A stretch of DNA of 64,000 bases from Candidatus Peribacteria bacterium. Lineage in GTDB: Bacteria; Patescibacteriota; Gracilibacteria; Peribacterales; Peribacteraceae. The first letter of the stretch is position 1. Each line of letters starts with the position of its first letter. The position numbers were made by a program, and so were the translations under genes. Of this stretch, positions 1 to 64,000 are shown piece after piece. The stretch covers positions 31,236 to 95,235 of the forward strand of contig JABICL010000034.1 of the NCBI GenBank assembly GCA_018652265.1, in the 5' to 3' direction. The notes under the pieces were generated by a model. The model did not search any database. It was not told the origin of the DNA and saw nothing but the letters and a program-made list of their open reading frames with translations.

Positions 1-496
1 CACTTGGGATCCATCTATAAATCCAACATCTCTTATGAGGTGGATAGAGAGCAATGGAATACAATTTGGTTATCCAAAGATAAAAAAGTATGAGCAGGAT
101 TTTATTCCAGAGGACATTCAACACTTTTTTACTTACACAAGTAACATCAGTCTTCCTGCCAAAGTTTTATATCAAAATAAATTCTTGGAAGATGTTTCTA
201 TGTATGGATGGGAAGATATGGAATGGGGACTTAGATTAAAAGAAGAGGAAATAGATTTATTTTATGAGCCAGGAGCAAAAGCTTATCATCATCACCCATT
301 TACAAATCGTGAAATATGGGAGAGATCTAGATTAATTGGTGCTTCTGCAAAAGAAATAGAAAAAATGGTTCCAGGCGCTTCGTTCACTCCAAAAGGATTT
401 AAGCTAATTGCATATTTCCTGAATGCACTTCTGCCAACTCGTATGGGAAAACATAGAAGGCAGTTTTTGAAGGGAATATTTAGTGTGTCATCCTGA
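1..496 (+). CDS. Glycosyltransferase family 2 protein, C-terminal part (5' truncated by window)
   Basis: Frame open from window start; motifs FFTYTSNISL, YGWEDMEWGLRL, AYHHH typical of GT2; stop TGA lies inside the palindromic repeat at 485. Confidence 0.8.
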   Translation, partial: TWDPSINPTSLMRWIESNGIQFGYPKIKKYEQDFIPEDIQHFFTYTSNISLPAKVLYQNKFLEDVSMYGWEDMEWGLRLKEEEIDLFYEPGAKAYHHHPFTNREIWERSRLIGASAKEIEKMVPGASFTPKGFKLIAYFLNALLPTRMGKHRRQFLKGIFSVSS

Positions 497-574
497 GGAG
501 TCCGCCCACAGGCGGACGTCTCGAAGGACATAACATGCTTCGAGATGTCGCTTCACTCCTCCTCAGCATGACAC
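485..574. repeat. Inverted pair of TGTCAT(C/G)CTGAG...TCGAAG(G/C)A palindromic elements (family B)
   Basis: GTGTCATCCTGAGGAGTCCGCCCACAGGCGGACGTCTCGAAGGAC (485-529, +) and GTGTCATGCTGAGGAGGAGTGAAGCGACATCTCGAAGCAT (574-535, -) between convergent genes. Confidence 0.85.
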
Positions 575-579
575 GCAAA

Positions 580-1347
580 TTAGGACACTTCAGACAACTC
601 CCTAATCTTGGTTTTAACATCCTCATCTCTAGGATCTAGCCTATTTATTTCGTTATAAGCAACTTGTGCTCCTTCTCTGTCTCCGAGTTGTAGGTGGCAC
701 TCTGCAAGAAGCCTCAAGAGTCCTATGTCTTTTGTAAGTGACTGAGATGCTTTTTTAAGTAGTGGGACAGCCTCTTCAAATCTTTTTGCTGCGATACATG
801 CTCTTCCAAGGTTATAGCTCCTATCTGGATTTTGCGGATCTAGATTGAGAGATTCTTGATAAGCGTGACATGAATCGGTGTATTTTTTTTGTTTATAGAA
901 TGTAAGGCCAAGATTTGAATATAATTCAGGGCTTTTATTGCCAGTTAGAAGCTCTGTGTATAAGGCTTCCGCCTTTGGTTCCATGCCTGTTTCTAGATAA
1001 ACCTTTGCAAGCTTGGTTTTTACCTCTCTATCTTCATGATTCACTGTTAGAGCTTTTATAAGCTCTTTTTCTGCTCCTTCATAATCTTGTTTTGCAAGTG
1101 AGCGATCCGCATCTCGAATAAGAGTTCTCACTTCTTGTAATTCAATAGCTCTAGCCCGTGGAGATTTGAAAGCTTTGTCGGTAGGTGTATCTGGGATTAG
1201 TTTTACATTTCTCTCTTCTGCATCCGAAAGCCCTTTTTTTACTGAGCGAACGACCCTTCTCACATTTCTACTTCGGAGTATTCCTCTGAACATAAAAACC
1301 AAGAATATTCCTGTTGCCGATACAATCATTACTGCGAGATAGACCAT
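580..1347 (-). CDS. Membrane-anchored tetratricopeptide repeat protein
   Basis: N-terminal hydrophobic helix (MVYLAVMIVSATGIFLVFMF) then TPR motifs (YSNLGLTFYKQKKY, YNLGRAC); start moved to the ATG right after the holB stop. Confidence 0.8.
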   Translation of the reverse strand: MVYLAVMIVSATGIFLVFMFRGILRSRNVRRVVRSVKKGLSDAEERNVKLIPDTPTDKAFKSPRARAIELQEVRTLIRDADRSLAKQDYEGAEKELIKALTVNHEDREVKTKLAKVYLETGMEPKAEALYTELLTGNKSPELYSNLGLTFYKQKKYTDSCHAYQESLNLDPQNPDRSYNLGRACIAAKRFEEAVPLLKKASQSLTKDIGLLRLLAECHLQLGDREGAQVAYNEINRLDPRDEDVKTKIRELSEVS

Positions 1348-1348
1348 T

Positions 1349-2347
1349 TTATATGTGGGAAGATTTAGAAGAACATTGTAATGCAGTTTGCACTGCAAGG
1401 AGATCCTTATGTGTATTAGATTTTAGTGTGTGAAGTATAGGGAATAAACATTTGAGCATTCTCAGTGCATTATCAACTTCGGTGGAATTTTCGGATTTGA
1501 GTTTCTTTTGTAAATGCAAAAATACGTACTGCATAAAAATTTCCGATTTAGGATCTTTATAAGATGCGGATGCTTTTTTGAATCTATCCAATGCAGAATT
1601 TGTTTCTACAAATTGTTCTGCGTCTATATGAGCTTGTCTTAGGGTTCTAAGAAGGGATGTATCTTCTTTGCATCTAAAAAGTATTCCAGGCCTTCCTTGT
1701 GCTATATGAGATAGAAATCTTTGATCTTCTTCGGAGAATGTATCTAGCATGGGAGACATTTCTTCCTCAGACAGTGGATAAAATCGAATTATTCGCATTC
1801 TGGAAGCCACAGTGTCTGGTATAGAGTTAAGGTTTTCGGTTGTTAGACAAAAAACAACATGCTTTGGAGGTTCTTCTAAAATCTTTAAGAATGAGTTTGC
1901 TGCTGTGTTATGCATGCGTTCAATTGAGCGCATTAAACAACATGTTCTTCCTGTTTGTGACGTTTCATGAAGTCTTTCTTGTATTGAGCGAATATCGTCT
2001 ATTCCTATCACATTGGTTTTTGCCTTTGCCTTTGCGCGATGTTCTTGAGTGACATTCGAAGACATTGAGATTGTTTTCCAATCAGTACATTTATCTTCCA
2101 TCCATAATTTATCCAAAGTGATTAGATCTGGATGCATGTTTTTATCTATCAAATGCTCTGCATCCAATACACTTGTGTCGGTTTTGTCTGTTAATAATTT
2201 TTTGGCAAACCATTTAGCGATTGTAAATTTCCCCAGGTCTTTATCTCCTGCAAATAAATACGCATGTGACACATTATTTTTTGCAAGATCCTGCAATATG
2301 GCCTCTCGTTGTTTCGAGTGCCCAATAATGGACGAAGAAGATGGCAT
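1349..2347 (-). CDS. holB: DNA polymerase III subunit delta-prime
   Basis: IIGH, HAYLFAG-GK, HPDL, AANSFLKILEEPP, TVASRM motifs. Confidence 0.85.
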   Translation of the reverse strand: MPSSSSIIGHSKQREAILQDLAKNNVSHAYLFAGDKDLGKFTIAKWFAKKLLTDKTDTSVLDAEHLIDKNMHPDLITLDKLWMEDKCTDWKTISMSSNVTQEHRAKAKAKTNVIGIDDIRSIQERLHETSQTGRTCCLMRSIERMHNTAANSFLKILEEPPKHVVFCLTTENLNSIPDTVASRMRIIRFYPLSEEEMSPMLDTFSEEDQRFLSHIAQGRPGILFRCKEDTSLLRTLRQAHIDAEQFVETNSALDRFKKASASYKDPKSEIFMQYVFLHLQKKLKSENSTEVDNALRMLKCLFPILHTLKSNTHKDLLAVQTALQCSSKSSHI

Positions 2348-2351
2348 CTAG

Positions 2352-2603
2352 CTATTTGCGGAAGGCAATCAGTCCCATAAAGCGAGATCTTTCTACAGCT
2401 TTGCGTAAAGATTTTTGATGCTTTAAGCAAACTCCAGTGTAATAACGCTTCTTTATATTCCCAAAGTAGTCAGTAAAGTTCTTTAGAGTGGGGAAATCGG
2501 CCCAACTTATGTTGATTACTCCTGCTTTGCAAAATGGACATGGCCTACTTCCTGGAAGCTTCTTCTGATCTGAGCCTGTGAATGGTGAAATTACTTTTGG
2601 CAT
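2352..2603 (-). CDS. rpsR: 30S ribosomal protein S18 (Zn-binding C+ type)
   Basis: CPFC...GNIKKRYYTGVCLKHQKSLRKAVERSRFMGL. Confidence 0.9.
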   Translation of the reverse strand: MPKVISPFTGSDQKKLPGSRPCPFCKAGVINISWADFPTLKNFTDYFGNIKKRYYTGVCLKHQKSLRKAVERSRFMGLIAFRK

Positions 2604-2608
2604 TGTTC

Positions 2609-3166
2609 TTATAGGTTAAGGTCTTCGTCTGAAATAATTTCTTCTAACTTATCTTCTAAGTCCGGAGATGGCTCAGTGCTAGCCTCAGGAGCTTTCTCTG
2701 TTTTTTCTACTGCTGATGCCTTCTTGGAGACTTTCTTTATGATTTTCTTCTTTTCCTCTTCTGCCCTCTCTTCTTCTACTCTTTCCTTTTCTTCATCACG
2801 CTTCTCTAGCCATTCTTTGAACCATTTACCCCAATCTACTATTTCGAAATTCTTTGGAGTAGAAATGATTATATGTCTGAGTAAGTTCTTCTCTAGCTTC
2901 AGAGAGTCGTCTATTTCTTTAATGTATTCTGGCTTTATTTCATAAACATATACGAAATATCTGCCTTGAGTATGTCCTTTTATTTTGTAGGCAAGTCCGC
3001 GTCTTCCCCATTCGTGTTTAGCAATTTGTTTGCCTCCTTTTTCTGTGAAGAATCCTTCTGAGTTTTTTATGCATTCAGAAGTTTCTTTATCAGAAATACT
3101 AGAGGGCAGAAGTATTGCACACTCGTATATGCGGGTTTCCTGTGATGTTGGAGTAATTGCGTTCAT
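2609..3166 (-). CDS. rpsF: 30S ribosomal protein S6 with long charged C-terminal extension
   Basis: RIYECAILL, WGRRGLAYKI, LLRHII; likely start ATG at 3166. Confidence 0.9.
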   Translation of the reverse strand: MNAITPTSQETRIYECAILLPSSISDKETSECIKNSEGFFTEKGGKQIAKHEWGRRGLAYKIKGHTQGRYFVYVYEIKPEYIKEIDDSLKLEKNLLRHIIISTPKNFEIVDWGKWFKEWLEKRDEEKERVEEERAEEEKKKIIKKVSKKASAVEKTEKAPEASTEPSPDLEDKLEEIISDEDLNL

Positions 3167-3279
3167 ATGATTTTTGGGCAAAGCACTGCTTAAGCAGCGA
3201 AATCGTGATGAGATTGTAACATAGTAATAATGAGGGGAAATCAAAAAGTATGGAATATTTTGAGGTATCCTATGTGGGT

Positions 3280-6200
3280 ATGTCACAGTTTTCACAGCAT
3301 GAGGTTTATGAGAGGCATCGTCATATAAGGCGAGGCTCTTCTCGTGGTAAAAGCATTGGGATTTTTATAAAAAGGATTATTGGATGGATTCTTATGCAGA
3401 TTGTGAAGCTCATAAAATGGTTTAAAAGCTCCAGATCAAAAGAGGAGCTATTTAAACGTGTATTCAAATTTGTATTCATATCAGGATCCTTATTTGCAGG
3501 GTTTATATTTGTATGGTTACTCTTTATATATCTAACACTTCCAAATGTAGATGAGGTTGGCGCACTGTTTGCTGCAGAAAGCACAGTTATAACTGATAGA
3601 CATGGAGAAGAGCTTTATAGAATCCACGGAGATGAAGACAGAACATTTGTCCCGCTTTCATATATTTCAGATTTCGCTAAGCAGGCAACTATAGCCATAG
3701 AAGATGAAAGGTTCTATGAGCGAGGATGTTTTGACCCTAGGGCATTTACGAGAGCAGTGATAAGAAATCTAATAGGAGGATTTGGTTCACAAGGTGGATC
3801 TACTATTACTCAGCAATTTGCAAAGAATGCGATTATAGGATCAAGAAAAAAGAGAGTAACCAGAAAACTAAAGGAGTACATGCTTAGTTGTAAGCTCGAA
3901 GATAAATATTCGAAAGATGAAGTTTTAGAGCTTTACTTAAATAGAATTCCATATGGACATAATGCGCATGGCATAGAGCAGGCATCTAAAATTTATTTTG
4001 CTAAATCTTCTAGTGGTCTAACTCTTGCAGAGGCATCTGTGCTTGCAGCACTTCCTCAGCTGCCGTCATATTTAAATCCTTATGGAAAACATGTTCGAAC
4101 TACTCTTTCGGAAGGTGGAAAAGATAGAATGATCAGAGGAAAGATAAAATCTTCTAGAGATATAAAAGATGAAGACTTTTGGTTGGGGCTTGCAGGCGAA
4201 AACTTTGATCTAGAAACTGGCGAACCCTTGGGTCCGGATGCTGGGACTGGAAATGTTCTATATATAGGAGGTCGTACAGATCAGGTGCTTCGCAATATGC
4301 AAGATCAAGGATTTATATCAAATGAAGATAGAGAGTCTGCACTTTTTGATCTTCAAAATATTGCTTTCAAGAGAGCTCGAGAGAATATAAGGGCGCCACA
4401 CTTCGTTCTCTTTGTAAGAGAAGAGATAAAAAAGATGCTAGCAGGACAATTTGATGAAGGATTCTTGGAGCGAGGTGGTCTTAAGGTAATTACGACACTA
4501 GATTACAACTTGCAAGAGATTGCAGAATCAATTGTTACTGAAATAGGGGATTTAAATATTGATCTATATGGAGCTTACAATGCTGCACTACTCGCTATGG
4601 ACCCATGGAAAGGAGAGGTTCTTGCTTATGTAGGAAATAGAGATTATTGGGATGAAGAAAACGATGGAAATGTAGATATTATTCGTGCCCCTAGACAGCC
4701 AGGCTCTAGCTTTAAGCCATTTTCTTATGCAGCATCTTTTCTAAATGGATTTAATCCTGCAACTGTTCTTTATGATGTTCCTACAAAAATAGGAGAGGAC
4801 GAACCAGAGAACTTCGATAGTAAATTCTTCGGCCCAATGACTATCCGAGATGCACTCGGAGCTTCTAGAAACATACCTGCAGCAAAATCATATTTTATGG
4901 CAGGAAGAGAAGATTCAATTGTTAATCTAGCTGCTGATATGGGAATTCCTACAGTGCGTGATAGAAGAGATGAATTATCAGAGGCTCGTGGTAGTGAATA
5001 TAAATATGGTTGGCCTCTTTCTTTGGGCGCTGCAGAGATTCCACTTTTCGAGCTCGCACAAGGTTATTCAACTTTTGCTCGCGAAGGAAAAGCATTAGAT
5101 CCAACTTATTTACTTAGAATAGAGGATAGGCATGGCAATATTTTGTATGAAGCGACTGAAGAAAAAGAAGAAAGAGATGTTTTGGATCCCAGAGTTTCTT
5201 ACATGATTACTTCTATATTGAGTGATGAAAGTGCACGGCCAGAAGAATACTGGAGACAGCAACTTTCTATACCAGGATATGAAACAGCTGCAAAAACTGG
5301 CACAAGTAATAAATGCTCAAAGAGAGATAACAAAGAGATAGAAGATGGACATGGTAGATGTCTAGAATCTGCGCCAGATAACACATGGACAATTGGATAC
5401 ACCCCTTTCCTTGTTGCTGGTGCATGGGGTGGCAATGCATCTGGAGGTACATTGTTTGCTAAGGCTTCGGGGTTAAATACAGCAAGTCCAATCTGGAGAA
5501 GATTTATGATCGCTGCTCACAAAAAAATAAATAAGGAAGGAGTAAGTGTAAATGATGATGGGAAATTCAGTTTTGAAATTCCAGATGAATTAGAAAGTGC
5601 TCAGATTTCTAAGCTCTCAGGAAAATTAGCTTCGAAGTGCACTCCAGTTGAGTACAGAAAAGCAGATATATTTATGAAAGGAGAAGCACCAAAAGAATTT
5701 GATACGGCTTGCGTCGAATCTGAAATAGATAAGCTGACAGGCCTTATTGCTTCGGACGAATGTCCACAAGAAGCAAGAGAGCAAGGAAGTTTCTTTGATC
5801 CAAAAAGCATTATGCCAACCAGATGGCATACCTGGGAAAAAGATGTGCAGAATTGGGCCAAAGATGTTTCTGCTGGAACAGGTAGTTCTTATTGGATAGA
5901 GACCCAAAATGAAGATGGAGAAATTTCGAAAAAATTCCGAGGAACTGGAGCATTTCTGCCTCTTCCTTTGCCACTTTTTCCAGATGACAAATGTACTTTG
6001 GACATCACTCCTGGAAGACTTATAAAACCAAGCGTGAGAATAAAGTTTCCATCTAATAATGGACTCGCAGCACTCCCTTCATTTATACCAAAGATAGATT
6101 ACACAGTTGGGCATCAGGTTCGGGATGTAAGGTATGAGCTCGATGGAAGGCTAGTTTCTTTTGCTGCTTCGGGATCTAATCTAATGCCGCGGATTCGAAT

Positions 6201-6336
6201 ATCCAGAAGAATGGATACATCTGGTTCACATACTCTAAAAGTTACTCTTACAGATTCTTACTACAACACAGCTTCTCATGCTGTGAAGTTTAGATTTGAA
6301 GAGGGGGAGAATACGTCTAGAAATAACAGAAGGTAA
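3280..6336 (+). CDS. Class A penicillin-binding protein (transglycosylase + transpeptidase) with C-terminal Ig-like domain
   Basis: EDERFY, GGSTITQQFAKN, RKLKE, YLNRIPYG; SSFK, SRN and KTGT transpeptidase motifs; start could be 3250 or 3280. Confidence 0.92.
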   Translation: MSQFSQHEVYERHRHIRRGSSRGKSIGIFIKRIIGWILMQIVKLIKWFKSSRSKEELFKRVFKFVFISGSLFAGFIFVWLLFIYLTLPNVDEVGALFAAESTVITDRHGEELYRIHGDEDRTFVPLSYISDFAKQATIAIEDERFYERGCFDPRAFTRAVIRNLIGGFGSQGGSTITQQFAKNAIIGSRKKRVTRKLKEYMLSCKLEDKYSKDEVLELYLNRIPYGHNAHGIEQASKIYFAKSSSGLTLAEASVLAALPQLPSYLNPYGKHVRTTLSEGGKDRMIRGKIKSSRDIKDEDFWLGLAGENFDLETGEPLGPDAGTGNVLYIGGRTDQVLRNMQDQGFISNEDRESALFDLQNIAFKRARENIRAPHFVLFVREEIKKMLAGQFDEGFLERGGLKVITTLDYNLQEIAESIVTEIGDLNIDLYGAYNAALLAMDPWKGEVLAYVGNRDYWDEENDGNVDIIRAPRQPGSSFKPFSYAASFLNGFNPATVLYDVPTKIGEDEPENFDSKFFGPMTIRDALGASRNIPAAKSYFMAGREDSIVNLAADMGIPTVRDRRDELSEARGSEYKYGWPLSLGAAEIPLFELAQGYSTFAREGKALDPTYLLRIEDRHGNILYEATEEKEERDVLDPRVSYMITSILSDESARPEEYWRQQLSIPGYETAAKTGTSNKCSKRDNKEIEDGHGRCLESAPDNTWTIGYTPFLVAGAWGGNASGGTLFAKASGLNTASPIWRRFMIAAHKKINKEGVSVNDDGKFSFEIPDELESAQISKLSGKLASKCTPVEYRKADIFMKGEAPKEFDTACVESEIDKLTGLIASDECPQEAREQGSFFDPKSIMPTRWHTWEKDVQNWAKDVSAGTGSSYWIETQNEDGEISKKFRGTGAFLPLPLPLFPDDKCTLDITPGRLIKPSVRIKFPSNNGLAALPSFIPKIDYTVGHQVRDVRYELDGRLVSFAASGSNLMPRIRISRRMDTSGSHTLKVTLTDSYYNTASHAVKFRFEEGENTSRNNRR

Positions 6337-6378
6337 GTCGTTCATACGCTGCAAAGACTCCGCTCGCTCGCTACCCGA

Positions 6379-6474
6379 TGTCATGCTGAGCCACCCTGAG
6401 AGAGCGAGCACTTGAAGCAGAGCGACGAAGTCGCGATGCTTAAGTCTCGCGAGTCGAAGGGTGTGTCGAAGCAC
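6379..6474 (+). repeat. Nested family B palindromic element
   Basis: TGTCATGCTGAGCC[ACCCTGAG...GTCGAAGGGT]GTGTCGAAGCAC; close relative of 60488-60576. Confidence 0.85.
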
Positions 6475-6527
6475 TATTTTTCTTCTTTTAGTTATAAATC
6501 CTGCTACAAATTCGCTAGAATCAAATC

Positions 6528-8294
6528 ATGATCAGAACTAACACCTGCGGCGAGCTTAGAAAAGAAAATGTAAAAGAAGAGGTAACACTTTGTGGTTGGG
6601 TACATCGTAGACGCGACCATGGAGGACTTGTATTTATAGATCTGCGTGATAGATATGGATTCACTCAGATTGTTTTCGATCCTAGTGATTGTCCTAAAGA
6701 TATTTTTGCAATTGCAGAGACAGTAAGACCTGAATGGGTTCTGAAAATAACCGGAGAAGTTCGCAAAAGAACAGAAGGAGCTGTGCGAGAAGATTGTCCT
6801 ACTGGAGATATAGAAATAGTAGTTTCTGCTATAGAAGTATTCAATGAATCCAAAACTCCTCCATTCGAAATAGATCAGGAAAAAGATGTAGGAGAAGAAA
6901 CTCGATTGGAACATAGATATCTAGATCTTCGTCGTGGGCGTATGTTTACAAACATAAAACGCAGAGGTGAAATCGTGAAACGAATAAGAGATTATTTTCA
7001 TAAAAATGATTTCATAGATGTTGAGACTCCTATTCTTATAAAAGGAACCCCAGAAGGTTCTCGCGAATATCTAGTTCCTTCTCGTCTACACAATGGCAAA
7101 TTCTATGTGTTGCCGCAGAGTCCACAGCAGCTTAAGCAGCTTTTGATGGTTGCAGGATTCGATAAATACTTTCAGGTGGCTAGATGTTTTCGTGACGAAG
7201 ATCAGCGTGGAGACAGACAGCCGGAATTTACTCAGTTCGAACTGGAAATGAGTTTCATAGATCAAAATGATGTTATAGATGTTACAGAAGGTTGTTTTGT
7301 AGAAGTTACAGAAGCAGTAAGGCCAGATAAAAAGATTCAAAAAATGCCTTTCCCAAGGCTGACATACAAAGAGGCGATGGAAAAATATGGTTCAGATAAA
7401 CCAGATCTAAGGTTTGAGTTGCCACTTACGTTAGTGACAGAGGTTGTGCGCGGATGTGGATTCAAGGCATTTGCTTCTCCTATAGAAGATGGAGGTATAG
7501 CTGCAGCATTGCGCGTGCCTGGAGGGGCAGAGTTAACACGTAAAGAAATAGATGAACTAACAGATCTTGCAAAAAGACATGGAGCAAAGGGGCTTGCATA
7601 TATCGTAGTGAAAGATGATGGTCTCCAGTCTCCAATTGTAAAACATTTAGGAGATGACATTGCACAACAACTCGTAAAAGAAGTAGAGGCTCAAGTAGGC
7701 GACATTATTTTCTTTGGTGTAGATGAATATACGACAGCGCTTACCCCTCTTGGAGAAGTTCGTAAGGCATGTGCAAGAAGATTTAATTTGATAGATGAGT
7801 CTGTTTGGAGCTATTGCTGGGTTACAGATTTTCCTATGTTCGAGAAAAGTAAAGAAACAGGAGCAATTGGAGCAGTTCATCATCCATTTACTCGTCCATG
7901 TTCTGAAGATGTCGACATTTTGGAATCAGATCCTCTGAATGCCAGGTCTGTTGCATATGATATTGTGTTGGATGGCGTAGAAGTTGGGGGTGGTTCTATG
8001 AGAATTCATGAGCATGATTTGCAGAAAAAGATTTTTGATCTTCTTGGTATTTCGGAAAAAGATGCTGAACGACGTTTCGGTCACATGTTGAAAGCTTTTG
8101 AGTATGGAGCTCCTCCACATGGTGGAATTGCTATGGGATTAGATCGTTTTGTTATGCTTTTATGTGATGAGCCAAACATTCGTGAGGTAATAGCTTTTCC
8201 AAAAGATCAAAGAGCAAAAGATCTCATGTTAGGAGCGCCTTCTGAAATGCCTGATACACAAATTGCTGAATTGGGTATAAAGATTGTGGAATAA
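6528..8294 (+). CDS. aspS: Aspartate--tRNA ligase
   Basis: RTNTCGEL, GWVHRRRDHGG, LPQSPQQLKQLLM, FRDED, GAPPHGGIAMGLDR. Confidence 0.97.
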   Translation: MIRTNTCGELRKENVKEEVTLCGWVHRRRDHGGLVFIDLRDRYGFTQIVFDPSDCPKDIFAIAETVRPEWVLKITGEVRKRTEGAVREDCPTGDIEIVVSAIEVFNESKTPPFEIDQEKDVGEETRLEHRYLDLRRGRMFTNIKRRGEIVKRIRDYFHKNDFIDVETPILIKGTPEGSREYLVPSRLHNGKFYVLPQSPQQLKQLLMVAGFDKYFQVARCFRDEDQRGDRQPEFTQFELEMSFIDQNDVIDVTEGCFVEVTEAVRPDKKIQKMPFPRLTYKEAMEKYGSDKPDLRFELPLTLVTEVVRGCGFKAFASPIEDGGIAAALRVPGGAELTRKEIDELTDLAKRHGAKGLAYIVVKDDGLQSPIVKHLGDDIAQQLVKEVEAQVGDIIFFGVDEYTTALTPLGEVRKACARRFNLIDESVWSYCWVTDFPMFEKSKETGAIGAVHHPFTRPCSEDVDILESDPLNARSVAYDIVLDGVEVGGGSMRIHEHDLQKKIFDLLGISEKDAERRFGHMLKAFEYGAPPHGGIAMGLDRFVMLLCDEPNIREVIAFPKDQRAKDLMLGAPSEMPDTQIAELGIKIVE

Positions 8295-8301
8295 AAAATC
8301 A

Positions 8302-8354
8302 CCCACCTGTCCCTACAAAGAAGAACAGGCGGGCTTGCCTACTGTTAGGTAGGC
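8302..8354. terminator. Two small hairpins between convergent genes (terminator-like or repeat remnants)
   Basis: CCCACCTGT...ACAGGCGGG and GCCTAC...GTAGGC. Confidence 0.4.
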
Positions 8355-8375
8355 TTAGTTACACTCCTTGGCTAC

Positions 8376-8648
8376 TTAATCTGAGACAGAGGCTTGCCCT
8401 GCCTCAAATAAGTGAACTAAGAGGCTGTCGATCGAATGACCGGCAAGGATATCTCCTCCTACTTCCTGTATCCTTCGAATTGCTGCAAACAGCTCTTCGA
8501 GAGGTTCGGGTAAGTTGAGAGGGATTTCTCTTAGAACGCTACCACCCCCGTCAATGAGGGCTTCCACTTCTGTGTGATGGCTCACAACATCATGGAATGG
8601 AGTTCCACCGTCTTCTCCAGGTTGAACCTGGACGATACGGTACGTCAT
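8376..8648 (-). CDS. Hypothetical protein
   Basis: 90-aa ORF with a GGAGGT SD before ATG 8648, atypical for this genome. Confidence 0.6.
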   Translation of the reverse strand: MTYRIVQVQPGEDGGTPFHDVVSHHTEVEALIDGGGSVLREIPLNLPEPLEELFAAIRRIQEVGGDILAGHSIDSLLVHLFEAGQASVSD

Positions 8649-8771
8649 GTCACACCTCCGTGCTGACAAGAAACGAACGATCGCTCAGCAACATCGCATG
8701 AGCGAGTAACTATTTTTAAATTACCATGTAAAGTTTATATAACAAGGGTTTTCTGTACATATTTTGGCTTG

Positions 8772-8927
8772 CCAGCCGAAGTCGCAGCGATTTTATGCTT
8801 CATAAAATGCATCCTGCAAAATATTACGGATGATAATCTACGCTGCGCGTAGGCTGGTGCCCAGGGAGAGACTCCCTTCGTCTCGCTCACTTCGTTCACT
8901 CGCTCAGGATAAACTTCTCGTCTCTCC
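8772..8927. repeat. Duplicated tRNA-Leu 3' end (8855-8874) flanked by two structured elements
   Basis: TGGTGCCCAGGGAGAGACTC identical to 8975-8994; family B unit ATCCTGAGCG...CGAAGG on - strand; CCAGCC-GAA...GTA-GGCTGG stem at 8772-8857. Confidence 0.75.
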
Positions 8928-8974
8928 ACACTTTAAATCCGTCAAATGCATATAAGATGCATTTGTCGAATCTA

Positions 8975-9061
8975 TGGTGCCCAGGGAGAGACTCGAACTC
9001 TCACAGGATTGCTCCTACTAGCTCCTAAGGCTAGCGCGTCTACCAATTCCGCCACCTGGGC
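8975..9061 (-). tRNA. tRNA-Leu (anticodon TAG)
   Basis: GCCCAGGTGGCGGAATTGGTAGACGCG-CTAGC-CTTAGGA-GCTAG, long variable arm, GTTCGAGT, encoded CCA. Confidence 0.95.
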
Positions 9062-9137
9062 ACGAGCCACATTTTAGCAGTAATTTATAGGAAATAACTA
9101 TTTTGATGATATTTATTTCGTATCATCGCTACTCTGA

Positions 9138-9473
9138 TCAATTGAGCACTAGAGAGCCAGAAGGGCTTTCTAGTATCTTTTTTAAGTTAACTTTTTCTTT
9201 AGATGAAGTTCGTGAAACAAAATCAGATGGACTTAGTGGTTTAATTGTCACAACTCTTGCTTTCCCTCTCCTCATTACTATGTGATCGTCTTTTTTTAGC
9301 ACTGCACCCTTAGGAAAAGCACTTTTTGATAATGGCATTTCTATTGGCATGCCCATAACGAAAAAAACTGCAAATATTACTTCTCCAGAAATTCCTATAA
9401 TTTTCCCCTCAAGTCTTCGGTTGAATATTGCCCGTAGCATCTCTTCTTTTCCAAGGTCGGGGTAGTCTTCCAT
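9138..9473 (-). CDS. Hypothetical protein
   Basis: ORF filling the gap; no recognisable motif; start uncertain (9473 or 9512). Confidence 0.5.
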   Translation of the reverse strand: MEDYPDLGKEEMLRAIFNRRLEGKIIGISGEVIFAVFFVMGMPIEMPLSKSAFPKGAVLKKDDHIVMRRGKARVVTIKPLSPSDFVSRTSSKEKVNLKKILESPSGSLVLN

Positions 9474-9544
9474 TCCCAAATGATTCCAGATTAAGTAGCT
9501 TAAGACAAACAAAAATAAGCGAAAATTCGTGCTAAAATCCGATT

Positions 9545-10132
9545 ATGAATAAGTTCATAAAAAACAATCTATCTCTGATACTTGCATTCTCTTTGCCAGT
9601 AGCACTAATACTAGTTGTAGTTTTTACTACATATTCCCCATTTACTTCGGTAGAAACCAATTACAATTTTATGTATACAGCATGTGACAATGGAACTGGA
9701 GGATATTCGTATGGATGCCTAAATCATATGGAGGCATTATTTTCTGTAAAAGACACTTCTCTCATAAAAAATGATCTAGATGATTCTAGAGATACAGATA
9801 AAGATGGAATTTCTGACATAGATGAAAATTATCATGTAAGAATTTTCCTGCATGACACCCAACAAAATGAAAGCAGAGAAGTTAAATTTGAAAATGCAAA
9901 AGACTACGAAATAATTACAGATACTATTACATCCCCAGATGGAGTAAATGTTTCAGGTGGCTACGAAAGAGGACCAGAGGTATTTCCTATTATAGATACT
10001 CATTCTTCGTATGATTATTACCTTACGAAAGGTAAGAGTAAAACAAGGCTTAACCTTATAAATCGCGATAACAGATACTACTATAGAGATAACTTCCGAT
10101 TTATAGGATGGGTATCATCTAAAATCAATTAA
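9545..10132 (+). CDS. Hypothetical protein with N-terminal membrane anchor
   Basis: Hydrophobic N-terminus; extended -10 TGcTAAAAT 6 nt upstream. Confidence 0.75.
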   Translation: MNKFIKNNLSLILAFSLPVALILVVVFTTYSPFTSVETNYNFMYTACDNGTGGYSYGCLNHMEALFSVKDTSLIKNDLDDSRDTDKDGISDIDENYHVRIFLHDTQQNESREVKFENAKDYEIITDTITSPDGVNVSGGYERGPEVFPIIDTHSSYDYYLTKGKSKTRLNLINRDNRYYYRDNFRFIGWVSSKIN

Positions 10133-10143
10133 CCCCTTATATC

Positions 10144-11100
10144 ATGAACAAAAAAGAACTCTTAAAAGAGCTTTCAGAAAAAGTTGCATCTGGATCTATA
10201 GATAAAAGCGAAGTTATGGATGCTATTTCCGGAGAGGGGATAAAAAAATCCATGTCTCATTTATCTATAATGACAATCCTATACTTCATAGGTGCAGTTG
10301 CAGTGATTATGGGAATTATCTTCTTTATAGCGCAAGTTTGGGAGGATATAGGATCATTTGTAAGAGTATCTATTACATTAGGCATGGGTCTTATAATGAC
10401 CATGCTTGGATCTATGCTTGTAAAAGAAAAAGAAAAGAAAAACATAGGTTTAGTTTTTCAGTTTATAGGAGGCCTACTTATTCCGGGGGGATCTATGGTA
10501 CTACTTTCTGAATTTAGTACTGGAGTTGTTCACATGTGGCCTATAGCAATAACTATTGGAATTATATTTTTGTTTTATTTGATATTGGATTTTGCACAAA
10601 AAAATCCCATTCTTACATTCTTTGCGATAGCAAACGGAACAGCTTTTATTTATCTCCTTATAGGAGCTCTTACAGAAGGGCAGGCTTCTTATAAATACGA
10701 TGATCTATATGCATATACAACTATGATAATAGGTGCATCGTATCTCGCACTTTCACATAATTTTAAGACAGGTTGGAATAGGAATTTGGTAGGAATTTTG
10801 CAACTTGTAGGATCTTTCGGCTTCTTTGTTGCTGCATTCTCTAGGGTAGAATATATTTTTGCAGGACAGATCCTCTACTTCTTCGTATTAGGCGCAGGGC
10901 TCTTCTTATCTATCTATATGAAAAGCAAAGCCATATTGCTTACCAGTACAGTATTTTTGATAGTCCATTTTGTTTATATAACAGACAGATACTTCGCAGA
11001 TTCTCTCGGTTGGCCTATTTCTCTGATTATTTTGGGACTTATAATAATCGCTCTAGGATACGGATCCGTGGAGGTTAATAAGAAATATTTGAAGAAATAG
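10144..11100 (+). CDS. Polytopic membrane protein (DUF2157-like)
   Basis: About 9 hydrophobic helices; ILYFIGA...GIIFFIAQVWEDIG pattern. Confidence 0.7.
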   Translation: MNKKELLKELSEKVASGSIDKSEVMDAISGEGIKKSMSHLSIMTILYFIGAVAVIMGIIFFIAQVWEDIGSFVRVSITLGMGLIMTMLGSMLVKEKEKKNIGLVFQFIGGLLIPGGSMVLLSEFSTGVVHMWPIAITIGIIFLFYLILDFAQKNPILTFFAIANGTAFIYLLIGALTEGQASYKYDDLYAYTTMIIGASYLALSHNFKTGWNRNLVGILQLVGSFGFFVAAFSRVEYIFAGQILYFFVLGAGLFLSIYMKSKAILLTSTVFLIVHFVYITDRYFADSLGWPISLIILGLIIIALGYGSVEVNKKYLKK

Positions 11101-11102
11101 TA

Positions 11103-11191
11103 TGTCATGCTGAGCCGTACTGAGCGAGTAGAACTGGAGGCAGAACGAAGTGAAGCCTCAGTTCTAGGAGACGAAGTACGTGTCGAAGCAT
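11103..11191 (+). repeat. Nested family B palindromic element
   Basis: TGTCATGCTGAGCC[GTACTGAG...CGAAGTAC]GTGTCGAAGCAT. Confidence 0.85.
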
Positions 11192-11289
11192 AGATATTTT
11201 GCTAGAGATTGGTTGTATAAGTTATAAATAAGTTGTACAAATATAGTTAGTCTCAGATTTCACGTTGTTCCTTACACAAGGGGATAGAA

Positions 11290-11568
11290 ATGGCTAATTC
11301 GATTGCTGCCTTTGTTTCTGCTCTGGGCATATGTGTGTTTTCGAGCATTTTGATGTTTCTGACATGGGGTTTCATGAAACATGTTCAGGAGACCATCGAT
11401 GCCTTGTCTGCACAGGAAGATAACTTGCTTACTCCTGAGCACAGAAGCAAGTTAGTACGCTCGTTTCAAGTTTTGTATTTGAGGATGAATTATTGCTGTG
11501 GAGGGGCAGCTATAACCGCAATGGGATGCGCGCTAGTTGCCATCGTGGTTGCGTGTTACATTTTCTGA
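11290..11568 (+). CDS. Small two-helix membrane protein
   Basis: Two hydrophobic segments, purine-rich leader, followed by a terminator. Confidence 0.55.
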   Translation: MANSIAAFVSALGICVFSSILMFLTWGFMKHVQETIDALSAQEDNLLTPEHRSKLVRSFQVLYLRMNYCCGGAAITAMGCALVAIVVACYIF

Positions 11569-11597
11569 GATCTCTCCAGCGTTGTTGGAGAAAATCA

Positions 11598-11621
11598 GCC
11601 CCCACTTAACGGTGGGGGTTT
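11598..11621 (+). terminator. Intrinsic terminator
   Basis: GCCCCCAC-TTAACG-GTGGGGGT followed by a T-rich tract. Confidence 0.6.
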
Positions 11622-11689
11622 GACTTATATTTATTTTTTCTAAAAAAGAGATTCTTATGGCCTTGGATAAGAAGTATTTGAAGAGGTAG

Positions 11690-12055
11690 CTATCCTCTGC
11701 CTACAAATCTTTTCCTCGCTTCGCTTACTGCAGTATTAACATTCTCGACAAATTTTGTTAATTCGCCTGGATTCATGCCTTCAGGATTTTGAGAGCCAAT
11801 CTCTGCTTCTATAACACGTTTCAAAGACGGATTCATGCCTTCTGTGCCCCCTTCAGTTATTTCATCAGGGTTAAATTTTACAATTAATTTGTCGTCTTTT
11901 TCTACTACATCAATTGCTTTTCCTAATTGGATTTCAACTGTATAACTTTGAAAATTACCTAAGCCATCTACTAAATTCTTTTTCCCATTTTTTGCAGATT
12001 GTTCTAATGCTTGTTTGTGTAATTCGATACTTTTTTGTACAGATTCCCTGGTAGG
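11690..12055 (-). pseudogene. In-frame 121-codon continuation beyond the TAA of the 625-aa ORF
   Basis: Translated by hand: *PTRESVQKSIELHKQ...ARKRFVGRG*, same frame, no start codon at its 5' end. Confidence 0.65.
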
Positions 12056-13933
12056 TTATTCTGTAGATTCGCTTGGTTTGTCTGTATCAGAATCTTCTAT
12101 TGTTGTCTCAGATTCACTTTTTGGTTCGGCAGGTTCTTTGTTTGCATTATTGTCTACAGCAGCAGTATCTTCTCCTGTTGTAGCCTCAGGAAGTTTTTCT
12201 TCTAAAATTGATTCAACATCTTTCAAGGCAATGGTGAGAGTATTTTTCTCAGTATCTCTAGTCCCAGTATCAAATTCAACATCCTTAGCATTGTTTATGA
12301 TAATGACAAACTGATCTTCAAGCCCAAAATGAATATCTTCTATATTTACGCCTATAGCATTAGCAATTTTTTGTAGTACTGGTTTCAATCTACCTGTCAA
12401 AACTTCAAAATCGCTTCCAAGCTTCTTTGTAATTTCAGATTTCTTCTCAAGTTTTTCATTTTCCAGGGTTTTCTCTTTTACAAGATCATCTAATTTTTGG
12501 GCAGCTTCTTTGTTTGAGACAATCCTATCCTGTATTGTTTTTAGTTCAATCTCAAGCATCTTAACCTTGGTCTCCATTCCTTCATCTGAGCTTAAGTCTC
12601 CAATTTGACCTTTTAGTTCTCCTTCTTGTATGTATAGATCTTTGTTTGATTCTTCGTATTTTTCTCTGCTCGATTCAAGATCGACAATATCTTTTTCATT
12701 AGATTTAATTTTTTCCGTTGTATCTCCATCTATCTCATTTATTGCATCACGGGTTTGCTCTGTAGTTTCAGGGTTTTTTGCTGCAATCTCACTTTTAATT
12801 TCCGTTTCTTCAGGACTATCTGTTTTTGCCACTTCATTTACCTCTGTTTCTTCAGGAGTTTCACTCGTATCTTCATCCTTTTCGATTTTATCAAAAAGAG
12901 TTCCCTTTCCAAATTCTTTAAACATTTTCAGTATCATTGCAAAAGCCTCTGCAAGAGCCTTTATTTGATCTTTACCATTCATCTTATCAAAGTCCTCCAT
13001 TACTTCATTGATATCTTGGTATGATTTGTCGAAATTTGTTTCAGGATCTTCTAAAAATCTTGTACTAGGCTTTGGTTCTATTGGATGACCTGCTTGCTCT
13101 GCATTGTTTCTAAATTCTGTGTCTATAATGTTTCTTTCTTTATCTGAAATCTTATCCAAAGATGCACCATTTTTTGACCAAAAATCTGAGACTTCTGTTT
13201 GTGATTCAGTATTTTTACCTTCTTCTCTAAGGGCAACAGCCTTAGCTAAAACGATTTTTCCTTCTGCTTGGATCTGTTTTGCTAGTTTTGATAATTGTTC
13301 CTTGCCTTCTTCGGGGGATTCTGCGCTGTCATTTGGAGCCGCTCCTTCTCCCTCTCCTTTTGCTGATTCTGTTGGCTTTGCAGCATCTTCTGCTAAGTCT
13401 CCCATTACGTTTCCTGAGCCTTCCTCTACATCGACTATTTGATTCCTTTTTCCAATAAGAGCCTCCATCTCAGAGCCAATGTCTCCTTCATATTTTGAGG
13501 GATCTTTCTGCTCCAGATCTGCAATTTTCTGATTTATCTCTTCTAGGCTGAGACTGTCCGAACTCTGTTTTGTATTAGGTTTGTCAGGGTGTTCTCCAAC
13601 TACTGCAGAATCCAAATCCTCATCCATAGGTATTTGATTGCTATCATTATCTATTTTACTTCCAATATTTTTAAACCATTTATCTGTATTTTTGATTGCA
13701 TCTTCCAAAGGATTAGCTTTTTTTGCTGTATTCTTAGCCTCTTCTTTTGCTACAGTTTTTGCTTCAGAGGCATCCTCAATAGCAGGAGGCATATCTGCTT
13801 TGCTTGGATCTTCAAAATCATCAGGGTTTTCAGGCATTGGTTGTTCTTGATCTCCCCCTTCTCCCCCCATAAAAACAAGAAATCTCTCTTTCTCGTTATA
13901 GTCAATTTCTGATGTGTATGTGTGTTTTTCCAT
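12056..13933 (-). CDS. Large acidic, low-complexity/coiled-coil hypothetical protein
   Basis: 625-aa E/K/D-rich ORF. Confidence 0.8.
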   Translation of the reverse strand: MEKHTYTSEIDYNEKERFLVFMGGEGGDQEQPMPENPDDFEDPSKADMPPAIEDASEAKTVAKEEAKNTAKKANPLEDAIKNTDKWFKNIGSKIDNDSNQIPMDEDLDSAVVGEHPDKPNTKQSSDSLSLEEINQKIADLEQKDPSKYEGDIGSEMEALIGKRNQIVDVEEGSGNVMGDLAEDAAKPTESAKGEGEGAAPNDSAESPEEGKEQLSKLAKQIQAEGKIVLAKAVALREEGKNTESQTEVSDFWSKNGASLDKISDKERNIIDTEFRNNAEQAGHPIEPKPSTRFLEDPETNFDKSYQDINEVMEDFDKMNGKDQIKALAEAFAMILKMFKEFGKGTLFDKIEKDEDTSETPEETEVNEVAKTDSPEETEIKSEIAAKNPETTEQTRDAINEIDGDTTEKIKSNEKDIVDLESSREKYEESNKDLYIQEGELKGQIGDLSSDEGMETKVKMLEIELKTIQDRIVSNKEAAQKLDDLVKEKTLENEKLEKKSEITKKLGSDFEVLTGRLKPVLQKIANAIGVNIEDIHFGLEDQFVIIINNAKDVEFDTGTRDTEKNTLTIALKDVESILEEKLPEATTGEDTAAVDNNANKEPAEPKSESETTIEDSDTDKPSESTE

Positions 13934-13954
13934 AATGGATTAGGTAATAAATAT

Positions 13955-14287
13955 TTATTTTTCTTTTTGTATTTGTTTTTCTATTTCTGCAAGTTTTACT
14001 TCTTCCTTTTCTTTATTTCTATTTTCTAAGCTTTGTATAGAAATTCTCTTGTACTCTACAATTTTCTGGTTCATGCCTGCTAGATATTCATCTAGCTCTT
14101 TGTGATACTGAGCGAATGCTTTGTTATATCTATTTTTTCTTTCCTCTTTTTCTTCTGGGGTTTCATTTTTATATTTTTCCTCCAGACCATCTAAATTTTT
14201 GGAAAGAAGATCAGATTCAATCTTTCCCATAAGCAAGTCATAAATTTCCTGGCCGCTAGGTATAACTGGTGGGTCGATTTGGGACAT
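13955..14287 (-). CDS. Hypothetical coiled-coil protein
   Basis: 110-aa ORF directly upstream of and co-oriented with the 625-aa ORF. Confidence 0.7.
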   Translation of the reverse strand: MSQIDPPVIPSGQEIYDLLMGKIESDLLSKNLDGLEEKYKNETPEEKEERKNRYNKAFAQYHKELDEYLAGMNQKIVEYKRISIQSLENRNKEKEEVKLAEIEKQIQKEK

Positions 14288-14323
14288 TTTTGTTTGTTTT
14301 AGTTTTCCTATTATTATACCATA

Positions 14324-14395
14324 CGGCTTCGCGTTTAGGAATAGACCTATTCATTTGTCATATCACTTATTTTGACCAGCGATCCCGCTACGCCG
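14324..14395 (-). repeat. Stem closed by GTA/GAA internal loop (CGGC-GTA-GCG...CGC-GAA-GCCG)
   Basis: Same motif as 8772, 42224 and 58340. Confidence 0.5.
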
Positions 14396-14547
14396 CCATT
14401 ATTTCCGTTATTTTAATATGCCATTGGATGTGCTTTAATTGCAGGTTTTGATAAGAATTTGCCATTGTTTACCACCCAGAGATTCGCTACAGTAAGCCTA
14501 ACATCACCGCTTGCCCCGTAGTGCTGCAAAGCTACTTCTGGGGCCAA

Positions 14548-14649
14548 CTATCAAGAGAGACATAAAGGGAACTGGCCCGTCTGCATATGTCCCCCAACCG
14601 CCCCTAATACGGGAAAGGTGGGAAATCCAGCCCCTATACGGGAAGATAG
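14548..14649 (+). promoter_or_regulatory. SAM-I (S-box) riboswitch
   Basis: P1 CTATC/GATAG, ATCAAGAGA, GGGAACTGGCCC, CAACC...GGTG, AAATCC; directly upstream of metK. Confidence 0.85.
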
Positions 14650-14658
14650 CAAAAGCTC

Positions 14659-14696
14659 AACTCTTCTCTTATAAGGAAAGAGTTATTTCTTTATTT
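14659..14696 (+). terminator. Riboswitch expression-platform terminator
   Basis: AACTCTT...AAGAGTT hairpin plus U-rich tail before the metK ATG. Confidence 0.6.
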
Positions 14697-14710
14697 ATAC
14701 CCCTCACCCC

Positions 14711-15913
14711 ATGTCTTACTTTTTCACATCAGAATCCGTAACCGAAGGTCATCCAGATAAAATTTGTGACCAAATCTCCGATGCAATACTAGATGCAGTT
14801 CTAAAAGAAGATCCTACAGGCAAAGTATGTTGTGAAGTGTTTACAACAACTGGATTGATAGTAATAGGAGGAGAAATTACTACAAAGACATATGTTGATG
14901 TAGCTAAAGTTGCGCGCGGATTGCTTAGAGAAATTGGTTATACAGATTCAAAATATGGTATTGATTGCGATAGTTGTTCTGTAATAGTTGCGATTGATGA
15001 GCAAAGTCCAGAGATTGCACAAGGAGAGTCAGATACAGATGGAACACACAAAGAAATGGGAGCAGGGGATCAAGGTCTTATGTTTGGATATGCATGCGAT
15101 GAAACTCCTGAACTTATGCCTTTGCCTATTAAATTGTCGCATAGTTTAGCGCGTAGACTTGCAGATGTTCGTAGATCGAAGACTATAAACTATCTAAGGC
15201 CAGATGGGAAAAGCCAGGTTACCGTGGAATATGATGATCAGAATAAGCCTATAAGAGTTGATACTGTAGTAATTGCAGCACAGCATGATGATACAGTGAC
15301 ACAAGATCAGATTAAGACAGATGTGATAAGACATGTTATTGAGCCTGTATGTGAAGATTATATTGATTCAAAAACTCGTTTTCTTGTGAATGAAACAGGA
15401 AAATTTGTTTTAGGTGGACCGCAGGCTGATACTGGTCTTACTGGTCGAAAAATTATTGTAGATACATATGGAGGCATGGGACGTCATGGTGGCGGATGTT
15501 TTTCTGGAAAAAGTCCGAACAAACAAGATCGATCGGGGGCATATATGGCCCGTTACGTAGCCAAAAATATTGTTAAAGCAGGATTGGCAAAAAAATGTGA
15601 AGTGCAAATTTCATATGCTATTGGTTTTCCTGAGCCTATTTCAATTCATGTAGATACATTTGGCACAGGAACTGCAGGCGATAGAGTGCTAGAAAAAGCA
15701 GTTTCTGAAACATTTGATCTCAAGCCTGCTGCTATAATTCGTGATCTTGACCTTCTTAATCCTCAGTACAAAGCGCTTGCTGCTTATGGTCATATGGGAA
15801 GAGAAGACTTAAATGTTAAGTGGGAGAAGTGCGATAGAGTAGAAGCTCTTAAGTCTGCAGTAGCTAATGTAAATACAGTGAAATCCAGTGATCCTGTATT
15901 GCAAGCAGCTTAG
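14711..15913 (+). CDS. metK: S-adenosylmethionine synthetase
   Basis: [40 protein letters not shown]. Confidence 0.97.
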
Positions 15914-18900
15914 TTTCTCAGAGAGTGCACAGGGAGAATCTTCGTTCCTGGATAGTAATAATGCAAAATTTCTTCTGCAGTTTTACCTTCGTTAGCTTGC
16001 CCCTCTGCTCCGCAGCCTGACATACCTACTCCGTGTCCTGCATTACTCATGCCTTTGCACCATGGATCATCTTTTGAGTTTAAATATGGAGTGTGTTCCC
16101 ATCCCCATACATCGAGTGCTGATTTAGTTCTTCCATTGTCACTTGAGAAGTAAGGAGCTTTTACTACCTTTCTTTCCCAGGATAGAACCTTAGATTCTGT
16201 AGATTTCACAGCATCTTTCCATCGAGGATTTCTTTCTTCAAACACAACTCCTCCATAAGCTTGAAAACTTGCAGGACTATCAGATCCATCCCATGGCTTG
16301 CCAGGGAATTTTCTTTGTCCAGATATCAGATAAAAAAGAGCATAAGATCTAGCAGCTATAGCGAATGCACGCTGCTTCTCGTATGGTTCTGTGTCTGGCT
16401 CTTCTGCTAGACCATTTAGATATGTTTCTAGTGGTAATTCATTTATGAACTTAATTTCATTGTCTATGATTCGACATTCCACAATTCCTCTGTATCTGTT
16501 TAGACTCTTTGTTTCTGTCATTATTTTTACGAAAGAGTTTGCATCCTCTGCAGAGAATTTAATATGTGGAGCAATTATGTGGCCATTACTTGTAATTACC
16601 TTACATTGATCATGTTCTTTTGTGATGTGAGCAGGGCCAGACTCTAGGAAAATTATATTTCCACCACCCTGTATTCTCATTGTAGAAGGAGAATTGAAGA
16701 TAGAGTTTGGTTTTGTATAAGAAAGAAGAATTCTTATATTAGGATTATCCACATTGTTTGTAGTAGATCGAACAGGTGGAGGAGCGGTTTTTATTCTTCT
16801 TGCCCTTCTTTCTGCGCGCCTATCTGCCACAGTTCTTCTGGAAACCTGTCTGATAGATAATTGATTTGTACTAGAGCTTTGTCTAATTCTAATATTTGAA
16901 TTTCCAGATACCTTCAGGCTGAAATTAATATCGCCTATAGAAAAAGTATAATCACCAATATTGCGTGGAGCTTTTACTATCAAATTCAAATCATGAGTTT
17001 GGAATTTTCTGAGTGAGATTGGAGCTTTGAAATAAGATCCAACTCTTTGTGATCCATCTTCTGGCTTTAAGACTATTGTTGGATTAGATTTAACAACTGG
17101 TGAAATGTTTTGATATCTTCTAACACCATTTTTACCAGCTCTTATCCTAAGGGGAATTATAGATTGCTCTTTTGGTTTGAGTGTAAGCTCAGTTCCGGCA
17201 AGAGCTTCTATTCTTGCGTCTACTCCAGTTTCTTTCCCTTTACTTCTTCTAGAAGAGGGAAGCGGGGCTAGGTGAGATTGTCCAGAAAATGCAATTTCTG
17301 GGATTGGTTCTGCTCTTGATGCAACTGTAATAACATTCCCAATTATGTCTGATCCTTCAGCGAATTTAGGAACTATAGTTCTAGAATATTTACCTTCCTC
17401 TTCCACATTTTGTAATTGAACTCGAAAAGATCCTTGTTTTCCTGGGGCAATGCTATTTGGATGATTGATTACACTTACTTCTCCAGTTCCGCCTTCGATT
17501 TCAAATTGTACTTCTGTAATAGTATCTCGATCCCATGGTACCGAACCTGAATTAAATATTTTTATAGTGCCTGCCAAATCTTCTCCTGTTCTATGCAGAG
17601 GAGGGAAGTAAGAAGTCACATAAGTATATTTTGGGTTTCCATGTGAAATTTTAAATTTAACAGGAGCTATATTTTTTATAAGTCTCCTTCTGTTATTTAT
17701 TACAGGAGTTAGATTTATGGTTCCTTCTTTTTCAGAAAGTCCACCCTGGATTCTCACTGTAAATGTTCCTATCTCTCCAGGTTTTACTTCTTGTTCTTTT
17801 ATAAGTCCGGCTATGAAGCTATATGGCCTGTATTCAGTAAGGAATGCGCCGGTATCACCTTCTCCAAGTAGCCAAGTTTTTTCGTTCCAGGTATCCATGC
17901 CTACATTCATAAATTGAACATCAAACTCCTTCATCGCACCCATTGGCAGAGTTATGGGATCTATAGATGCCATGATTGCAGCTTCATTCTGTGAAGACTG
18001 AGCTGCTACAGAAGAAAAGAGTGGCCTAGAAGACTCTCTTTCTTTTGCATGTTGTCTGATTTGCGGAAGTAGTTCTTGTGAAAATGTTCCAGGACATGAT
18101 GTTTGCCCTACATCTCTATGTCCTATTACTGTTGGCATAGTTTTTCCATGATGAAGAGTTCTTCCTGTTGGATCTATTTTGTATTTATCTGCTAAATAAG
18201 AAACTAACCATCTAAGAGATGTAAGTTGTCCATCTGTTGGCTTGCTACTTTGAAAATTTCCCATAAGAGAAATCCCCATAGTTCCTACATTGTTGCAGTA
18301 TGCATGAGCTCCCACTGCATAATCTCCTCCAGCACGACCTTCGTAGATTTGTCCGTCTGTATCTATTACGAAATTGTATCCGATATCTCCCCATCCTTTA
18401 GATGCAGTGTGATATTCATAAATTGTCCTCATTCTCTGTGGTCCTGTTCGGGTATTTGATGCATTAGTAGATTCTGCAGTGTGATGAATCACTATCATAT
18501 TAACTTTGTCTGAATATCCCTGTGGCCACAAAAGTGCATTACCTGATTCATCTGAGAACTTTCTATTTGTTTCTCTAAATTCATCTGGATACAAAAAAGC
18601 TCTTCTGTCGCAATGTCTTATTTTGTCTGCTAGAAATGGATCACGATTATTAAATAGTCTTTCTATATCTTTTGCTCCACGATTTGAATATCTAAGTGTT
18701 TCATTTGCTCCCCATTGCCATCTGGGCACTATTACTGCGGCAGGGGATAAGCTTCTTCCCGCTGCCTCCTCCCAATCAGTTGTAGATTTAGATGGAGAGA
18801 TGGCATGCAAATTTATATTTGTAGATTTTTCAGATTTTAACCTTACTTTTGTTGCAGAATCGGTGAAGAGTAAATTGCTGTGTCTTTCTCCTGGCATTTT

Positions 18901-19188
18901 TACATCATCATCTATGCTTAAATTTTTCCATTCAGACCATTTACTTCCTTCTAGAGTTTGAATCTTTAAGTTTTTAATCCCACTTGGTAGTTCCGCAGAT
19001 ATTCCTGTCGCAGGTTTTTCTAGAGATATCTCTTTTGTTCGTTTTGCTTTTAGTGCGATAGAACTACTGTGCACTTCTGCATGAACTTCTTGTGCCCATA
19101 GCAAAGATATAACTGCTGCAAGTACCAAAACTATTGGCTTTGCAGTAATGCGGGATCTGTGAGAAATTTTAAAACGCCTAAGTAACAT
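15910..19188 (-). CDS. Secreted N-acetylmuramoyl-L-alanine amidase (Amidase_2/PGRP) fused via Ig-like domains to a SpoIID/LytB domain
   Basis: Signal peptide; [17 protein letters not shown]...TSCPG; C-terminal [36 protein letters not shown]. Confidence 0.85.
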
Positions 19189-19268
19189 ATATCTCTGATT
19201 ATAGCGGGTTTTTGGTAGTTTTGTAGGTTATGTATTTTATGTATAAATTGTCCAATGCTCCCTAAAGC

Positions 19269-19349
19269 TAATGAATAATTAAAAATGAATAATGAATAAT
19301 TATGGACTATTTCCTTTATTGTACATTTTTCATTGTACATTTTTCATTT
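19269..19349 (-). repeat. 81-bp cassette: 5 heptamers + 11-bp core + 5 inverted heptamers
   Basis: On - strand: aaatgaa aaatgta caatgaa aaatgta caataaa GGAAATAGTCC ataatta ttcatta ttcattt ttaatta ttcatta. Confidence 0.85.
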
Positions 19350-20545
19350 GTCGTCTTAATAACATTTATATATTGATTTACCATCCTCTCAACAGAAAAT
19401 CTTTCTCTAGCACTTTTTTCTCCATTTCTAGACAGTTTCTCCAAAACTTCTTCTTTCTGAATTTCTGTAATTGCAGCTTTAATTTTATTACTACTTCCTG
19501 CAGGAACAATAATTGAATCCTCCGAGGAGATATGCCTAGAGATTCCACATGCATCTGTACATATAGTAGGAATTCCTCGCATCATTGCTTCGGCAATCAC
19601 TAGTCCAAAAGGATCATTTTCTCTGCTTGGCAAAACCAGACAATCTATCCGATTATAAAATTCTTCTATATTGGGAATTGATTCCACAAGCTCAATTTTT
19701 TGCTGCCCACTTGTTTGTTTTTGTATATTGCAGCGAGAACAGGCTTTTATAAGCTTATTTCTCTCAGGTCCATTTCCAACTATCTCTAGCTCCACATTCG
19801 AAAGATCTTTTATGGCTTCTATAAGCAGATCTACTCCTTTGTCGTAAGTTAAGCGAGAAATACAGCCTATGCGGAAATTTCTAGCTTTCCTAGGGTGAAC
19901 ATTGTTGCTCTCCTCGACCGAGTCCGCCGAGGCGGACGAGTGGAGAGGCGCCTCTCGATTCAGCTCCTTGCTAGGAGCTTCACTCGAGGAAAGCCTTGTT
20001 TCCACTCCATTAGGAATAGAAATCACATCCTCCTCTCTCCACCCCATATCCAAATAAATATCTCTGCTCAGGTCAGATACCGTAACTGTAGTTGCTAGCC
20101 TGCTTAGTTTGCGAAGACGCGGAAGCCATGGATTCCACTTAAGCCATCTTCCTACTTTATCATGTTCGACCCAGATTACTTTTATGTTGTTTTGAATGCA
20201 CCACTCTGTGAGTAGAAGTTTTTCGCTTAGGCTCAACATGAAAACCGTGCTCAGTGTTCCGCGTTCCGCGTTCAGTGCTTCTATAAGCTTTTTCTTCATA
20301 CCTTTCTTCCGCCATAAGAAACTAATTGCATTCCACTTAGTAACTGGCGGGGGATCAATATTCAATTCTTTCATGCGGTCCGCGGTCCGCGGTCCGCGGA
20401 CCGCTCGTAATAGTGTTTTACAATCTCCCAAAAACTCAACTTCATAACCTCTCTCTCCCAGTCCTTTCATTAAACTCAGCGTCTGCACCTCCGCCCCGCC
20501 GAAACGAGATTCAAGTGGAAATCTGGTAAATAGGACTTTCTTCAC
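19316..20545 (-). CDS. Glycosyltransferase family 4 with three in-frame repeat insertions
   Basis: GGAEVQ, IPNGV, SRLTYDKG, DPFGLVIAEAM. Confidence 0.9.
   Translation of the reverse strand: MKKVLFTRFPLESRFGGAEVQTLSLMKGLGERGYEVEFLGDCKTLLRAVRGPRTADRMKELNIDPPPVTKWNAISFLWRKKGMKKKLIEALNAERGTLSTVFMLSLSEKLLLTEWCIQNNIKVIWVEHDKVGRWLKWNPWLPRLRKLSRLATTVTVSDLSRDIYLDMGWREEDVISIPNGVETRLSSSEAPSKELNREAPLHSSASADSVEESNNVHPRKARNFRIGCISRLTYDKGVDLLIEAIKDLSNVELEIVGNGPERNKLIKACSRCNIQKQTSGQQKIELVESIPNIEEFYNRIDCLVLPSRENDPFGLVIAEAMMRGIPTICTDACGISRHISSEDSIIVPAGSSNKIKAAITEIQKEEVLEKLSRNGEKSARERFSVERMVNQYINVIKTTNEKCTMKNVQ
19884..19994 (-). repeat. In-frame palindromic element (family A), 111 bp
   Basis: GCTTTCCT...AGGAAAGC termini; encodes LSSSEAPSKELNREAPLHSSASADSVEESNNVHPRKA. 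Confidence 0.9.
20247..20280. repeat. In-frame degenerate heptamer run
   Basis: gtgctca gtgttcc gcgttcc gcgttca gtgctt; peptide LNAERGTLS. Confidence 0.65.
20375..20404. repeat. In-frame heptamer run (GCGGTCC)n
   Basis: Encodes AVRGPRTADR; same unit as 38841-38870. Confidence 0.85.
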
Positions 20546-20619
20546 CGGTATAAATTAACATGTTATTAGATTGGGCGCGTGCTTCAAAAAGGGAATATGA
20601 AGAGCGCTTTGAGCAAGAA

Positions 20620-20722
20620 GTAGCATGCGCGTCCCGCGCATGAGGTCAAATGGGCGTCCTCGCCCACGTTTACCGCGGGCACGATGCCCGCATGACCTCA
20701 TCGCCGAGGACGGCGATGCTAC
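20620..20722. repeat. GTAG-type REP doublet with four hairpins
   Basis: GTAGCATGCGCG-TCC-CGCGCATG...CATCGCCG-AGGA-CGGCGATGCTAC; inner ATGAGGTCA/TGACCTCAT stem. Confidence 0.75.
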
Positions 20723-20728
20723 GCCGTC

Positions 20729-23386
20729 CTAGCCTCCGTGACACTTCTTATATTTCTTCCCACTACCGCACGGACAAGGATCATTTCTTCCTACTTTGGT
20801 TTTAGGCATACCAGGTGGTAATCCCTGAGAAGAAGGCCTCTTTCCGTTTCGCATAGCAGAACCTGCACCGGTTTCGTAAAGTTCATTTTCTATATCATCT
20901 ATATTCGTTTCCAGATCTTTTTGCTCTTCTTTTACTCTTTCCATCATCGCTCGTGGAGCGAATTGTTTGAAGTCTATTTGTAGCAGTGTGTGAACTATAG
21001 ATGATTCGATAGATACAATTAGCTGCGCAAATAATCTAAATCCTTTGTCTTTATATTCGATCAAAGGATCTTTTTGTGCATAACCAGAGAAGGCGACTTG
21101 CTCTCTAAGGTGAGACATAGTGTCTATATGATTCATCCAGTGGGTATCTATAGATCTAAGCGTAACTACTCTTTCTGCCTGTTCTACAAGTTCACTGTCA
21201 TACTCTTTGCATTTTTTCTCGTATGCATCTTTTGTGGCTTCACACAGTGATGTTTTTAATTCTTCTGTTGTTTGAAAACCTTTTACGCTGAATTCTCCAA
21301 GTGAGTGATGTAGTGCTCCAAGTCTCTTACTTATATCTTCTATCTCCCATTTTTCTGGATCTTTATCGGAAGCATGAGCAACAACTATTGCTCCTATTTC
21401 TTTTTCTATATATTCAACTATTTCACTATGTAAACTTTCTTCATTACTTTCATCGCTTTCTTTATAGGAGCTACTCATCTTATTCATAAGATCCTGTCTC
21501 CTCTTGTACATAATCTTTCTATGCTTATTCATTACATCGTCGTACTGCACAACGTGTTTTCTTACATCGAAGTTTCTCCCCTCCACTTTCTTTTGAGCAT
21601 TTCCTATAGCTCTCGATACCATTGAATTTTCAAGTGGAACATCATCAGGAACATTCATTCTTTCCATCATTGATTTCAATCTATCTCCACCAAATAGTCT
21701 CATTAGATCGTCTTCCATAGATACAAAAAATTGGCTTTCTCCAGCGTCTCCTTGCCTTCCTGCTCTTCCGCGAAGCTGATTATCTATACGACGAGCTTCG
21801 TGCCTTTCTGTTCCAAGTATTACAAGTCCTCCTAGTTCCAATACCTCTTCTGCGAGCTTTATATCAGTTCCACGTCCTGCCATATTTGTGGCTATGGTTA
21901 CTGCGCCTTTTTGTCCTGCCTGAGACACTATTTCTGCTTCACGTTCGTGGTGTTTTGCGTTTAAAACCTCATGTGGAATATTTTCTGCAGCAAGCAAAGC
22001 TCCCAATGCTTCAGATTTTTCTATAGAAGTTGTTCCTGCAAGAACTGGCTGACCTTTTTCGTGTTTTTCTTTTATGATTTTTGCAGCAGCTTTAAATTTC
22101 GCCTCTACAGTTCGATAAATTGCATCAGATTTATCATCACGTATTGTTGGTTTATTTGTTGGAATTACATATGTTCGTGTTCCATATATCTGTTCAAATT
22201 CTTCTTCTTCTGTTTTAGCAGTTCCTGTCATTCCAGATAACTTTTCGTACATACGGAAATAGTTCTGGAAAGTTATAGTTGCCAGAGTTTTACTCTCCCT
22301 TTGTACTTCTACCCTCTCCTTTGCCTCTATGGCCTGATGTAAGCCATGTCCATATCTACGTCCTGGCATCAGGCGACCGGTAAATTCATCTACAATTATT
22401 ATTTCTTGCTCCCTTACTACATAGTCCACATCTGATTTATATATTGCATGTGCTCTGAGAGCTTGCTCTATATGATGCACCTCTTCGAATCCTTTCTCTG
22501 TATATATATTTTCTATTCCAAGTAGTTCTTCCATATGCCTTATCCCTTCCTCTGTAAGAACTGCGAGCCTTTGTTTTTCATCTATTGTGTAATCTTTATT
22601 TGGTTTTAAATTACTTACGAGTCCAGAATACAAATTGTATTTATCGGTACTTTCTTCTGCTGGCTGGCTAATAATTAGGGGAGTACGGGCTTCGTCTATA
22701 AGGATTGAATCTACTTCATCTACTATGCAGAAATTTAAGCCCCTTTGAACCTGTAGATCTACAGATGGTGCCATGTTGTCTCTGAGATAATCGAATCCAA
22801 ATTCATTGTTAGTTCCATATGTCACATCAGAGTTATATGCAGCACGACGTTCTTCTGCAGATTTTTCATGTACAACTACATCAGTTGTTAGGCCTAGCAT
22901 TTCATATAATGGCCTCATCCACTCTTCATCACGCTTTGCAAGATAATCGTTCACGGTGACCACGTGTACACCTTTGCCTGTAAGTGCATTTAGGTACACA
23001 GGCATGGTACAAACCAAGGTTTTACCTTCACCAGTCTTCATTTCAGCTATTGAGCCTTTGTGCAAAATAATTCCACCAAGAATTTGAACATCAAATGGAA
23101 CCATATTCCATATTACTTGGGATTTTCCAACTTGGATTTCTGTACCACATAAAAGCTGACAAGCCCTAATTACTACTGCAAAAGCTTCTGGCATTACGCT
23201 ATCTAGAGATTCTCCCTCCTTTATTCTTGTGCAGAATTCTTCTGTTTTCTTCTTTATATCTTCTTCGGAGAAGTTCTGAGCCTCTTCGAATCTATTTTTT
23301 ACTTTAGCAACCAAAGGCGTAAGCTTCTTCAATTCTTTCTGAGCCGGGTCACCAAGTAGGCGATTTAGAGCATCTACAAACGACAT
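20729..23386 (-). CDS. secA: Preprotein translocase subunit SecA
   Basis: EMKTGEGKT, DEVDSILIDEARTPLIIS, TNMAGRGTDI, GRNDPCPCGSGKKYKKCHG. Confidence 0.98.
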   Translation of the reverse strand: MSFVDALNRLLGDPAQKELKKLTPLVAKVKNRFEEAQNFSEEDIKKKTEEFCTRIKEGESLDSVMPEAFAVVIRACQLLCGTEIQVGKSQVIWNMVPFDVQILGGIILHKGSIAEMKTGEGKTLVCTMPVYLNALTGKGVHVVTVNDYLAKRDEEWMRPLYEMLGLTTDVVVHEKSAEERRAAYNSDVTYGTNNEFGFDYLRDNMAPSVDLQVQRGLNFCIVDEVDSILIDEARTPLIISQPAEESTDKYNLYSGLVSNLKPNKDYTIDEKQRLAVLTEEGIRHMEELLGIENIYTEKGFEEVHHIEQALRAHAIYKSDVDYVVREQEIIIVDEFTGRLMPGRRYGHGLHQAIEAKERVEVQRESKTLATITFQNYFRMYEKLSGMTGTAKTEEEEFEQIYGTRTYVIPTNKPTIRDDKSDAIYRTVEAKFKAAAKIIKEKHEKGQPVLAGTTSIEKSEALGALLAAENIPHEVLNAKHHEREAEIVSQAGQKGAVTIATNMAGRGTDIKLAEEVLELGGLVILGTERHEARRIDNQLRGRAGRQGDAGESQFFVSMEDDLMRLFGGDRLKSMMERMNVPDDVPLENSMVSRAIGNAQKKVEGRNFDVRKHVVQYDDVMNKHRKIMYKRRQDLMNKMSSSYKESDESNEESLHSEIVEYIEKEIGAIVVAHASDKDPEKWEIEDISKRLGALHHSLGEFSVKGFQTTEELKTSLCEATKDAYEKKCKEYDSELVEQAERVVTLRSIDTHWMNHIDTMSHLREQVAFSGYAQKDPLIEYKDKGFRLFAQLIVSIESSIVHTLLQIDFKQFAPRAMMERVKEEQKDLETNIDDIENELYETGAGSAMRNGKRPSSQGLPPGMPKTKVGRNDPCPCGSGKKYKKCHGG

Positions 23387-23446
23387 CTTTATAAGGATAG
23401 CATTTTATTTATGTTTACATTGTAAATTCCTGTTAGAATCATGCAT

Positions 23447-23986
23447 ATGCCTCTCTATACAAGATTGGGCGACAGTGGAGAAACCATGCTTTATGGAGGA
23501 GAGAAGATAAGTAAATCTGAACCAAGAATTCATGCTTATGGGACTTTAGATGAGCTGGATGCTTTGCTTGGAGTAATAGCTTCTGATAGCGAGTGCAAAG
23601 AGGACCTGAAAACTAGGGTGCAGAAATTGCAGAAGAAGTTATTTATTGCAAAGTCAGATTTTGCAACACCCATGTCTTTTGGAGGTGATTGCTTGAGAAT
23701 TTCTCAAGAAGATGTAGAAGAAATGGAAAAAGAGATAGATGAATTAGAATCTAATGTTCCAAAACTTACAAAGTTTATAATTCCAGGAGGATCAAAAGTT
23801 GCATCTTATCTTCATCAAGCTCGTACAGTTTGTAGAAGAGCAGAGAGATGGGCAGTTAAATTTTCCGAAGAGAGTGAGATAAATTATGCGGCACTTAGGT
23901 ACTTAAATCGTTTTGGAGATATGCTTTTTGCTCTTGGTAGAGCGGTAAACATGGAAGAAGGTGTGGAAGAAGTAGAAGCAGGGTAA
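23447..23986 (+). CDS. pduO: PduO-type ATP:cob(I)alamin adenosyltransferase
   Basis: LYTRLGDSGET, AYGTLDELD, FIIPGG, ARTVCRRAER, YLNR. Confidence 0.88.
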   Translation: MPLYTRLGDSGETMLYGGEKISKSEPRIHAYGTLDELDALLGVIASDSECKEDLKTRVQKLQKKLFIAKSDFATPMSFGGDCLRISQEDVEEMEKEIDELESNVPKLTKFIIPGGSKVASYLHQARTVCRRAERWAVKFSEESEINYAALRYLNRFGDMLFALGRAVNMEEGVEEVEAG

Positions 23987-23995
23987 GATACCGAT

Positions 23996-24229
23996 ATGAC
24001 AAAAAGAGAACTCACAGGCGATGAAGCTAGACAACTCATAGACGATATTTTATCTAGAACGAATGATCCTTTTATAATGCATTTAAGTTGGAAGCGATCT
24101 GGAGAGAAGGACAAGATAGAACAACACTTAAGTTTTCATGGAACTTGGAATTCACAGGAGATCCTTGCGACGGGGAAGGGGAGAAATCAGCAGATACAAG
24201 AGATTGTTATGCGGAGTTTGGGAAAATAG
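23996..24229 (+). CDS. Hypothetical protein
   Basis: 77-aa ORF 9 nt after pduO. Confidence 0.5.
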   Translation: MTKRELTGDEARQLIDDILSRTNDPFIMHLSWKRSGEKDKIEQHLSFHGTWNSQEILATGKGRNQQIQEIVMRSLGK

Positions 24230-24238
24230 TCGAAGCAT

Positions 24239-26212
24239 CTAAAGTTCCCTCTTAAGCATCTCCACCTCATCCCTCAAATCTGCAGCCTTTTCAAACTCAT
24301 AGTTTTCTGAGGCGATTTCCATCTGATTTTGAAGTTCTTTTATAAGCCTCTTCTTTTCATCTTTTGGAATCTTCTTGTTATCACGTTTTGGCTTTCTGAG
24401 TTCCAGCTTATTTTTCTCTTCTGCAATGTCATGAACTGCTTTTTCAATCGATTGAGGAGATATTCCATGATCTTCATTAAATTTATGTTGAATAGATCTT
24501 CTTCTTTCAGTTTCTTCCATTGCTGCTTTCATAGCTTTTGTAATTTTGTCTGCATACAAAACTACATGCCCGCGAACATTTCTAGCACATCTTCCTATTG
24601 TCTGTACAAGCGCATCGCGAGATCTCAAGAATCCTTCTTTGTCTGCGCCAAGTATCGCAATAAAACTTACCTCTGGCAGATCCAATCCTTCTCGAAGTAG
24701 ATTTACTCCTACTATTATATCTATTTCTCCAATTCTTAATTCTCTTATGGTTTCTACCCTGTCCAATGTTTTAATATCTGAATGCAGATATTTAACTTTA
24801 TAATCTTTATCGAGTAAGTACTGAGAAATTTCTTCTGCACTTTTTTTGGTAAGTGTAGTTACAAGTATTCTTTCTTCTCTATCTATAGTTTGATCTATTT
24901 CCGAGACAATATTATCTATTTGTCCTTTCGATGGATGAATGGTTACTACTGGATCTAGTAATCCAGTGGGACGTATAACTTGTTCTACAATTCTATCTTT
25001 TTTGGTGTTCTTATATTCATATTTGCCAGGAGTGGCTGATATATAGACTGCTTGTCCTATTTTGTTTTCGAATTCTTCAAATCTAAGGGGTCTATTGTCT
25101 TTGCTAGAAGGAAGTCTAAATCCATATTCTATAAGAGTATTTTTCCTACTTAAGTTTCCTTCATACATACCTCCCACTTGAGGAATTGTCATATGAGATT
25201 CATCTACCAATAATAGAAAATCATCAGGGAAATAATCCAGAAGAGTTTCTGGTGGAGATCCAGGTTTTTTCTCTCCTAGATATCTCGCATAGTTTTCTAT
25301 GCCTGTGCAGTATCCAGTTTCAAGTAACATTTCCAGATCATATTCAGTCCTCTGTCTTAATCTTTCTGCTTTTGCGATATCTCCTCTTTCTATAAGTTCT
25401 TTTTCTCTTTCATTTAAGTCTTTTTTTATAGATCCAGCTGCTTTTTCTATTTTCTCCTTTGTAGTTACTGTGTGAGTGGCAGGGAAAATAGTTGCCTCAC
25501 TCATCTCGCACAGTACTTCGCCAGTAAAACTATCTACCTCTGATATAGATTCAATTTCATCAAAGGCCATTTCTATCCTTATTACAGTGTCTCCACTAGG
25601 AGGAAATATTTCTACCGTATCTCCTAGAACATGCACCATGCCCTGCTTAAATTCCACACCTGATCTTTTGTATTGTATGTCTGTAAGCTCTCTTAAAAAT
25701 GTATCACGTACTTTTTGCTCACCTTGTTTTATAGTTATTGCCATTCCCTCGTAATCCGTAACACTACCAAGTCCATATATACAAGATACTGATGCAACTA
25801 TAATCACATCTCTCCTAGAGAGAAGATTATGTGTAGCTGCGTGTCTATATTTTGCAATTTCATCATTGATAGATGCATCTTTTTCTATATACGTATCTGT
25901 AGATGGCATATATGCCTCTGGCTGATAATAATCGTAATAAGAAACAAAATAAGAAATTGCATTCTCTGGAAAAAAAGATTGAAATTCAGAACATAATTGA
26001 GCCGCTAAAGTTTTATTATGAGCCATTACCAATGTTGGCCTTTGCTGCTGCTCAATTATATTTGCCATTGTGAAAGTTTTACCTGTTCCTGTAGCTCCCA
26101 AAAGAGTTTGATGTCTTTCGCCGGATTTTAATCCTGCAGAGAGTTTTTTGATTGCCTCTGGCTGATCACCTTTTGGATCGAATTTGGATACGAGTTTAAA
26201 TTGGTTAGACAT
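24239..26212 (-). CDS. uvrB: Excinuclease ABC subunit B
   Basis: GATGTGKT, HNKTLAAQL, YYDYYQPEAY, DESH, C-terminal UVR domain. Confidence 0.98.
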   Translation of the reverse strand: MSNQFKLVSKFDPKGDQPEAIKKLSAGLKSGERHQTLLGATGTGKTFTMANIIEQQQRPTLVMAHNKTLAAQLCSEFQSFFPENAISYFVSYYDYYQPEAYMPSTDTYIEKDASINDEIAKYRHAATHNLLSRRDVIIVASVSCIYGLGSVTDYEGMAITIKQGEQKVRDTFLRELTDIQYKRSGVEFKQGMVHVLGDTVEIFPPSGDTVIRIEMAFDEIESISEVDSFTGEVLCEMSEATIFPATHTVTTKEKIEKAAGSIKKDLNEREKELIERGDIAKAERLRQRTEYDLEMLLETGYCTGIENYARYLGEKKPGSPPETLLDYFPDDFLLLVDESHMTIPQVGGMYEGNLSRKNTLIEYGFRLPSSKDNRPLRFEEFENKIGQAVYISATPGKYEYKNTKKDRIVEQVIRPTGLLDPVVTIHPSKGQIDNIVSEIDQTIDREERILVTTLTKKSAEEISQYLLDKDYKVKYLHSDIKTLDRVETIRELRIGEIDIIVGVNLLREGLDLPEVSFIAILGADKEGFLRSRDALVQTIGRCARNVRGHVVLYADKITKAMKAAMEETERRRSIQHKFNEDHGISPQSIEKAVHDIAEEKNKLELRKPKRDNKKIPKDEKKRLIKELQNQMEIASENYEFEKAADLRDEVEMLKREL

Positions 26213-26255
26213 GAAGAGGAATTGTATGTGTAAATTAAAACACAGGAAAGAAAAA

Positions 26256-26400
26256 TAAGTACTTTAGGTACTTTATGTACATTAGGTAATTTAGGTACAT
26301 ATTTAATACGAGAAATTAAATCCTACCTAAGATACCTAAGATACCTAAGATACCTAAGATACCTAAGATACCTAAGATACCTAAGATACCTAAGATACCT
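26256..26400. repeat. Inverted nonamer-arm cassette with perfect (TACCTAAGA)x8 array
   Basis: Five degenerate TAGGTACTT units, palindromic core ATTTAAT-N7-ATTAAAT, then 8 perfect TACCTAAGA units. Confidence 0.9.
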
Positions 26401-26415
26401 TATACTACCCCTCGT

Positions 26416-29301
26416 ATGATTAAAAAAATTCAAAACTATCTGTCACATGTATTTTTTCTGGCTCTGGTCGTATGGGGCATTTATGCAACGTTAGTGTTTT
26501 TGGGTATAGATGCACACATAGTTGTCCTTCTAGAAGATGAAGCATGGAAATCTATAGCTAAGGATATTCCACAAAAACAGGGGGAATTTCCTCCGGCTGC
26601 GTTTTTGAGAGGGTTAAATGCTCTAGTGCCTATGGTTCAGCATTTTATATCTAGAGCTAGACCATTTCTTGCTTACGGAGTGGTTAGTGCTTTAATTTAT
26701 TTGTTATATGTGTGTTATACAGTTCTTGTAAAGGGAAGGCTTTTTATAGATAAAAAGGTAAATGCTCTACATTTAATTATTTTATTCTTTGGAAGTACAT
26801 GGCTTGTATTTACTACTCTTTTTTATGTTGATGTTCCAAATTTACTTCCCAGTCTTATACTTGAGCCTTCAAGAGAGTCTTTAAATGATTCAGTTTCCGA
26901 AGAGGCATTTGTTGTATTAAAAGAAAATTTCAAGAGATTGGAAGAGTCTGGATGTATTATTCAAGATAAAGAGGGCAGAAAAACTGGAGCTGGAGCAAAT
27001 GCATACTGGTATCAGGGCATTTGTGTTCAGAAAGCATTCTTTACCAGAGTTATGTCTCAGGCTTTTATGCTTATGTTTTTGATATTGAATTTCCTTGTTA
27101 TAGGTAAATTCTTGCTTAAGCTTTTTAAGTTCAAGACATCAAAATTATTAGAATTTGCTATGAGTTTAGGTTTGGGTGCAGCAGGAGTTACTATGATAAT
27201 TTGGATATTGGCACTTATTAAGATTTTAAATTCTGCTACTGCATGGGTAGTTCTTATTGCTATTCCAATAATTGGATATCCGTATGTTTCTTATTGGATA
27301 AAATCAATTTTGCATTCCAACTGGAAATACAAAACATCATTCTTATCTGCAAAAAATATTATTATCTGGCTTCTTATTACATATCTAGCATTTAACTTCT
27401 TAACAGTTGTAAGGCCATTTCCTATTGGATGGGATGATCTTGGTAGATATATAAATGGGCCAAGACAAGTAAGTGTATTTGGCCATATTATTCCTGGAAT
27501 GCTTGCTGCACAGTGGGAATATCTAACGTCTTTGGGGTTTGTATTGTTTGGTTATTATTCAGCTTTTGGGGCAACACTTGCTCAGCAAATTAATTGGATG
27601 GCAGGACTTTTTGCAACATTTGCTGTGTTTATTTGTGCAAGAAGTGTTTTGGGTGATGGCAAAGGAATATTTGCTGCCCTCTTCTATTACACATTACCAA
27701 TGGCTGGTCATTTCTCGTTTGCAGATATGAAAACTGAGAATGCACTACTCTTTTATGGGGCGCTTGGTATTACCGCAGTTGTTATTTGGATAAAAAATAG
27801 AGAAAAAGAAGAGCAAGATGGAAATGGAATGAAGTGGTTGTTTGTTGCGGGAATTTTATTTGCTGCAGGAGTTGCTACCAAGCCTACGATTGTTCTTATG
27901 TTTCTTATGGCAGGAACCATGATTACATTCGATGTATTGGGAGTTTCTAGTGGTATAGGATCAATATTTCTTGGCACTCTTATACTTACAAAATCTAGGG
28001 CAATCAGCTTATCCAAGATAGCGGAAAAATTGGGGATACTAGACGTTTCATTGTTTAGTACTTTTGTGACTATCTCTCTCCTTGTGATTGGTGTTGCACT
28101 ATTTGTAATGCCACTTGTTTATTCAAGGAAAAAATCAAATACAAAAGCAAAACTTGCGGAACACAAGTTCTATTGGAAGAGCGTTATGGTTATTGTAGTT
28201 GGTTTTATGATTTTCTCGGGGCCATGGATGGTTAGAAATATGGGGGCTAATAAAATGATAAATGTGTCTGCATTACTTGGTGCGCCAAATACGATTACTC
28301 CTATGATTGTATATAGCGAAGAAATGCTTCCTGATAATGCTCCTGAAGGATCGAGATTTTTGCCTCCTGAATTGGCAGTAGATCCTGATCATGAAAGATG
28401 TATAGGTACTTCTGAGCAAGAAGAGTTAGATAGATATTGGGGATATGGTGCTGGATTTAGTCATTTCCTTAAATTGCCATGGAGAGTGATTATGAATGTA
28501 GATTCTCAGGGGTACTACCTCACAACTTCTCCATTATTACTTCTTGTTCCATTATTACTTCTGGCGCCAATCTTTTGGAGGAAGAGAATTCTTAGATTGA
28601 TATTCTGGGGGACACTTGCATATGTTTTCCAATGGATTCTCGCAGCCAGTGGTATCCCTTGGTATGGAATAGGAATGTTCCTTGGCCTTGCCATATGTGT
28701 TGAAGCTGTTTTATTTGGTTCAAAAGATAAGGCTTCCAGGATAGTAGGAGGGACTTTGTGTGTTGTTGCAATACTTATGGTCCTATCTCTTAGGCTTTGG
28801 CAATTTTCCATGCAAATGAATTTGCATGAGTATTCATGGGGAAAAGCTTCCTTTGAAGTGCTTAGAGAGATGACTATTCCTGATTACGATAATATTACAG
28901 AAAATGTTGTTGAGCTTTCCAAGAATAAGGAAACACCTTATCTATATAGGATGGGAACTTTTATAAGTTATTTCATTCCACGCAATAGGGAAATTATTAC
29001 GCTAAATGATAATCAGCTTGTCTTTTTTAATTGTATAAACCAAGAGGGAGATCATCTTCTTACTTTAAAGAGACTTAAGGCATTAGGATTTCATAGTATA
29101 GTTTTTGATACGAATACTGCGACCATAGAAAAAGATCAAAACGGAACTCTTCATCAGAAGGTAAATAATTTTATGGATTTTGCAAATGATGAAAGTACGG
29201 GAATTATATCTGTGGTGAATAATCCAGGAGGGGGGATTGCTTATATGATACTTCCGGAGAGCGTTGAGATTGATGAGGATGCTGTAGATGTAGAGGAGTG
29301 A
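26416..29301 (+). CDS. Large polytopic membrane protein, GT-C/PMT-like glycosyltransferase
   Basis: Many TM helices; PIGWDDLGRY acidic loop and KTE...K motifs resembling ArnT/PMT_2. Confidence 0.6.
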   Translation: MIKKIQNYLSHVFFLALVVWGIYATLVFLGIDAHIVVLLEDEAWKSIAKDIPQKQGEFPPAAFLRGLNALVPMVQHFISRARPFLAYGVVSALIYLLYVCYTVLVKGRLFIDKKVNALHLIILFFGSTWLVFTTLFYVDVPNLLPSLILEPSRESLNDSVSEEAFVVLKENFKRLEESGCIIQDKEGRKTGAGANAYWYQGICVQKAFFTRVMSQAFMLMFLILNFLVIGKFLLKLFKFKTSKLLEFAMSLGLGAAGVTMIIWILALIKILNSATAWVVLIAIPIIGYPYVSYWIKSILHSNWKYKTSFLSAKNIIIWLLITYLAFNFLTVVRPFPIGWDDLGRYINGPRQVSVFGHIIPGMLAAQWEYLTSLGFVLFGYYSAFGATLAQQINWMAGLFATFAVFICARSVLGDGKGIFAALFYYTLPMAGHFSFADMKTENALLFYGALGITAVVIWIKNREKEEQDGNGMKWLFVAGILFAAGVATKPTIVLMFLMAGTMITFDVLGVSSGIGSIFLGTLILTKSRAISLSKIAEKLGILDVSLFSTFVTISLLVIGVALFVMPLVYSRKKSNTKAKLAEHKFYWKSVMVIVVGFMIFSGPWMVRNMGANKMINVSALLGAPNTITPMIVYSEEMLPDNAPEGSRFLPPELAVDPDHERCIGTSEQEELDRYWGYGAGFSHFLKLPWRVIMNVDSQGYYLTTSPLLLLVPLLLLAPIFWRKRILRLIFWGTLAYVFQWILAASGIPWYGIGMFLGLAICVEAVLFGSKDKASRIVGGTLCVVAILMVLSLRLWQFSMQMNLHEYSWGKASFEVLREMTIPDYDNITENVVELSKNKETPYLYRMGTFISYFIPRNREIITLNDNQLVFFNCINQEGDHLLTLKRLKALGFHSIVFDTNTATIEKDQNGTLHQKVNNFMDFANDESTGIISVVNNPGGGIAYMILPESVEIDEDAVDVEE

Positions 29302-29390
29302 TTAGTAGGTAGTGGGTAGTGATTAGTAGCAAAACAATATGTGGTACGTTGTGCAGCGTGCTAGCCACTAACTACTAACCACTAACCACT
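29297..29390 (+). repeat. Inverted heptamer-arm cassette (AGTGRKT / CACTRAC type)
   Basis: agtgatt agtaggt agtgggt agtgatt agtagca + core + ctagcca ctaacta ctaacca ctaacca. Confidence 0.8.
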
Positions 29391-29466
29391 TGTTCGTTCT
29401 TAAAATTCTTCAAAATATACAATTTATTCCATACATATCACCAATAATAGTTCTATACTTTATACT

Positions 29467-30135
29467 GTGAAGACCGTAGCAATAATTCCGGCTTTCAATG
29501 AAGTAACGCAGATATCTGATGTTATAAATGGAATGAAAAAGCATGTGGATTCTGTAATAGTTATAGATGATGGTTCCACAGATGGTACAGGTAATATTTC
29601 TAGAGATTGTGGAGCAATAGTAGTGACTCACAGAATGACTCGAGGTGCAGGAGCCGCAACTATGACTGGAATTATTGTAGCAAGGCTAATGCATGCACAG
29701 GCTGCTATAACAATAGATGCAGATGGTCAGCATGATCCGAATGATTCTCCAAAATTGTTGGCCCCTATTCTAAGTGAAGATGCAGACATAGTTATAGGCA
29801 CAAGATTTAAAGGAAGAAACAATGTCCCGTTTTTGCCAAAGCTATTTAATAAAATTGGAAACATACTTACTTTTATGACTACTGGTAAATATGTCTCAGA
29901 TAGCCAGTCGGGATTCAAAGCCTTTGGACCGGTTTCTTTATATACGATTCATTTGCATATGGATGGGTTTGAATTCTGCACAGAAATTGTAAGAGAAATT
30001 GCACAATATGGATGGAAGGCAAAAGAGGTTCCTGTAGGAGTTACATACTCTGAATACACTAGAGCAAAAGGTCAGTCTTTTTCCCGTGGAGTGATTACAG
30101 CATGTAAGATATTACTTAGATTCTTCCTCAGATAA
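29467..30135 (+). CDS. GT2, polyprenol-phosphate sugar synthase-like
   Basis: IPAFNE, DDGSTD, DADGQH, DSQSGFK. Confidence 0.88.
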   Translation: MKTVAIIPAFNEVTQISDVINGMKKHVDSVIVIDDGSTDGTGNISRDCGAIVVTHRMTRGAGAATMTGIIVARLMHAQAAITIDADGQHDPNDSPKLLAPILSEDADIVIGTRFKGRNNVPFLPKLFNKIGNILTFMTTGKYVSDSQSGFKAFGPVSLYTIHLHMDGFEFCTEIVREIAQYGWKAKEVPVGVTYSEYTRAKGQSFSRGVITACKILLRFFLR

Positions 30136-30137
30136 TT

Positions 30138-30515
30138 ATGGATTTTCAAATAACCCCATACATCGTAGTAGTGCCGCTCATAGCCTTTTTCTTTATAGTT
30201 TATGCATGGAACCACGTTATGCGTGGGACCAAGACTATATGGGAAGCAATACTTTGGTCGTTTTTCTGGGGGTGCATCGCAACTATAGTTCTTTTCCCAG
30301 AATGGATAGGCTTTCTAACATCATGGACTGGGATAAAAGATCAAGAGAATGCAATATTTGCTATAGCAATTGGAATAATCCTTTTTATCGTTTTCCAAAT
30401 AATTATAAGAATGGAAAATATGCAGAAGCAAATTACAGATTTGGTGAGGCATGATGCTATTGAGGATTCGGGACTAACAGAGTCAGATGCTGTAACAAAT
30501 AGCACAAACAAGTGA
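30138..30515 (+). CDS. DUF2304-like small membrane protein
   Basis: Three TM helices plus C-terminal QITDLVRHDAI; usual partner of DPM-like GT2. Confidence 0.7.
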   Translation: MDFQITPYIVVVPLIAFFFIVYAWNHVMRGTKTIWEAILWSFFWGCIATIVLFPEWIGFLTSWTGIKDQENAIFAIAIGIILFIVFQIIIRMENMQKQITDLVRHDAIEDSGLTESDAVTNSTNK

Positions 30516-30603
30516 GTAGTGAGTAGTGGGTAGTGATTAGTAGCAAAGCAATAGGTACGCGATATGTAACCCACTGACCACTGACCACTAACCACTAACC
30601 ACT
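30511..30603 (+). repeat. Inverted heptamer-arm cassette (second copy)
   Basis: agtgagt agtgagt agtgggt agtgatt agtagca + core + cactgac cactgac cactaac cactaac. Confidence 0.8.
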
Positions 30604-30608
30604 CGTAC

Positions 30609-31808
30609 ATGAAAACCATTCTACTCATCTCCCCCTATTGGAAAGAGCCGCATCGTTGGATGGTAAGTTCTGTAAAACTTGCAGAGCTTTGGCAAAGAAT
30701 GGGATATAAAGTAGTTGTTGTATGTATGGGGGCGAAAACAGAGAAAGAAGTAGTCTCGGAAACTCTCACTATTTATAGGGTGTGGGATTTCTTTTTGCCA
30801 GACCCTTTAAACTATGGAATATCTCCAGGATTTTTCTTTAAAGTTTTAAGGGTTTTAAAAAACGAAAAGCCAGACATCGTAATTGTAAATAAGATTCTTT
30901 TCTGGACTTCTTTGATTGTTCCTTGGCTTAGAATTCTTGGAAAAAAGCCAATCGTTACTACGGATGCACTTGTAGGAGTTACCTGGCAGCCTAGAGGAAT
31001 AATTCCAAAAGTCATTATGTCTATTGGAGGATGGACGGCTGGATGGAAAGTAATGCTTTTTGCCAAAAAATTAGTATTTTTTCATCCGCAGCCGGATAAG
31101 ATTTTGAAAATGATGGGGGTTTATGGAAAATCAATTGTGATTCCTACGGGGATAGATAGTCGAGCTTTCCTTAACAAGCTCTCCTCGAGTGAGTCCGCCA
31201 GCGGGCGGACGAATCGAGAGGCGCCTCTCCACTCGTCCGCTAAAGCGGACTCGGTCGAGGAGAGTTACAATATTCATGCGAGGAAAGCTCAAACCGTGAC
31301 TTATGTTGGACGATTAGAATCTGTAAAAGGTGTAGATGATTTTCTCGCAGCGACAGTGCCTCTAAAAAAAGATTATCCAGATCTAAATATTCAAGTTGTT
31401 GGATATTGTAAGCCAGGGAATACGATCGTAAGGCAATATGAAGGTAGCGTGAAATTCACAGGATTGCGTGATGATATTCCAGAGATTCTAAGTAGCTCAG
31501 ATATATTCGTCTTACCAAGTTATAGTGAAGGCCTTAGTAATGCTCTCATGGAAGCTATGTCTTCTAGGTGTGCATGTATTGCTACCGGTGTAGGCGGTAA
31601 TAAATATTTAATAGAAGACTCAGTATCTGGATTACTATTTAAGCCAGGGGATATCGAGGCTCTTAGATCTCATGTAAGAAGCCTGATAGACAATCCTTCA
31701 AGGATAGAGGGATTAGGAAATGCAGCCAGGGCCCGCATAGAGGATATGTTTGACTGGAGCGTAATCGAGAGTAAATATGCTGAACTTTTTAACGAGCGGG
31801 CCAATTAA
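30609..31808 (+). CDS. Glycosyltransferase family 4 with in-frame palindromic insertion
   Basis: IPTGID, YVGRLESVKG, SEGLSNALMEAM. Confidence 0.9.
   Translation: MKTILLISPYWKEPHRWMVSSVKLAELWQRMGYKVVVVCMGAKTEKEVVSETLTIYRVWDFFLPDPLNYGISPGFFFKVLRVLKNEKPDIVIVNKILFWTSLIVPWLRILGKKPIVTTDALVGVTWQPRGIIPKVIMSIGGWTAGWKVMLFAKKLVFFHPQPDKILKMMGVYGKSIVIPTGIDSRAFLNKLSSSESASGRTNREAPLHSSAKADSVEESYNIHARKAQTVTYVGRLESVKGVDDFLAATVPLKKDYPDLNIQVVGYCKPGNTIVRQYEGSVKFTGLRDDIPEILSSSDIFVLPSYSEGLSNALMEAMSSRCACIATGVGGNKYLIEDSVSGLLFKPGDIEALRSHVRSLIDNPSRIEGLGNAARARIEDMFDWSVIESKYAELFNERAN
31162..31290 (+). repeat. In-frame palindromic element (family A), 129 bp
   Basis: GAGCTTTCCT...AGGAAAGCTC termini; encodes AFLNKLSSSESASGRTNREAPLHSSAKADSVEESYNIHARKA. 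Confidence 0.9.
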
Positions 31809-31882
31809 CAATGTACAATGAAAAATGAATAATAAAGGAAATCTTCCATAATTATTCATTGTTAATTATTAATTATTCATTA
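31802..31882 (+). repeat. 81-bp 5x7/core/5x7 cassette
   Basis: caattaa caatgta caatgaa aaatgaa taataaa GGAAATCTTCC ataatta ttcattg ttaatta ttaatta ttcatta. Confidence 0.85.
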
Positions 31883-31893
31883 ATACTTTCTCT

Positions 31894-32835
31894 ATGATGA
31901 CATCTATAGTTACTGGCGGAGCAGGATTCATAGGTTCACATCTATGTGAAGTACTTCTTGAAAGGGGAGAGAGGGTTATCTGCATCGATAATTTTTTCAC
32001 TGGAAATAAGAAGAACGTAGAGCATCTAATGGATAATGAAAAATTTACTTTAATTGATCATGATATTGTTGATCCATTATCAACGGTGGAATGCCCACTT
32101 GCTGCTGACATAATTTACAATCTTGCATGTCCAGCTTCCCCTGTTCACTATCAGCATGATCCAGTAAAAACTGTTCAAACAAATGTGGTAGGAACTACAA
32201 ATATGTTGGAGCTAGCAAAAGCTAGAGGAGCAATTTTTCTACAAGCCTCGACTTCCGAAGTATATGGAGATCCAGAAGTACATCCACAGCCAGAAAGTTA
32301 TGTGGGGCATGTAAATCCACTAGGGCCTCGGGCTTGTTATGACGAAGGAAAGAGATGCGCAGAGACTTTATGTTCTGACTATCATCGTGAATATGGATTG
32401 ACGACTAAGATTGCACGTATTTTTAATACGTATGGTCCACGTATGGCAGAAAATGATGGAAGAGTAGTTTCTAATTTTATTTTGCAAGCACTTCGAAATG
32501 AACCAATAACAATATATGGGGATGGATCACAAACTCGTAGCTTTCAATTTGTAAATGATCTAGTTCGAGGACTTCTTCTACTTGCTGATCACAAAGATTT
32601 TCATGGTCCTGTAAATATAGGTACTCAGTTTGAGATGACTGTGAAAGCGCTTGCTGAAATGATTATTAAAATGACTGGATCGAAAAGCGAAATAATATAT
32701 GGCCCGTTGCCTGAAAATGATCCTAAACAAAGAAGGCCAGATTCTTCACTTGCAAAAGAGAAATTGGGCTGGGAAGAAGAGATTTCAGTTGAAGATGGAT
32801 TGAAGCAGGCTATTGAATATTTTAAAAGCTTATAG
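31894..32835 (+). CDS. UDP-glucuronate decarboxylase (UDP-xylose synthase)
   Basis: GGAGFIGSH, LACPASPVHYQ, STSEVYGDP, YDEGKR, RIFNTYGPRM. Confidence 0.92.
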   Translation: MMTSIVTGGAGFIGSHLCEVLLERGERVICIDNFFTGNKKNVEHLMDNEKFTLIDHDIVDPLSTVECPLAADIIYNLACPASPVHYQHDPVKTVQTNVVGTTNMLELAKARGAIFLQASTSEVYGDPEVHPQPESYVGHVNPLGPRACYDEGKRCAETLCSDYHREYGLTTKIARIFNTYGPRMAENDGRVVSNFILQALRNEPITIYGDGSQTRSFQFVNDLVRGLLLLADHKDFHGPVNIGTQFEMTVKALAEMIIKMTGSKSEIIYGPLPENDPKQRRPDSSLAKEKLGWEEEISVEDGLKQAIEYFKSL

Positions 32836-32842
32836 CGACGAG

Positions 32843-32923
32843 AAATGAACAATGAATAATTAACAATGAATAATAAAGGAAATCTTCCATAATTGTTAAT
32901 TGTACATTGTTCATTGTTAATTA
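32843..32923 (+). repeat. 81-bp 5x7/core/5x7 cassette
   Basis: aaatgaa caatgaa taattaa caatgaa taataaa GGAAATCTTCC ataattg ttaattg tacattg ttcattg ttaatta. Confidence 0.85.
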
Positions 32924-32976
32924 GCATGTTCCACTAATGAACACTCAATGAGTTGTTTTGCTGTAATATATCAATC

Positions 32977-34017
32977 ATGAAGAAGGTAGTGATCTTGTCG
33001 GCATTTCTCTCTCCTTACAGAAGTGGAGCAGAAGCATGCGTAGAAGAGGTGGCTATAAAACTGTCTAAATATTTCGATGTAACTATAGTTACTAGTAAGA
33101 AGTTTTCTGGAGAAGATAAAAAACTTAGAGGTATTGTTTCTATAAAGAGAGTTGGCTTGGGATTATCTATAGATAAATGGCTATTTCCCATATTTGCTCC
33201 ATTTGCAGTAAGAAAATTACGACCAGATATCACGCATGCGATACTTGAGACTTTTGCGGGACTTACTCTTCACTTTTGTAAGTATGCCGATAAAGAAACC
33301 AAGAGAATTTTAACTCTGCAAACTACGAATAGAAGTTTTCTAAAAGGCATGATAATCAGGTCTGCAGATAAAGTTACTGCAATAAGTAAAGCATTGGTGA
33401 AAATTGCAGGGGAGTTAGGTAGAAATGATGTTGTTTTGATTCCGAATGGTGTGAATATATCTCAGTTATGTAATTCTGTTTCGAAGACTGATGGAAGTAT
33501 CCTATTCGTTGGAAGATTAGAAAAAATGAAAGGAATAGATATCTTGATGCAAGCCTTCAAAAAAGTTTCAGAGAAAAATAGTGAAGCAAAATTGCGGATA
33601 GTGGGGGATGGATCACAGAGAAAGACTCTGAAGAGTCTGGCTTATGAGTTGGGAATAAAAGACAAAGTAACTTTTACGGGGAAATTATCTCCAAATGAGG
33701 TTTACGAAGAATATGGTCACGCACAAATCTTTTGTGGACTCTCTAGATCTGAGGCTTTTGGAAATGTATTTATAGAAGCTCAAGCTGCAGGATGTGCTGT
33801 TGTAGGAACTAGCATCGGAGGAATCCCAGATACTGTAGAACAAGGTGTTACAGGACTTCTGGTAAAACCAGATGACGTCGATGGTGCAGTAGAAGCTCTG
33901 GAAAGGCTACTTAGCGATGCAGATCTAAGGAATAAATTAAGTGAAAATGGGAGAAAAAATGCAGAGAAATATGACTGGGCAAATATTGCACAGCAATATG
34001 CGGAGTTATATAGTTAG
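32977..34017 (+). CDS. Glycosyltransferase family 4 (insertion-free linker)
   Basis: SGAE, IPNGVN, FVGRLEKMKG, EAFGNVFIEA. Confidence 0.9.
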   Translation: MKKVVILSAFLSPYRSGAEACVEEVAIKLSKYFDVTIVTSKKFSGEDKKLRGIVSIKRVGLGLSIDKWLFPIFAPFAVRKLRPDITHAILETFAGLTLHFCKYADKETKRILTLQTTNRSFLKGMIIRSADKVTAISKALVKIAGELGRNDVVLIPNGVNISQLCNSVSKTDGSILFVGRLEKMKGIDILMQAFKKVSEKNSEAKLRIVGDGSQRKTLKSLAYELGIKDKVTFTGKLSPNEVYEEYGHAQIFCGLSRSEAFGNVFIEAQAAGCAVVGTSIGGIPDTVEQGVTGLLVKPDDVDGAVEALERLLSDADLRNKLSENGRKNAEKYDWANIAQQYAELYS

Positions 34018-34022
34018 CGCAA

Positions 34023-34235
34023 ATGTCTGAGACTGGTTTTGGTCCTGAAAGTTGGTCATCCGAAGAAAGGAGAGATTCATTTGAGCCTCTAATAAGTGGT
34101 AAGTCTAGATCAAAATTTTTTCCTGTTTCTAGACAACCTGCTCCAGGTTCAACGGTTCCATCTTTTTTTGATGAGTGTACAGCTCTTAATGAGAAAGATT
34201 GGCCAAAAGAAGATAATGAAAGTGAGCCAAGGTAA
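34023..34235 (+). CDS. Small hypothetical protein
   Basis: 70-aa ORF filling the gap exactly. Confidence 0.4.
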   Translation: MSETGFGPESWSSEERRDSFEPLISGKSRSKFFPVSRQPAPGSTVPSFFDECTALNEKDWPKEDNESEPR

Positions 34236-34239
34236 TAAA

Positions 34240-34965
34240 TTAAATATTTTTCACAATCTCTTCAGCCCTCTCAAGAGCCTCAAAAGTCCCTGCGTCTATC
34301 CAGTCCTTTTCGATAACAGTAGCAGTTAATTCGTTGCGATCTAGATATGCCTTGCTTACATCTGTAATTTCTAATTCTCCACGATCAGATGGATTAAGAG
34401 TTTTTATAATCTCAAAACAATCTCCTGCAAACAGATAACATCCAGTCACTGCTAAATTAGACTTCGGGGTTTCAGGTTTCTCTTCAAGCGATATCACTTC
34501 ACTGATCGCGGATCGCGGATCGCGGATCGCGGTTTCTGCTACTCCAAATCTCTCTGGATCATCTACTTCTTTTAGAAATAGATGTCCTCCATTTCCTTCG
34601 AAAGCTTTTATATCTTCAGATAAATTGTTTGCGAAAATATTATCGCCAAGCATGGCACACACAGGCTCTTCGTCTGCAAAAGATTCTGCAAGTGCCAGAG
34701 CATGAGCTATTCCTTTTGGCTCATCCTGAATTCTGTATGTGAAATCACAACCAAACTTTGCTCCAGATCCCAAAAATTGCATAAAGTCTCCTGCGAATGT
34801 GGGGCCTGTAATTAGCATAATATCTGTGATTCCTGCATCTAGTAGAACTTTGAGTGGATAGTGAATAAGTGGCTTGCCACCGACCTTTAGTAGACTCTTG
34901 TGAGTAGTGTCTGTAAGAGGCTTGAGCCTAGTTCCCGATCCGCCGCAGATAAGAATTCCTTTCAT
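34240..34965 (-). CDS. rmlA: Glucose-1-phosphate thymidylyltransferase-like sugar nucleotidyltransferase
   Basis: MKGILICGGSGTRLKP, LGDN, EEKP, RGELEITD, WIDAGT; the extension to 35097 in the ORF track is repeat-derived. Confidence 0.85.
   Translation of the reverse strand: MKGILICGGSGTRLKPLTDTTHKSLLKVGGKPLIHYPLKVLLDAGITDIMLITGPTFAGDFMQFLGSGAKFGCDFTYRIQDEPKGIAHALALAESFADEEPVCAMLGDNIFANNLSEDIKAFEGNGGHLFLKEVDDPERFGVAETAIRDPRSAISEVISLEEKPETPKSNLAVTGCYLFAGDCFEIIKTLNPSDRGELEITDVSKAYLDRNELTATVIEKDWIDAGTFEALERAEEIVKNI
34504..34531. repeat. In-frame (GATCGCG)x4
   Basis: Encodes AIRDPRSAI in the hairpin turn between FGVAE and VISLEEKP. Confidence 0.9.
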
Positions 34966-35015
34966 AGTGTCGACATTATAACACTCCGCTCGCGTGCTTA
35001 AGGTGGTATTTCGCT

Positions 35016-35122
35016 TAGGTGGGAGCCAAGTCGCTCTCCTCGAGTGAGTTGTGCTGCCTCTCGACGTCCGCCTGTGGCGGACGCTCGAGGAAAGCACAAC
35101 GAATCGAGAGGTGTCGAAGCAT
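35016..35122 (+). repeat. Intergenic compound A-in-B element (5'-truncated relative of 42210)
   Basis: TAGGTGGGAGCC-AAGTC-GCTCTCCTCGAGTGAGTTGTGCTGCCTCTCGA...GAATCGAGAG-GTGTCGAAGCAT. Confidence 0.85.
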
Positions 35123-35182
35123 CACTAGAAAATCAGAAATAATATGATGTTTTTTTAGGAAAAAGCACCTATTCTAATAATC

Positions 35183-36136
35183 ATGAATCTCCTAGTAACA
35201 GGTGCTGCAGGCTTCATAGGTTCTCACTTTGTTCTCAGGCACATTGAGAATTTTTCGGACGATAAAATCGTTGTCTTAGACAAGCTTACATATGCAGCGG
35301 ATAAGAGATTTCTAGATCCTGTTTTGGATAAGATAAAATTTGTAGAGGGGGATATAGCAGATAAAAACCTTGTGACTGAAATTGTCAAAGAAAATGGCAT
35401 AGATACAATCATAAACTTTGCAGCAGAGTCTCATGTAGACAGAAGTATTTCTGATGCTTCTCCTTTTATACATACAAATGTAATTGGCACACAAAATCTT
35501 GCAGAGGTTTGTAGAGATAATGATGTTTTCCTTTTTCATATATCTACAGATGAAGTCTATGGAGACTTGTCTGATGATGAGCCTCCTAAAAAAATAGATG
35601 ATTTACTGCGTCCAAGCTCTCCATATGCAGCAAGCAAAGCAGCAGCAGAAATGATGGTAAGTGCAGCAGTAAGGACTTATGGAATAAAGGCTTGTATTTC
35701 GCGTTGTACAAATAACTTTGGTCCACATCAGGCAGAGGAAAAATTTATTCCTACAGTTATACGGCATGCACTCAAGGACGAACCTGTTCCTATATATGCT
35801 GAAGGTAAAAATAAAAGAGATTGGCTATATGTAACAGATCATACGGATGCGATAGAGATTATTTTAAAAAGCCAGCTTTCAAATTCATCAGAATCCAGTG
35901 TAAATATTTTTAATATCTCTGCAGATGATGAAAAAGAAAACATAGAAGTAGCAAAAGCTATTTTAGATATTCTGGGTAAACCTCATTCTTTGCTTGAGTT
36001 TGTTGAGGATCGTCCGGGGCATGATTGGAGGTATGCAATAGATTCCTCTGAAACTAAAAAACTCGGATGGAGTCCGAGGGTTTCATTTGAGGAAGGGCTT
36101 GAGGATACTGTGGAGTGGTATGTTAAAAGGCTATAA
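35183..36136 (+). CDS. rmlB: dTDP-glucose 4,6-dehydratase
   Basis: DKLTYA, AAESHVDRSI, STDEVYG, YAASK, DRPGHD. Confidence 0.93.
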   Translation: MNLLVTGAAGFIGSHFVLRHIENFSDDKIVVLDKLTYAADKRFLDPVLDKIKFVEGDIADKNLVTEIVKENGIDTIINFAAESHVDRSISDASPFIHTNVIGTQNLAEVCRDNDVFLFHISTDEVYGDLSDDEPPKKIDDLLRPSSPYAASKAAAEMMVSAAVRTYGIKACISRCTNNFGPHQAEEKFIPTVIRHALKDEPVPIYAEGKNKRDWLYVTDHTDAIEIILKSQLSNSSESSVNIFNISADDEKENIEVAKAILDILGKPHSLLEFVEDRPGHDWRYAIDSSETKKLGWSPRVSFEEGLEDTVEWYVKRL

Positions 36137-36147
36137 TATAAGCAGTT

Positions 36148-37287
36148 ATGAAAATAGTTCTTGCTACAGGTATTTACCCTCCAGATATTGGAGGACCGGC
36201 TACTTATTCTCATCAGCTTGCATCTGAGCTGCAAAAGCGAGGTGAAGATGTGACTGTAATTACTTATGGAGAAGTGGATATAGAACAGAGAAAAGTAATT
36301 GATAATGAAAATTGGATAGTTGAGTGTGTTCCAAGGTTTGGTGGACCTATTACAAGATGGCTTCGTTATGCAGCCGTTCTTAAAAAATGTGCGAATGATG
36401 CAGATTTTGTAATCGCATTCTCTTCTGTTAGTTGCGGAGTTCCTCTAAAGCTTGCGAGGCTAAAGAAGCCAAAGAAAATCCTCAGACTTGGTGGAGATTT
36501 CTTCTGGGAGAGGTATACAGATAATGGGGGAGAGTGTGGATTAAGAATTTGGTACGATAAAAAATTCAAATCATTAAAATACTTTTTGATTCGAGCTTTT
36601 TACAAGTCTGTACTTAAAGCTTTTAATCATATTATTTTTTCTACTAGATTTCAGGAAGAGATTTATGAAAATAATTTTAAATACTTGCCATCACATTCTG
36701 TAATAGAGAATGCATTGCCAAGTGGAGCATTAGAACTTCACAAAAAGCATGATCCATTTCGAATATTATTCATGGGAAGATTGGTTGGGTTTAAAAATCT
36801 GCCTGAGTTACTTGCTGCAGCTTCTATTCTTCGTGCAAGCGGTAGAGATATAGAGTTGTTATTTGTAGGGGATGGTCCTATGAAAAAAGAACTACAGTGT
36901 GTGTCTATAGAACAAAATGTAGAAGATATAACAGAATTCAAATTCCCTGTTCATGGAGAGGATAAGAAGAAAACTTTTGTAGAGGCAGATCTTTTGGTAA
37001 TTCCTTCTATAACAGAAATAAGTCCAAATGTAGCTTTGGAAGCTCGTGCCGCAGGTCTTCCTGTTTTGCTTTCAAAAGAAACAGGGCTTAGTGATTCTCT
37101 TACAGAAGGTATGGTTATTTCGGATTTGATATATGCAGAGACAATCTCTCATGAAATAGAAAAAATAATTGATAATTATGATCAAATTGCATCTGATTCA
37201 TCAAAAGATACCTCTGACAGAGGGTGGGATCGTGTTGCAGAAGATTGGTTAAAATTGTGTAGCAAGGAGTACAATTCAACATTATGA
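36148..37287 (+). CDS. Glycosyltransferase family 4
   Basis: YPPDIGGPATY, FMGRLVGFKN, EISPNVALEA. Confidence 0.88.
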   Translation: MKIVLATGIYPPDIGGPATYSHQLASELQKRGEDVTVITYGEVDIEQRKVIDNENWIVECVPRFGGPITRWLRYAAVLKKCANDADFVIAFSSVSCGVPLKLARLKKPKKILRLGGDFFWERYTDNGGECGLRIWYDKKFKSLKYFLIRAFYKSVLKAFNHIIFSTRFQEEIYENNFKYLPSHSVIENALPSGALELHKKHDPFRILFMGRLVGFKNLPELLAAASILRASGRDIELLFVGDGPMKKELQCVSIEQNVEDITEFKFPVHGEDKKKTFVEADLLVIPSITEISPNVALEARAAGLPVLLSKETGLSDSLTEGMVISDLIYAETISHEIEKIIDNYDQIASDSSKDTSDRGWDRVAEDWLKLCSKEYNSTL

Positions 37288-38387
37288 ATATATTAATGAT
37301 CTCAGGCGATCGCTCTGTAGTAGAAGGAAAGAAAAGTGCCTTCTGGTATATGCTTGAAGAATTTAGTAAGCATTGGGGAAGAATCGATATTATTTGTCCT
37401 AGGGCAAATGTCCAAGGTGATGGCATTAGAAATGTTTTTGGCAATGTTTATTTTCATCCATCTTCAAAAGGCTTACTTCGTCAGCCGGCTTGGATAGTAA
37501 AGAAGGGCAGAGAATTAATAGAAGAGCATGGACATTCAGTTATGTCGGTTCATGATTACCCTCCTTTTTATAATGGAATAGGGTCTGAATGGTTATCTAG
37601 AAAGATGAAAGTTCCATACATTCTGGAGGTTCATCATATTGTGGGTTATCCACGTCCTGCATCTTTTGTGGAATGGATAGGAAGAATTATGTCTCACCTA
37701 TTTCTTGCTCATGATACATATGGAGCAAAAGCAGTTAGGTGTGTAAGTCAGGGGACCGCAAAAGTTCTTCGTAAATGGGGGTCCGATCCAGATAGTGTGT
37801 TCATAATTCCATCTTTTTATTTAGATAAAGATCTACTTAGACCTAGGCCTTGTGTCAAAGATTATGATTTAGTTTGTTGTGGAAGGTTGGTATCAAACAA
37901 AGGTATAAACGAAATTATAGAAGCAATTTCCATGACTCATGAAGCTAAATTATTAATAATTGGAGATGGTCCACTTAGATCTTCTTTAGAGAAAAAAGCT
38001 GAAGATTTAAAGATTTCAGATCGTGTTAAATTTTCTGGATGGCTTCCAGAAAATGAGGATGTATATAAAGCAATACAGTCTGCAAAAGCTTTTGTGATGA
38101 ATTCAAAAAGTGAAGGAGGACCTAGAGTGGCACTTGAAGCTATGGCACTTGGCATGCCAATAATAACTACCAAGGTGGGAGTGATGCCAGACATAGTTCG
38201 AGATGAAGAAAATGGATTATTTACAACTGGAAGCGCAAAAGATCTTGCAGACAAAATAAATAAGTTGCTCGATTATCCAACTTTGCGAGAGAGGGTAGGA
38301 CAGGAGGCAAAAGGGGTTTTAGACAAATTTGAGAAAGAAAGCCTTATTCGTGAGTATGCGGAGTTTCTGCAAAGTATGGCTAAATAA
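37284..38387 (+). CDS. Glycosyltransferase family 4
   Basis: CGRLVSNKG, EGGPRVALEAM. Confidence 0.88.
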   Translation: MNILMISGDRSVVEGKKSAFWYMLEEFSKHWGRIDIICPRANVQGDGIRNVFGNVYFHPSSKGLLRQPAWIVKKGRELIEEHGHSVMSVHDYPPFYNGIGSEWLSRKMKVPYILEVHHIVGYPRPASFVEWIGRIMSHLFLAHDTYGAKAVRCVSQGTAKVLRKWGSDPDSVFIIPSFYLDKDLLRPRPCVKDYDLVCCGRLVSNKGINEIIEAISMTHEAKLLIIGDGPLRSSLEKKAEDLKISDRVKFSGWLPENEDVYKAIQSAKAFVMNSKSEGGPRVALEAMALGMPIITTKVGVMPDIVRDEENGLFTTGSAKDLADKINKLLDYPTLRERVGQEAKGVLDKFEKESLIREYAEFLQSMAK

Positions 38388-38401
38388 AGTATCCTTACAA
38401 A

Positions 38402-39454
38402 GTGACATTACTGTTCATAACACAGAAATTACATCAGCAGGATGCTTTCGTATCTCTGTGGGTTCGTGCATTTATGAGGCGCGGATATACGGTAAAAGTT
38501 TTGTGTTTAGAAAACAAATTAGATGTCACTTCACGTAAAGATGCTTCGCATCCACGTGACATGGATTTCGAAATATATTCGATGGGCAAAGAAAAGGGTT
38601 ATGGAAGAATTCGTCAAATATTAAGATTTTTGAAATTTATTTGGTCTTTGAAATATAATTCAGTATTTGTGCATATGGCTCCAATATATGGCGCACTTGG
38701 ATCTTGGTTTTGGATTATAAAAAGAATTCCTGTGTATCTTTGGTATACACACTACAAAAGAAGTTTCTCTATGAGAATTGTAGAGAGGTTCGTAAAAAGA
38801 ATTTTCTGTGCAACTTCTCAGAGTGTTCCATGGCTAGAGAGCGGACCGCGGACCGCGGACCGCGGACCGCAACTTCCAATATATAAAAAGGTAGTTGTTG
38901 GTCATGGTATTGATCTAAGTTTCTGGAAAAAGAAAGAAAACATCACGTCTAATCCAAGGGAATTGCTCGTTGTGCATAGATTATCCAGATCTAAGCGTCT
39001 AGAAATAAACATTAGAGCAGTAAAACTTCTTCCAGAGGATTACACTATGGTGATCTACGGCATAGAAGCCGAAAAAGATTATGTTTCTGAGCTTAAGCAG
39101 CTGGTTAAAGACCTAGGTCTAGAATCTAGAGTTAAATTTGTGGGTACTACACCTATGAATACTCTTCCTGAGATATATAGTTCGCATAAATTAATTTTAA
39201 ACATGGCATCGGAAACGATAGATAAGACAATGCTCGAATCTATGACATGTGGGTGTTATCCAGTAACAACACATGCGAATTCGGAGGCTATTGGTATATC
39301 CGAATCTCCAGGATCAGATACTCCAGAGGCAGTTTCTAAGTTTGTGCAGGAATTTCAGGGGGTGGATGCAGATGAGTTGTATAGAGTTGTGGCAGAGAAT
39401 CACGGTTTGGAGGGGTTAATCGAAAAGATGGATAAATACATTAAGCCAATTTAG
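38402..39454 (+). CDS. Glycosyltransferase family 4 with two in-frame repeat insertions
   Basis: GHGID, HRLSRSK, DKTMLESM. Confidence 0.85.
   Translation: MTLLFITQKLHQQDAFVSLWVRAFMRRGYTVKVLCLENKLDVTSRKDASHPRDMDFEIYSMGKEKGYGRIRQILRFLKFIWSLKYNSVFVHMAPIYGALGSWFWIIKRIPVYLWYTHYKRSFSMRIVERFVKRIFCATSQSVPWLESGPRTADRGPQLPIYKKVVVGHGIDLSFWKKKENITSNPRELLVVHRLSRSKRLEINIRAVKLLPEDYTMVIYGIEAEKDYVSELKQLVKDLGLESRVKFVGTTPMNTLPEIYSSHKLILNMASETIDKTMLESMTCGCYPVTTHANSEAIGISESPGSDTPEAVSKFVQEFQGVDADELYRVVAENHGLEGLIEKMDKYIKPI
38523..38562. repeat. In-frame palindrome ATGTCAC...GATGC-TTC-GCATC...GTGACAT
   Basis: Encodes DVTSRKDASHPRDM; GCGAAGC mini-hairpin on the - strand. Confidence 0.6.
38841..38870. repeat. In-frame (GCGGACC)x4
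   Basis: Encodes SGPRTADRGPQ. Confidence 0.9.
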
Positions 39455-39485
39455 TATTTGTAGTTACAATAGTGTCGAATTAAGA

Positions 39486-40559
39486 ATGTTTATTCCAATT
39501 GCTAAGCCTATTATCGGCGATCTAGAAAAGAAATATGTTCTCGAAGTTATGGAGTCGGGAATAATTGCACAGGGCCCTGTTACTAGAAAGCTCGAAGAGA
39601 AGTTCGAGGAAGCTTGTGAGGTAAAACATGCAATTGCAGTTTCATCTGGTACTACTGCATTAATTGCGGCACTACTTGCGCATGACATAGGTCCCGGAGA
39701 TGAAGTCATAACAACTCCATTTAGTTTTATGGCGACTGCAACATCTATAATATTTACAGGTGCCACACCTGTTTTTATAGATATAGAGGAAGATACATAC
39801 AACATAGATGCATCATTAATAGAAGCTGCAATTACAGAGAAGACAAAAGCAATTCTGCCAGTGCATTTATACGGACATCCATGTGATATGGATGCGATTA
39901 TGGATATAGCAGAAAAAAATAATTTAGTTGTGATAGAAGATTCGGCACAAGCCCTGAGTGCCAGATACAAAAATCGTCCAGCAGGTAGTTTTGGTACTGG
40001 ATGCTTCAGTTTGTATGCGACAAAGAATATAACAAGTGGAGAAGGGGGGATGATTACTACAAATTCAGATTCAGTTGCAGACAAATGCAGGCTGATCCGA
40101 AATCATGGCATGAAAGAACGTAATAAGCATGAAATGATTGGTTATAATTTTCGTACTAGCGATATGTGTGCAGCTATTGGTGTTGCTCAAATGGAAAAGA
40201 GAAATGATTTTCAGGAAAAGAGAACAAATAATGCAAAGTACTTATCGGAAAATTTAAAAGGAGTTGAGATTCCAATTACTCGTTCAGAATGTGTACACGC
40301 ATGGCATCAGTACACAATTAGAATTAGTGGAGATCAAAATGATGCAATAGAGAAACTTAAATCAGATGAGGTGGGAGCAGCGGTCTTCTATCCAAAACCT
40401 ATGTATGATCATCCTTGTATCCAAGAGAAGTTATCAGCGGAATATAGCCTTTCTGTTGCAGAAAAGGCCTGTAGAGAAGTATTGCAAATTCCGGTGCATC
40501 CTTTGTTGAATGAAAGCGATCTAGAACGTATAGTTTCTGCTGTATGCAAACTAAATTAA
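39486..40559 (+). CDS. DegT/DnrJ/EryC1/StrS aminotransferase (WbpE-like)
   Basis: SSGTTAL, VHLYG, EDSAQ, SLYATKNITSGEGGM. Confidence 0.9.
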   Translation: MFIPIAKPIIGDLEKKYVLEVMESGIIAQGPVTRKLEEKFEEACEVKHAIAVSSGTTALIAALLAHDIGPGDEVITTPFSFMATATSIIFTGATPVFIDIEEDTYNIDASLIEAAITEKTKAILPVHLYGHPCDMDAIMDIAEKNNLVVIEDSAQALSARYKNRPAGSFGTGCFSLYATKNITSGEGGMITTNSDSVADKCRLIRNHGMKERNKHEMIGYNFRTSDMCAAIGVAQMEKRNDFQEKRTNNAKYLSENLKGVEIPITRSECVHAWHQYTIRISGDQNDAIEKLKSDEVGAAVFYPKPMYDHPCIQEKLSAEYSLSVAEKACREVLQIPVHPLLNESDLERIVSAVCKLN

Positions 40560-41554
40560 AAGCAGTCGTTATTGGAGTAGGTGCAATGGGAAGGAATCAT
40601 GCACGTGTTTATGCAGAAATACAGGATGTTACTTTGGTTGCAGTGTCGGATACGGATCAAGAAAGAGCCGATTCGATTGCCACGCAATACAATGTTTCTG
40701 CTTATAGCGATTACAAGAAGATGATCTCGGAAGAGAAGCCGGATGTTGTAACAATTGCAGTACCTACGCCGTTACATTTGGAAGTTGCAACTTATGTTAT
40801 GGAACAAGGCTGTCATGTTCTTCTAGAAAAGCCAATTGCTCAAAGCATAGAAGATGGACAAAAGTTGATTGAGGCTGCAGAAAAGTCAGGAGTGATAATG
40901 ACGGTTGGGCACATAGAAAGATTTAATCCAGCAGTACAACAGCTAAAAGAACGTCTACAAAAAAACGAATTAGGAGTTTTGCATTACATAGAAGCTCGTA
41001 GACAAGGCCCTTACCCATCACGAATGTCAGACATTGGTGTGATTATTGATCTTGCGGTACATGATCTGGATATTCTTTCATTTGTAACTGGTAAAAAGAT
41101 AGATCGCCTATATGCAGAAACTAAACAATGTGTAAGTGAAGATAGTGATGATATTTTGAGTGGAGTTGCACATTTAGAAGGTGGAATTGTTGGTAGCTTA
41201 AATATTAACTGGGTAACACCTACAAAAATTCGTGAATTATATGTCACAGGTGAGGCAGGAACTTTTCATGTGAATTACATAACTCAAGATCTGACGTTTT
41301 TCGAAAATGAAAAAGGAGATCCTAGTACTTCCTGGGAAGCCATGGGAAATCTGCGTGGTGTGAGCGAGGGGAATATGATTCGTTATAAGGTTAGAAAAGA
41401 AGAGCCACTAAAAGCAGAGGTGAATGCATTCCTAGGTGCAGTTCGAGAAGGCGGTGAACCTCCTGTAAAAGGATCATGTGCACTGGAGGCACTTAGGCTT
41501 GCTGGAATGCTTGTAGAATCTGGTCAAAATTGTAGTGTTATCAAAATTACTTAA
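40544..41554 (+). CDS. Gfo/Idh/MocA oxidoreductase (WbpB-like 3-dehydrogenase)
   Basis: GVGAMGRNH, LEKP, GHIERFNPA, DLAVHD. Confidence 0.88.
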   Translation: MQTKLKAVVIGVGAMGRNHARVYAEIQDVTLVAVSDTDQERADSIATQYNVSAYSDYKKMISEEKPDVVTIAVPTPLHLEVATYVMEQGCHVLLEKPIAQSIEDGQKLIEAAEKSGVIMTVGHIERFNPAVQQLKERLQKNELGVLHYIEARRQGPYPSRMSDIGVIIDLAVHDLDILSFVTGKKIDRLYAETKQCVSEDSDDILSGVAHLEGGIVGSLNINWVTPTKIRELYVTGEAGTFHVNYITQDLTFFENEKGDPSTSWEAMGNLRGVSEGNMIRYKVRKEEPLKAEVNAFLGAVREGGEPPVKGSCALEALRLAGMLVESGQNCSVIKIT

Positions 41555-41563
41555 CTTATAACA

Positions 41564-42061
41564 ATGTCACACATTCACGAAACTGCCATAGTCTCATCTG
41601 ACGCTACTCTTGGAGAGGGGGTTAGCATTTGGCACCATACTGTTGTGCGTGAAAATGTAAAAATAGGAGACAATTGTGTGATAGGAGGTAATGTTTACCT
41701 AGATGAAGGAGTTGTTATTGGAAACAATGTAAAAATACAAAACAATGCATGTATTTATAGAAAAGCTGTTATAGAGGATGGAGTTTTTATAGGTCCTGGT
41801 GCGATGATCATAAATGACAAAGTGCCACGAGCTGTAACTCCAGATGGAAAGCTAAAAGATGCTAGCGAATGGGAATGTGGAACCGTTACTGTAAAGCGCG
41901 GTGCTGCGATTGGTGCAGGAAGTATTATCTTGCCGGATATTACTATTGGTGAACGCGCAATGGTTGGAGCTGGAGCAGTAGTAACAAAAGATGTTGCAGA
42001 TAAAATGCTAGTAGTCGGAAATCCAGCTAAAGAACATGGGAATGCTCCGGATGCTTCTTAG
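41564..42061 (+). CDS. Left-handed beta-helix N-acetyltransferase (WbpD-like)
   Basis: Hexapeptide repeats, IWH, VKIQNN, NDKVPRA, GNPA. Confidence 0.88.
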   Translation: MSHIHETAIVSSDATLGEGVSIWHHTVVRENVKIGDNCVIGGNVYLDEGVVIGNNVKIQNNACIYRKAVIEDGVFIGPGAMIINDKVPRAVTPDGKLKDASEWECGTVTVKRGAAIGAGSIILPDITIGERAMVGAGAVVTKDVADKMLVVGNPAKEHGNAPDAS

Positions 42062-42209
42062 ATCTCCGCTCGCATGCTGAATGTTACATATTGAGCCGAA
42101 ATTTCGCAGGGCTATATTTCTAAATCTTTACATTGTATTTGCAAATCTAAAGTGATCTCTGCTGACAAATTTCTTACTCAATATGCAACCTGCATGCTTG
42201 CTACTAATA

Positions 42210-42386
42210 TGTCATGCTGCCTGCCCGCCGAAGTCCGCCGCGGCGGACGTAGGCGGGAGCCAAATAGCTTTCCTCGAGTGAGTTGTGCTGCCTCTCGACT
42301 TTCGCCTGCGGCGAAAGCTTCCTCCTTCGCTAAAGCTACGGACGACAGGCGAGGAAAGCACAACGAATCGAGAGGTGTCGAAGCAT
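42210..42386 (+). repeat. Multiply nested compound palindromic element
   Basis: Family B ends split by a CCTG-hairpin (42220-42257); contains a family A element that is itself interrupted by a second CCTG-hairpin (42320-42349). Confidence 0.9.
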
Positions 42387-42394
42387 TATTTGCA

Positions 42395-43135
42395 TTAACC
42401 ATGCTCTTTCTTGAATTTATTATCCAATTCAGCACGTTTTTCTAATGCCCTATTCAAATTATCTATAGCTTTTGTACATTTTTCAGGAGAAATATTAGCA
42501 ATTGCAGAAATTTTATCTGCTTGAGTTTCGCCATTTGCAAACCACCATATTGGATGAGAGAGAAATTGGAAGCTTTTACCTTCTTCTATCAAATCAAGTG
42601 GCGTTTTTTCTCGCCACTGCATTGAGCTATCCGACACATATGCAAATTGTGATCGAATTTTTTCGCTATATGCTTCGTTTGTAATTAAATTTTCAATGTT
42701 TAGATGAAGACTATTAGTTGGATCATGTTGAGCGGCAGATGAAACTTGCTCTCCGATTAGATCAGACAACATCTGCATGTCTTTTGTAAAATCTTTTTCA
42801 TATTCCTCTGGATTATATTTGCTAGTGTCGTAATGCAATCCTATTTCGTGTCCTAAATTTTGCATGTGTTGAATTTGCTCTTTTCCAATATCAGAAAAAG
42901 GATCATAAAATTCATTTTCTGGAATTACGAAGTAAGTAGAAGAGATTCCAAGCTCGTTTTCTAGTTCTGCCATTTGAACTGCATATTCCAAGGAAAAATC
43001 GATGTCGTGACGTAGGAGTAATACAGGATCAGATTTGCTTGTAATAGCATCCTGCATAGGCAGAATGGTAAATTTGGTGGAAAGCGCTTTTTCAATCAAG
43101 GCGCGATATGACGTAGGATTAAATGAGATATTCAC
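42395..43135 (-). CDS. Polysaccharide deacetylase-like protein
   Basis: LLRHDIDF, HEIGLHYD, LSHPIWW. Confidence 0.65.
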   Translation of the reverse strand: MNISFNPTSYRALIEKALSTKFTILPMQDAITSKSDPVLLLRHDIDFSLEYAVQMAELENELGISSTYFVIPENEFYDPFSDIGKEQIQHMQNLGHEIGLHYDTSKYNPEEYEKDFTKDMQMLSDLIGEQVSSAAQHDPTNSLHLNIENLITNEAYSEKIRSQFAYVSDSSMQWREKTPLDLIEEGKSFQFLSHPIWWFANGETQADKISAIANISPEKCTKAIDNLNRALEKRAELDNKFKKEHG

Positions 43136-43180
43136 AAGGGCACTATAGATTATTCCCTCATGACTTAGTAGGCTGTAACC

Positions 43181-43993
43181 GTGATTATTGAACGAGGAAA
43201 AATTAAATGCAGCGCGCTTACGTTTGTAAAAAATGGAGGAGATCAGTTTAAGAATTGTCTCGACTCTGCTCTATTTTGTTCTGAGCACATTGTTCTGGAT
43301 AGTAATTCCACAGATCAAACACGCGCACTTGCAGAAAATTATGAATGCAAAGTTATTTCTCAATCAAAAGAATGTTTGAGTGAGAATGGATGCATAAAAG
43401 ATTATTCGTGTATTACAAATCAAGGCATAGAAGCCACAGAGCATGATTGGGTAATGATAGTTTCTGCAGATGAAGACTTAAGTGACGAATTACAAAAGGG
43501 AATGACTGATGTGATAGAGAAGGATGAGCCAGGTGCATATCTATTTGAAAGAAAATATGTTTTGAACGATAAAGTTGTAGAACATGCATCAAGTTATCCA
43601 AATCTTCAAATTCGCTTATTTCATCGTTCATGTATAAATGGATTTATAAAACCTATTCATGAGAGACCAGAACTAAAAGAAGGCGTCTCTACAAAAATAT
43701 TGCCAGGCATACAGTACATACCGATGGACCCTACATGCGATCTTGCTCGCAAGCACAACAGATATATTGCCCTCGAGGTTTATCATCGAACAGGATTAAC
43801 GTGGCGCACATGGTTCCGTGTAACTTTTGAAAAGCTATTTCGTGTTTGTGGTCGTATTGCACGTATTATTATATTTCGATTGCGTTATCCATGGCATACA
43901 TGTCTGCCGCTTCGTTATGAATGGCTGAATATACGATATTCACTACTTCTTATTTTGAGACTTTTTCCTCTATATCCGCGTCCACGGGTTTAA
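43181..43993 (+). CDS. Glycosyltransferase family 2 (WaaE/KdtX-like)
   Basis: DSNSTDQT, ADE, RLF, IHE. Confidence 0.82.
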   Translation: MIIERGKIKCSALTFVKNGGDQFKNCLDSALFCSEHIVLDSNSTDQTRALAENYECKVISQSKECLSENGCIKDYSCITNQGIEATEHDWVMIVSADEDLSDELQKGMTDVIEKDEPGAYLFERKYVLNDKVVEHASSYPNLQIRLFHRSCINGFIKPIHERPELKEGVSTKILPGIQYIPMDPTCDLARKHNRYIALEVYHRTGLTWRTWFRVTFEKLFRVCGRIARIIIFRLRYPWHTCLPLRYEWLNIRYSLLLILRLFPLYPRPRV

Positions 43994-44013
43994 AAATCAG
44001 ATACTCTATATGT

Positions 44014-45147
44014 ATGCGTATTGCGTATTGCACCAATGTACGGCTTCCTTCAGAAAGAGCTCATGGCTATCAGGTATCTGCTGTATGTGATGCTTTTATA
44101 AAGCTTGGACACAGCGTAGAGATATTTTCTCCATTCAGAATAAACACAGTTCAGGAAAATTTTTCTGATTATTACGGTGTGAGTGATCAAATAAAAATAA
44201 ATTATGTTGGAAGTTGTGATTATATTAAAAATAAATTTTTTCCAAGTGTTATGGGGTTATGGATGATGAATAAATCCATGAGAAGTTTATTACCAGAATC
44301 ATTGAAGTCATTTGATGTGCTTTATACACGTACAGAGGCATTACTTCCTGCTCTACTTTCTTTAAGTATTCCTACTATTATGGAAATACACAGACTTCCA
44401 AGAAGGGATAAGTATGGTTTTGCAGATAGATGTAATAAATGTGTGAAAGTCGTGTGCCTAACTTCTCCAATGAAGAATGAGCTTGTTTCTTGGGGAGTTT
44501 CTGAAGACAAGGTAGTAGTAGAAGGGGATGCGGTAGATATAGATAAATTTGAATCTTTGCCAGATAGGACAACTGCCAGAGGTAAATTTGATTTAAAAGA
44601 GGGTGAGTTTACGGTTTCTTATGCTGGGTCTATAAAAACTATGAAGCTAGATAAGGGTGTTTCTCAAATAGTAGAGGCTGTGAAACAAATTGCGTCTGGT
44701 GGAGTAAATATGAAAGCCTTGATTGCAGGAGGTCCGGAAAAGGAAGTTGAGAATTTGAAGCAATCATCTGGTGAGAATATAAATGTATTAGGTCAGCTTG
44801 CTCGTAATGAAGTAAAAGAAGTTTATAGCGCCTCTGATTTACTTGTTTATCCTGCTCCGAAGACTAGTCATTCATATTTTATGCGCGACACTTCTCCTAT
44901 GAAGATATTTGAATACATGTCTACTGGAAAACCTATGATATGCGCAGATACTCCCCCTATTCGTGATGTTTTAGATGAATCTGTAACCCTATTTTATGAG
45001 CCTGGAAATGTAGATGATTTGTCCACAAAAATAGTATTTGCAATGGAGAATGCCGAAGAAATGCATGCAATGGCATGGAGAGCCAAAGAAAGAGTAAAAG
45101 AATATACTTGGGATAAGAGAATGGAGCGTATAATCTCTTGTGTATGA
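44014..45147 (+). CDS. Glycosyltransferase family 4
   Basis: PSERAHG, YAGS, TSPMKIFEYM; start MRIAY. Confidence 0.88.
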   Translation: MRIAYCTNVRLPSERAHGYQVSAVCDAFIKLGHSVEIFSPFRINTVQENFSDYYGVSDQIKINYVGSCDYIKNKFFPSVMGLWMMNKSMRSLLPESLKSFDVLYTRTEALLPALLSLSIPTIMEIHRLPRRDKYGFADRCNKCVKVVCLTSPMKNELVSWGVSEDKVVVEGDAVDIDKFESLPDRTTARGKFDLKEGEFTVSYAGSIKTMKLDKGVSQIVEAVKQIASGGVNMKALIAGGPEKEVENLKQSSGENINVLGQLARNEVKEVYSASDLLVYPAPKTSHSYFMRDTSPMKIFEYMSTGKPMICADTPPIRDVLDESVTLFYEPGNVDDLSTKIVFAMENAEEMHAMAWRAKERVKEYTWDKRMERIISCV

Positions 45148-46268
45148 GGATTTGTTCCATAGTTTCTGCTCGGCCAAATTTTGTGAAGCTCGCAGGCGTG
45201 GTGCATGCATTCAAGTGTCATGCTGAGGAGGAGCGAAGCGACGTCTCGAAGCATAAACACTTCATAATCCACACAGGCCAACACTCAGATCCTTTGTTTT
45301 CTGACATCTTCTTCAAGGAACTTGATATTCCAGATCCAGATTATAATTTGGGCGTAAAGAGTGCAGGAAATAATGAAGAAACTATCAAAGCAACTTCCGA
45401 AGCTTGCGTCGATGCTCTGAAAGATGCAAATCCTGATGTTGTTTTGGTTTACGGAGATGTATCTGGAGCACTTGGTGGCGCACTTGCTGCAAAAGAAATT
45501 GGAATTCCAGTTGCTCACGTCGAAGCAGGGCTTCGGTCAGGTGATATGGATATGCCAGAAGAAAGAAATAGAATAGAAATAGATAAAATTGCTAAATATT
45601 TATTTGTTACTGAAGAATCAGGACGAAAGAATTTAGAAAAAGAGGGGATAGAGGGAGAGGTTCATTTTGTGGGCAATACGATGATAGATACTTTGATTCG
45701 GATGCAGAAAAATGTGTTTGATTTCAAAAGACCATTTGATTATCCAGATAAATTTGGATTGGTAACTTTGCATCGTCCAAGTAATGTTGATTCAAAAGAT
45801 AATCTGAAGAAAAACATAGATTTTCTAAACGAAGTTGCAGAAAAAAAAGAATTGATATTCCCAATCCACTTAAGAACCAAGTCTGCACTAGAAAATTATA
45901 ATCTATATTCAAAATTATCTGACAAAATAATAAAAAAAGACCCGCTAGGGTACATAGATTTTCTAAAATTAATACATTTATCAGATTTTGTACTTACAGA
46001 TTCGGGAGGCATTCAAGAAGAAACCACTTTTTTGGGAGTTGAATGTTTTACTCTTAGGAAAAACACTGAGCGCCCAGCTACAGAGAGTAAAAATGGTGGG
46101 ACAAATCATTTGATAGATATAGATAAAAAGGAGGGCAAGGATTTAGTACTAGAATTTGCTGAGGAAAATATAAATTACAACGAAAGATCTATGAGACTAA
46201 TGGATGGGAAAGGCCCTGAAAACTGGGACGGAAAAGCGGGAGAAAAAATCATAAAAATTCTAACTTAA
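45144..46268 (+). CDS. wecB: UDP-N-acetylglucosamine 2-epimerase (non-hydrolysing; WbpI-like)
   Basis: ARPNFVK, HTGQH, HVEAGLRS, MPEERNR, TDSGGIQEE, TERP. Confidence 0.9.
   Translation: MRICSIVSARPNFVKLAGVVHAFKCHAEEERSDVSKHKHFIIHTGQHSDPLFSDIFFKELDIPDPDYNLGVKSAGNNEETIKATSEACVDALKDANPDVVLVYGDVSGALGGALAAKEIGIPVAHVEAGLRSGDMDMPEERNRIEIDKIAKYLFVTEESGRKNLEKEGIEGEVHFVGNTMIDTLIRMQKNVFDFKRPFDYPDKFGLVTLHRPSNVDSKDNLKKNIDFLNEVAEKKELIFPIHLRTKSALENYNLYSKLSDKIIKKDPLGYIDFLKLIHLSDFVLTDSGGIQEETTFLGVECFTLRKNTERPATESKNGGTNHLIDIDKKEGKDLVLEFAEENINYNERSMRLMDGKGPENWDGKAGEKIIKILT
45215..45254 (+). repeat. In-frame family B element
   Basis: GTGTCATGCTGAGGAGGAGCGAAGCGACGTCTCGAAGCAT encodes CHAEEERSDVSKH; 2 mismatches to the intergenic copy 574-535. 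Confidence 0.92.
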
Positions 46269-47008
46269 GCACGCTCTGTTAAAACGAAAAACTCATGGCC
46301 TTTATTTATATATTTTTTGAAGAATCTAAATTGGATTGCATACACAGGTGGCCAAATAAAACTAGATAATTTAATCATTATATTCAAAAACGGAATGTCC
46401 CATGCATTCACAGTGGCACTCACCTTCGTTTTTTCCTCTTTGTTGTACGAGTGTTGTTTGACTGGTCTTTTTATGAAAGTGTATATACGCCTCATGAGCC
46501 AAAATACAGGATAGGTGAAATCCCAAAATGCTATAGGTTTCATGTTTGCCTTGTTTATTTTTAGTGTTATATCTTCAGTTGTATATCTTCTATAATGTCC
46601 ATAAAACTCATCGTCCCATCTCCATTCCTTGGGATTACTTGGGGTAGCTATTAGAAGTTTGCCATTTTTGGTAAGTAAAGATGAAATTTTTTCCAGTGCC
46701 TCTGTATCATTTTCAATATGCTCAATGACATCCCATAAGATTATTGTATTAAAAGACCCTTCGATCTCAAGAAGAGAAACATTCTCAACTTGAACATTTG
46801 CAAATGAAGACAGATTTTCTTTTGCTTCTTTACAGGCCACATTTGAATAATCAACAGCTTTGCCATTCCATCCCTTTTTAGCAAGATATTTACTTACATC
46901 GCCTATTCCACATCCTATATCAAGAAATGGTGGCTCAAGATTGTATTGTTTTATGCAGTGATCAAGACAATAAAACATGTAATCCTTTAGTGGTTTGAAA
47001 TTTGCCAT
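46265..47008 (-). CDS. Class I SAM-dependent methyltransferase
   Basis: LDIGCGIG, DVIEHI, GHYRRY. Confidence 0.85.
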   Translation of the reverse strand: MANFKPLKDYMFYCLDHCIKQYNLEPPFLDIGCGIGDVSKYLAKKGWNGKAVDYSNVACKEAKENLSSFANVQVENVSLLEIEGSFNTIILWDVIEHIENDTEALEKISSLLTKNGKLLIATPSNPKEWRWDDEFYGHYRRYTTEDITLKINKANMKPIAFWDFTYPVFWLMRRIYTFIKRPVKQHSYNKEEKTKVSATVNAWDIPFLNIMIKLSSFIWPPVYAIQFRFFKKYINKGHEFFVLTERA

Positions 47009-47746
47009 TTATGAAAAGATGTGAAAGTGCCACATTTTCATTTTGTGTAATCTATACCTCAGCGAGGTAAAAATAACACCAAATCCATATTTTATGCAGC
47101 GAATAAAATTAATTGAGGATGCTTCAGGAAAATATTTTGTTGGACATGAAACCTCACCTATGAAAAATTTTTTCATAAATATTTGTGATAGCATCTGGTT
47201 ATCAAATATAAAGTCGTTAGAGTTTTTTTGAAAATTTACGCTTTTCAAAACATCTCGAGAGAATGCCCTATAGCCTGTGTGGTACTCAGATAATTTTTCC
47301 CACAGCAATAAGTTTTGTATGCCAGTCAAAAATCTATTTGCAAAATACTTCCATATTGGCATGCCGCCACGCAGGGCATGCCCTCCAAGAATCCTCGATG
47401 CTATTACTGCATCGTAAGGTCCATCTACTATCATTGCGCATATTGCTATTACTAAATGTGGATCATATTGATAATCCGGATGTACCATGACAACTATATC
47501 CGCACCATGTTCCAATGCTGTTTTATAACATGTTTTTTGATTAGCTCCGTATCCTAGATTGTCGGTATGAATAACGGTTTTTATCCCAAGTCTATTTGCT
47601 ACATTGACAGTATTATCTTTGCTGCAGTCATCTACAAGTATTATCTCATCCACTACGTCATGTGGTATGTCTCTGTATGTTGCTTCCAGTGTTGCCTCAG
47701 CGTTGTATGCTGGCATGACGACAATAATCCTATTGTTGTGTAGCAT
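47009..47746 (-). CDS. GT2, polyprenol-phosphate sugar synthase-like
   Basis: MPAYNAE, GYGANQKTCY, HPDYQYDP, EYHTGYRA. Confidence 0.9.
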   Translation of the reverse strand: MLHNNRIIVVMPAYNAEATLEATYRDIPHDVVDEIILVDDCSKDNTVNVANRLGIKTVIHTDNLGYGANQKTCYKTALEHGADIVVMVHPDYQYDPHLVIAICAMIVDGPYDAVIASRILGGHALRGGMPIWKYFANRFLTGIQNLLLWEKLSEYHTGYRAFSRDVLKSVNFQKNSNDFIFDNQMLSQIFMKKFFIGEVSCPTKYFPEASSINFIRCIKYGFGVIFTSLRYRLHKMKMWHFHIFS

Positions 47747-47782
47747 ATGTGTATTCTATAGGTATTTTTAGTAACCATCATA

Positions 47783-50149
47783 ATGATTTCGCGAATATTT
47801 AATGGCACTCCACTCTTTGTAAGATTTTTGCTCGGGTATTTATTGATATTGCTACCTTTATATTGTCGCCTGCTACTAGGTAGTAGAATGTATATAGATG
47901 GAGATACTGTTGGATTCAGTTATGTAGCAATTAAAGCACTAAATCCATTTTCGATATCTTCTTTACTTTCTGACCCTTTCTCTGGGCGTGGGTTTCCATG
48001 GATTTTCAGTTACGGGACTATGGATCCAATAGTTCATTTCATGCGTTTAATATTTAATGAATTCCAAACTCTTGCATGGATATGCTATATATATTTTTCA
48101 TTAGGAGGATTATTATTTGCTATTTTTTTGAAAAATAGAGGCAATTCAACTTTGTCATCTTTTGTTGGTGGTCTTGTATTTTCATTATCATTTTTTTGGG
48201 TGGGTGATGGAGATTATTCATTCCCATTTTTACTTCCATTGTTCGCTTCGATTTTAATTTTGATTCAGGGTTGTTTTAGACACTTATTTAGGAATGGAAT
48301 TCTAATTACTTTAATGGTTGCTTATGGCTGGCTGGCTGGCCATTTTAATTTCGTTCCGTTAATCCTCGTAGGATGTGGGATTTTTGCAGTTTTGCAAACA
48401 TTTGAAAATAAAAAACCAAACAAAAGACGTGTAATGATTATTGCTTACATATTTGCCTGTTTCTTGTTAGGTACTTTTTTGGGAATGGCAAGATTATTAC
48501 CTGCCCTTGCAAATTTACAATTTTCCGAAAGGGCAGGAGGCCTGTCTGCAGAAGTGGCATCAACTGTGACGTTGAATATATCTTCGTTGATAACTGCATT
48601 CTTCCCATACATGGTCCTTCCTTTTTTAAATGGAAGTGATGGTACGCTTTTTTTTGGAGTCACAGCTTTATCCCTTTTAATTATAGGTTTGCTTTATAGA
48701 AGTAAGCATAAATTTGCTTTTGCTGCGTTTGTAACATGTGTACTTATTGCTATTCCAAACTCTCCGCTATATTGGCTTATACAAAACACCCCTTTATTTT
48801 CATATCTTCGTGTACCCATAAGGTGGATGTTTCTTGCTAATGCTGCCGTAGCAGTAATTGTAGCGAATATTTTTGACGAAGTTGTAAATAACAAATTGGT
48901 AGGAATAAGAAAAAGAGTGGGATCTATCTTTTTTTGTATTGGAGTTGCATTTTTTGTCATTAGCGTAGTATTTACTATAGTCGATTTGCTATTTTCTGAA
49001 ACAATACTTTCTAATTTAAAATTGTATTTCGATTCCAATTTATATGGAAAAACATCTGGTCTTCCATTGGAGCACTATCATCAATATATAGATGGTTTAT
49101 GGAGGCGTGTGATAAGTATTTTTTCTGTGTCGTCCCCAAAATTTTTATTATCCTTGATAGGGTTATTGTTAACGGGGTTGTATATGTGGAAATATTCTAT
49201 CAATAAAGTTTTGCTTACCCTTTTAATTGTCTTTACATCTGTTTCTCCATTCTTTTTCTATCACAAAACTGTGAGCATAAATGTTTTAGAAAGTGTCAAA
49301 GATATTTATGAAAATGAGATAGAAGACGAGTATGTAATGAGCATACTTCCGGGTTTGGCAGATTTTACAAAAAGATTTGTTGTTTTTGGGGAAAATGATA
49401 ATGAGAGAATGTCCTATCAGCTTGCACTTCTTTCGCCAAATAGGCATGCCCTACTTAATGTGAAAAACATAGATTTTTATCAGCCTGTGCAGCCAACAAG
49501 AATGGCAAGGCTACTTGCCTCTATAGGGAGCGGAAATGCACCTGTGCCAAAAGGTGAAAATTTAGAAGAGCCGATATTCTCTCCAGATGAGAGAATTGAA
49601 ATTTTGAAAGACAGATATCATTTATTTGCCGCATTAAACGTTTCGAAAGTTGTGAGTGCATGGAATTTACCAAAACCCTTTGTATGGAATTCAGATATAA
49701 GACCAGTAGATAGATTGCCGGAAATACATATATACAATGTTCCGGATGTAAGGCCAATAATTTATTCTGCGGAAAAATTTGAAACAATGTCTCCGGATGA
49801 AGATAAAGCAATCGAGTTTATGAAATCCATTGAAGATCCTGAATTATCTCTGATTGAATGCGAAAAATGTCCTGATATTCAGGGTGGAGAAGTGGATATA
49901 GATGTTATTACAGATGAAGATTTGTTAGTTGAGTTCGATGTAGATGTAGAGTCTTCTTCTTGGATAGTTGTTTCCAGGCCTAGAATTCCTGGTTGGAGGG
50001 TAGAAATGGATGGAGAGGGGATAGATACTGCAATTGCTAATGGAATGTTCTTTGGGATACCAGTGAAGAAAGGGGATCATAAAGTAAAAATGTATATGAA
50101 TTACAAAACATTATTTGTAGATAGTTTAAAAATTCTTATGGGTAACTAG
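47783..50149 (+). CDS. YfhO-like GT-C membrane protein
   Basis: Many TM helices, RVPIRW, C-terminal PGWRVEMDG...ANGMFFGIPVKKGDH. Confidence 0.7.
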   Translation: MISRIFNGTPLFVRFLLGYLLILLPLYCRLLLGSRMYIDGDTVGFSYVAIKALNPFSISSLLSDPFSGRGFPWIFSYGTMDPIVHFMRLIFNEFQTLAWICYIYFSLGGLLFAIFLKNRGNSTLSSFVGGLVFSLSFFWVGDGDYSFPFLLPLFASILILIQGCFRHLFRNGILITLMVAYGWLAGHFNFVPLILVGCGIFAVLQTFENKKPNKRRVMIIAYIFACFLLGTFLGMARLLPALANLQFSERAGGLSAEVASTVTLNISSLITAFFPYMVLPFLNGSDGTLFFGVTALSLLIIGLLYRSKHKFAFAAFVTCVLIAIPNSPLYWLIQNTPLFSYLRVPIRWMFLANAAVAVIVANIFDEVVNNKLVGIRKRVGSIFFCIGVAFFVISVVFTIVDLLFSETILSNLKLYFDSNLYGKTSGLPLEHYHQYIDGLWRRVISIFSVSSPKFLLSLIGLLLTGLYMWKYSINKVLLTLLIVFTSVSPFFFYHKTVSINVLESVKDIYENEIEDEYVMSILPGLADFTKRFVVFGENDNERMSYQLALLSPNRHALLNVKNIDFYQPVQPTRMARLLASIGSGNAPVPKGENLEEPIFSPDERIEILKDRYHLFAALNVSKVVSAWNLPKPFVWNSDIRPVDRLPEIHIYNVPDVRPIIYSAEKFETMSPDEDKAIEFMKSIEDPELSLIECEKCPDIQGGEVDIDVITDEDLLVEFDVDVESSSWIVVSRPRIPGWRVEMDGEGIDTAIANGMFFGIPVKKGDHKVKMYMNYKTLFVDSLKILMGN

Positions 50150-50184
50150 ATTTTGTATAGCAGTGAATCGCTCGCTTGCTATCA

Positions 50185-51435
50185 TCAAGTTTGAAAAAAC
50201 TTTAAATAATTTTCTATCTGTTTTTCTAGAGAAAACTTTTCTTCAATGAGTTTTCTGCCTGCCTTTCCCATTTCTATTGCTCTATTTCGATCAGAAAGTA
50301 GGTAGTCTAATTTTTTTGCAAATGTTTTAGTATCAAATGGATCTACGATAAATCCGGTTTGCTCATCTAGAATCAATTCTTTCGATCCTCCATAGTGAGT
50401 TGCAATTACTGGCTTTCCAAGTGCCATAGCTTCTAGATTTACAGTAGGAAAAGAGTCAAAGCATATAGATGGGGTAACACATATGTCACAATTAGATATT
50501 GCTTCTATGAATTCTTTTCTCCTGAGCTTTCCTGTGAATTTTATTTTGTCTACCAAATCTTCTGAATGTCTATATTTATTTGTAAGAGCTTCTGCTTTTG
50601 ATTTATCTCCTGCAATTACAATTGATGCCTCTGGATGAGAGCTTTTGATGAGTCTAAAAGCATCAAGTAGCTGATATAAGCCTTTGTCTCGGTTCATTCG
50701 ACCTCCGAAGAAGATAGTTTGTTTATCTGAGGCTTTCCTCGAGTGAGGCTCTTCGCAAAGAGCTGAATCGAGAGGCGCCTCTCCACTCGTCCGCCTGAGG
50801 ACGGACTCGGTCGAGGAGGGCAGATCTATGCCATTGTAAATTACATCATCAATTTCTATGCCATTTGCTTCCAATGCATCTTTTAGCGCATGGCTTACTG
50901 CTATTTTTACATCTACTTTCTTAAGAATGCGTTTTATAAAGAAGTTTCTTAGTGGATTCCAAAGTATTCCAGCTTGTTTTATGTGATCTATGAAACTTAG
51001 TTTGTAATTGAAGTTTTTTAGATATTTATCCGTTGCAAGTCTTCCATAAGAAAAGCTCATTACGTCATGAAATGTGATTACAACTTTTTTTGCATGCTTC
51101 TTTGCAATTTTCAGTGAATTATATGTAAGAAGCTGATGCACATTATGTGCATGGACAATGTCATATGATCCATTTTCCTTGAAAAACTTTTTTATAAGCT
51201 TAGAAGCTTTAGGATTCCAAATACTTAAGTAAGCTCTCCATCTCGAATCATAAGATATTGGTATATATGAGATTTTGTATGGACTACTAATCGCTAATCG
51301 CTTACCGCTAATCGCTGTCAAAACATCTACCTCATGTCCCTGCTCAACATACCCTTCAGCAAGTTGAGATGCTATTTGCCCTGCTCCTCCATCACAATTT
51401 GGAGGGAAATCATCATTTAGAATTAAAATTTTCAT
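50185..51435 (-). CDS. Glycosyltransferase family 4 with two in-frame insertions
   Basis: GGAG, HAHN, IYNGID, GGRMNRDKG, DSFPTVNLEAM. Confidence 0.9.
   Translation of the reverse strand: MKILILNDDFPPNCDGGAGQIASQLAEGYVEQGHEVDVLTAISGKRLAISSPYKISYIPISYDSRWRAYLSIWNPKASKLIKKFFKENGSYDIVHAHNVHQLLTYNSLKIAKKHAKKVVITFHDVMSFSYGRLATDKYLKNFNYKLSFIDHIKQAGILWNPLRNFFIKRILKKVDVKIAVSHALKDALEANGIEIDDVIYNGIDLPSSTESVLRRTSGEAPLDSALCEEPHSRKASDKQTIFFGGRMNRDKGLYQLLDAFRLIKSSHPEASIVIAGDKSKAEALTNKYRHSEDLVDKIKFTGKLRRKEFIEAISNCDICVTPSICFDSFPTVNLEAMALGKPVIATHYGGSKELILDEQTGFIVDPFDTKTFAKKLDYLLSDRNRAIEMGKAGRKLIEEKFSLEKQIENYLKFFQT
50732..50821 (+). repeat. In-frame family A element, opposite orientation relative to the host gene compared with the other GT4 copies
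   Basis: GCTTTCCTCGAGTGAGGCTCTTCGCAAAGAGCTGAATCGAGAGGCGCCTCTCCACTCGTCCG...GGTCGAGGAGGGC; read as PSSTESVLRRTSGEAPLDSALCEEPHSRKA. Confidence 0.9.
51287..51316. repeat. In-frame (CTAATCG)n run
   Basis: ctaatcg ctaatcg cttaccg ctaatcg; encodes AISGKRLAIS. Confidence 0.8.
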
Positions 51436-51446
51436 ACTATTAAAGC

Positions 51447-53783
51447 TTAATTAATAATTTGATTATCTTGTATTATTTTTACAAGAGCTTCTCCAACACT
51501 TTTTTGTGCTGATGCATTGGGATGCCAATCCCAATATAGACTTTCATATCCCATTCCAAGGATTTCATAAAGATCTAGAACATGCCATCCATGTTTTTCT
51601 GCCATTGCATGAAGTCGTGGTTTAGATTTGAAATGTAATGATGTCTCTGGCCATATAACAAAGATTTTTTCTGAATCCTTGATAGTTTCTGATAATTTTA
51701 CAAACCATTTTTCATAAAATTCCAAGTTCTCATCAGATATAGATTCTACAAATGTTGAATCAATATGTTTTCTAAATGGAAGCCATTTGGTTCTTTTTTC
51801 TACAAAATTAAAAGTTGCACTGTTTGTCTGTAGCCAAGCTTTGAAAGGAATTTTAATAGTTCCTGGCTTTGTTATATCTGCTTTCATTCTTTCAAATTCT
51901 GTATCCTTTGTAAGATATCTATTCCAATTATCAACCCAGGGATTTTTTTCATCAGTCAAAAAACTTGATGGATCCATATCATTCCAATAGAACTGTAATA
52001 TAACAAGATCGGGCTTAATATCTTCATGTTTTTCCAGATATGCACGGACCATTTGTTCCACATTGTATCCACTTACACTAAGGTTTCTTATATTATATTT
52101 GGGGAATGCTTCGCGAAGGTAATGAGAGTTTGTTTTATCATTGTTTAAGCCAAATCCAAATGCAAATGAATCACCTAAAACAGCAATATTTTTCTTGTTT
52201 GAATCTGGTTCGAGACCTCTTTCTCCGAGACTATTTGAAGAGACTTTTTCCCAATTATATCCACGCTCATTTCGTAAATTTGGTAGTAATTCATAATTTA
52301 AATGTAAAACATTTGATATCCGATGCAGGTGTGGCCTTCTATGGTTAATACGTTGAATACCTGTGATACGAAGTCCAGCTTCAAGCACTAGAAAAGAAAG
52401 GGTAAGGCTAATGATCAGCATAGTTGTGTTTACAAATATCTTTTTCATGTTCTCAGATTTTCCAATTCCTTTATTTAGAATAATTCGGAATATGTAAACA
52501 GATAGTAGTATTGGAAGAAATTGTCCTAATGCATATGCAATTACAAAACTCATTTCAGGTGTTGTAACTTTTGAAAATACAATAATTGCTGTAACCATTG
52601 CTGCTAAAGTTACAATCCCCCAAATTATAGAATAGTGAACTTTTCTAAATATTCTGAGAAGAGGGGAGTTCATTATAGATAATGGATTCGCTAGTGATAA
52701 TAAAATTAACCAAAGTGTTATTGGAATTGTAGGTGAGTATTCCAGTCCATAAAAAAGTGGAATCAAAAATGGAATTGCAATTATTGCTCCAATGCTAAAT
52801 AGAGCATGTACTACGAGGCTGTGTTTGATAACTTTTGCTATATTTTTTCTTAGTGCATTAATCCCTTTAGATTTTATATTTGCAAGTACTGTTGTAGAAA
52901 GCTCTGCCACTTGAGGCAAAATCATAGAGCTCGATAGAGATGTAAGTTGTAATGCTATTCTTGCAATACCAACAGTAGAGACTGGAGCGACAAGGCTTAA
53001 CACAAAGAAAAGTCCATTAGGATACATATTTCCTATGCTTTTATCTGCTGCAAACCATAGTCCTTGTTTTAGATATTCTTGTGTTTCGCTTGATTTAACA
53101 CGCAATATTTCTCTTAGTTTAGGCAAGTTGTGTTCTTTCATCATTCTCCTGTAGACAAAAGCAGATACAACTACAAATAGAGCACTTGTTATAAGTTGGC
53201 CAATTATAATTCCCCAGATTCCATATCCAAGAAGAAGTAATACAACGCCAAGTATGAGTGCAGCAATTACTGCAGCTTGTTCGAGTATTGTTTTTAATCT
53301 GATGCGACGAATTGCTTGCAGTATCAAGAGCATTCCACTGTTTGCCACTTCAAGCATATGAAAAACAAATATCGCGATCGCAAATGATCCAATTAAAGAA
53401 TTGTTATAAAAAATAATTGCTAGTGTTTTTGAAATAATTGCTAACGTACAAAGTAGCATTACATGCACAAAAGAAACCTGTAAAAAGTTTTTTAGAACTC
53501 TAGCCATGCCCTTTTTATTCTTTTTCCCGTATTCTTCTGCAAAAAAAACAAGAAGTGTAGTTGTTTGTCCCAGATTTGTGAATGTCTTAAAAGTGCTTAC
53601 AAATGCAATTACAACTGCATATAGACCATACTGTTCTAATCCCAGAATTCTTGCAAAAGCTATAGATGCTGCGAAGGTAGCTCCTGAATAAACTAGGCGT
53701 CCAATTTGCATTGTGAATATATCTCTCACAAATGGGATTTCCCGATAGTTGTATAATCTTCTTATTATCTTCAAAACAGTCAC
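51447..53783 (-). CDS. Wzx-like oligosaccharide flippase fused to an SGNH/GDSL hydrolase domain
   Basis: ARILGLEQYGLYA MOP-flippase N-part; GDSFAFG, SGYN, WND, DWHPN C-part. Confidence 0.8.
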   Translation of the reverse strand: MTVLKIIRRLYNYREIPFVRDIFTMQIGRLVYSGATFAASIAFARILGLEQYGLYAVVIAFVSTFKTFTNLGQTTTLLVFFAEEYGKKNKKGMARVLKNFLQVSFVHVMLLCTLAIISKTLAIIFYNNSLIGSFAIAIFVFHMLEVANSGMLLILQAIRRIRLKTILEQAAVIAALILGVVLLLLGYGIWGIIIGQLITSALFVVVSAFVYRRMMKEHNLPKLREILRVKSSETQEYLKQGLWFAADKSIGNMYPNGLFFVLSLVAPVSTVGIARIALQLTSLSSSMILPQVAELSTTVLANIKSKGINALRKNIAKVIKHSLVVHALFSIGAIIAIPFLIPLFYGLEYSPTIPITLWLILLSLANPLSIMNSPLLRIFRKVHYSIIWGIVTLAAMVTAIIVFSKVTTPEMSFVIAYALGQFLPILLSVYIFRIILNKGIGKSENMKKIFVNTTMLIISLTLSFLVLEAGLRITGIQRINHRRPHLHRISNVLHLNYELLPNLRNERGYNWEKVSSNSLGERGLEPDSNKKNIAVLGDSFAFGFGLNNDKTNSHYLREAFPKYNIRNLSVSGYNVEQMVRAYLEKHEDIKPDLVILQFYWNDMDPSSFLTDEKNPWVDNWNRYLTKDTEFERMKADITKPGTIKIPFKAWLQTNSATFNFVEKRTKWLPFRKHIDSTFVESISDENLEFYEKWFVKLSETIKDSEKIFVIWPETSLHFKSKPRLHAMAEKHGWHVLDLYEILGMGYESLYWDWHPNASAQKSVGEALVKIIQDNQIIN

Positions 53784-53845
53784 ATAGTACCATTTATGCG
53801 ATCATAAGATCTTACATTTGTTGGTGTTTAATATTCAGATTTTCC

Positions 53846-54943
53846 CTATATTGCCAGGTTTTTTACGTGCACATACAAATCTTCAATTTCTTTGATAGAG
53901 TTTTCAATTCTGTGCTTCTCAGCCCACTCTCTACAGTTAATAGTTTCTATGGTATTTAGATCAAGAATTTTATGTATACATTCAGCAATATGTTTAGGGT
54001 CATGTGGGTCCGTGTGATATCCACTGTAGTTATTATTTATTGCTTCCATAGCTCCACTATTATTTGGTCCAATACAAGGAATGCCATACGCATTTGCTTC
54101 TAAGTAGACTATTCCAAATCCTTCGAAATTATCGTCTTTAGTAAGAGACGGCATTAAAAATAGATTTGATTTTTCATAATAATTTTCAAGCTCTTTTTCT
54201 GAAGCTTTTCCAGTAAGAGTAACTTCATTCGAAAGTCCTAATTCTATTATTTTAATCTTCGCATCTGCTACATATTTACTGTTATTTATTTGTCCTACGA
54301 CAAATAAGTGAAAAGGCTTTTTATATATTTCTTTATATTGATAACAGGCTTCGATGGCTTGTATTACACCTTTTCTATATTTTACTCCTCCTACGAGAAG
54401 GATATTACGATCATGTTTTGCATCACTATATGTTGGCCGAATCTTAATGCCATTTTTTATTACTATCACATTGGATTCAAATCTTTTAGATAAAGATTCT
54501 CCTGCATACTTTTTTATTGCCTCTGCAACTTTTTGTTTTGTGTAATTACTAACACAAATAAAACTTCTGATCCTTTTATAATAAATTTTTGCAAATGGTC
54601 TACTGATCCAATTCTTTATAGGCTTTATTCCGTAGGTGCCATGTATTGTTAAAATTGTTTTCTGTAATATTTTTCTATTCAAAAATGCAAATATCATTGC
54701 AAAAGGCTCGACTGTAATATGAATAATATCTGGATTGAAATCCTTAATTATATTTTTTATTTTTATTGCTGAAATAATTGCATTAAGTGGATTCGATAAG
54801 TATTTAATCGGGCGAAGAAGAAGGCCTGTTTGACATACTTGGACTGTGTGACCGTTTTTTATAAGGCCATCTTCTAATAACTTAGAGTATTTACTCCATC
54901 CATCCATTCCATTTGTGTCTTCGCAGATTATTAATACTTTCAT
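53846..54943 (-). CDS. Glycosyltransferase family 4
   Basis: IKNGI, RKG, FEGFGIVYLEAN. Confidence 0.9.
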   Translation of the reverse strand: MKVLIICEDTNGMDGWSKYSKLLEDGLIKNGHTVQVCQTGLLLRPIKYLSNPLNAIISAIKIKNIIKDFNPDIIHITVEPFAMIFAFLNRKILQKTILTIHGTYGIKPIKNWISRPFAKIYYKRIRSFICVSNYTKQKVAEAIKKYAGESLSKRFESNVIVIKNGIKIRPTYSDAKHDRNILLVGGVKYRKGVIQAIEACYQYKEIYKKPFHLFVVGQINNSKYVADAKIKIIELGLSNEVTLTGKASEKELENYYEKSNLFLMPSLTKDDNFEGFGIVYLEANAYGIPCIGPNNSGAMEAINNNYSGYHTDPHDPKHIAECIHKILDLNTIETINCREWAEKHRIENSIKEIEDLYVHVKNLAI

Positions 54944-55016
54944 ATGTGTATATTCTACATTTTAATCAGGATAAAGTCCGTGTAGGAATACTGCGTTGGT
55001 GATAATATTGATCTCA

Positions 55017-56171
55017 ATGAAATCAATTTTTTCCAAATTACTTCTGCTTATATCAAGTCTAATTTTTGCAGTTGTAGTTACTGAATTGGTTTTATCAATG
55101 TTTCTTGGCAGATTCAATTCATATTATCCATGGAAGCCAAATATGTTAGTTGAGCTTAATCCAGCACAGGAATATTTGCCTGGCATCTATGGAAAGTCTG
55201 TATTTCAGACTAATTCATATGGATTAAGGGGTGATGAAATTCCTACTGGAGAATCATTCAAAATATTAGCTATTGGAGGTAGTACAACAGAATGTTTATA
55301 TCTTGATCAACGTGAGACATGGACACATCTATTACAGGAAAAATTAAAAGAATCTGATAATTGGGATAATGTTTGGATTGGCAACAGCGGAAAGAGTGGC
55401 TTGAGTACCAGACATTACATATTGCAAATGAAGCATTTGCTTGCACAAATTCCTGACATCAATCGTGTAATTGTATTGCCGGGGATAAATGATCTTAGCA
55501 ATTTACTATCTACTGGCGATCCTGATATTTATAAGGGAAAAGAAGAAAAAGATGAACATGTTGCTCTTACTGCAGCTTTTGATGTTATGCCTAGATATGA
55601 AGAAAAGAAGCTCCCATTTTTTAAGCGCACTAGAATATGGTTTCTTCTAACCAAAGCAAAGTTTCTTATAGCTGGATGGAATGATATTCAAAATAATGTT
55701 GGCAGCCAGTTAAAATCTCAGAGAGAATTTCGTCAAAATGCAAAAATATATATTGATGAATTGCCTGTTATGGACTCAGCGATATCTCTATACAAAGAGC
55801 GTTTAAATATAATGGTTGATGAAGTTCAGAAAAAGGGGTCTAAAATTATTTTTTTGACGCAGCCCTCTTTATGGAAAGATGGAATGAAGGAAGAAGTAGA
55901 AAAATTGTTGTGGTTTGGGTGGATGGGCGGAAAATGGGGATCAGATGAGTATTACAGTATTAAAGCTTTGATAAAAGGACTAGAAAATTACAATAAAGCT
56001 CTTTTGGAGGTTTGCAGAGAAAGAAATGTAGATTGTGTTGATTTGGCATCAGATATTCCAAAGGATACATCTGTATTTTACGACGATGTTCATTTCAATG
56101 AAGGAGGGGCTAGACAGGTAGCAGACATTCTTGAAGATTATTTTCTACCATCATCGCCTCCAATACTCTAG
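55017..56171 (+). CDS. Membrane-anchored SGNH/GDSL hydrolase
   Basis: GGSTTE, GIND, DDVHF. Confidence 0.85.
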   Translation: MKSIFSKLLLLISSLIFAVVVTELVLSMFLGRFNSYYPWKPNMLVELNPAQEYLPGIYGKSVFQTNSYGLRGDEIPTGESFKILAIGGSTTECLYLDQRETWTHLLQEKLKESDNWDNVWIGNSGKSGLSTRHYILQMKHLLAQIPDINRVIVLPGINDLSNLLSTGDPDIYKGKEEKDEHVALTAAFDVMPRYEEKKLPFFKRTRIWFLLTKAKFLIAGWNDIQNNVGSQLKSQREFRQNAKIYIDELPVMDSAISLYKERLNIMVDEVQKKGSKIIFLTQPSLWKDGMKEEVEKLLWFGWMGGKWGSDEYYSIKALIKGLENYNKALLEVCRERNVDCVDLASDIPKDTSVFYDDVHFNEGGARQVADILEDYFLPSSPPIL

Positions 56172-56195
56172 TATTCCAATATACTATTTCATGTC

Positions 56196-56426
56196 ATGAA
56201 ACCTGCATTTAGAGCACTTTACAGATATTGGATGGCGTTTGCCCGAGTGTTAGGGTGGATAAACGGAAGAATAATATTAACGATTATGTATATTTTTATA
56301 ATTGGTCCTTATGCAATAGTTAGAAAAATTGGTTCAATTTTTATGCGAAAAAGAATACAAGAGACATTTTGGATAAAGAGAGATTCAAAAGATCATACTT
56401 TGGAATCCTTAAGGCAAATTTTTTAA
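56196..56426 (+). CDS. SxtJ-family small membrane protein
   Basis: WMAFARVLGWINGRIIL...FWIKR...RQIF pattern, adjacent to the carbamoyltransferase. Confidence 0.75.
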   Translation: MKPAFRALYRYWMAFARVLGWINGRIILTIMYIFIIGPYAIVRKIGSIFMRKRIQETFWIKRDSKDHTLESLRQIF

Positions 56427-56427
56427 T

Positions 56428-58332
56428 ATGACAAATAATGATACGTACATACTTGGCCTCTCCTGTTATTACCATGATAGTGGTGTTGTACTACTTAAAA
56501 ATGGAGTAATAGTTGCAGCTGCTCAAGAAGAGAGGTTTACCAGAAAAAAACATGATGATGGATTTCCATCCGAAGCAATTTATTATTGCTTAGAAGAGGC
56601 TGGAATTTCAAAAGCTGAACTTAACTATGTGATTTTTTATGATAAGCCCCTTTCGAAGTTTGAAAGGATTTTGATGACTACTATAGATGCTTGGCCAAGG
56701 GGATATAGGCAAATGCTTCAGTCTCTATCACTTTGGCTTAGTAAGAAGCTATGGATGAAACAGCAAATTGCGAAAGAATTAGATTTTGATGGAGAAATAT
56801 TATTCTCGGAGCATCATATGTCTCATGCAGCCTCTACATTCTTTAGTTCAGCATTTTCCGATTCTGCAGTTGTAACTCTAGATGGAGTAGGAGAGTGGGA
56901 AACTACTGGAATAGGATATGGTTCTACTTCGCAAGCTATGCAGAATGCCTCGAATTTATGTTTAACACATGTTATTCATTTCCCTCATTCTCTAGGACTT
57001 TTGTATTCAGCGGTTACTGGATATCTGGGATTCAAGGTAAATAGTGCAGAGTACAAAGTAATGGGACTAGCTCCATATGGAGTAGTAGATGGGAACCCAG
57101 AGAAGTATATGCCAGCTATGCGTAAGCTTATAGATATAAAAGAAGATGGAAGCTATAAGCTGAATATGAAATATTTTGCATATGAATATGGTCTAAGGAT
57201 GACAAATAGACATTTTCATAAGCTTTTTGGGGGTCCACCTAGAAAAGCAGAGTCAGATCTTGAGCAAAAGCACAAAGATATAGCGGCAGCATTACAAATG
57301 ATTACAGAAGAAGCTGTTATGAAGATAGTTCGATATGCTTACAAGCTGCATCCAAGTGAAAATCTATGTCTTTCCGGAGGAGTCGCACTAAATTGTGTAG
57401 CTAATGGAAAAGTTCTCCGAGAAGGACCATTCAAAAATATATTTATACAACCAGCTTCTGGGGATGCAGGCGGAGCACTAGGTGCTGTTCAGTATCTTTG
57501 GCATGCAGTACTGGGTAATCCGAAGACGCAGGAGACTTGTATGAAGAATGTTTACTTTGGACCGGAGTTTGAAGATCAAGAGATTGAAAAGTATTTACTA
57601 CAGTATTCTAGGCAAACAAGCTTTCCTCGAGCGAGTTGTGCTGCCTCTCGACATTCGCCTTCGGCGAATGCTCGAGGAAAGCACAACGAGTTGAGAGGCA
57701 ATGAACTTAAATGGAGAAAATTTGGTAGCAATGAGGAATTAACCGAGGAAGTTTCCTCTCTAATAGATGGAGAAAATGTAATTGGATGGTTCCAAGGTCG
57801 AATGGAATTTGGTCCACGGGCACTTGGCAATAGATCGATAATTGCAGATGCAAGGAGAAAGGAAAATTGGCAGAAAGTGAATCTAAAAATTAAGTTCAGA
57901 GAATCTTTTAGACCTTTTGCACCTTCTGTTCTAGAAGAGCGTGCGTCTGATTGGTTTGAATTAGATGTTCCAAGTCCTTATATGTTACTTGTCGCAGATG
58001 TAAAAGAAGAGAAGCGTGCAGAAATACCTGCGATAACACATGTAGATGGATCTGCTCGAATACAAACTGTAAATAGAGAAGAGAATTCTGTTTACTATGA
58101 CCTCATAAAGAAATTCTACGAGAAGACAGGATGTCCTGTAGTTATAAATACGTCGTTTAATGTTCGTGGAGAGCCTATAGTCTGTTCTCCTAAGGATGCA
58201 TTGTATTGCTTCTTAAATACAGAGATGGATTATTTGGTTATGGGATCTTATGTTCTTGCGAAGAAAGACAATGTGCATCTAATAGATTCTTCTCTTAGAG
58301 ATAAGTATCTTGATGCATTCGATCTAGATTAG
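56428..58332 (+). CDS. Carbamoyltransferase (NodU/CmcH/SxtI family) with two in-frame insertions
   Basis: YYHDS, AAAQEERF, EHHMSHAAS, EYKVMGLAPYG, GRMEFGPRALGNRS, RESFRPFAP, NTSFN. Confidence 0.95.
   Translation: MTNNDTYILGLSCYYHDSGVVLLKNGVIVAAAQEERFTRKKHDDGFPSEAIYYCLEEAGISKAELNYVIFYDKPLSKFERILMTTIDAWPRGYRQMLQSLSLWLSKKLWMKQQIAKELDFDGEILFSEHHMSHAASTFFSSAFSDSAVVTLDGVGEWETTGIGYGSTSQAMQNASNLCLTHVIHFPHSLGLLYSAVTGYLGFKVNSAEYKVMGLAPYGVVDGNPEKYMPAMRKLIDIKEDGSYKLNMKYFAYEYGLRMTNRHFHKLFGGPPRKAESDLEQKHKDIAAALQMITEEAVMKIVRYAYKLHPSENLCLSGGVALNCVANGKVLREGPFKNIFIQPASGDAGGALGAVQYLWHAVLGNPKTQETCMKNVYFGPEFEDQEIEKYLLQYSRQTSFPRASCAASRHSPSANARGKHNELRGNELKWRKFGSNEELTEEVSSLIDGENVIGWFQGRMEFGPRALGNRSIIADARRKENWQKVNLKIKFRESFRPFAPSVLEERASDWFELDVPSPYMLLVADVKEEKRAEIPAITHVDGSARIQTVNREENSVYYDLIKKFYEKTGCPVVINTSFNVRGEPIVCSPKDALYCFLNTEMDYLVMGSYVLAKKDNVHLIDSSLRDKYLDAFDLD
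56922..56945 (-). repeat. In-frame 24-bp GTA/GAA-type mini hairpin
   Basis: - strand TTCTGC-ATA-GCTTGC-GAA-GTAGAA; resembles 42320-42349. Confidence 0.5.
57620..57699 (+). repeat. In-frame family A (nested subtype) element
   Basis: Closely similar to intergenic copies at 35033 and 42267; encodes SFPRASCAASRHSPSANARGKHNELRG. Confidence 0.92.
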
Positions 58333-58339
58333 TGAAATC

Positions 58340-58375
58340 GCGGCGTAGTTCTGAGCTTGCCGAAGAACGAAGCCG
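58340..58375 (+). repeat. Family B core nested in a GTA/GAA stem
   Basis: CGGC-GTA-GTTCT-GAGCTTGCCGA-AGAAC-GAA-GCCG. Confidence 0.75.
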
Positions 58376-58437
58376 GATGAATTGGATTGATTATTTTGCA
58401 GTTATAGGTGTGCATATTGTATTTATATTTGTACTAT

Positions 58438-60246
58438 ATGATTATGAGCTTGTGTGACAACTGGAAAAAATTCATTTATTCATTCTATTCGAATTATAAA
58501 AGATTTTTTATAGAAAATAAGTTGATTGCGACTCTAATTAGTCTTGCAGCTTTTAAGGGGGTGTTTGATTTGGGTAGATTAATTTATTTTTACATAATTC
58601 ATAAGCCAATAAACTGGGATACTCTAATTTATCTCACAATTGGTCGTGGGATTCTAAACGGAATAAAGCCTTATTCAGGATTGTATGAAATGAAGCCGCC
58701 AGGTATTTTTTTGATTTCTGCACTAAGTTTGCGTGTAACAGGAAATGAAACTTTTGGGATTTATATGCAAATTGCGTTTCAGGTATTAATACCACTTCTT
58801 ATTTCTTGGGCAGCTTGGAAAATTACTATAAAAAAACCTTCATCATTTCGTATTTTTTCTGTGATGTCTGGAATGGTATTTGGACTGATTGTTTCTCTGT
58901 ATGCAGAATCACGACACATAGCATTTCAATCTGAAGGATTTGGATTCTTCTTTGCTTTACTATACGTAATTTCAATTGCATTTATAGGAAGAATGACAAT
59001 TCTACGCACAGTTATAGCATCTGTTGGAATTCTTGGATGTATAGGTATGAAAGAGCCATTTTTTCTATCAGTGATTGCGGTTGCATTGATTTTGCAAGAT
59101 GAAGATGAATCTTTTTTTAAGAACATTCTTTATAGATTAGTATTTCCATTTTTAATAGCTGCCGTATCGGGGATTATTATTATGGCTTTACTGGGATATT
59201 TAGATGGATATTTAGGAATTCATCTTCCTTTCATTTTTGAATCACGTGTATCAAATGGATTGCCATTACCACTTCGGGGTCTTTCTATTGGTTATGTGCT
59301 TATGGATTTATTTATTACACCAATGTTCCTTTTTGGATTGCCGGTTGGATTATTCATCCTTATTACACTTGTAGGATCCAAAATCCCAGTGACATATATT
59401 AAACGGCTTATTGTTTCTTTTTTTGGATGCATTATTTTTTCTACAGTTCTTTGGTTTGTTATTAGAAATCATCAATTAGTGGGACGTCTGGAATGGAACA
59501 ATATAAATATTGTGTATATGACACTAAGAAAAATTTTATTAGTAGGAGAAGCATGGACAGCTTGGAAAATCATTCTTGTGGGACTATTGATATTAGCTTC
59601 GATTAAGTCATTTCTTGCTATACCAAGAAAACATTTCACGCAAACATTGATAATAATTTTTGCTCTTTATCTAGTATCACTTGCAGCTGCAGCTGGAAAT
59701 TTTTTTGGATCTCATATGATTTTTGCATTGCCGCTCTATTGTGCATTCTTTTTTATGTTTTTGCATAGAATTAATAAATATACAAATCCGCGATTTTTAC
59801 AAAACATCTGTGCAATATTATTGTTTATGGCTGCTATTTTTACATATCAAAAAAATCATCAATATATTTTGCAGCAAGAAATTCAATATAATGAAAAATC
59901 AAATACAGAATTAACCGAAGCATTTGATAGCATCATGGAGAGCTGTGATATAAAAAGATATTTTATTGTGGGTGATGGAGCATTTTTAACATCACACTCA
60001 AAATATTCGCCGATTGGGCCTATACCATTTCATTTACCATTTATGAGTGACTCGCACTCTCTTCTTGTAGATTACTACAAAAGAGGATTGGCATATGCTC
60101 AATTTGCTATTTTAATGCCTGAAGGTCGTAATATTCATGTTCTTGCAAAACTCTTGGAAGAAAGCAATTTTACAAGATCTATTCCTAAGTGTGCAAAACC
60201 TAATAGATTGCCAGAGAATTATGTATTATATTTCCGTGATTTGTAA
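58438..60246 (+). CDS. Polytopic membrane protein, GT-C-like
   Basis: WDTLIY...PYSGLYEMKPPGIF loop motif; many TM helices; start uncertain. Confidence 0.65.
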   Translation: MIMSLCDNWKKFIYSFYSNYKRFFIENKLIATLISLAAFKGVFDLGRLIYFYIIHKPINWDTLIYLTIGRGILNGIKPYSGLYEMKPPGIFLISALSLRVTGNETFGIYMQIAFQVLIPLLISWAAWKITIKKPSSFRIFSVMSGMVFGLIVSLYAESRHIAFQSEGFGFFFALLYVISIAFIGRMTILRTVIASVGILGCIGMKEPFFLSVIAVALILQDEDESFFKNILYRLVFPFLIAAVSGIIIMALLGYLDGYLGIHLPFIFESRVSNGLPLPLRGLSIGYVLMDLFITPMFLFGLPVGLFILITLVGSKIPVTYIKRLIVSFFGCIIFSTVLWFVIRNHQLVGRLEWNNINIVYMTLRKILLVGEAWTAWKIILVGLLILASIKSFLAIPRKHFTQTLIIIFALYLVSLAAAAGNFFGSHMIFALPLYCAFFFMFLHRINKYTNPRFLQNICAILLFMAAIFTYQKNHQYILQQEIQYNEKSNTELTEAFDSIMESCDIKRYFIVGDGAFLTSHSKYSPIGPIPFHLPFMSDSHSLLVDYYKRGLAYAQFAILMPEGRNIHVLAKLLEESNFTRSIPKCAKPNRLPENYVLYFRDL

Positions 60247-60310
60247 TCCTATTTTTGATATTAGATATTTGTTTTATTCCAATGATTGATTCTGATACAG
60301 TTCATGACAT

Positions 60311-60478
60311 ATGAAAAAACACAGCAAACTTTCAATCTTTAGCGATATATGGGCGTTTCTATGCGTTAGGAAAAAATGGTGGCTGGCACCTATTCTTATA
60401 GTTCTAGTACTGTTTGGATTCTTGCTTGTATTTGCAGAGACATCTGCGCTTGCACCGTTTATTTATACATTGTTTTAA
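60311..60478 (+). CDS. DUF5989/SxtK-family small protein (not in ORF track)
   Basis: MKKHSKLSIFSDIWAFLCVRKKWWLAPILIVLVLFGFLLVFAETSALAPFIYTLF. Confidence 0.9.
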   Translation: MKKHSKLSIFSDIWAFLCVRKKWWLAPILIVLVLFGFLLVFAETSALAPFIYTLF

Positions 60479-60487
60479 AATAAATAA

Positions 60488-60576
60488 TGTCATGCTGAGC
60501 CATTCTGAGAGAGTGAGCACTTGAAGCGGAGCTTGCGACGCTTAAGTCTCACGAGACGAAGAATGTGTCGAAGCAC
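60488..60576 (+). repeat. Nested family B element overlapping the GT2 C-terminus
   Basis: TGTCATGCTGAGCC[ATTCTGAG...CGAAGAAT]GTGTCGAAGCAC. Confidence 0.88.
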
Positions 60577-61252
60577 TAATGCCTACTCGTATCTTAAGCA
60601 TCATCAGTATTCCTTTTACTGCGTCTTTCCAGTTTATCTTTTTCCCTTCTTCTATGGTTCTAGGGTTATAAGAGATTGGAACTTCGAGAATTTCTTCTTT
60701 GAGCTTTAGGCACTTGGCACATATTTCTGCTTCCATCTCAAAGCCATTAGATTTTAGGTTTAGTGATTTAAATAAATTTGTATCTAGTAATTTGTAGCAT
60801 GTATATGAATCTGTAATTCTTTTAAAAAATAGAATGCTAATAATTAAGCTAAGAACTTTATTGCCCATTAGGAATATCAAATACGCTCTTGGATTTTTTT
60901 GCATGAACCTTGATCCAAAAACCACTTTTACATTTTTTTCTTTTGCCTCTTTTAGAAGTAGTAGCATTTCTGATGGTTCATATTCCAGATCCGCATCTTG
61001 TATCACCGAATATTTTCCAGTTGAGTGTTCTAGTCCCATTCTGATTGCTGATCCCTTTCCTCCATTTGGCTTTGTAAGAACTAAATCTTGCTCTCGGGCG
61101 TTCTGTTTAAGTATTTCTAATGAAGAATCATGTGATCCATCATCTATATATATAATTTGAGCTTCTGGGCATGCATTACCAACAGTCCGCATAACCTGAG
61201 CTACGGTTTTTTCTTCGTTGTAGACGGGGATAAGTATGGATAGCTCTTTCAT
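60542..61252 (-). CDS. GT2, polyprenol-phosphate sugar synthase-like
   Basis: IPVYNE, DDGS, QDADLEY, EGKKINWKD. Confidence 0.9.
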   Translation of the reverse strand: MKELSILIPVYNEEKTVAQVMRTVGNACPEAQIIYIDDGSHDSSLEILKQNAREQDLVLTKPNGGKGSAIRMGLEHSTGKYSVIQDADLEYEPSEMLLLLKEAKEKNVKVVFGSRFMQKNPRAYLIFLMGNKVLSLIISILFFKRITDSYTCYKLLDTNLFKSLNLKSNGFEMEAEICAKCLKLKEEILEVPISYNPRTIEEGKKINWKDAVKGILMMLKIRVGISASTHSSSRET

Positions 61253-61384
61253 AGATTTGATGTGTATAAGGTATATGAATGAAGTTTATTTCGAAAGCGA
61301 CTTCTCCCAAACTTCTGTAAAAATTGCTTGTATTGCAGTCGAGACAGGAATAGCATTTTCTCCAATTTCTTAACCAAGCTTATT

Positions 61385-61696
61385 ATGGGTAGATCATTAG
61401 ATGAACAAGAGGCTCGTATAGTAGCAGCACTAGAATGTGCAGGTGAGTCTGGAGTTGTAGATATTGAATTATTTGATGGAATACAAGAAGTCACAGCAAG
61501 TGTATCTGAAATTAGATTGGATTCAGGGAGACTATTAATTGGTGAAAATGATTTTGGAATTTCATTTTCTTCAGTTTCAAGAATTCGTCCTGCTATTGAT
61601 ACTATGTCGCAGTCTCATGATGAATTGTGTGATTTTAGTGAGTTAGATTTGACTGATAATGGAGTTGAAGATGGCGCAGAATTAATAGAAGCTTAA
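61385..61696 (+). CDS. Acidic hypothetical protein
   Basis: ORF from MGRSLDE; start uncertain. Confidence 0.5.
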   Translation: MGRSLDEQEARIVAALECAGESGVVDIELFDGIQEVTASVSEIRLDSGRLLIGENDFGISFSSVSRIRPAIDTMSQSHDELCDFSELDLTDNGVEDGAELIEA

Positions 61697-61735
61697 TTCT
61701 TTGTAAAAGATTCAATTTGAATTAATATTAAGAAC

Positions 61736-62092
61736 ATGAGAACTACATTAGTTTTTGCATTGTCCTTGATTCTATTTGGCTGCAATCAATCTCAGAACAC
61801 AAACGAAGCAGATTTGATTCAGGTTCTCGTAGATGAGCATCTGATAATTTTGGAGGATGGAGAATTGCGAGATGGAACTGAGGTTACTTTCGAGAAAGTA
61901 ATGGTAGAAAGTAATGATCAAGAATGGTTCAAGGCAAATCTAATTCAGGATAATCTTCCTGATGATTCTGTGAAAAAAACGGAGCATGAGATATATCTGA
62001 AGCAGAATGAAGTAGGAGAGTGGGAAGTGGTAGATAAAAAGCTTGTAGATATAGAGTGTCGTAGGGGGAAGGTAGATGGTATGTGTATATAA
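61736..62092 (+). CDS. Putative lipoprotein
   Basis: Lipobox LFGC after a hydrophobic signal; C-terminal CRRG...C. Confidence 0.7.
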   Translation: MRTTLVFALSLILFGCNQSQNTNEADLIQVLVDEHLIILEDGELRDGTEVTFEKVMVESNDQEWFKANLIQDNLPDDSVKKTEHEIYLKQNEVGEWEVVDKKLVDIECRRGKVDGMCI

Positions 62093-62135
62093 GGTGATCT
62101 GTCTCACAGAGATATTTTTTGTATACGCATATATT
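62093..62135 (+). promoter_or_regulatory. Crp/Fnr-type box with -10 in class II geometry
   Basis: GGTGA-N6-TCACA (62093-62108) and TATATT (62130-62135). Confidence 0.6.
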
Positions 62136-62167
62136 TATGATGCTTTATTTCTTACCCCCAATTTATT

Positions 62168-62215
62168 ATGGAAGGCGGTGGACACTGTCGTGTTGGAGGT
62201 TGCAGTTGCAGCTAG
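62168..62215 (+). CDS. Putative 15-aa Cys/His/Gly peptide MEGGGHCRVGGCSCS
   Basis: Lies between the predicted promoter and terminator; C/T-rich leader like that of metK. Confidence 0.4.
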   Translation: MEGGGHCRVGGCSCS

Positions 62216-62234
62216 TCCAAATCACGAACTATAC

Positions 62235-62269
62235 AAAAAGAGCCGAAGGTCACGCACTCGGCTTTTTTT
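62235..62269. terminator. Bidirectional intrinsic terminator
   Basis: AAAAAGAGCCGA...TCGGCTTTTTTT. Confidence 0.8.
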
Positions 62270-62280
62270 GTATCTAAGAT

Positions 62281-62970
62281 TTAGGAAATTGCCATTACTT
62301 CCCTTATTCCATTTTGGCTTAACCTGATATGTTTTTTATCTACGTTTATAAATCCTTCGGCTTGTAAGTTTTTAAGTTCTTTAGTAACTGTTTCTCTAGT
62401 TAATCCTGTCATATGTCCAAGTTTTTCATGAGTTATTCTTGTGGGCATACGAAGTATAGGAGGGAGTATGCTCTCATCCTCTTTTTGATTTAGAAGTCTT
62501 ATAGTTGCAAGTAATCTGTCTCGCGCTTGAAGTGCAGATAGAGATCTAATCTGTGCTTCGTATTGAGAAAGTCTCTTGTTTAAAACTTTCATAGCTCTAA
62601 GTGCTACGTCTGGTCTTTTTTTCAGTATTTGTAAGAAGTAGTTATGAGGAAGAGTACATATGTAAGAATCTTGCGTAGTTTCTGCAAAGTGTTTTTCGCT
62701 CGAATCTGGATCAAATCCTATATTTCCAAAAACTGCGCCAGGCTTAAGTATATCCAGAACGATTTTTTTACCATCTACAGATTGATAAAGAGTAACCTCT
62801 CCTTCTTTTAGTATAAAAACATTTTCTACTCGATCATGTGGTGTGTATAAAAAGCTTTTTTGATCGTATTCACGATCTATTACACCAGAAACCATTTCAT
62901 GCATTTCTTCTTCACTAATGCCTGCAAATAGTTCTACGCTAGAGAGATACCAGAACGGTGGTCTATGCAT
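62281..62970 (-). CDS. Crp/Fnr family transcriptional regulator
   Basis: cNMP-binding fold (LFAG, ILKEGEV, GAVFG) and HTH THEKLGHMTGLTRETVTK; start 62970 or 62994. Confidence 0.9.
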   Translation of the reverse strand: MHRPPFWYLSSVELFAGISEEEMHEMVSGVIDREYDQKSFLYTPHDRVENVFILKEGEVTLYQSVDGKKIVLDILKPGAVFGNIGFDPDSSEKHFAETTQDSYICTLPHNYFLQILKKRPDVALRAMKVLNKRLSQYEAQIRSLSALQARDRLLATIRLLNQKEDESILPPILRMPTRITHEKLGHMTGLTRETVTKELKNLQAEGFINVDKKHIRLSQNGIREVMAIS

Positions 62971-63068
62971 TTTATTGTTGGGTAAAATTAACATTTTTAA
63001 TATACCAGCAGAATTCGTATGTTTCCGTACAATAGACCTCTTTCTGTAATAGATTTCACATTCCGCTT

Positions 63069-63173
63069 GCATGCTTAAGGCGGTATATGCGACGAAATCA
63101 ACGTAACCCATCACCGTTTATTACTTATCAGAGGTTACGGATTGATTTCTTACGCAAAATACCGCCAGCATGC
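63069..63173. other. 105-nt imperfect rod-like hairpin
   Basis: GCATGCT/AGCATGC, GGCGGTAT/ATACCGCC, GAAATCAA/TTGATTTC, CGTAACC/GGTTACG. Confidence 0.7.
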
Positions 63174-63287
63174 TCGCTGCTTAGTCGACAGATATTTATT
63201 CATCTTAAATTTACCCCGATCTTAATGGCAAATTTGCCGTGTGTGTGCTGGATATAAGGCTTCTTATAAAGTAATCTCTGTCTCTGT

Positions 63288-64000
63288 ATGGATAAGTCTC
63301 CAGTCCAGATTGGCGTTGGCACACTTGAGATTACAAATGAGGAAAAGAGTGCAGTAATGGAAGTGCTAGATAGCAATAGACTTTCTTATGGTCCCAAGAG
63401 TAGAGAATTTGAAAGTAGATTTGCCGGTTTTCACGATAGTAAGTTTGCAGTTCTAGTAAATAGTGGAACTAGTGCACTTCGAATAGCTATAGCCTGTCTA
63501 AAAGAAACAGAAAATTGGAAGGAAGGGGATGAAGTTATAGTCCCTGCAGTTACATTTGTTGCTACTGCAAATGTGATAATAGATCATGGTCTTGTTCCTG
63601 TGTTCACCGATTGTGATTCGAATACATACAATATCGATCCTGCAAAAATAGAAGAAAAAATTACAGATCGTACGCGAGCAATTATGTCAGTTCATCTTTT
63701 TGGACAGATTGCAGATATGGATCCAATTATGGAAATTGCAAAAAAGCATAATCTAAAAGTTATAGAAGATAGTGCAGAGACTATGGGTGTTGATTACAAG
63801 GGGAGAAAAACAGGATCATTTGGTGATATAAGCTGTTTCTCAACATATGTTGCTCATCTAATAGTAACTGGCGTTGGTGGATTTGCTGTTACGAATAATC
63901 CAAAATATGCAGAGATTTTAAGAAGTCTTGCAAATCACGGAAGAGATGGAATCTATCTAAGTATTGATGATGATAAAGATGTAAAAGATGAAAACTTCAA
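63288..64000 (+). CDS. DegT-family PLP/PMP enzyme with His at the catalytic Lys position (3-dehydratase-like), 3' truncated
   Basis: Hand translation MDKSPVQIGVG...NSGTSAL...VHLFG...EDSAE...FSTYVAHLIVTGVGG. Confidence 0.88.
   Translation, partial: MDKSPVQIGVGTLEITNEEKSAVMEVLDSNRLSYGPKSREFESRFAGFHDSKFAVLVNSGTSALRIAIACLKETENWKEGDEVIVPAVTFVATANVIIDHGLVPVFTDCDSNTYNIDPAKIEEKITDRTRAIMSVHLFGQIADMDPIMEIAKKHNLKVIEDSAETMGVDYKGRKTGSFGDISCFSTYVAHLIVTGVGGFAVTNNPKYAEILRSLANHGRDGIYLSIDDDKDVKDENF

What the first reader, a model, noticed from the sequence alone, without database searches (positions are those of the whole stretch)
19884..50821. Same palindromic element inserted in frame three times at the GT4 interdomain linker
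Copies at 19884-19994 (111 bp), 31162-31290 (129 bp) and 50732-50821 (90 bp) are all multiples of 3. Each core is a head-to-head doublet of a unit GCTYTCCTCGA-[variable hairpin]-TSGAGAGGC, fused at GAGAGGCGCCTCTC. In three divergent GT4 paralogues it lies just after the (I/V)-P/Y-N/T-G-(V/I) motif and before the G-R strand, which is the linker between the two Rossmann domains. The paralogues at 32977 and 53846 have a short linker there. The 50732 copy is in the opposite orientation relative to its host yet still reads open, and the inner hairpins covary rather than being conserved. This suggests independent insertions kept at one permissive site, adding 30-43 aa.
Basis: partly seen in the sequence, partly recalled or inferred. 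Interest (0 to 1): 0.85.

Follow-up and report, generated by a model that had tools for sequence, protein, structure and literature searches.

The report
Palindromic repeat invading glycosyltransferase linkers
A small GC-rich hairpin-forming repeat that is scattered through this tiny marine bacterial genome sits in frame inside many ordinary genes, including the hinge between the two halves of three different glycosyltransferases, much as the palindromic elements of Rickettsia do.

Summary
Three 88-90 bp head-to-head doublets lie at 19907-19994, 31178-31265 and 50732-50821. Each is in frame in the interdomain linker of a GT4 glycosyltransferase. The three hosts are only 22-29% identical, and the third copy is inverted relative to its host.

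The nearest homologues of each host (58-75% identity, plus one syntenic locus for GT4a) lack the insert. AlphaFold2 models were made for two of the three hosts; in each the insert is the only low-confidence segment.

The copies belong to a genome-wide family:
- 81 units at 59 loci in a 1.07 Mb, 38% GC genome whose homologues are CPR (Peribacteria/Peregrinibacteria-like).
- 27 loci lie deep inside long ORFs of housekeeping genes, and all three reading frames are used.
- Intergenic copies sit next to gene 3' ends.
- Hairpin stems covary strongly, while the unit termini are conserved.
- The family also occurs, again in frame, in two other genera of the same taxonomic family (one further genus has a single in-frame unit).
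- I found no RAYT, TnpB or DDE_Tnp_1 gene, no target-site duplication and no Rfam match.

Best reading: a non-autonomous palindromic mobile element. It resembles REPINs in anatomy and Rickettsia palindromic elements in behaviour. It inserted separately into a permissive linker.

Permissiveness alone does not explain three hits in about 780 nt of GT4 linker. A target preference, or some non-independence between copies, remains open.

The parts
19907..19994 (-). Canonical 88-bp doublet (X unit plus inverted Y unit in gene sense) in the linker of GT4a
   Evidence: The syntenic orthologue L142 lacks it.
19884..19906 (-). Extra degenerate terminus-like tail 3' of the GT4a doublet in gene sense. It encodes ..NNVHPRKA.
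   Evidence: In my own count it matches the GT4b tail at 19 of 24 bases. It is absent from the orthologue P0126.
19316..20545 (-). GT4a host gene (409 aa, P0001)
31178..31265 (+). Canonical 88-bp doublet in the linker of GT4b, with the same orientation and reading phase as in GT4a
   Evidence: The homologue P0247 is 30 aa shorter at this point.
31162..31290 (+).
   Evidence: Comparable duplicated 15-nt termini occur at three other loci.
30609..31808 (+). GT4b host gene (399 aa, P0002). The insert is the only low-confidence stretch of the model (residues 191-224).
50732..50821 (+). Canonical 90-bp doublet in the linker of GT4c. It is inverted relative to its host (Y unit plus inverted X unit in gene sense).
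   Evidence: The nearest homologue P0006 has a 16-aa linker against 36 aa here.
50185..51435 (-). GT4c host gene (416 aa, P0003). The low-confidence stretch of the model is residues 215-235.
57620..57698 (+). Another member of the family (nested single-hairpin type). It is in frame between the N- and C-terminal domains of a carbamoyltransferase (56428-58332).
35033..35111 (+). Family member at the 5' edge of ORF 34240-35097(-), in the spacer before ORF 35183
42267..42386 (+). Family member, partly degenerate, in the intergenic spacer 42061-42395
32953..34017 (+). GT4 paralogue without insert (short linker)
53846..54943 (-). GT4 paralogue without insert (short linker)

Best explanation
The three copies belong to a family of short, GC-rich, non-autonomous palindromic DNA elements. 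That family has multiplied in this small AT-rich genome, whose homologues are CPR (Peribacteria/Peregrinibacteria-like).

The building block is a 38-47 nt unit. It has conserved termini (GCTYTCCTCGA ... GAGAGG) around a hairpin whose sequence varies but whose pairing is kept. Two inverted units form an 84-116 bp doublet that folds into a cloverleaf or a long hairpin.

Copies that land in genes survive only if the net change keeps the frame, has no stop codon and falls in a tolerated surface segment. The result is an extra, probably disordered, loop of 20-30 residues that is translated with the protein.

The hinge between the two Rossmann-like domains of GT4 enzymes is such a tolerated site. 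It was hit separately in three paralogues.

Shown here: the family and its copy number; its in-frame residence in many genes; its absence from the orthologues; the covariation of the hairpins; and the location of the inserts in the protein model.

Inferred: mobility, since no moving enzyme and no empty-site allele were seen; translation of the insert; and independence of the first two copies.
For: Family size and placement:
- 81 units in the genome against 0 for the reversed control pattern.
- These form 59 loci and 31 doublets.
- 27 loci lie in ORFs of at least 250 aa, at least 35 aa from the start and 25 aa from the end.
- All 23 host proteins scanned have Pfam families. They include 6PGD, transketolase, LeuRS, Mur ligases, CarA, GatA, UvrD, KsgA and ComEC.
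- All three reading phases are used in forward-oriented units, so no single peptide is conserved.

Insert absent from orthologues:
- GT4a against P0126 (71% identity): linker 18 aa against 42 aa.
- GT4a against the syntenic locus L142 (77-83% nucleotide identity): the window has 72 extra nt.
- GT4b against P0247: +30 aa.
- GT4c against P0006: +20 aa.

Independence of the copies:
- The hosts are 22-29% identical.
- The nearest relative of each copy is at a non-GT4 locus, at 93%, 87% and 92% identity.
- GT4c's copy is inverted.

Structure of the element:
- Hairpin cells paired: 106/108, 209/216 and 75/77, with 19, 32 and 16 double-change cells. 0 of 1000 shuffles reach these values.
- RNA folding energies are -41 to -63 kcal/mol, with z-scores of -2.4 to -7.8.

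Permissive site:
- In the AlphaFold2 models the only segments with pLDDT below 50 are residues 191-224 of P0002 and 215-235 of P0003.
- Other homologues carry their own insertions in this same linker.

Selection filter:
- None of the 32 loci that are not deep in an ORF looks like a split gene.
- About 20 gene 3' ends lie 0-40 nt from an element.

Same behaviour elsewhere:
- Units with the same termini occur in G123 (14 units) and G097 (9 units), among 200 genomes of the same taxonomic family.
- They are in frame there in RecG, PurH, UvrC, UvrA, a Mur ligase and CarA; a single unit in G101 lies in frame in Der.
Against: - No enzyme that could move the element was found in this genome. There are 0 matches for Y1_Tnp, the TnpB zinc-ribbon domain and DDE_Tnp_1. 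Other transposase families were not searched.
- There is no target-site duplication and no target consensus.
- No empty-site allele was seen in public contigs.
- Three hits in about 780 nt of GT4 linker is about 19 times the non-coding density (post hoc). A pure model of random insertion plus filtering therefore fits poorly.
- GT4a and GT4b share phase, orientation, the 2-nt centre (5 of 31 doublets have it) and an extra tail.
- The net length changes (+72, +90, +60 nt) are not clean insertions of one element, so native linker residues were lost or rewritten.
- Translation of the insert was not observed.
Confidence: 0.7

Rival explanations
1. Insertion is targeted rather than random. The element, or whatever moves it, prefers some feature of linker-encoding DNA, for instance a pre-existing GC-rich hairpin repeat. 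On this view the recurrence at the GT4 hinge reflects target choice more than tolerance.
For: - GT4 linkers are occupied at about 19 times the non-coding density.
- The syntenic orthologue of GT4a carries a different GC-rich heptamer/hairpin repeat at exactly this linker.
- CarA is hit in its interdomain linker in two genera, at different positions and by different unit types.
- Duplicated or nested termini at several loci suggest that elements land in or next to elements.
Against: - The flanks of the 31 doublets show no consensus. There is only a weak preference for T or A next to the ends.
- The three insertion points differ, at 2-8 residues after the NG motif.
- The statistic is post hoc.
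- The other 10 of the 13 GT4 genes are not hit.
Confidence: 0.25
2. The copies are not independent. One insertion spread to the other GT4 paralogues by ectopic recombination or gene conversion within this 31-kb gene cluster.
For: - Three of the five doublets with the 2-nt CG centre are the GT4 copies.
- GT4a and GT4b share orientation, phase and a 3' tail that is 19/24 identical in my count.
- GT4a and GT4c are 91% identical, which is within the top 1% of all doublet pairs.
Against: - The flanking coding sequence is only 22-29% identical at protein level, so there is no homology to drive conversion.
- The best match of each copy is at an unrelated locus.
- GT4c's copy is inverted.
- The positions within the linker differ.
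Confidence: 0.12
3. The hairpins are kept for a function of their own at domain boundaries and gene ends. They might act as RNA structures that slow the ribosome between domains, or that stabilise or terminate messages. On this view the coded peptide is incidental.
For: - Stems covary while the peptide frame is free.
- The structures are very stable.
- At least six host types have the element between two Pfam domains: GT4 three times, CarA, transketolase and carbamoyltransferase.
- In relatives it lies between the two GTPase domains of Der and between the CarA domains.
- Intergenic copies sit next to stop codons.
Against: - REPIN-type selfish elements also conserve hairpins, for recognition by their transposase (PMC3116915, abstract and passages).
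- About half of the intragenic copies lie inside domain envelopes.
- Close orthologues function without the element.
- Distribution is patchy, in 3-4 of 84 genera.
- There are no expression data.
Confidence: 0.07
4. The insert predates the duplication of the GT4 paralogues, or it is removed at the RNA level like an intron and never reaches the protein.
For: All three copies share the same linker. The structured RNA could in principle be a processing signal.
Against: - The orthologues of each paralogue lack the insert.
- The family is found in only 5 of 200 genomes of the taxonomic family.
- Every intragenic copy is in frame and free of stop codons, and no gene-splitting copy was seen. Removal from RNA would not require either.
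- There is no Rfam family match in the window apart from a tRNA.
Confidence: 0.03

Closest known systems
Rickettsia palindromic elements (RPEs)
   Same: Both are dispersed palindromic repeats in a small, AT-rich, host-dependent bacterial genome. Both sit in frame in many unrelated housekeeping genes and are thought to be tolerated at structurally harmless sites. No transposase is known for either. (RPE facts come from passages of the review PMC10969869, which cites Ogata et al. 2000. I did not read that paper.)
   Different: - RPEs are about 150 bp, and each family codes a conserved peptide. Here the units are 38-47 nt and doublets are typically 84-100 bp.
- Here all three reading frames are used, hairpins vary by compensatory change, and about half of the loci are intergenic next to gene ends.
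- The host phylum is different.
- Sequence relatedness to RPEs was not tested.
REPINs (REP doublets forming hairpins) with RAYT transposases
   Same: Both have short imperfect palindromic units arranged as inverted doublets around a variable spacer. Both are predicted to fold as hairpins in single-stranded DNA or RNA, and both have singlets and doublets. Neither has a target-site duplication, though for REPINs that point is recalled. (PMC3116915, abstract and passages.)
   Different: - REPs are almost wholly extragenic. In the cited genome 14 of 1,067 16-mers overlap genes. Here about half of the loci are intragenic.
- No Y1/RAYT gene is found in this genome.
- Y1_Tnp is common in the taxonomic family, in 134 of 200 genomes, so its presence in the three other carrier genomes says nothing.
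Bacterial MITEs (Correia/NEMIS, ERIC, BOX and others)
   Same: They are small and non-autonomous, have terminal inverted repeats, and occasionally form in-frame fusions with host ORFs (PMC10969869, passages).
   Different: No target-site duplication is seen in the 31 doublets. No parent IS and no DDE_Tnp_1 gene is found. The hairpin modules are variable and covarying rather than decaying at random.
GC clusters and repetitive hairpin-forming or double-hairpin elements of mitochondrial genomes
   Same: They are GC-rich hairpin elements that spread in AT-rich compact genomes. They are mostly intergenic but sometimes lie inside rRNA and protein genes, at sites of known length variation (PMC2800124, passages; PMC4478555, search listing only).
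   Different: They are organellar and have unrelated sequences. In those genomes insertions into protein genes are the exception, whereas here they make up about half of the loci.

Membership tests
Rickettsia palindromic elements | Dispersed palindromic repeat inserted in frame in many unrelated protein-coding genes | tested here: met
   27 loci lie deep inside long ORFs. All 23 hosts scanned have Pfam families.
Rickettsia palindromic elements | Each family encodes one conserved peptide (one frame) | tested here: not met
   Forward-oriented units are read in phases 0, 1 and 2, which gives three different peptide types.
Rickettsia palindromic elements | Sequence homology to RPE families and occurrence in Rickettsiales | not tested
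   No RPE sequences were on hand. Homologues of the host proteins are from CPR lineages (Peribacteria, Peregrinibacteria, Paceibacterota).
REPIN / REP-RAYT system | Short imperfect palindromes organised as inverted doublets with a spacer | tested here: met
   There are 31 doublets. The spacer is 2-3 nt in most and 10-38 nt in others.
REPIN / REP-RAYT system | Extragenic placement | tested here: not met
   30 of 59 loci fall inside the ORF mask.
REPIN / REP-RAYT system | A RAYT (Y1 transposase) gene in the same genome | tested here: not met
   PF01797 gives 0 matches in G000, and the control genomes respond. The assembly has 48 contigs, so a missed gene cannot be excluded.
MITE | Terminal inverted repeats | tested here: met
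   GCTYTCCTCGA at one end and TCGAGGARAGC at the other.
MITE | Target-site duplication of fixed length | tested here: not met
   The flanks of the 31 doublets share no consistent direct repeat.
MITE | Parent insertion sequence or transposase with the same ends | tested here: inconclusive
   DDE_Tnp_1, Y1_Tnp and the TnpB zinc ribbon give 0 matches. Other transposase families were not searched.
GT4 glycosyltransferase (host genes) | Two Rossmann-like domains (GT-B fold) with Glyco_transf_4 and Glycos_transf_1 signatures | tested here: met
   Pfam hits on both halves. The model of P0002 matches MshA, PglA, BshA and PimA with Foldseek E-values of 1e-22 to 1e-19.

The most novel reading that the evidence does not exclude
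This is a structured mobile element of CPR bacteria that is not merely tolerated. It is aimed at, or kept at, DNA that encodes interdomain linkers and at gene ends. Its covarying hairpins act there as RNA or DNA structures, for example as pauses between domains during translation or as message ends. On this reading the element systematically remodels linkers across a minimal proteome.
Probability: 0.12. Interest if true: 0.85.

Novelty: new variant of a known kind. Interest (0 to 1): 0.62.

Why it matters
Large-scale in-frame invasion of housekeeping genes by palindromic repeats is best known from Rickettsia. Finding the same behaviour in a free-sampled marine CPR genome, with REPIN-like anatomy but no RAYT, suggests it is a recurring outcome in small AT-rich genomes.

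The three separate hits in one protein hinge, together with a second case in CarA across two genera, form a natural experiment. They show which protein sites accept 20-30 extra residues, and they bear on whether such elements choose their targets.

The conserved termini with freely covarying hairpins also give a defined substrate for finding the unknown enzyme or host process that copies the element.

Practically, such inserts inflate protein lengths, break contigs, and can mislead annotation and alignment of CPR genomes.

Tried and rejected
- **Scan of species genomes:** the unit pattern was too loose. It is uninformative (one search was a format error).
- **JGI metagenome scan:** the X-Y junction pattern gave 0 hits. 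Records near the window's own genome may be left out.
- **Search with the insert peptide (P0002 residues 181-228):** the 5.8-billion-cluster protein collection returned only the protein itself and GT4a.
- **Sequencing runs:** 18 marine or seawater DNA runs were listed, and no RNA holder was listed.
- **Laying contigs of 4 runs:** contigs end inside the repeats, no joint skips an element, and the variant letters inside the elements probably come from other copies. No empty-site allele was seen, and nothing can be concluded from that.
- **Searching the rest of the relative's contig (L142):** the record is not held.
- **RAYT association:** rejected. Y1_Tnp is present in 134 of 200 genomes of the taxonomic family and absent from G000.
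- **Target-site duplication and target consensus:** none found. An apparent AACAA repeat flanks only the GT4a and GT4b copies.
- **Rfam:** only a tRNA in the window.
- **Paralogue pairs elsewhere:**
  - The two Mur ligases are hit at non-homologous sites.
  - The two CarA copies are 92% identical and share one insertion.
  - The two FemAB proteins are hit in roughly the same N-terminal region, but the alignment there is unreliable.
- **Literature:** searches for CPR, Patescibacteria or Peregrinibacteria together with palindromic, in-frame or MITE terms found nothing relevant. Supplementary files of papers were not consulted.
Full report
**1. What is in the sequence**

The palindromic 14-mer GAGAGGCGCCTCTC occurs at 19943, 31216 and 50770 and nowhere else in the window. 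Chance expectation is 0.09, and 0 of 100 shuffles reach three.

Each site is a head-to-head pair of units. Every unit begins with GCTYTCCTCGA and ends with GAGAGG, around a short hairpin. Defined by the family's own ends, the doublets are 19907-19994 (88 bp), 31178-31265 (88 bp) and 50732-50821 (90 bp).

The hosts are intact ORFs: 19316-20545(-), 30609-31808(+) and 50185-51435(-). Each carries a Glyco_transf_4 N-terminal domain and a Glycos_transf_1 C-terminal domain, and the insert lies between the two.

In a five-way alignment the inserts follow IPNGV, IPTGI and IYNGI and precede the GR strand. The paralogues at 32953 and 53846 have short linkers there. The insertion points lie 3, 8 and 2 residues after the motif, so this is one linker but not one residue.

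In gene sense the first two copies read X unit then inverted Y unit. The third reads Y then inverted X, which is the opposite orientation.

**2. The inserts are absent from the closest relatives**

| Host | Closest relative | Difference |
|---|---|---|
| GT4a | P0126, 71% identity | linker 18 aa in P0126 against 42 aa here |
| GT4a | syntenic metagenome locus L142, 77-83% nucleotide identity over about 20 kb | coding flanks align either side; window has 72 extra nt; no unit of the family in 21 kb |
| GT4b | P0247, 58% identity | P0247 is 30 aa shorter exactly here; phmmer matches to homologues split into two stretches that skip residues 188-228 |
| GT4c | P0006, 75% identity | linker 16 aa in P0006 against 36 aa here; more distant homologues have about 25 aa |

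In place of the element, the L142 linker holds a short GC-rich heptamer repeat.

A search of the 5.8-billion-cluster collection with the insert peptide alone returned only the protein itself and GT4a.

The three hosts are 22-29% identical to each other. An insertion that predates their divergence is therefore not tenable.

**3. Where the insert sits in the protein**

- The AlphaFold2 model of GT4b has a mean pLDDT of 85.6. Its only segment below 50 is residues 191-224, between the last strand of the N-domain and the first strand (229-233) of the C-domain.
- The model of GT4c has a mean pLDDT of 89.9, with its low segment at 215-235.
- Foldseek places the GT4b model among solved GT4 enzymes, including MshA, PglA, BshA and PimA.
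- Other homologues of GT4a carry unrelated insertions at the same linker, namely P0138 and P0160.

The hinge is thus a length-variable, tolerant site.

**4. The three copies are part of a genome-wide family**

The window lies in a 1,069,784-bp assembly of 48 contigs with 38% GC. Homologues of its proteins come from CPR lineages (Peribacteria, Peregrinibacteria, Paceibacterota).

Family size and placement:
- The unit pattern occurs 81 times (42 forward, 39 reverse). The reversed control pattern occurs 0 times.
- The units form 59 loci, of which 31 are doublets.
- With a crude ORF mask (86% of the genome), 30 loci are inside ORFs, 27 are outside and 2 straddle a boundary.
- 27 loci lie in ORFs of at least 250 aa, well away from either end.

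All 23 host proteins scanned have Pfam families. They include 6-phosphogluconate dehydrogenase, a transketolase-like protein, LeuRS, two Mur ligases, CarA, GatA, UvrD, KsgA, ComEC, TsaE, a sodium:dicarboxylate symporter and, in the window, a carbamoyltransferase.

Forward units are read in all three phases, which gives three unrelated peptide types. It is therefore not a particular peptide that is being kept.

At least six host types carry the element between two Pfam domains: GT4 three times, CarA, transketolase and carbamoyltransferase. About half of the intragenic copies lie inside domain envelopes.

Among the 32 loci not deep inside an ORF, I saw no split-gene signature. About 20 gene 3' ends lie 0-40 nt from an element.

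Density in coding DNA is about six times lower than in non-coding DNA. This pattern is what purifying selection on random or near-random insertions would leave. It argues against removal of the element from RNA, because removal would make frame and stop codons irrelevant.

**5. Anatomy and structure**

Three unit types (X, Y, Z) share the termini. They differ in the bases next to the hairpin.

The centre of a doublet takes one of three forms:
- 2 nt (CG) in 5 of 31 doublets, including the three GT4 copies.
- 3 nt in most doublets.
- 10-38 nt of AT-rich sequence in the rest.

The 81 units carry 45 different stems. Pairing is kept almost perfectly through changes on both strands:

| Unit type | Cells paired | Double-change cells | Shuffles reaching this |
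|---|---|---|---|
| Y | 106 of 108 | 19 | 0 of 1000 |
| Z | 209 of 216 | 32 | 0 of 1000 |
| X | 75 of 77 | 16 | 0 of 1000 |

The copies are related, so the shuffle count overstates significance. The number of distinct compensated stems does not depend on that.

As RNA the three GT4 doublets fold into a closing stem with three hairpins, or into one long hairpin. Energies are -51, -63 and -41 kcal/mol, with z-scores of -4.5, -7.8 and -2.4. As DNA the z-scores are -2.9, -6.3 and -0.8.

There is no consistent target-site duplication and no target consensus beyond a weak T/A preference next to the ends.

**6. Are the three insertions independent?**

For independence:
- The best match of each GT4 copy is elsewhere in the genome.

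| GT4 copy | Best match | Identity |
|---|---|---|
| GT4a | doublet just upstream of the Hsp70 domain of dnaK | 93% |
| GT4b | doublet in KsgA | 87% |
| GT4c | doublet in an amidohydrolase | 92% |

- The mean over all doublet pairs is 73%.
- GT4c's copy is inverted.
- The flanking genes share no nucleotide homology that could drive conversion.

Against full independence:
- The three copies share the rare 2-nt centre.
- GT4a and GT4b share orientation, reading phase and an extra 3' tail. The tail matches at 19 of 24 bases by my count, and the orthologue P0126 lacks it.
- Similar duplicated 15-nt termini occur at three other loci. The tails may therefore be a family feature (nested or duplicated ends) rather than evidence of copying between the two genes.

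I put independent insertion at about three in four.

**7. Is a permissive site enough?**

The genome has 13 Glycos_transf_1 genes. Taking 60 nt of linker for each gives about 780 nt. At the density seen in non-coding DNA (2.0e-4 per nt) one expects 0.16 hits, against 3 observed (Poisson P = 6e-4). With a one-in-three frame filter, P = 2e-5.

By length share, the 13 genes should hold 0.44 of the 27 intragenic loci (P = 0.01).

The class was chosen after seeing the data, so these figures are indicative only. Even so, they say that tolerance alone is a weak explanation. A target preference, local spread or some benefit remains possible.

It is suggestive that the relative's GT4a linker holds another GC-rich repeat. 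It is also suggestive that CarA is hit in its interdomain linker both here and in another genus, at different positions and by different unit types.

**8. Distribution and the missing enzyme**

None of 40 relatives from other genera has the unit.

Among 200 genomes of the same taxonomic family (84 genera), 5 have a match: G000 (81 units), G123 (14), G097 (9), G101 (1) and G173 (1, which may be chance).

In G097, G123 and G101 the units have the same termini but other hairpins. They lie in frame in RecG, PurH, an M20 peptidase, UvrC, UvrA, a Mur ligase, CarA and Der. Of the 13 ORFs scanned, 12 have Pfam families.

A junction pattern found nothing in the JGI metagenome records.

G000 has no match to Y1_Tnp, the TnpB zinc ribbon or DDE_Tnp_1. 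The three other carrier genomes do have Y1_Tnp. However, so do 134 of the 200 genomes of the family, so this carries no weight.

How the element moves is therefore unknown. The conserved ends with free hairpins point to recognition of structure plus termini, as for REP/RAYT or IS200-type systems. That is an inference.

**9. Comparison with known systems**

- **In behaviour**, the closest system is the Rickettsia palindromic elements. These are repeats fixed in frame in many metabolic genes (review PMC10969869, passages).
- **In anatomy**, the closest is the REPIN: inverted doublets of short imperfect palindromes with a spacer (PMC3116915, abstract and passages).

The element fails a defining feature of each candidate family:
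- RPE: there is no single conserved peptide.
- REPIN: the element is not extragenic, and there is no RAYT.
- MITE: there is no target-site duplication and no parent IS.

Hairpin elements of mitochondrial genomes behave similarly in AT-rich compact genomes, but they rarely enter protein genes (PMC2800124, passages).

My searches found no description of such elements in CPR bacteria. This covers only the open-access library searched, and supplements were not seen.

**10. Verdict**

This is a new variant of a known kind: a palindromic, hairpin-covarying, probably mobile element family in a marine CPR genome. It lives in frame in about two dozen housekeeping genes. It has struck the GT4 interdomain hinge three times.

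Still open: the moving mechanism; whether the hinge is targeted or only tolerant; and whether the insert is translated. No RNA run was listed, and the public contigs break inside the repeats.

Noticed in passing
window 20375-20404, 34501-34544, 38841-38870; genome-wide 17 arrays; L142 10196-10217 and 10620-10634: A second GC-rich repeat family: tandem heptamers (GCGGWCC) in 3-4 copies, often inside ORFs, where they encode stretches such as RTADRGPRTAD. One array lies in the N-domain of GT4a and its orthologue. Another lies in the orthologue's linker, exactly where the window has the palindromic doublet. One CarA copy has an array that the other lacks.
   Followed up: partly
window 19270-19349, 31803-31882, 32844-32923: An AT-rich repeat of 80-100 nt sits just downstream of GT4a, GT4b and the next gene. 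The copies are 71-89% alike and partly inverted. Contigs of two runs join 19306 to 31841/31845 across these repeats, skipping 12.5 kb. This may be a repeat-induced assembly join or a real variant.
   Followed up: no
window 535-574, 6364-6476, 11088-11193, 45215-45254, 60473-60578: A third dispersed repeat family (ATGTCATGCTGAGC ... GTGTCGAAGCA). It lies mostly in spacers after genes, and the copies are 62-95% alike.
   Followed up: no
window 26315-26413: A tandem array of about ten copies of a 9-mer (TACCTAAGA) lies directly upstream of the 961-aa ORF at 26416.
   Followed up: no
G000 contigs C14:8430-9620 and C20:11661-12878: Two CarA genes are 92% identical (358 of 390 aligned residues). They lie on different contigs and carry the same family unit at the same interdomain position. 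They are either a recent duplication after the insertion or two strain variants in the assembly.
   Followed up: partly
window 30000-56000: The window is a glycan or cell-envelope gene cluster. Nine of the genome's 13 Glycos_transf_1 genes lie on this contig, eight of them within the window.
   Followed up: no
G000 C1:63089-63177 and C1:65106-65147: dnaK is bracketed by family members. A doublet lies in the open frame just upstream of the Hsp70 domain, and a single unit starts one base after the stop codon.
   Followed up: no
taxonomic family of G000 (200 genomes): Y1_Tnp (IS200/IS605-type) domains are found in 134 of 200 genomes. Several lie inside open frames of about 1000 aa, which is unusual for this small transposase domain.
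   Followed up: no

Follow-up and report, generated by a model that had tools for sequence, protein, structure and literature searches.

How does a single intergenic stretch of 177 nt come to hold several families of short palindromic repeats, one within another, and has the resulting composite been copied as a unit? The question is posed by positions 42210-42386 of a 64-kb segment of genomic DNA (the window, i.e., the whole stretch analysed), a locus with unique genes on both sides. The initial annotation had described here an element of one family (B) enclosing an element of another (A), both of them split by hairpins that carry a CCTG tag (the inserts called T1 and T2 below), and had pointed to a second, less complete copy as a record of the order of events. 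The evidence reviewed below leads us to favor, with a probability of about 0.55, the view that these repeats are non-autonomous, structure-defined mobile palindromes that insert into each other and into tolerant linkers of genes, in the manner of REP sequences, Rickettsia palindromic elements, and the palindromes of organelles.

The window and its host

The window is AT-rich (33-42% GC per 2-kb bin, approximately 37% overall), with a positive GC skew nearly throughout, so that one strand is G-rich. It encodes housekeeping proteins (SecA, UvrB, AspRS, S6, MetK, and a class A PBP), along with a long polysaccharide locus containing many glycosyltransferases. A search with SecA returned proteins assigned to Peribacteraceae, Peribacteria, Peregrinibacteria, or the “Patescibacteria group” at 63-68% identity (22 organism-named entries among the 120 matches listed), and the best of the matches listed was 85% identical. 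A search with the carbamoyltransferase of the window agrees, if less cleanly, and the host is taken here to be a Peregrinibacteria-like CPR bacterium. A self-BLAST of all 64 kb revealed 24 non-self repeat pairs connecting unrelated loci. What is said here on copy number, recent activity, and target preference of the repeats is based on this 64-kb window.

Architecture of the composite and its sister copy

All the motifs described for the locus are found at the positions claimed, and the reading of a B element that holds an A element, with T1 and T2 inserted in addition, is borne out (Table 1). Family A spans 42267-42375 overall, T2 included, while the left end of B is interrupted by T1 in this composite and truncated in the sister composite at 35016. 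The B right end carries TCGAAGCA, which occurs nine times versus 1.9 expected, seven of the nine occurrences being at B right ends. Folded as single-stranded DNA, the composite reaches -43.9 kcal/mol (z -3.95), with none of 200 shuffles as good.

Table 1. Coordinates of the repeat elements in the window, with strand and the evidence or context of each.
Feature	Positions	Strand	Evidence or context
Two facing simple B copies	485..574	485-531 +, 535-574 -	Fold z -6.35
B with inner B-like core	6378..6476	+	Homologous to 11102-11193 and 60487-60578
B with inner B-like core	11102..11193	+	Homology, paired changes
A-related double unit	19883..19996		In frame in GT4 ORF 19316-20545, residues 184-221; 90% identity to 50822-50730
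A-related double unit	31163..31290		In frame in GT4 ORF 30609-31808, residues 185-228; fold z -8.11
Sister composite without T2: T1 remnant 35016-35023, AGCC 35024-35027, A 35033-35111, B right end 35112-35122	35016..35122	+	
Family B left terminus, first part, TGTCATGCTG	42210..42219	+	Sequence; uninterrupted at 6379, 11103, and 60488
Insert T1, 38 nt, splitting the B left terminus	42220..42257	+	Sequence, fold
Remainder of B left terminus (AGCC) and 5-nt spacer ahead of A	42258..42266	+	Sequence, alignment
Family A left part, apex hairpin 42300-42316	42267..42319	+	94% identity to solo A, 57619-57668
Insert T2, 30 nt	42320..42349	-	30-column gap in both other A copies
Family A right part	42350..42375	+	Within 37/37 match to 35086-35122
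Family B right terminus, ending in TCGAAGCAT	42376..42386	+	Recurrence of TCGAAGCA
Simple 40-nt B	45215..45254	+	95% identity to 574-535
A-related double unit	50730..50825		In frame in GT4 ORF 50185-51435, residues 204-236
Solo family A	57620..57698	+	In frame in carbamoyltransferase ORF 56428-58332, residues 398-424
B with inner B-like core	60487..60578	+	Homology, paired changes

The proposal that B and A were copied together is well supported, the two composites matching far above chance: 42350-42386 is identical to 35086-35122 (37/37, E 5e-16), and 42250-42313 is 89% identical to 35016-35079 over 64 nt (E 2e-15). The left part of A is also shared with the solo copy (42266-42315 versus 57619-57668, 94% over 50 nt, E 2e-16), and the A element of the composite is a mosaic, its left half (from 42267) being closest to the 57620 copy and its right half identical to the 35016 copy. 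Both composites stop exactly at the B right terminus, with homology absent past that point. On the left, homology begins 8 nt inside T1, the last 8 nt of which are retained in the sister copy, and this copy does represent, as had been suggested, the composite without its last insert (T2) and truncated on the left. In a three-way alignment, T2 is a gap-free 30-nt indel between GCT and CGAGG, from which both 35033-35111 and 57620-57698 are free. As the T1 remnant is present in both composites, T1 or a T1-like insert must predate the duplication of the composite, and as T2 is present in only one, it must postdate the duplication; the order of events originally put forward is the one recovered here. 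Direct reading of the junctions gives a target duplication of 0 nt at T2 and of at most 1 nt (an ambiguous G) at T1, in agreement with the earlier impression that none was evident.

The CCTG-tagged inserts

T1 and T2 share a layout and lie in opposite orientations. T1 consists of CCTG, a 6-bp GC stem, GAA, an inner 7-bp hairpin, GTA, and the closing stem, and T2, read on the minus strand, consists of CCTG, a 6-nt arm, GTA, a mini-hairpin, GAA, and a closing arm (five of six pairs). Read on the plus strand, the sequence flanking each is GCT on the left and (C)GAG on the right (n = 2). T1 folds at -15.2 kcal/mol (z -3.69, 0/200 shuffles as good). The description of T2 as a hairpin is not supported, as on its own it has no stable fold (-3.2 kcal/mol, z -0.72, with 45 of 200 shuffles as good).

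A script scan of the 64 kb for units of CCTG plus a closing stem found the two of this composite and none elsewhere. The condition that would have refuted the nested reading, sub-elements never seen independently, does not apply to A (solo at 57620-57698) or to B; for the tagged hairpins, independent copies are absent from the window. Neither does either insert have a source of at least 10 nt elsewhere in the window, direct or reverse-complement, which argues against local template copying, and an origin of T1 and T2 by a local template switch was rejected on this ground. A layout close to that of T1 and T2 (CCTG, GA, an identical inner hairpin, GT) is found in the core of a B copy, 489-527, and, judging by this likeness, T may be a minimal B core rather than a family of its own. 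That the CTGAG...CGAAG core might be a ribozyme, hammerhead-like or other, was considered separately and rejected, as the spacing does not fit and Rfam returns nothing.

Family B: extragenic copies and one ancestral nesting

Family B is represented in the window by eight copies with both termini recognizable, the two composites included; the solo copies are those at 485-531, 535-574, and 45215-45254, plus three copies that enclose a second B-like core. In its simple form the element measures 40 nt; the outer stem is short, CTGAG on the left and TCGAAG on the right are conserved, and the interior is variable, the termini pairing over only about 5 bp. The interior is 13 nt at 45215, an 18-nt hairpin at 485 (with the common GTCCGCC/GGCGGAC hairpin at the apex of 485-531), a B-like core in the three copies with inner cores, and an A element in the composites. 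At 6378, 11102, and 60487 the inner core is flanked by its own complementary 5-nt flanks. These three copies are 74-83% identical to one another. Being homologous, the trio records one ancestral nesting, copied later, so of the claim of B nested within B at 6379, 11103, and 60488 the nesting stands and three separate nesting events do not. In a consensus fold of the trio, eight of the 29 predicted pairs have changed on both sides with pairing kept. Taken singly, some B copies show no advantage over shuffles in folding (60484-60582, z -0.91, 37/200 as good; 45215-45256, z +0.29, 120/200 as good).

B copies are extragenic or overlap gene ends: those at 6378, 11102, 42210, and 60487 come after plus-strand genes, and the facing pair at 485-574 fills a convergent spacer. 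Seven of the eight have the same orientation on the G-rich strand, from which no conclusion can be drawn, as most genes point likewise. At two places a B copy contributes to the end of a reading frame. The stop codon of ORF 2-496 (494-496) falls within the CTGAG of the 485 copy, and the last 11 residues of a GT2 ORF on the minus strand (60542-61252) come from the right part of the 60487 copy (60545-60577).

Family A: in-frame copies within enzyme genes

The solo A element is translated as 27 residues located between the Pfam N- and C-terminal domains of a carbamoyltransferase. The segment is missing from all nine other aligned homologues (9/9), and the closest orthologue found (P0002; 469/553 residues identical, or 85%, with 37 gap positions counted) has a 26-residue gap exactly at this place. 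As judged from the alignment, this gap is a protein-level empty site for solo A, and the only such site. The same protein has a second insertion, of seven residues (56923-56943), relative to all 10 homologues compared; this one looks like an ordinary indel, its DNA being neither GC-rich nor palindromic.

The other intragenic copies are A-related double units in three genes for GT4 glycosyltransferases. All three occupy one structural position, directly after a conserved NG(I/V)(D/E) motif, where a linker joins the two Rossmann-like halves, and they are found in both orientations relative to the host gene. The three host proteins are only 25.6-35.7% identical, while the inserts are 80-91% identical as DNA, and the left arm shared by the carbamoyltransferase and the GT4 copies is read in a different frame. 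Divergent hosts with similar insert DNA, read in differing frames, indicate that the thing conserved is the DNA and not the peptide. Each of the four intragenic copies of the A superfamily (4/4) keeps its ORF open, with normal domain matches on both sides. The double unit at 50725-50830 folds with a z of -1.82 (7/200 shuffles as good).

In the basic unit of the A superfamily, a variable hairpin forms the apex between a left arm that ends in CTCGAGTGA and the right arm GAATCGAGAGG. Family A corresponds to this unit with the apex swapped for a longer stem that encloses a shortened, inverted unit plus a hairpin; by this comparison family A already results from nesting, being derived from a simpler unit, and the 42210 composite is at least four levels deep, T1 and T2 not counted. 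Among the apex hairpins of the three A copies, two of eight stem pairs differ, on both sides each time, and none is broken. B, A, the double units, and T1 all carry the GTCCGCC/GGCGGAC stem at the apex, with differing loops.

Other repeats and structures in the window

Several further structures deserve mention. A 10-nt box, CTCCGCTCGC, is present in three exact copies (6358-6367, 34984-34993, and 42064-42073), each of them close outside the end of a gene, with a B-type element 20-150 nt downstream; when one mismatch is tolerated, shuffled sequences yield 0.7 matches on average, and three of 100 reach three. After the box at 34984 and 42064 comes a sequence resembling the B left end, (A/G)TGCT...GAGCC, interrupted by 24 and 14 nt, respectively, and the box may belong to a longer element of the B family. 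GC-rich heptamer tracts (GCGGTCC, GCGGACC, GATCGCG) lie in frame in ORFs at 20375-20404, 38841-38870, 34501-34544, and 20247-20276, giving two different glycosyltransferases a GPRTADR-like peptide; the heptamer unit is similar to the common GTCCGC/GCGGAC hairpin stem.

An exact duplicate of the 3' end of the tRNA-Leu gene (20 nt, 8975-8994) lies at 8855-8874, and the first part of the 100 nt in between (8875-8908) resembles a B core on the minus strand; the whole (8855-8994) has the appearance of a scar left where a small element integrated at the end of the tRNA. The 140-nt spacer between secA and a GT4 gene (20609-20748) is 63% GC and folds into nested hairpins (-40.9 kcal/mol, z -6.83); lacking both an Rfam match and a paralogue within the window, it might represent a further nested palindrome or an RNA of unknown type. 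A separate, AT-rich palindromic family of 80-89 nt with heptamer-like words (19267-19355, 31800-31882, and 32837-32925; 74-89% identity, self-complementary) occupies spacers right after gene ends. A direct repeat of about 99 nt with G/T-rich heptamer words (29297-29393 and 30511-30606, 79% identity) lies just upstream of gene starts, and approximately nine tandem copies of a 9-nt unit (26315-26413) lie between uvrB and a 961-aa ORF starting at 26416.

Searches beyond the window and for a transposase

Scanned against Rfam 15, the window has a sole match, a tRNA-Leu (8978-9061), with none of the repeat families at the gathering score, and in E-value mode the regions 42050-42420 and 6330-6500 returned only noise. 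The composite has zero matches in plasmids and phages (blastn, “distant” mode). An A-specific 20-mer matched a single public genome, a Solirubrobacteraceae assembly, and this match was put down to chance, as the features of the element are absent around it. The composite, translated into 60 aa, was compared by phmmer with 1.84 billion representatives, whose clustering at 50% would mask host proteins differing solely by the insert; no credible host protein was found, the sole match, a 4359-aa proline-rich repeat protein, being judged spurious. A word-indexed search (“longer” mode) with 44 aa encoded by the 31163 insert produced 14 candidates, of which the protein from the window itself was the only one to pass. 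Generic two-tier hairpins in the window number 32, versus 5-21 in 20 Markov simulations, a modest enrichment with nothing beyond the known copies, and the CGAAGC motif is seen 37 times versus 16 expected, about eight of the 37 within elements.

The tagged hairpins had suggested a search for an HUH (Y1) transposase. Among the 49 ORFs scanned in the window (out of 64 of at least 100 aa, the other 15 overlapping longer ORFs), none was recognized as a transposase, integrase, HUH/Y1, RAYT, or TnpA protein; nine of the 49 are without any Pfam family. A limited literature search found no description of repeats of this type in the Peribacteria/Peregrinibacteria lineage, which is not proof of their absence, and the paper on complete Peribacteria genomes (PMC4736985) does not contain the words “palindrom,” “transpos,” “mobile,” or “hairpin.”

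How the nested structures may have arisen

Four other explanations have to be weighed. One is growth in place: palindromes would arise from replication slippage, template switching, or hairpin-templated repair and be homogenized by gene conversion between existing copies, with no dedicated transposition. This we consider unlikely, while acknowledging that the paired changes in stems are expected from arm-to-arm correction, that the mosaic of the A element is typical of conversion, that the three GT4 inserts share one structural position, and that heptamer tracts related to the common hairpin stem exist within ORFs. The common position is a counterpoint to mobility in its own right, as it might reflect gene conversion among paralogues and not three insertions. 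However, conversion cannot place A into an unrelated carbamoyltransferase whose close orthologue is free of it, nor B into at least six unrelated spacers, and T1 and T2 have no nearby template of 10 nt or longer. Rather improbable, too, is a scenario centered on the tag, in which CCTG-tagged hairpins of 30-38 nt would be the minimal mobile unit, moved as single-stranded DNA by a REP/RAYT- or IS200/IS605-like HUH (Y1) transposase, with the tetranucleotide as the guide or the cleavage site. The common CCTG end of T1 and T2, their 6-nt closing arms, and the G(A/T)A triplets around an inner hairpin agree with it, as do the lack of target duplication at both inserts, their common GCT/(C)GAG flanks on the plus strand, the T-like layout of the B core at 489-527, and the co-orientation of seven of the eight B copies on the G-rich strand. 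This last point is weak, though, being confounded with gene direction, and the type is known from just two exemplars, both in one composite and with no others in 64 kb; T2 folds no better than shuffles, the 49 ORFs scanned include no HUH gene, and the A-type units within genes carry no CCTG tag.

That the repeats are selected structural elements (transcript-end hairpins, mRNA stabilizers, or protein-binding sites), with nesting a by-product of duplication, has a still lower probability in our assessment. It would agree with the location of B copies directly after or between gene ends (485-574, 6378, 11102, 42210, and 60487) and with a conserved structure showing covariation, but a simple terminator scan made no terminator-like call at the composite, Rfam offers no match, A-type units are found in coding sequence in both orientations relative to the gene, and the T inserts, too, are found in both orientations. 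Finally, assemblers can be misled by short repeats, and this appears to be an assembly from an uncultured organism, so a chimera of repeat copies has to be considered; it is, nevertheless, very improbable, as the element is just 177 nt long with unique genes on each side, its internal architecture is coherent and fully paired, and the intragenic copies leave long ORFs open between normal flanking domains.

The reading we prefer, of non-autonomous mobile palindromes, builds on direct observations: nested elements, families in several copies, clean indels without target duplication, independent copies of A and B, the exact boundary of the composites, the protein-level empty site, and changes that preserve the stems. 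A superfamily of short GC-rich palindromic repeats would be behaving as non-autonomous mobile DNA in an AT-rich genome, inserting, without target duplication, into spacers by gene ends, linkers within genes that tolerate it, and the helix junctions of copies already present. Within genes, only copies that are in frame and free of stops would survive, and insertion at the helix junctions of older copies would produce Russian-doll structures. For the composite, the likely sequence starts with an A element becoming the interior of a B element, after which a two-tier hairpin of the T1 type would have entered the B left end; the composite would then have been duplicated as a whole, from one B terminus to the other, with the 35016 copy later losing its left part, and T2 would have entered the A part of the 42210 copy. 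The spread would probably depend on an enzyme supplied in trans that recognizes hairpin DNA; the leading candidate is a single-strand HUH/Y1 enzyme, in keeping with hairpins that carry a tag and with the missing target duplication. Against this reading count the lack of any recognized transposase among the 49 ORFs scanned, the single empty site, seen at the protein level and with no DNA-level counterpart from another genome, the two exemplars of the T type, of which T2 folds like its shuffles, the copies at 60484-60582, 45215-45256, and 50725-50830, likewise classed as folding no better than shuffles, and the searches with element-encoded peptides, which turned up no further host proteins.

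The genomes of CPR bacteria are small and, in most accounts, streamlined. If the preferred reading is correct, dense self-nesting palindromes remodel spacers and add peptide linkers to enzymes of sugar metabolism in such a genome, and thus represent a source of genome and protein change parallel to the Rickettsia palindromic elements (RPE). The clean indels between paralogous copies also offer unusually readable junctions for the movement of tiny elements, a question that is still open for RPEs and for organelle palindromes. One may speculate further, and this we regard as doubtful, that a “tag plus two-tier hairpin” of 30-38 nt is a self-sufficient substrate for single-stranded DNA transposition in a reduced CPR genome, and that the B, A, and enzyme-linker copies were built by recursive self-insertion and moved by a single domesticated HUH-type enzyme. 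Such a unit, if real, would be among the smallest mobile DNAs known.

Comparison with known systems

IS200/IS605-derived palindrome-associated elements have subterminal hairpins, create no target duplication, use a fixed short target, and are moved by TnpA in trans. In the window, T2 has no duplication and T1 at most 1 nt, both inserts lie between GCT and (C)GAG (n = 2), and no TnpA was recognized among the 49 ORFs scanned; any relationship to these elements would be tentative. Classical MITEs possess terminal inverted repeats flanked by target-site duplications, unlike the elements described here, with duplications of 0 nt (T2) and at most 1 nt (T1) and B termini that pair over about 5 bp. 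The SDR repeats of Nostoc and Anabaena (Elhai et al., in 2008) are reportedly mobile, 21-27 nt long, with hairpin potential, and nested in each other and in larger repeats; they are cyanobacterial and of different sequences. MITEs in general, in the part of the source drawn upon, are short, non-autonomous, and multi-copy, and at times fused in frame to genes (PMC10969869).

Palindromes “inserted into one another” have been described from the organelles of Volvox carteri (PMC2670323). In contrast to the window repeats, those elements are organellar, AT-rich in mtDNA, and reported mainly from non-coding regions, and no tag motif is described for them in the passages considered (PMC2670323). REP and REPIN sequences, as presented in the sections used here, are short imperfect hairpins flanked by a conserved tetranucleotide; they are numerous, keep their stems through paired changes, often form inverted pairs, and are moved by RAYT (PMC3116915). 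The head-to-head B pair at 485-574 resembles a REPIN. The tag in the window, however, would be CCTG or CTG and not GTAG, and, in comparison with the REP hairpin plus tetranucleotide, we have two CCTG units in one composite, with one strong fold, and B cores that share CTG(AG); the 49 ORFs scanned include no RAYT gene, and four copies of the A superfamily lie inside ORFs, unlike the extragenic REPs.

Being in frame in four protein-coding genes, the A superfamily is closer to the RPEs than to extragenic REPs. RPEs, in the passages of the literature considered, are palindromic repeats of approximately 100-150 bp, found both in intergenic regions and, apparently tolerated, in frame in unrelated enzyme genes (PMC10969869; PMC3184786), and palindromic repeats in frame are a hallmark of RPEs that is shared by other bacterial repeats (PMC10969869; PMC3184786). 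The window has a similar combination, with in-frame copies in one carbamoyltransferase and three GT4 proteins and two composites in spacers, a likeness in location and palindromic form; none of the repeat families matches Rfam. It differs from the RPEs in the host, a Peregrinibacteria-like CPR bacterium and not Rickettsia, in the GC-rich composition of the copies within an AT-rich genome, and in the recursive architecture of about four levels. Overall, the window repeats fall within a known kind, short palindromic mobile repeats, and they are notable for the depth of their nesting and for the in-frame copies in a CPR bacterium.

What the first reader, a model, noticed from the sequence alone, without database searches (positions are those of the whole stretch)
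57620..57699. Family A element read in another frame inside the carbamoyltransferase linker, with intergenic siblings
This GC-rich segment closely matches intergenic copies at 35033-35111 and 42267-42375, differing mainly in a covarying hairpin (CATTCGCC-TTC-GGCGAATG vs CGTCCGCC-TGT-GGCGGACG vs CTTTCGCC-TGC-GGCGAAAG). It encodes SFPRASCAASRHSPSANARGKHNELRG, roughly between the Kae1-like and YrdC-like domains. Here one unit is nested, inverted, inside another. This is direct evidence that non-coding repeat DNA has become part of a reading frame.
Basis: partly seen in the sequence, partly recalled or inferred. Interest (0 to 1): 0.7.

Follow-up and report, generated by a model that had tools for sequence, protein, structure and literature searches.

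The report
Hairpin repeat translated inside an enzyme gene
A small GC-rich hairpin-forming DNA repeat that is scattered through this tiny marine bacterial genome has landed, in frame, in the flexible linker of a carbamoyltransferase gene, as it has in about thirty other working genes, and the same repeat arms enclose a small nuclease gene that may be what spreads it.

Summary
Confirmed. Window 57620-57699 is an 80-nt GC-rich palindromic element inside an intact 634-aa TobZ/NodU-type carbamoyltransferase ORF. It lies between the two Pfam domains. All 15 aligned homologues lack it, and so does a sister lineage whose flanks are 85-90% identical. AlphaFold models it as a low-confidence coil.

It belongs to a modular repeat superfamily: 65 loci in a 1.07-Mb Peregrinibacteria-like genome. 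The unit has conserved arms around a variable hairpin. Family A is one unit with an inverted unit nested in its loop. Thirty of the 65 loci lie in frame inside conserved genes. Family A is read in all six frames, so what is conserved is the nucleic-acid structure (99.5% of cells paired, 9 compensated pairs), not a peptide.

New lead: in this genome and two other Peribacteria genomes, a forward and an inverted unit exactly flank an 86-aa GIY-YIG nuclease gene (4 of 4 orthologues). This is the layout of the published Ssn/NTS system.

Closest known kinds are Rickettsia palindromic elements, for behaviour, and Ssn-SRM or REPIN-RAYT, for architecture. It meets the membership criteria of none of them. 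Translation and mobility are inferred, not shown. This scan has noted RPE-like in-frame repeats before in other CPR genomes, on unrelated sequence.

The parts
56428..58332 (+). Host gene: 634-aa carbamoyltransferase (TobZ/NodU/GdmN type)
   Evidence: ORF. Pfam Carbam_trans_N covers residues 8-353 (1.6e-90) and Carbam_trans_C covers 445-612 (2.3e-76). PDB matches to TobZ, GdmN and a novobiocin carbamoyltransferase.
57620..57699 (+). Family A element core (80 nt), read in frame as residues ~398-424
   Evidence: (boundaries). Absent from 15 of 15 homologues and from sister locus L038. pLDDT <50 for residues 400-424.
57620..57635 (+). 5' arm of the outer unit (GCTTTCCTCGAGCGAG)
   Evidence: Conserved arm. 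Arm positions 12 and 13 pair with covarying partners in 68 of 68 units.
57644..57682 (-). Inner unit, inverted, nested in the loop of the outer unit (arms CCTCTCGAC ... GCTCGAGGAAAGC)
   Evidence: Inverted-repeat pairs I1 and I2. Same arms as the units of the 'double' elements.
57652..57670 (+). Central variable hairpin CATTCGCC-TTC-GGCGAATG
   Evidence: Pair I4. Four stem pairs show changes on both sides across copies.
57688..57699 (+). 3' arm of the outer unit (CGAGTTGAGAGGC)
35033..35112 (+). Intergenic family A sibling, between divergent ORFs
42267..42376 (+). Intergenic family A sibling with an extra 30 nt after the central hairpin, between convergent ORFs
19903..19996 (.). 'Double' element (unit plus inverted unit) in frame in a GT4 glycosyltransferase (19316-20545, minus strand), between its two domains
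   Evidence: (protein 26).
31167..31274 (.). 'Double' element in frame in a GT4 glycosyltransferase (30609-31808, plus strand)
   Evidence: (protein 27). Folds at -64.9 kcal/mol, z = -8.8.
50728..50828 (.). 'Double' element in frame in a GT4 glycosyltransferase (50185-51435, minus strand)
   Evidence: (protein 28).

Best explanation
Window 57620-57699 is one copy of a lineage-restricted, non-coding, hairpin-forming repeat. The copy inserted into the inter-domain linker of a working carbamoyltransferase gene and is now carried in frame. It adds roughly 27-30 residues of disordered surface loop.

The repeat is built from a unit: arm GCTYTCCTCGAS-YGAG, a variable hairpin, then arm CGAR-T-S-GAGAGG. 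Family A is a unit with a second, inverted unit nested in its hairpin loop. The commoner 'doubles' are a unit and an inverted unit side by side.

Shown: the insertion, its absence from homologues and from a sister lineage, the family, its structure and covariation, and that 30 of 65 loci sit in frame in conserved genes.

Inferred: (a) The segment is translated. Only insertions that keep the frame, lack stops and fall in tolerant loops survive selection. (b) The doubles and family A are gene-less derivatives of a cassette made of unit, 86-aa GIY-YIG nuclease gene and inverted unit. The nuclease recognises the folded unit on one DNA strand, as Ssn nucleases recognise NTS/SRM hairpins, and is the factor behind the spread or maintenance of the repeat. 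I put (a) at about 0.85 and (b) at about 0.55.
For: **Insertion.**
- 15 of 15 homologues lack residues ~401-431.
- Matches in relatives and in PDB break at ~392/424 and 384/437.
- Sister locus L038 (595-aa gene, flanks 85 and 90% identical) has no element.
- Both gene-element junctions appear in contigs of other studies.

**Tolerated loop.**
- The element lies between the two Pfam domains.
- pLDDT is below 50 for residues 400-424.

**Family.**
- nhmmer finds 65 loci in G000.
- 23 loci are family A, and 20 of those 23 are exactly 80 nt.

**Genic copies.**
- 30 loci lie in 28 long ORFs. All 28 have Pfam families; among them are 6PGD, transketolase, LeuRS, CarA, KsgA, ProC, UvrD, Mur ligases and ComEC.
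- The segment is an insertion against solved homologues in 4 of 4 hosts tested: the carbamoyltransferase, KsgA, CarA (+27 aa) and TrxB.

**Selection filter.**
- 46% of loci are genic, against about 89% coding DNA.
- None of 19 same-strand neighbour pairs around intergenic copies looks like one gene cut in two.

**Structure, not peptide.**
- Family A is read in all six frames.
- 99.5% of 420 cells are paired, 9 pairs change on both sides, and 0 of 500 shuffles reach this.
- Both arm pairs are standard in 68 of 68 units.

**Persistence.**
- The CarA copy is 80/80 identical between contigs whose flanks are 78-93% identical.

**Cassette.**
- G000 C38:44932-44979 (forward unit), the GIY-YIG ORF at 45000-45260 and 45261-45311 (inverted unit) are contiguous.
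- The same layout surrounds 71-76% identical 86-aa proteins in G042 (two copies) and G041.
- No closer homologue than 48% identity was found in 399 other genomes of the class.
- Published parallel: NTS-ssnA-NTS, a small GIY-YIG ssDNA nuclease flanked by its hairpin repeats (PMC11893778; abstract, passages and section 17 read).
Against: - There is no RNA or protein evidence, so translation is inferred.
- The core is 80 nt, which is not a multiple of 3. The net difference from the sister gene is 90 nt, so extra bases of unknown origin accompany it. No target-site duplication is evident.
- GIY-YIG nucleases are not known to transpose DNA. The Ssn paper shows cleavage and an effect on transformation, not mobility.
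- G000 has only one unit-flanked cassette among 7 small GIY-YIG genes.
- The published SRM consensus matches 0 places in G000.
- The nearest solved relatives of the nuclease are UPF0213 proteins. Membership in the Ssn clade (cd10448) could not be tested.
- One unit-bearing genome (G043) showed no unit-flanked GIY-YIG gene in the loci examined.
- The 80/80 identity in CarA could reflect gene conversion or binning of two strains rather than selection.
Confidence: 0.8

Rival explanations
1. The element is removed or bypassed at the RNA level, like an intron or a translational hop, so the protein lacks the extra loop.
For: The element folds very stably as RNA in either orientation (-41.8 and -37.7 kcal/mol, z = -4.7 and -4.4). 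No expression data exist to exclude removal.
Against: If it were removed, frame and stop codons would not matter. Yet all 30 genic loci keep an open frame. None of 19 intergenic copies with same-strand neighbours splits a gene. No Rfam family reaches its threshold. Copies work in six frames and both orientations.
Confidence: 0.05
2. The insertion has inactivated the carbamoyltransferase, and the open frame is a young pseudogene.
For: The insertion is younger than the split from the sister lineage, so decay might not yet show.
Against: Both domains score strongly (304 and 255 bits). The invariant columns of the family are kept. The site is a variable linker. Comparable insertions sit in essential genes such as LeuRS, CarA, KsgA and GatA-like amidase. 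One is retained between lineages whose flanks are 78-93% identical.
Confidence: 0.05
3. The repeats are mobilised by a REP-associated tyrosine transposase (RAYT, Y1_Tnp) or another transposase. The GIY-YIG gene merely sits between two units by chance or by its own homing.
For: Inverted doublets of hairpin units resemble REPINs. Y1_Tnp genes exist in 3 of 3 other unit-bearing Peribacteria genomes searched. Units favour gene ends, so flanking of a small gene could arise passively.
Against: No Y1_Tnp is found in G000 by profile search or by tblastn with the Peribacteria proteins (best E 1.5). The Y1_Tnp genes examined are not flanked by units. Four of four orthologous GIY-YIG genes in three genomes have a forward unit upstream and an inverted unit downstream, the latter starting within 0-8 nt of the stop codon.
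Confidence: 0.15
4. Assembly or binning artefact: the repeat was threaded into the gene by the assembler.
For: The genome is a 48-contig MAG that contains contig pairs 89-91% identical. Repeats break Logan contigs.
Against: Contigs from separate studies cover each junction with 0 differences. The 634-aa protein cluster is seen on 13 contigs. The frame is exactly preserved.
Confidence: 0.02

Closest known systems
Rickettsia palindromic elements (RPE; Ogata et al. 2000/2002, known to me through passages of the review PMC10969869)
   Same: A dispersed palindromic repeat family. A large share of its copies are inserted in frame in unrelated housekeeping genes of a small genome, apparently at sites compatible with protein fold.
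   Different: No sequence relation was found. The review says each RPE encodes a conserved peptide, whereas family A is read in all six frames. The elements here are 80-128 nt and modular or nested. The same arms enclose a nuclease gene, and no such link is mentioned in the review passages I read.
Ssn nucleases with NTS/SRM hairpin repeats (Chenal et al. 2025, PMC11893778)
   Same: A small single-domain GIY-YIG protein (86 aa here, 94 aa for SsnA). Its gene is flanked on both sides by an oriented hairpin repeat that also occurs in many copies across the genome. The repeat has a conserved non-palindromic part that gives it a strand.
   Different: The units do not match the published SRM consensus (0 matches). 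The nearest solved relatives of the protein are UPF0213 proteins, and cd10448 membership is untested. The paper's text contains none of 'in-frame', 'intragenic', 'Patescibacteria' or 'Candidate Phyla'. No biochemistry was done here.
REP/REPIN elements with RAYT transposases
   Same: Short imperfect palindromes with a conserved foot. They are arranged as inverted doublets that fold into one long hairpin. Single units look like decayed remains.
   Different: No RAYT was found in this genome. 46% of loci are intragenic, whereas REPs are by definition extragenic.
[quoted passage not shown]
   Same: A short, non-coding, multi-copy element with inverted ends. It looks like an internally deleted form of a longer gene-bearing element.
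   Different: No target-site duplication was seen and no DDE-type parent element was identified. The candidate parent carries a nuclease, not a transposase.

Membership tests
Rickettsia palindromic elements (RPE) | Dispersed palindromic repeat inserted in frame in many unrelated protein-coding genes | tested here: met
   30 of 65 loci lie in 28 long ORFs, and all 28 have Pfam families.
Rickettsia palindromic elements (RPE) | Each family encodes a conserved peptide, meaning one reading frame is used (as stated in PMC10969869) | tested here: not met
   Family A is read in 3 sense and 3 antisense phases among 9 genic copies.
Rickettsia palindromic elements (RPE) | Sequence relationship to RPE-1 to RPE-10 of Rickettsia | not tested
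   No RPE sequence was available from a tool. Family A was not found by BLAST in 40 relatives.
Ssn / SRM system | Small single-domain GIY-YIG protein | tested here: met
   86 aa. PF01541 at 3.1e-18 over residues 6-77 (protein 32). Four orthologues are 71-76% identical.
Ssn / SRM system | Gene flanked 5' and 3' by hairpin repeats that also occur genome-wide | tested here: met
   Forward unit upstream and inverted unit after the stop codon in 4 of 4 orthologues. 68 units in G000.
Ssn / SRM system | Repeat fits the SRM search consensus HGTCWYN(0-2)YYVSBRHN(0-5)WNVSBRGN(0-2)RNCYNB | tested here: not met
   0 matches in G000 and none in the 65 loci. Block shuffles give 0-4.
Ssn / SRM system | [quoted passage not shown] | not testable with these tools
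   No CDD is available here. NCBIfam gives only a sub-threshold group I intron endonuclease hit. The nearest solved proteins are UPF0213 BH0048 and EF2693.
Ssn / SRM system | Site-specific cleavage of the repeat as single-stranded DNA | not testable with these tools
   Needs biochemistry.
REP/REPIN-RAYT | Cognate Y1 (RAYT) transposase gene, usually flanked by the repeats | tested here: not met
   PF01797 gives 0 matches in G000. tblastn best E is 1.5. Y1_Tnp genes in other Peribacteria are not flanked by units.
REP/REPIN-RAYT | Inverted doublets of an imperfect palindrome that fold into a long hairpin | tested here: met
   (-64.9 kcal/mol, z = -8.8 for window 31167-31274).
MITE | Terminal inverted repeats plus target-site duplication | tested here: inconclusive
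   Inverted ends are present. No consistent duplication appears in the flanks of 65 loci. The empty site in L038 is too diverged to resolve.
TobZ/NodU carbamoyltransferase (host gene) | Kae1-like N domain plus YrdC-like C domain | tested here: met
   PF02543 and PF16861. PDB matches to TobZ, GdmN and others.

The most novel reading that the evidence does not exclude
RPE-type 'selfish DNA inside proteins' may be the gene-less progeny of small GIY-YIG (Ssn-like or UPF0213-like) nuclease cassettes. On this reading, a roughly 90-aa single-strand-specific nuclease recognises an oriented hairpin unit with tandem G·A pairs and drives copying of unit doublets into new sites, coding DNA included. The same nuclease-hairpin partnership would then explain the coding palindromes of reduced genomes generally: CPR bacteria here, and perhaps Rickettsia and Wolbachia, which the Ssn paper lists among SRM-rich genomes.
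Probability: 0.3. Interest if true: 0.8.

Novelty: new variant of a known kind. Interest (0 to 1): 0.62.

Why it matters
It extends the 'selfish DNA translated inside proteins' phenomenon, long a Rickettsia curiosity, to a candidate-phylum bacterium, and at high density: about 30 genes in 1 Mb, essential ones included.

It shows that the DNA or RNA fold, not the peptide, is what is conserved.

It offers a concrete and cheap test for the unknown spreading factor: does the 86-aa nuclease bind and cut the folded unit as single-stranded DNA?

For annotation, it explains private 27-37-residue loops in CPR enzymes and warns against reading them as functional domains.

Tried and rejected
- **Expression.** The look-up of sequencing runs listed no RNA holder, so this says nothing about expression.
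- **Sister record.** Scanning the whole sister-lineage record for the family failed because the record is not held. I did not pursue it another way.
- **Rfam.** Only a tRNA elsewhere at gathering thresholds. With E-value thresholds, only far-sub-threshold microRNA-type hairpin hits.
- **DUF559 nuclease** (a lead from earlier scan notes): 0 matches in G000.
- **RAYT/Y1_Tnp.** None in G000. It is present in three other Peribacteria, but those genes are not flanked by units.
- **Distribution.** Family A was not found by BLAST in 40 relatives of other genera. No unit was found in 90 relative loci around carbamoyltransferase genes.
- **Other phyla.** The genome-collection pattern scan gave 20 loci: 14 in three Peribacteria MAGs, 1 in Babeliales and 1 in an unclassified bacterium. 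The other 4 (Gaiellaceae 1, Planctomycetota 2, and 1 of the 2 Actinomycetota loci)... in full, 5 loci are in high-GC Actinomycetota, Gaiellaceae and Planctomycetota records, and I take those as chance or unrelated.
- **Target-site duplication.** Not resolved.
- **Location count.** The ORF proxy counted 31 genic loci. One of these (window 42267-42376) lies only in a 97-aa ORF made largely of the element, so I count 30.
- **NCBIfam.** No family for the nuclease.
- **Literature.** No paper linking RPE-like repeats or GIY-YIG cassettes to CPR/Patescibacteria turned up. Subscription journals and supplements were not searched. The supplementary tables of PMC11893778 were not opened and may list CPR or Rickettsia genomes.
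Full report
**1. The observation**

Window 57620-57699 reads GCTTTCCTCGAGCGAGTTGTGCTGCCTCTCGACATTCGCCTTCGGCGAATGCTCGAGGAAAGCACAACGAGTTGAGAGGC. It lies inside an uninterrupted ORF, 56428-58332(+), of 634 aa. The ORF carries Carbam_trans_N at residues 8-353 and Carbam_trans_C at residues 445-612. The element is read as SFPRASCAASRHSPSANARGKHNELRG.

Two signatures of the element each match exactly these three places in the window, against none in 100 shuffles. One sibling lies between divergent ORFs and the other between convergent ORFs.

**2. It is an insertion**

- The best database homologues are 578-625 aa long, against 634 aa here.
- In an alignment of 16 sequences, all 15 others lack residues ~401-431. 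This includes P0002, which is 91% identical.
- In 14 related genomes, the matches break at about residue 392 and resume at 411-438.
- Matches to solved TobZ, GdmN and related structures break at 384/437.
- A metagenome contig of a sister lineage (L038) carries a 595-aa gene. Its flanks are 85% and 90% identical to the window, and it has no element.
- The net difference from that gene is 90 nt. The 80-nt core accounts for most of it. Ten further bases in this variable linker cannot be assigned.
- Logan contigs of four public marine runs break at the repeat, as expected for a repeat. One contig joins the upstream gene to the element (57406-57654, 0 differences, run X6). Two join the element to the downstream gene (57673-58100 in X1, 57670-58100 in X3). 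Contigs of other copies stop matching at 57618/19 and 57698-57700, which fixes the core.
- AlphaFold2 on the 16-row alignment (mean pLDDT 76) gives pLDDT below 50 and coil for residues 400-424, between helix 383-395 and the C domain.

**3. The family**

The window's genome (G000) is 1.07 Mb in 48 contigs, with 100% marker completeness and GC of about 0.38. Names attached to homologues and to related MAGs point to Peregrinibacteria/Peribacteria.

Iterated nhmmer finds 65 loci. They share a unit: GCTYTCCTCGAS-YGAG, a variable hairpin, then CGAR-T-S-GAGAGG.

- A regex that leaves the four variable arm positions free finds 68 units.
- In 68 of 68 units, arm position 12 pairs with its partner (C-G 33, G-C 24, G-T 11).
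- In 68 of 68 units, position 13 pairs with its partner (C-G 40, T-A 18, T-G 10).
- Between these pairs lie two conserved GA/GA steps. I read them as tandem G·A pairs. This is an inference, and it makes the unit strand-specific.

Most loci are 'doubles', a unit followed by an inverted unit, 93-128 nt long. They fold into one long hairpin (-64.9 kcal/mol, z = -8.8 for window 31167-31274).

Family A has 23 loci. Twenty are 80 nt, one is 81 nt, and two are 110 nt with the same extra 30 nt. Family A is a unit whose hairpin loop holds an inverted unit.

On 16 family A copies (15 distinct), my 28-pair structure has 99.5% of 420 cells paired. Nine pairs change on both sides, and 0 of 500 shuffles reach this. 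Slid controls give 34-49% paired. No Rfam family fits.

**4. Many copies are inside genes**

Thirty of the 65 loci lie wholly within 28 long ORFs. All 28 ORFs have Pfam families: 6PGD, transketolase, two FemAB, POR, an amidohydrolase, an SDF symporter, LeuRS, a TrxB-like reductase, two Mur ligases, CarA, IleRS, ProC, an amidase, a PyrK-like protein, ComEC, a phosphorylase, TsaE, UvrD, KsgA, a metallophosphoesterase and three GT4 glycosyltransferases of this window.

CarA and IleRS each appear twice, on contig pairs that are 89-91% identical.

Against solved homologues, the element-coded segment is an insertion in 4 of 4 hosts tested:
- the carbamoyltransferase;
- KsgA;
- CarA, where 31 residues stand against 4, a net +27;
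- TrxB, where 28 residues stand against 2.

Several sites are inter-domain linkers: the carbamoyltransferase, CarA and the three GT4 genes.

Only 46% of loci are genic, whereas about 89% of the genome is coding by an ORF proxy. That proxy counted 31 genic loci. One is a spurious 97-aa ORF, so I count 30.

The intergenic loci lie close to gene ends, mostly 3' ends.

Among 19 intergenic loci with same-strand neighbours, none shows the two halves of one gene:
- 16 pairs have different complete families on the two sides;
- one pair is two separate complete CAP-domain genes;
- two pairs lack a family on one or both sides.

The elements are open in most frames (17, 6, 14, 23, 13 and 15 of 23 copies for the six frames). 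Family A is in fact used in all six frames among 9 genic copies. So no peptide is conserved. This differs from what the MITE review says of RPEs.

**5. Age and persistence**

The carbamoyltransferase copy is absent from the sister lineage. The CarA copy, by contrast, is 80/80 identical between contigs C14 and C20, whose flanks are 78-93% identical. The IleRS copy is 93/96 identical. Some in-frame copies therefore outlast substantial divergence. Gene conversion, or binning of two strains, could also produce this pattern.

**6. Distribution**

- Family A was not found by BLAST in 40 relatives of other genera.
- An exact arm pattern scanned over about 186,000 species genomes gave 20 loci. Fourteen are in three Peribacteria/Peribacterales MAGs with locus GC of 0.48-0.58. 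There is one each in a Babeliales MAG and an unclassified MAG. Five are in high-GC records, which I regard as chance.
- In those three Peribacteria genomes, 6 of 13 loci have a frame open across the whole ~640-nt locus, at least 212 codons. The in-frame habit is therefore not private to G000.

**7. What might move it**

DUF559 and RAYT (Y1_Tnp) are not found in G000. Y1_Tnp genes in the other Peribacteria are not flanked by units.

While testing for split genes, I found that two rare single units, C38:44932-44979 (forward) and C38:45261-45311 (inverted), enclose an 86-aa ORF (45000-45260, GC 0.30). This ORF is a GIY-YIG domain protein (PF01541, 3.1e-18). The upstream unit ends 20 nt before the start codon. 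The downstream unit begins right after the stop.

The same layout surrounds orthologues that are 71-76% identical: two in G042 (L183, L188) and one in G041 (L182).

In 401 genomes of the class, small GIY-YIG homologues are common (223 genomes at E ≤ 1e-10). Apart from G000 itself and G283 (the same genome as G042), however, the best identity is 48%.

G000 has six other small GIY-YIG genes without these arms. Several such genes in relatives have other inverted arms of 15-30 nt, against a maximum of 11 in shuffles.

At least one double (C34:83415) has a spacer, TTAATGATAATACTG, that resembles the cassette's leader, TTATTTGTGATAATATCTA. This is what an internal deletion of the gene would leave.

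**8. Comparison with known systems**

The behaviour is that of Rickettsia palindromic elements (PMC10969869, passages read). It differs in frame use, size and modularity.

The architecture is that of NTS-ssnA-NTS. Chenal et al. 2025 (PMC11893778; abstract, twelve passages twice, and section 17 read) show the following:
- Small GIY-YIG proteins of cd10448 bind their flanking hairpin repeat as ssDNA and cut beside it.
- 42% of homologues are flanked on both sides by the repeat.
- SRM-rich genomes include Rickettsia, Wolbachia and Neisseria.
- The layout resembles an insertion sequence.

That paper's text contains none of 'in-frame', 'intragenic', 'Patescibacteria' or 'Candidate Phyla'. Its SRM consensus matches nothing in G000. 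The nearest solved relatives of the nuclease here are UPF0213 proteins (7e-18). I therefore say the system here works like an Ssn-SRM pair, without filing it as a member.

REPIN-RAYT is similar in the doublet form, but the RAYT test failed.

I found no paper describing such repeats in CPR bacteria.

Earlier notes of this scan describe RPE-like in-frame repeats in other CPR genomes, two of them with a DUF559 nuclease between the arms. None shares sequence with this family.

**9. Verdict**

The carbamoyltransferase copy is an ordinary member of an unusual family. The family is a new variant of the RPE / SRM / REPIN kinds. It has a testable candidate for its cognate enzyme. Translation and mobility remain inferences.

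Noticed in passing
L148:1-2673 (-), genome G041; L147:1324-2025, genome G042: In another Peribacteria MAG, a Y1_Tnp (IS200-like) domain sits in frame inside the LeuRS ORF, at residues 279-391 of 891, between the catalytic and editing domains. In G042, a 233-aa Y1_Tnp gene abuts the LeuRS start codon.
   Followed up: partly
window 42319-42348; G000 C42:1377-1488; C38:28912-28939: Two family A copies carry the same extra 30 nt after the central hairpin. A 28-nt look-alike stands alone elsewhere. This may be a further small element nested in the nest.
   Followed up: no
window 35010-35032 / 35113-35125 and 42215-42266 / 42377-42389: The two intergenic siblings share flanks beyond the 80-nt core (..GGGAGCCAA.. 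before, GGTGTCGAAGCAT after). Window 42215-42262 is another GC-rich hairpin. Together these suggest a larger composite repeat.
   Followed up: no
G000 contigs C6/C7, C14/C20, C19/C45, C2/C41: Contig pairs are 89-91% identical over 1.3-2.3 kb. Either two related strains were binned together or there are recent duplications. This affects copy counts: CarA and IleRS hosts are counted twice.
   Followed up: partly
G000 C43:28066-28287, C31:22471-22680, C44:17127-17348, C48:11062-11274, C8:32429-32638, C34:27462-27683: Six further small GIY-YIG genes (79-122 aa) in a 1.07-Mb genome, each in a different repeat context. C31's is flanked by other direct repeats, and C43 and C44 share an upstream palindrome. 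In relatives, several such genes have their own 15-30-nt inverted arms.
   Followed up: partly
window 19903-19996, 31167-31274, 50728-50828: Three GT4 glycosyltransferase genes of this O-antigen-like region each carry a 'double' element at the linker between their two Rossmann domains. Two of them are read in a similar frame, so the element may have been inherited through gene duplication.
   Followed up: no
window 56938-56958 (residues 171-177 of the carbamoyltransferase): A second private insertion, TSQAMQN, is absent from 15 of 15 homologues. It is modelled with low confidence (pLDDT <50 at 171-173) and is not part of the repeat family.
   Followed up: no
L137 (Babeliales MAG), L141 (unclassified MAG): There is a single exact match to the unit pattern, with a proper hairpin, in a Dependentiae-type MAG and in another non-Peribacteria MAG. 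This hints at spread across phyla, or it may be chance.
   Followed up: no
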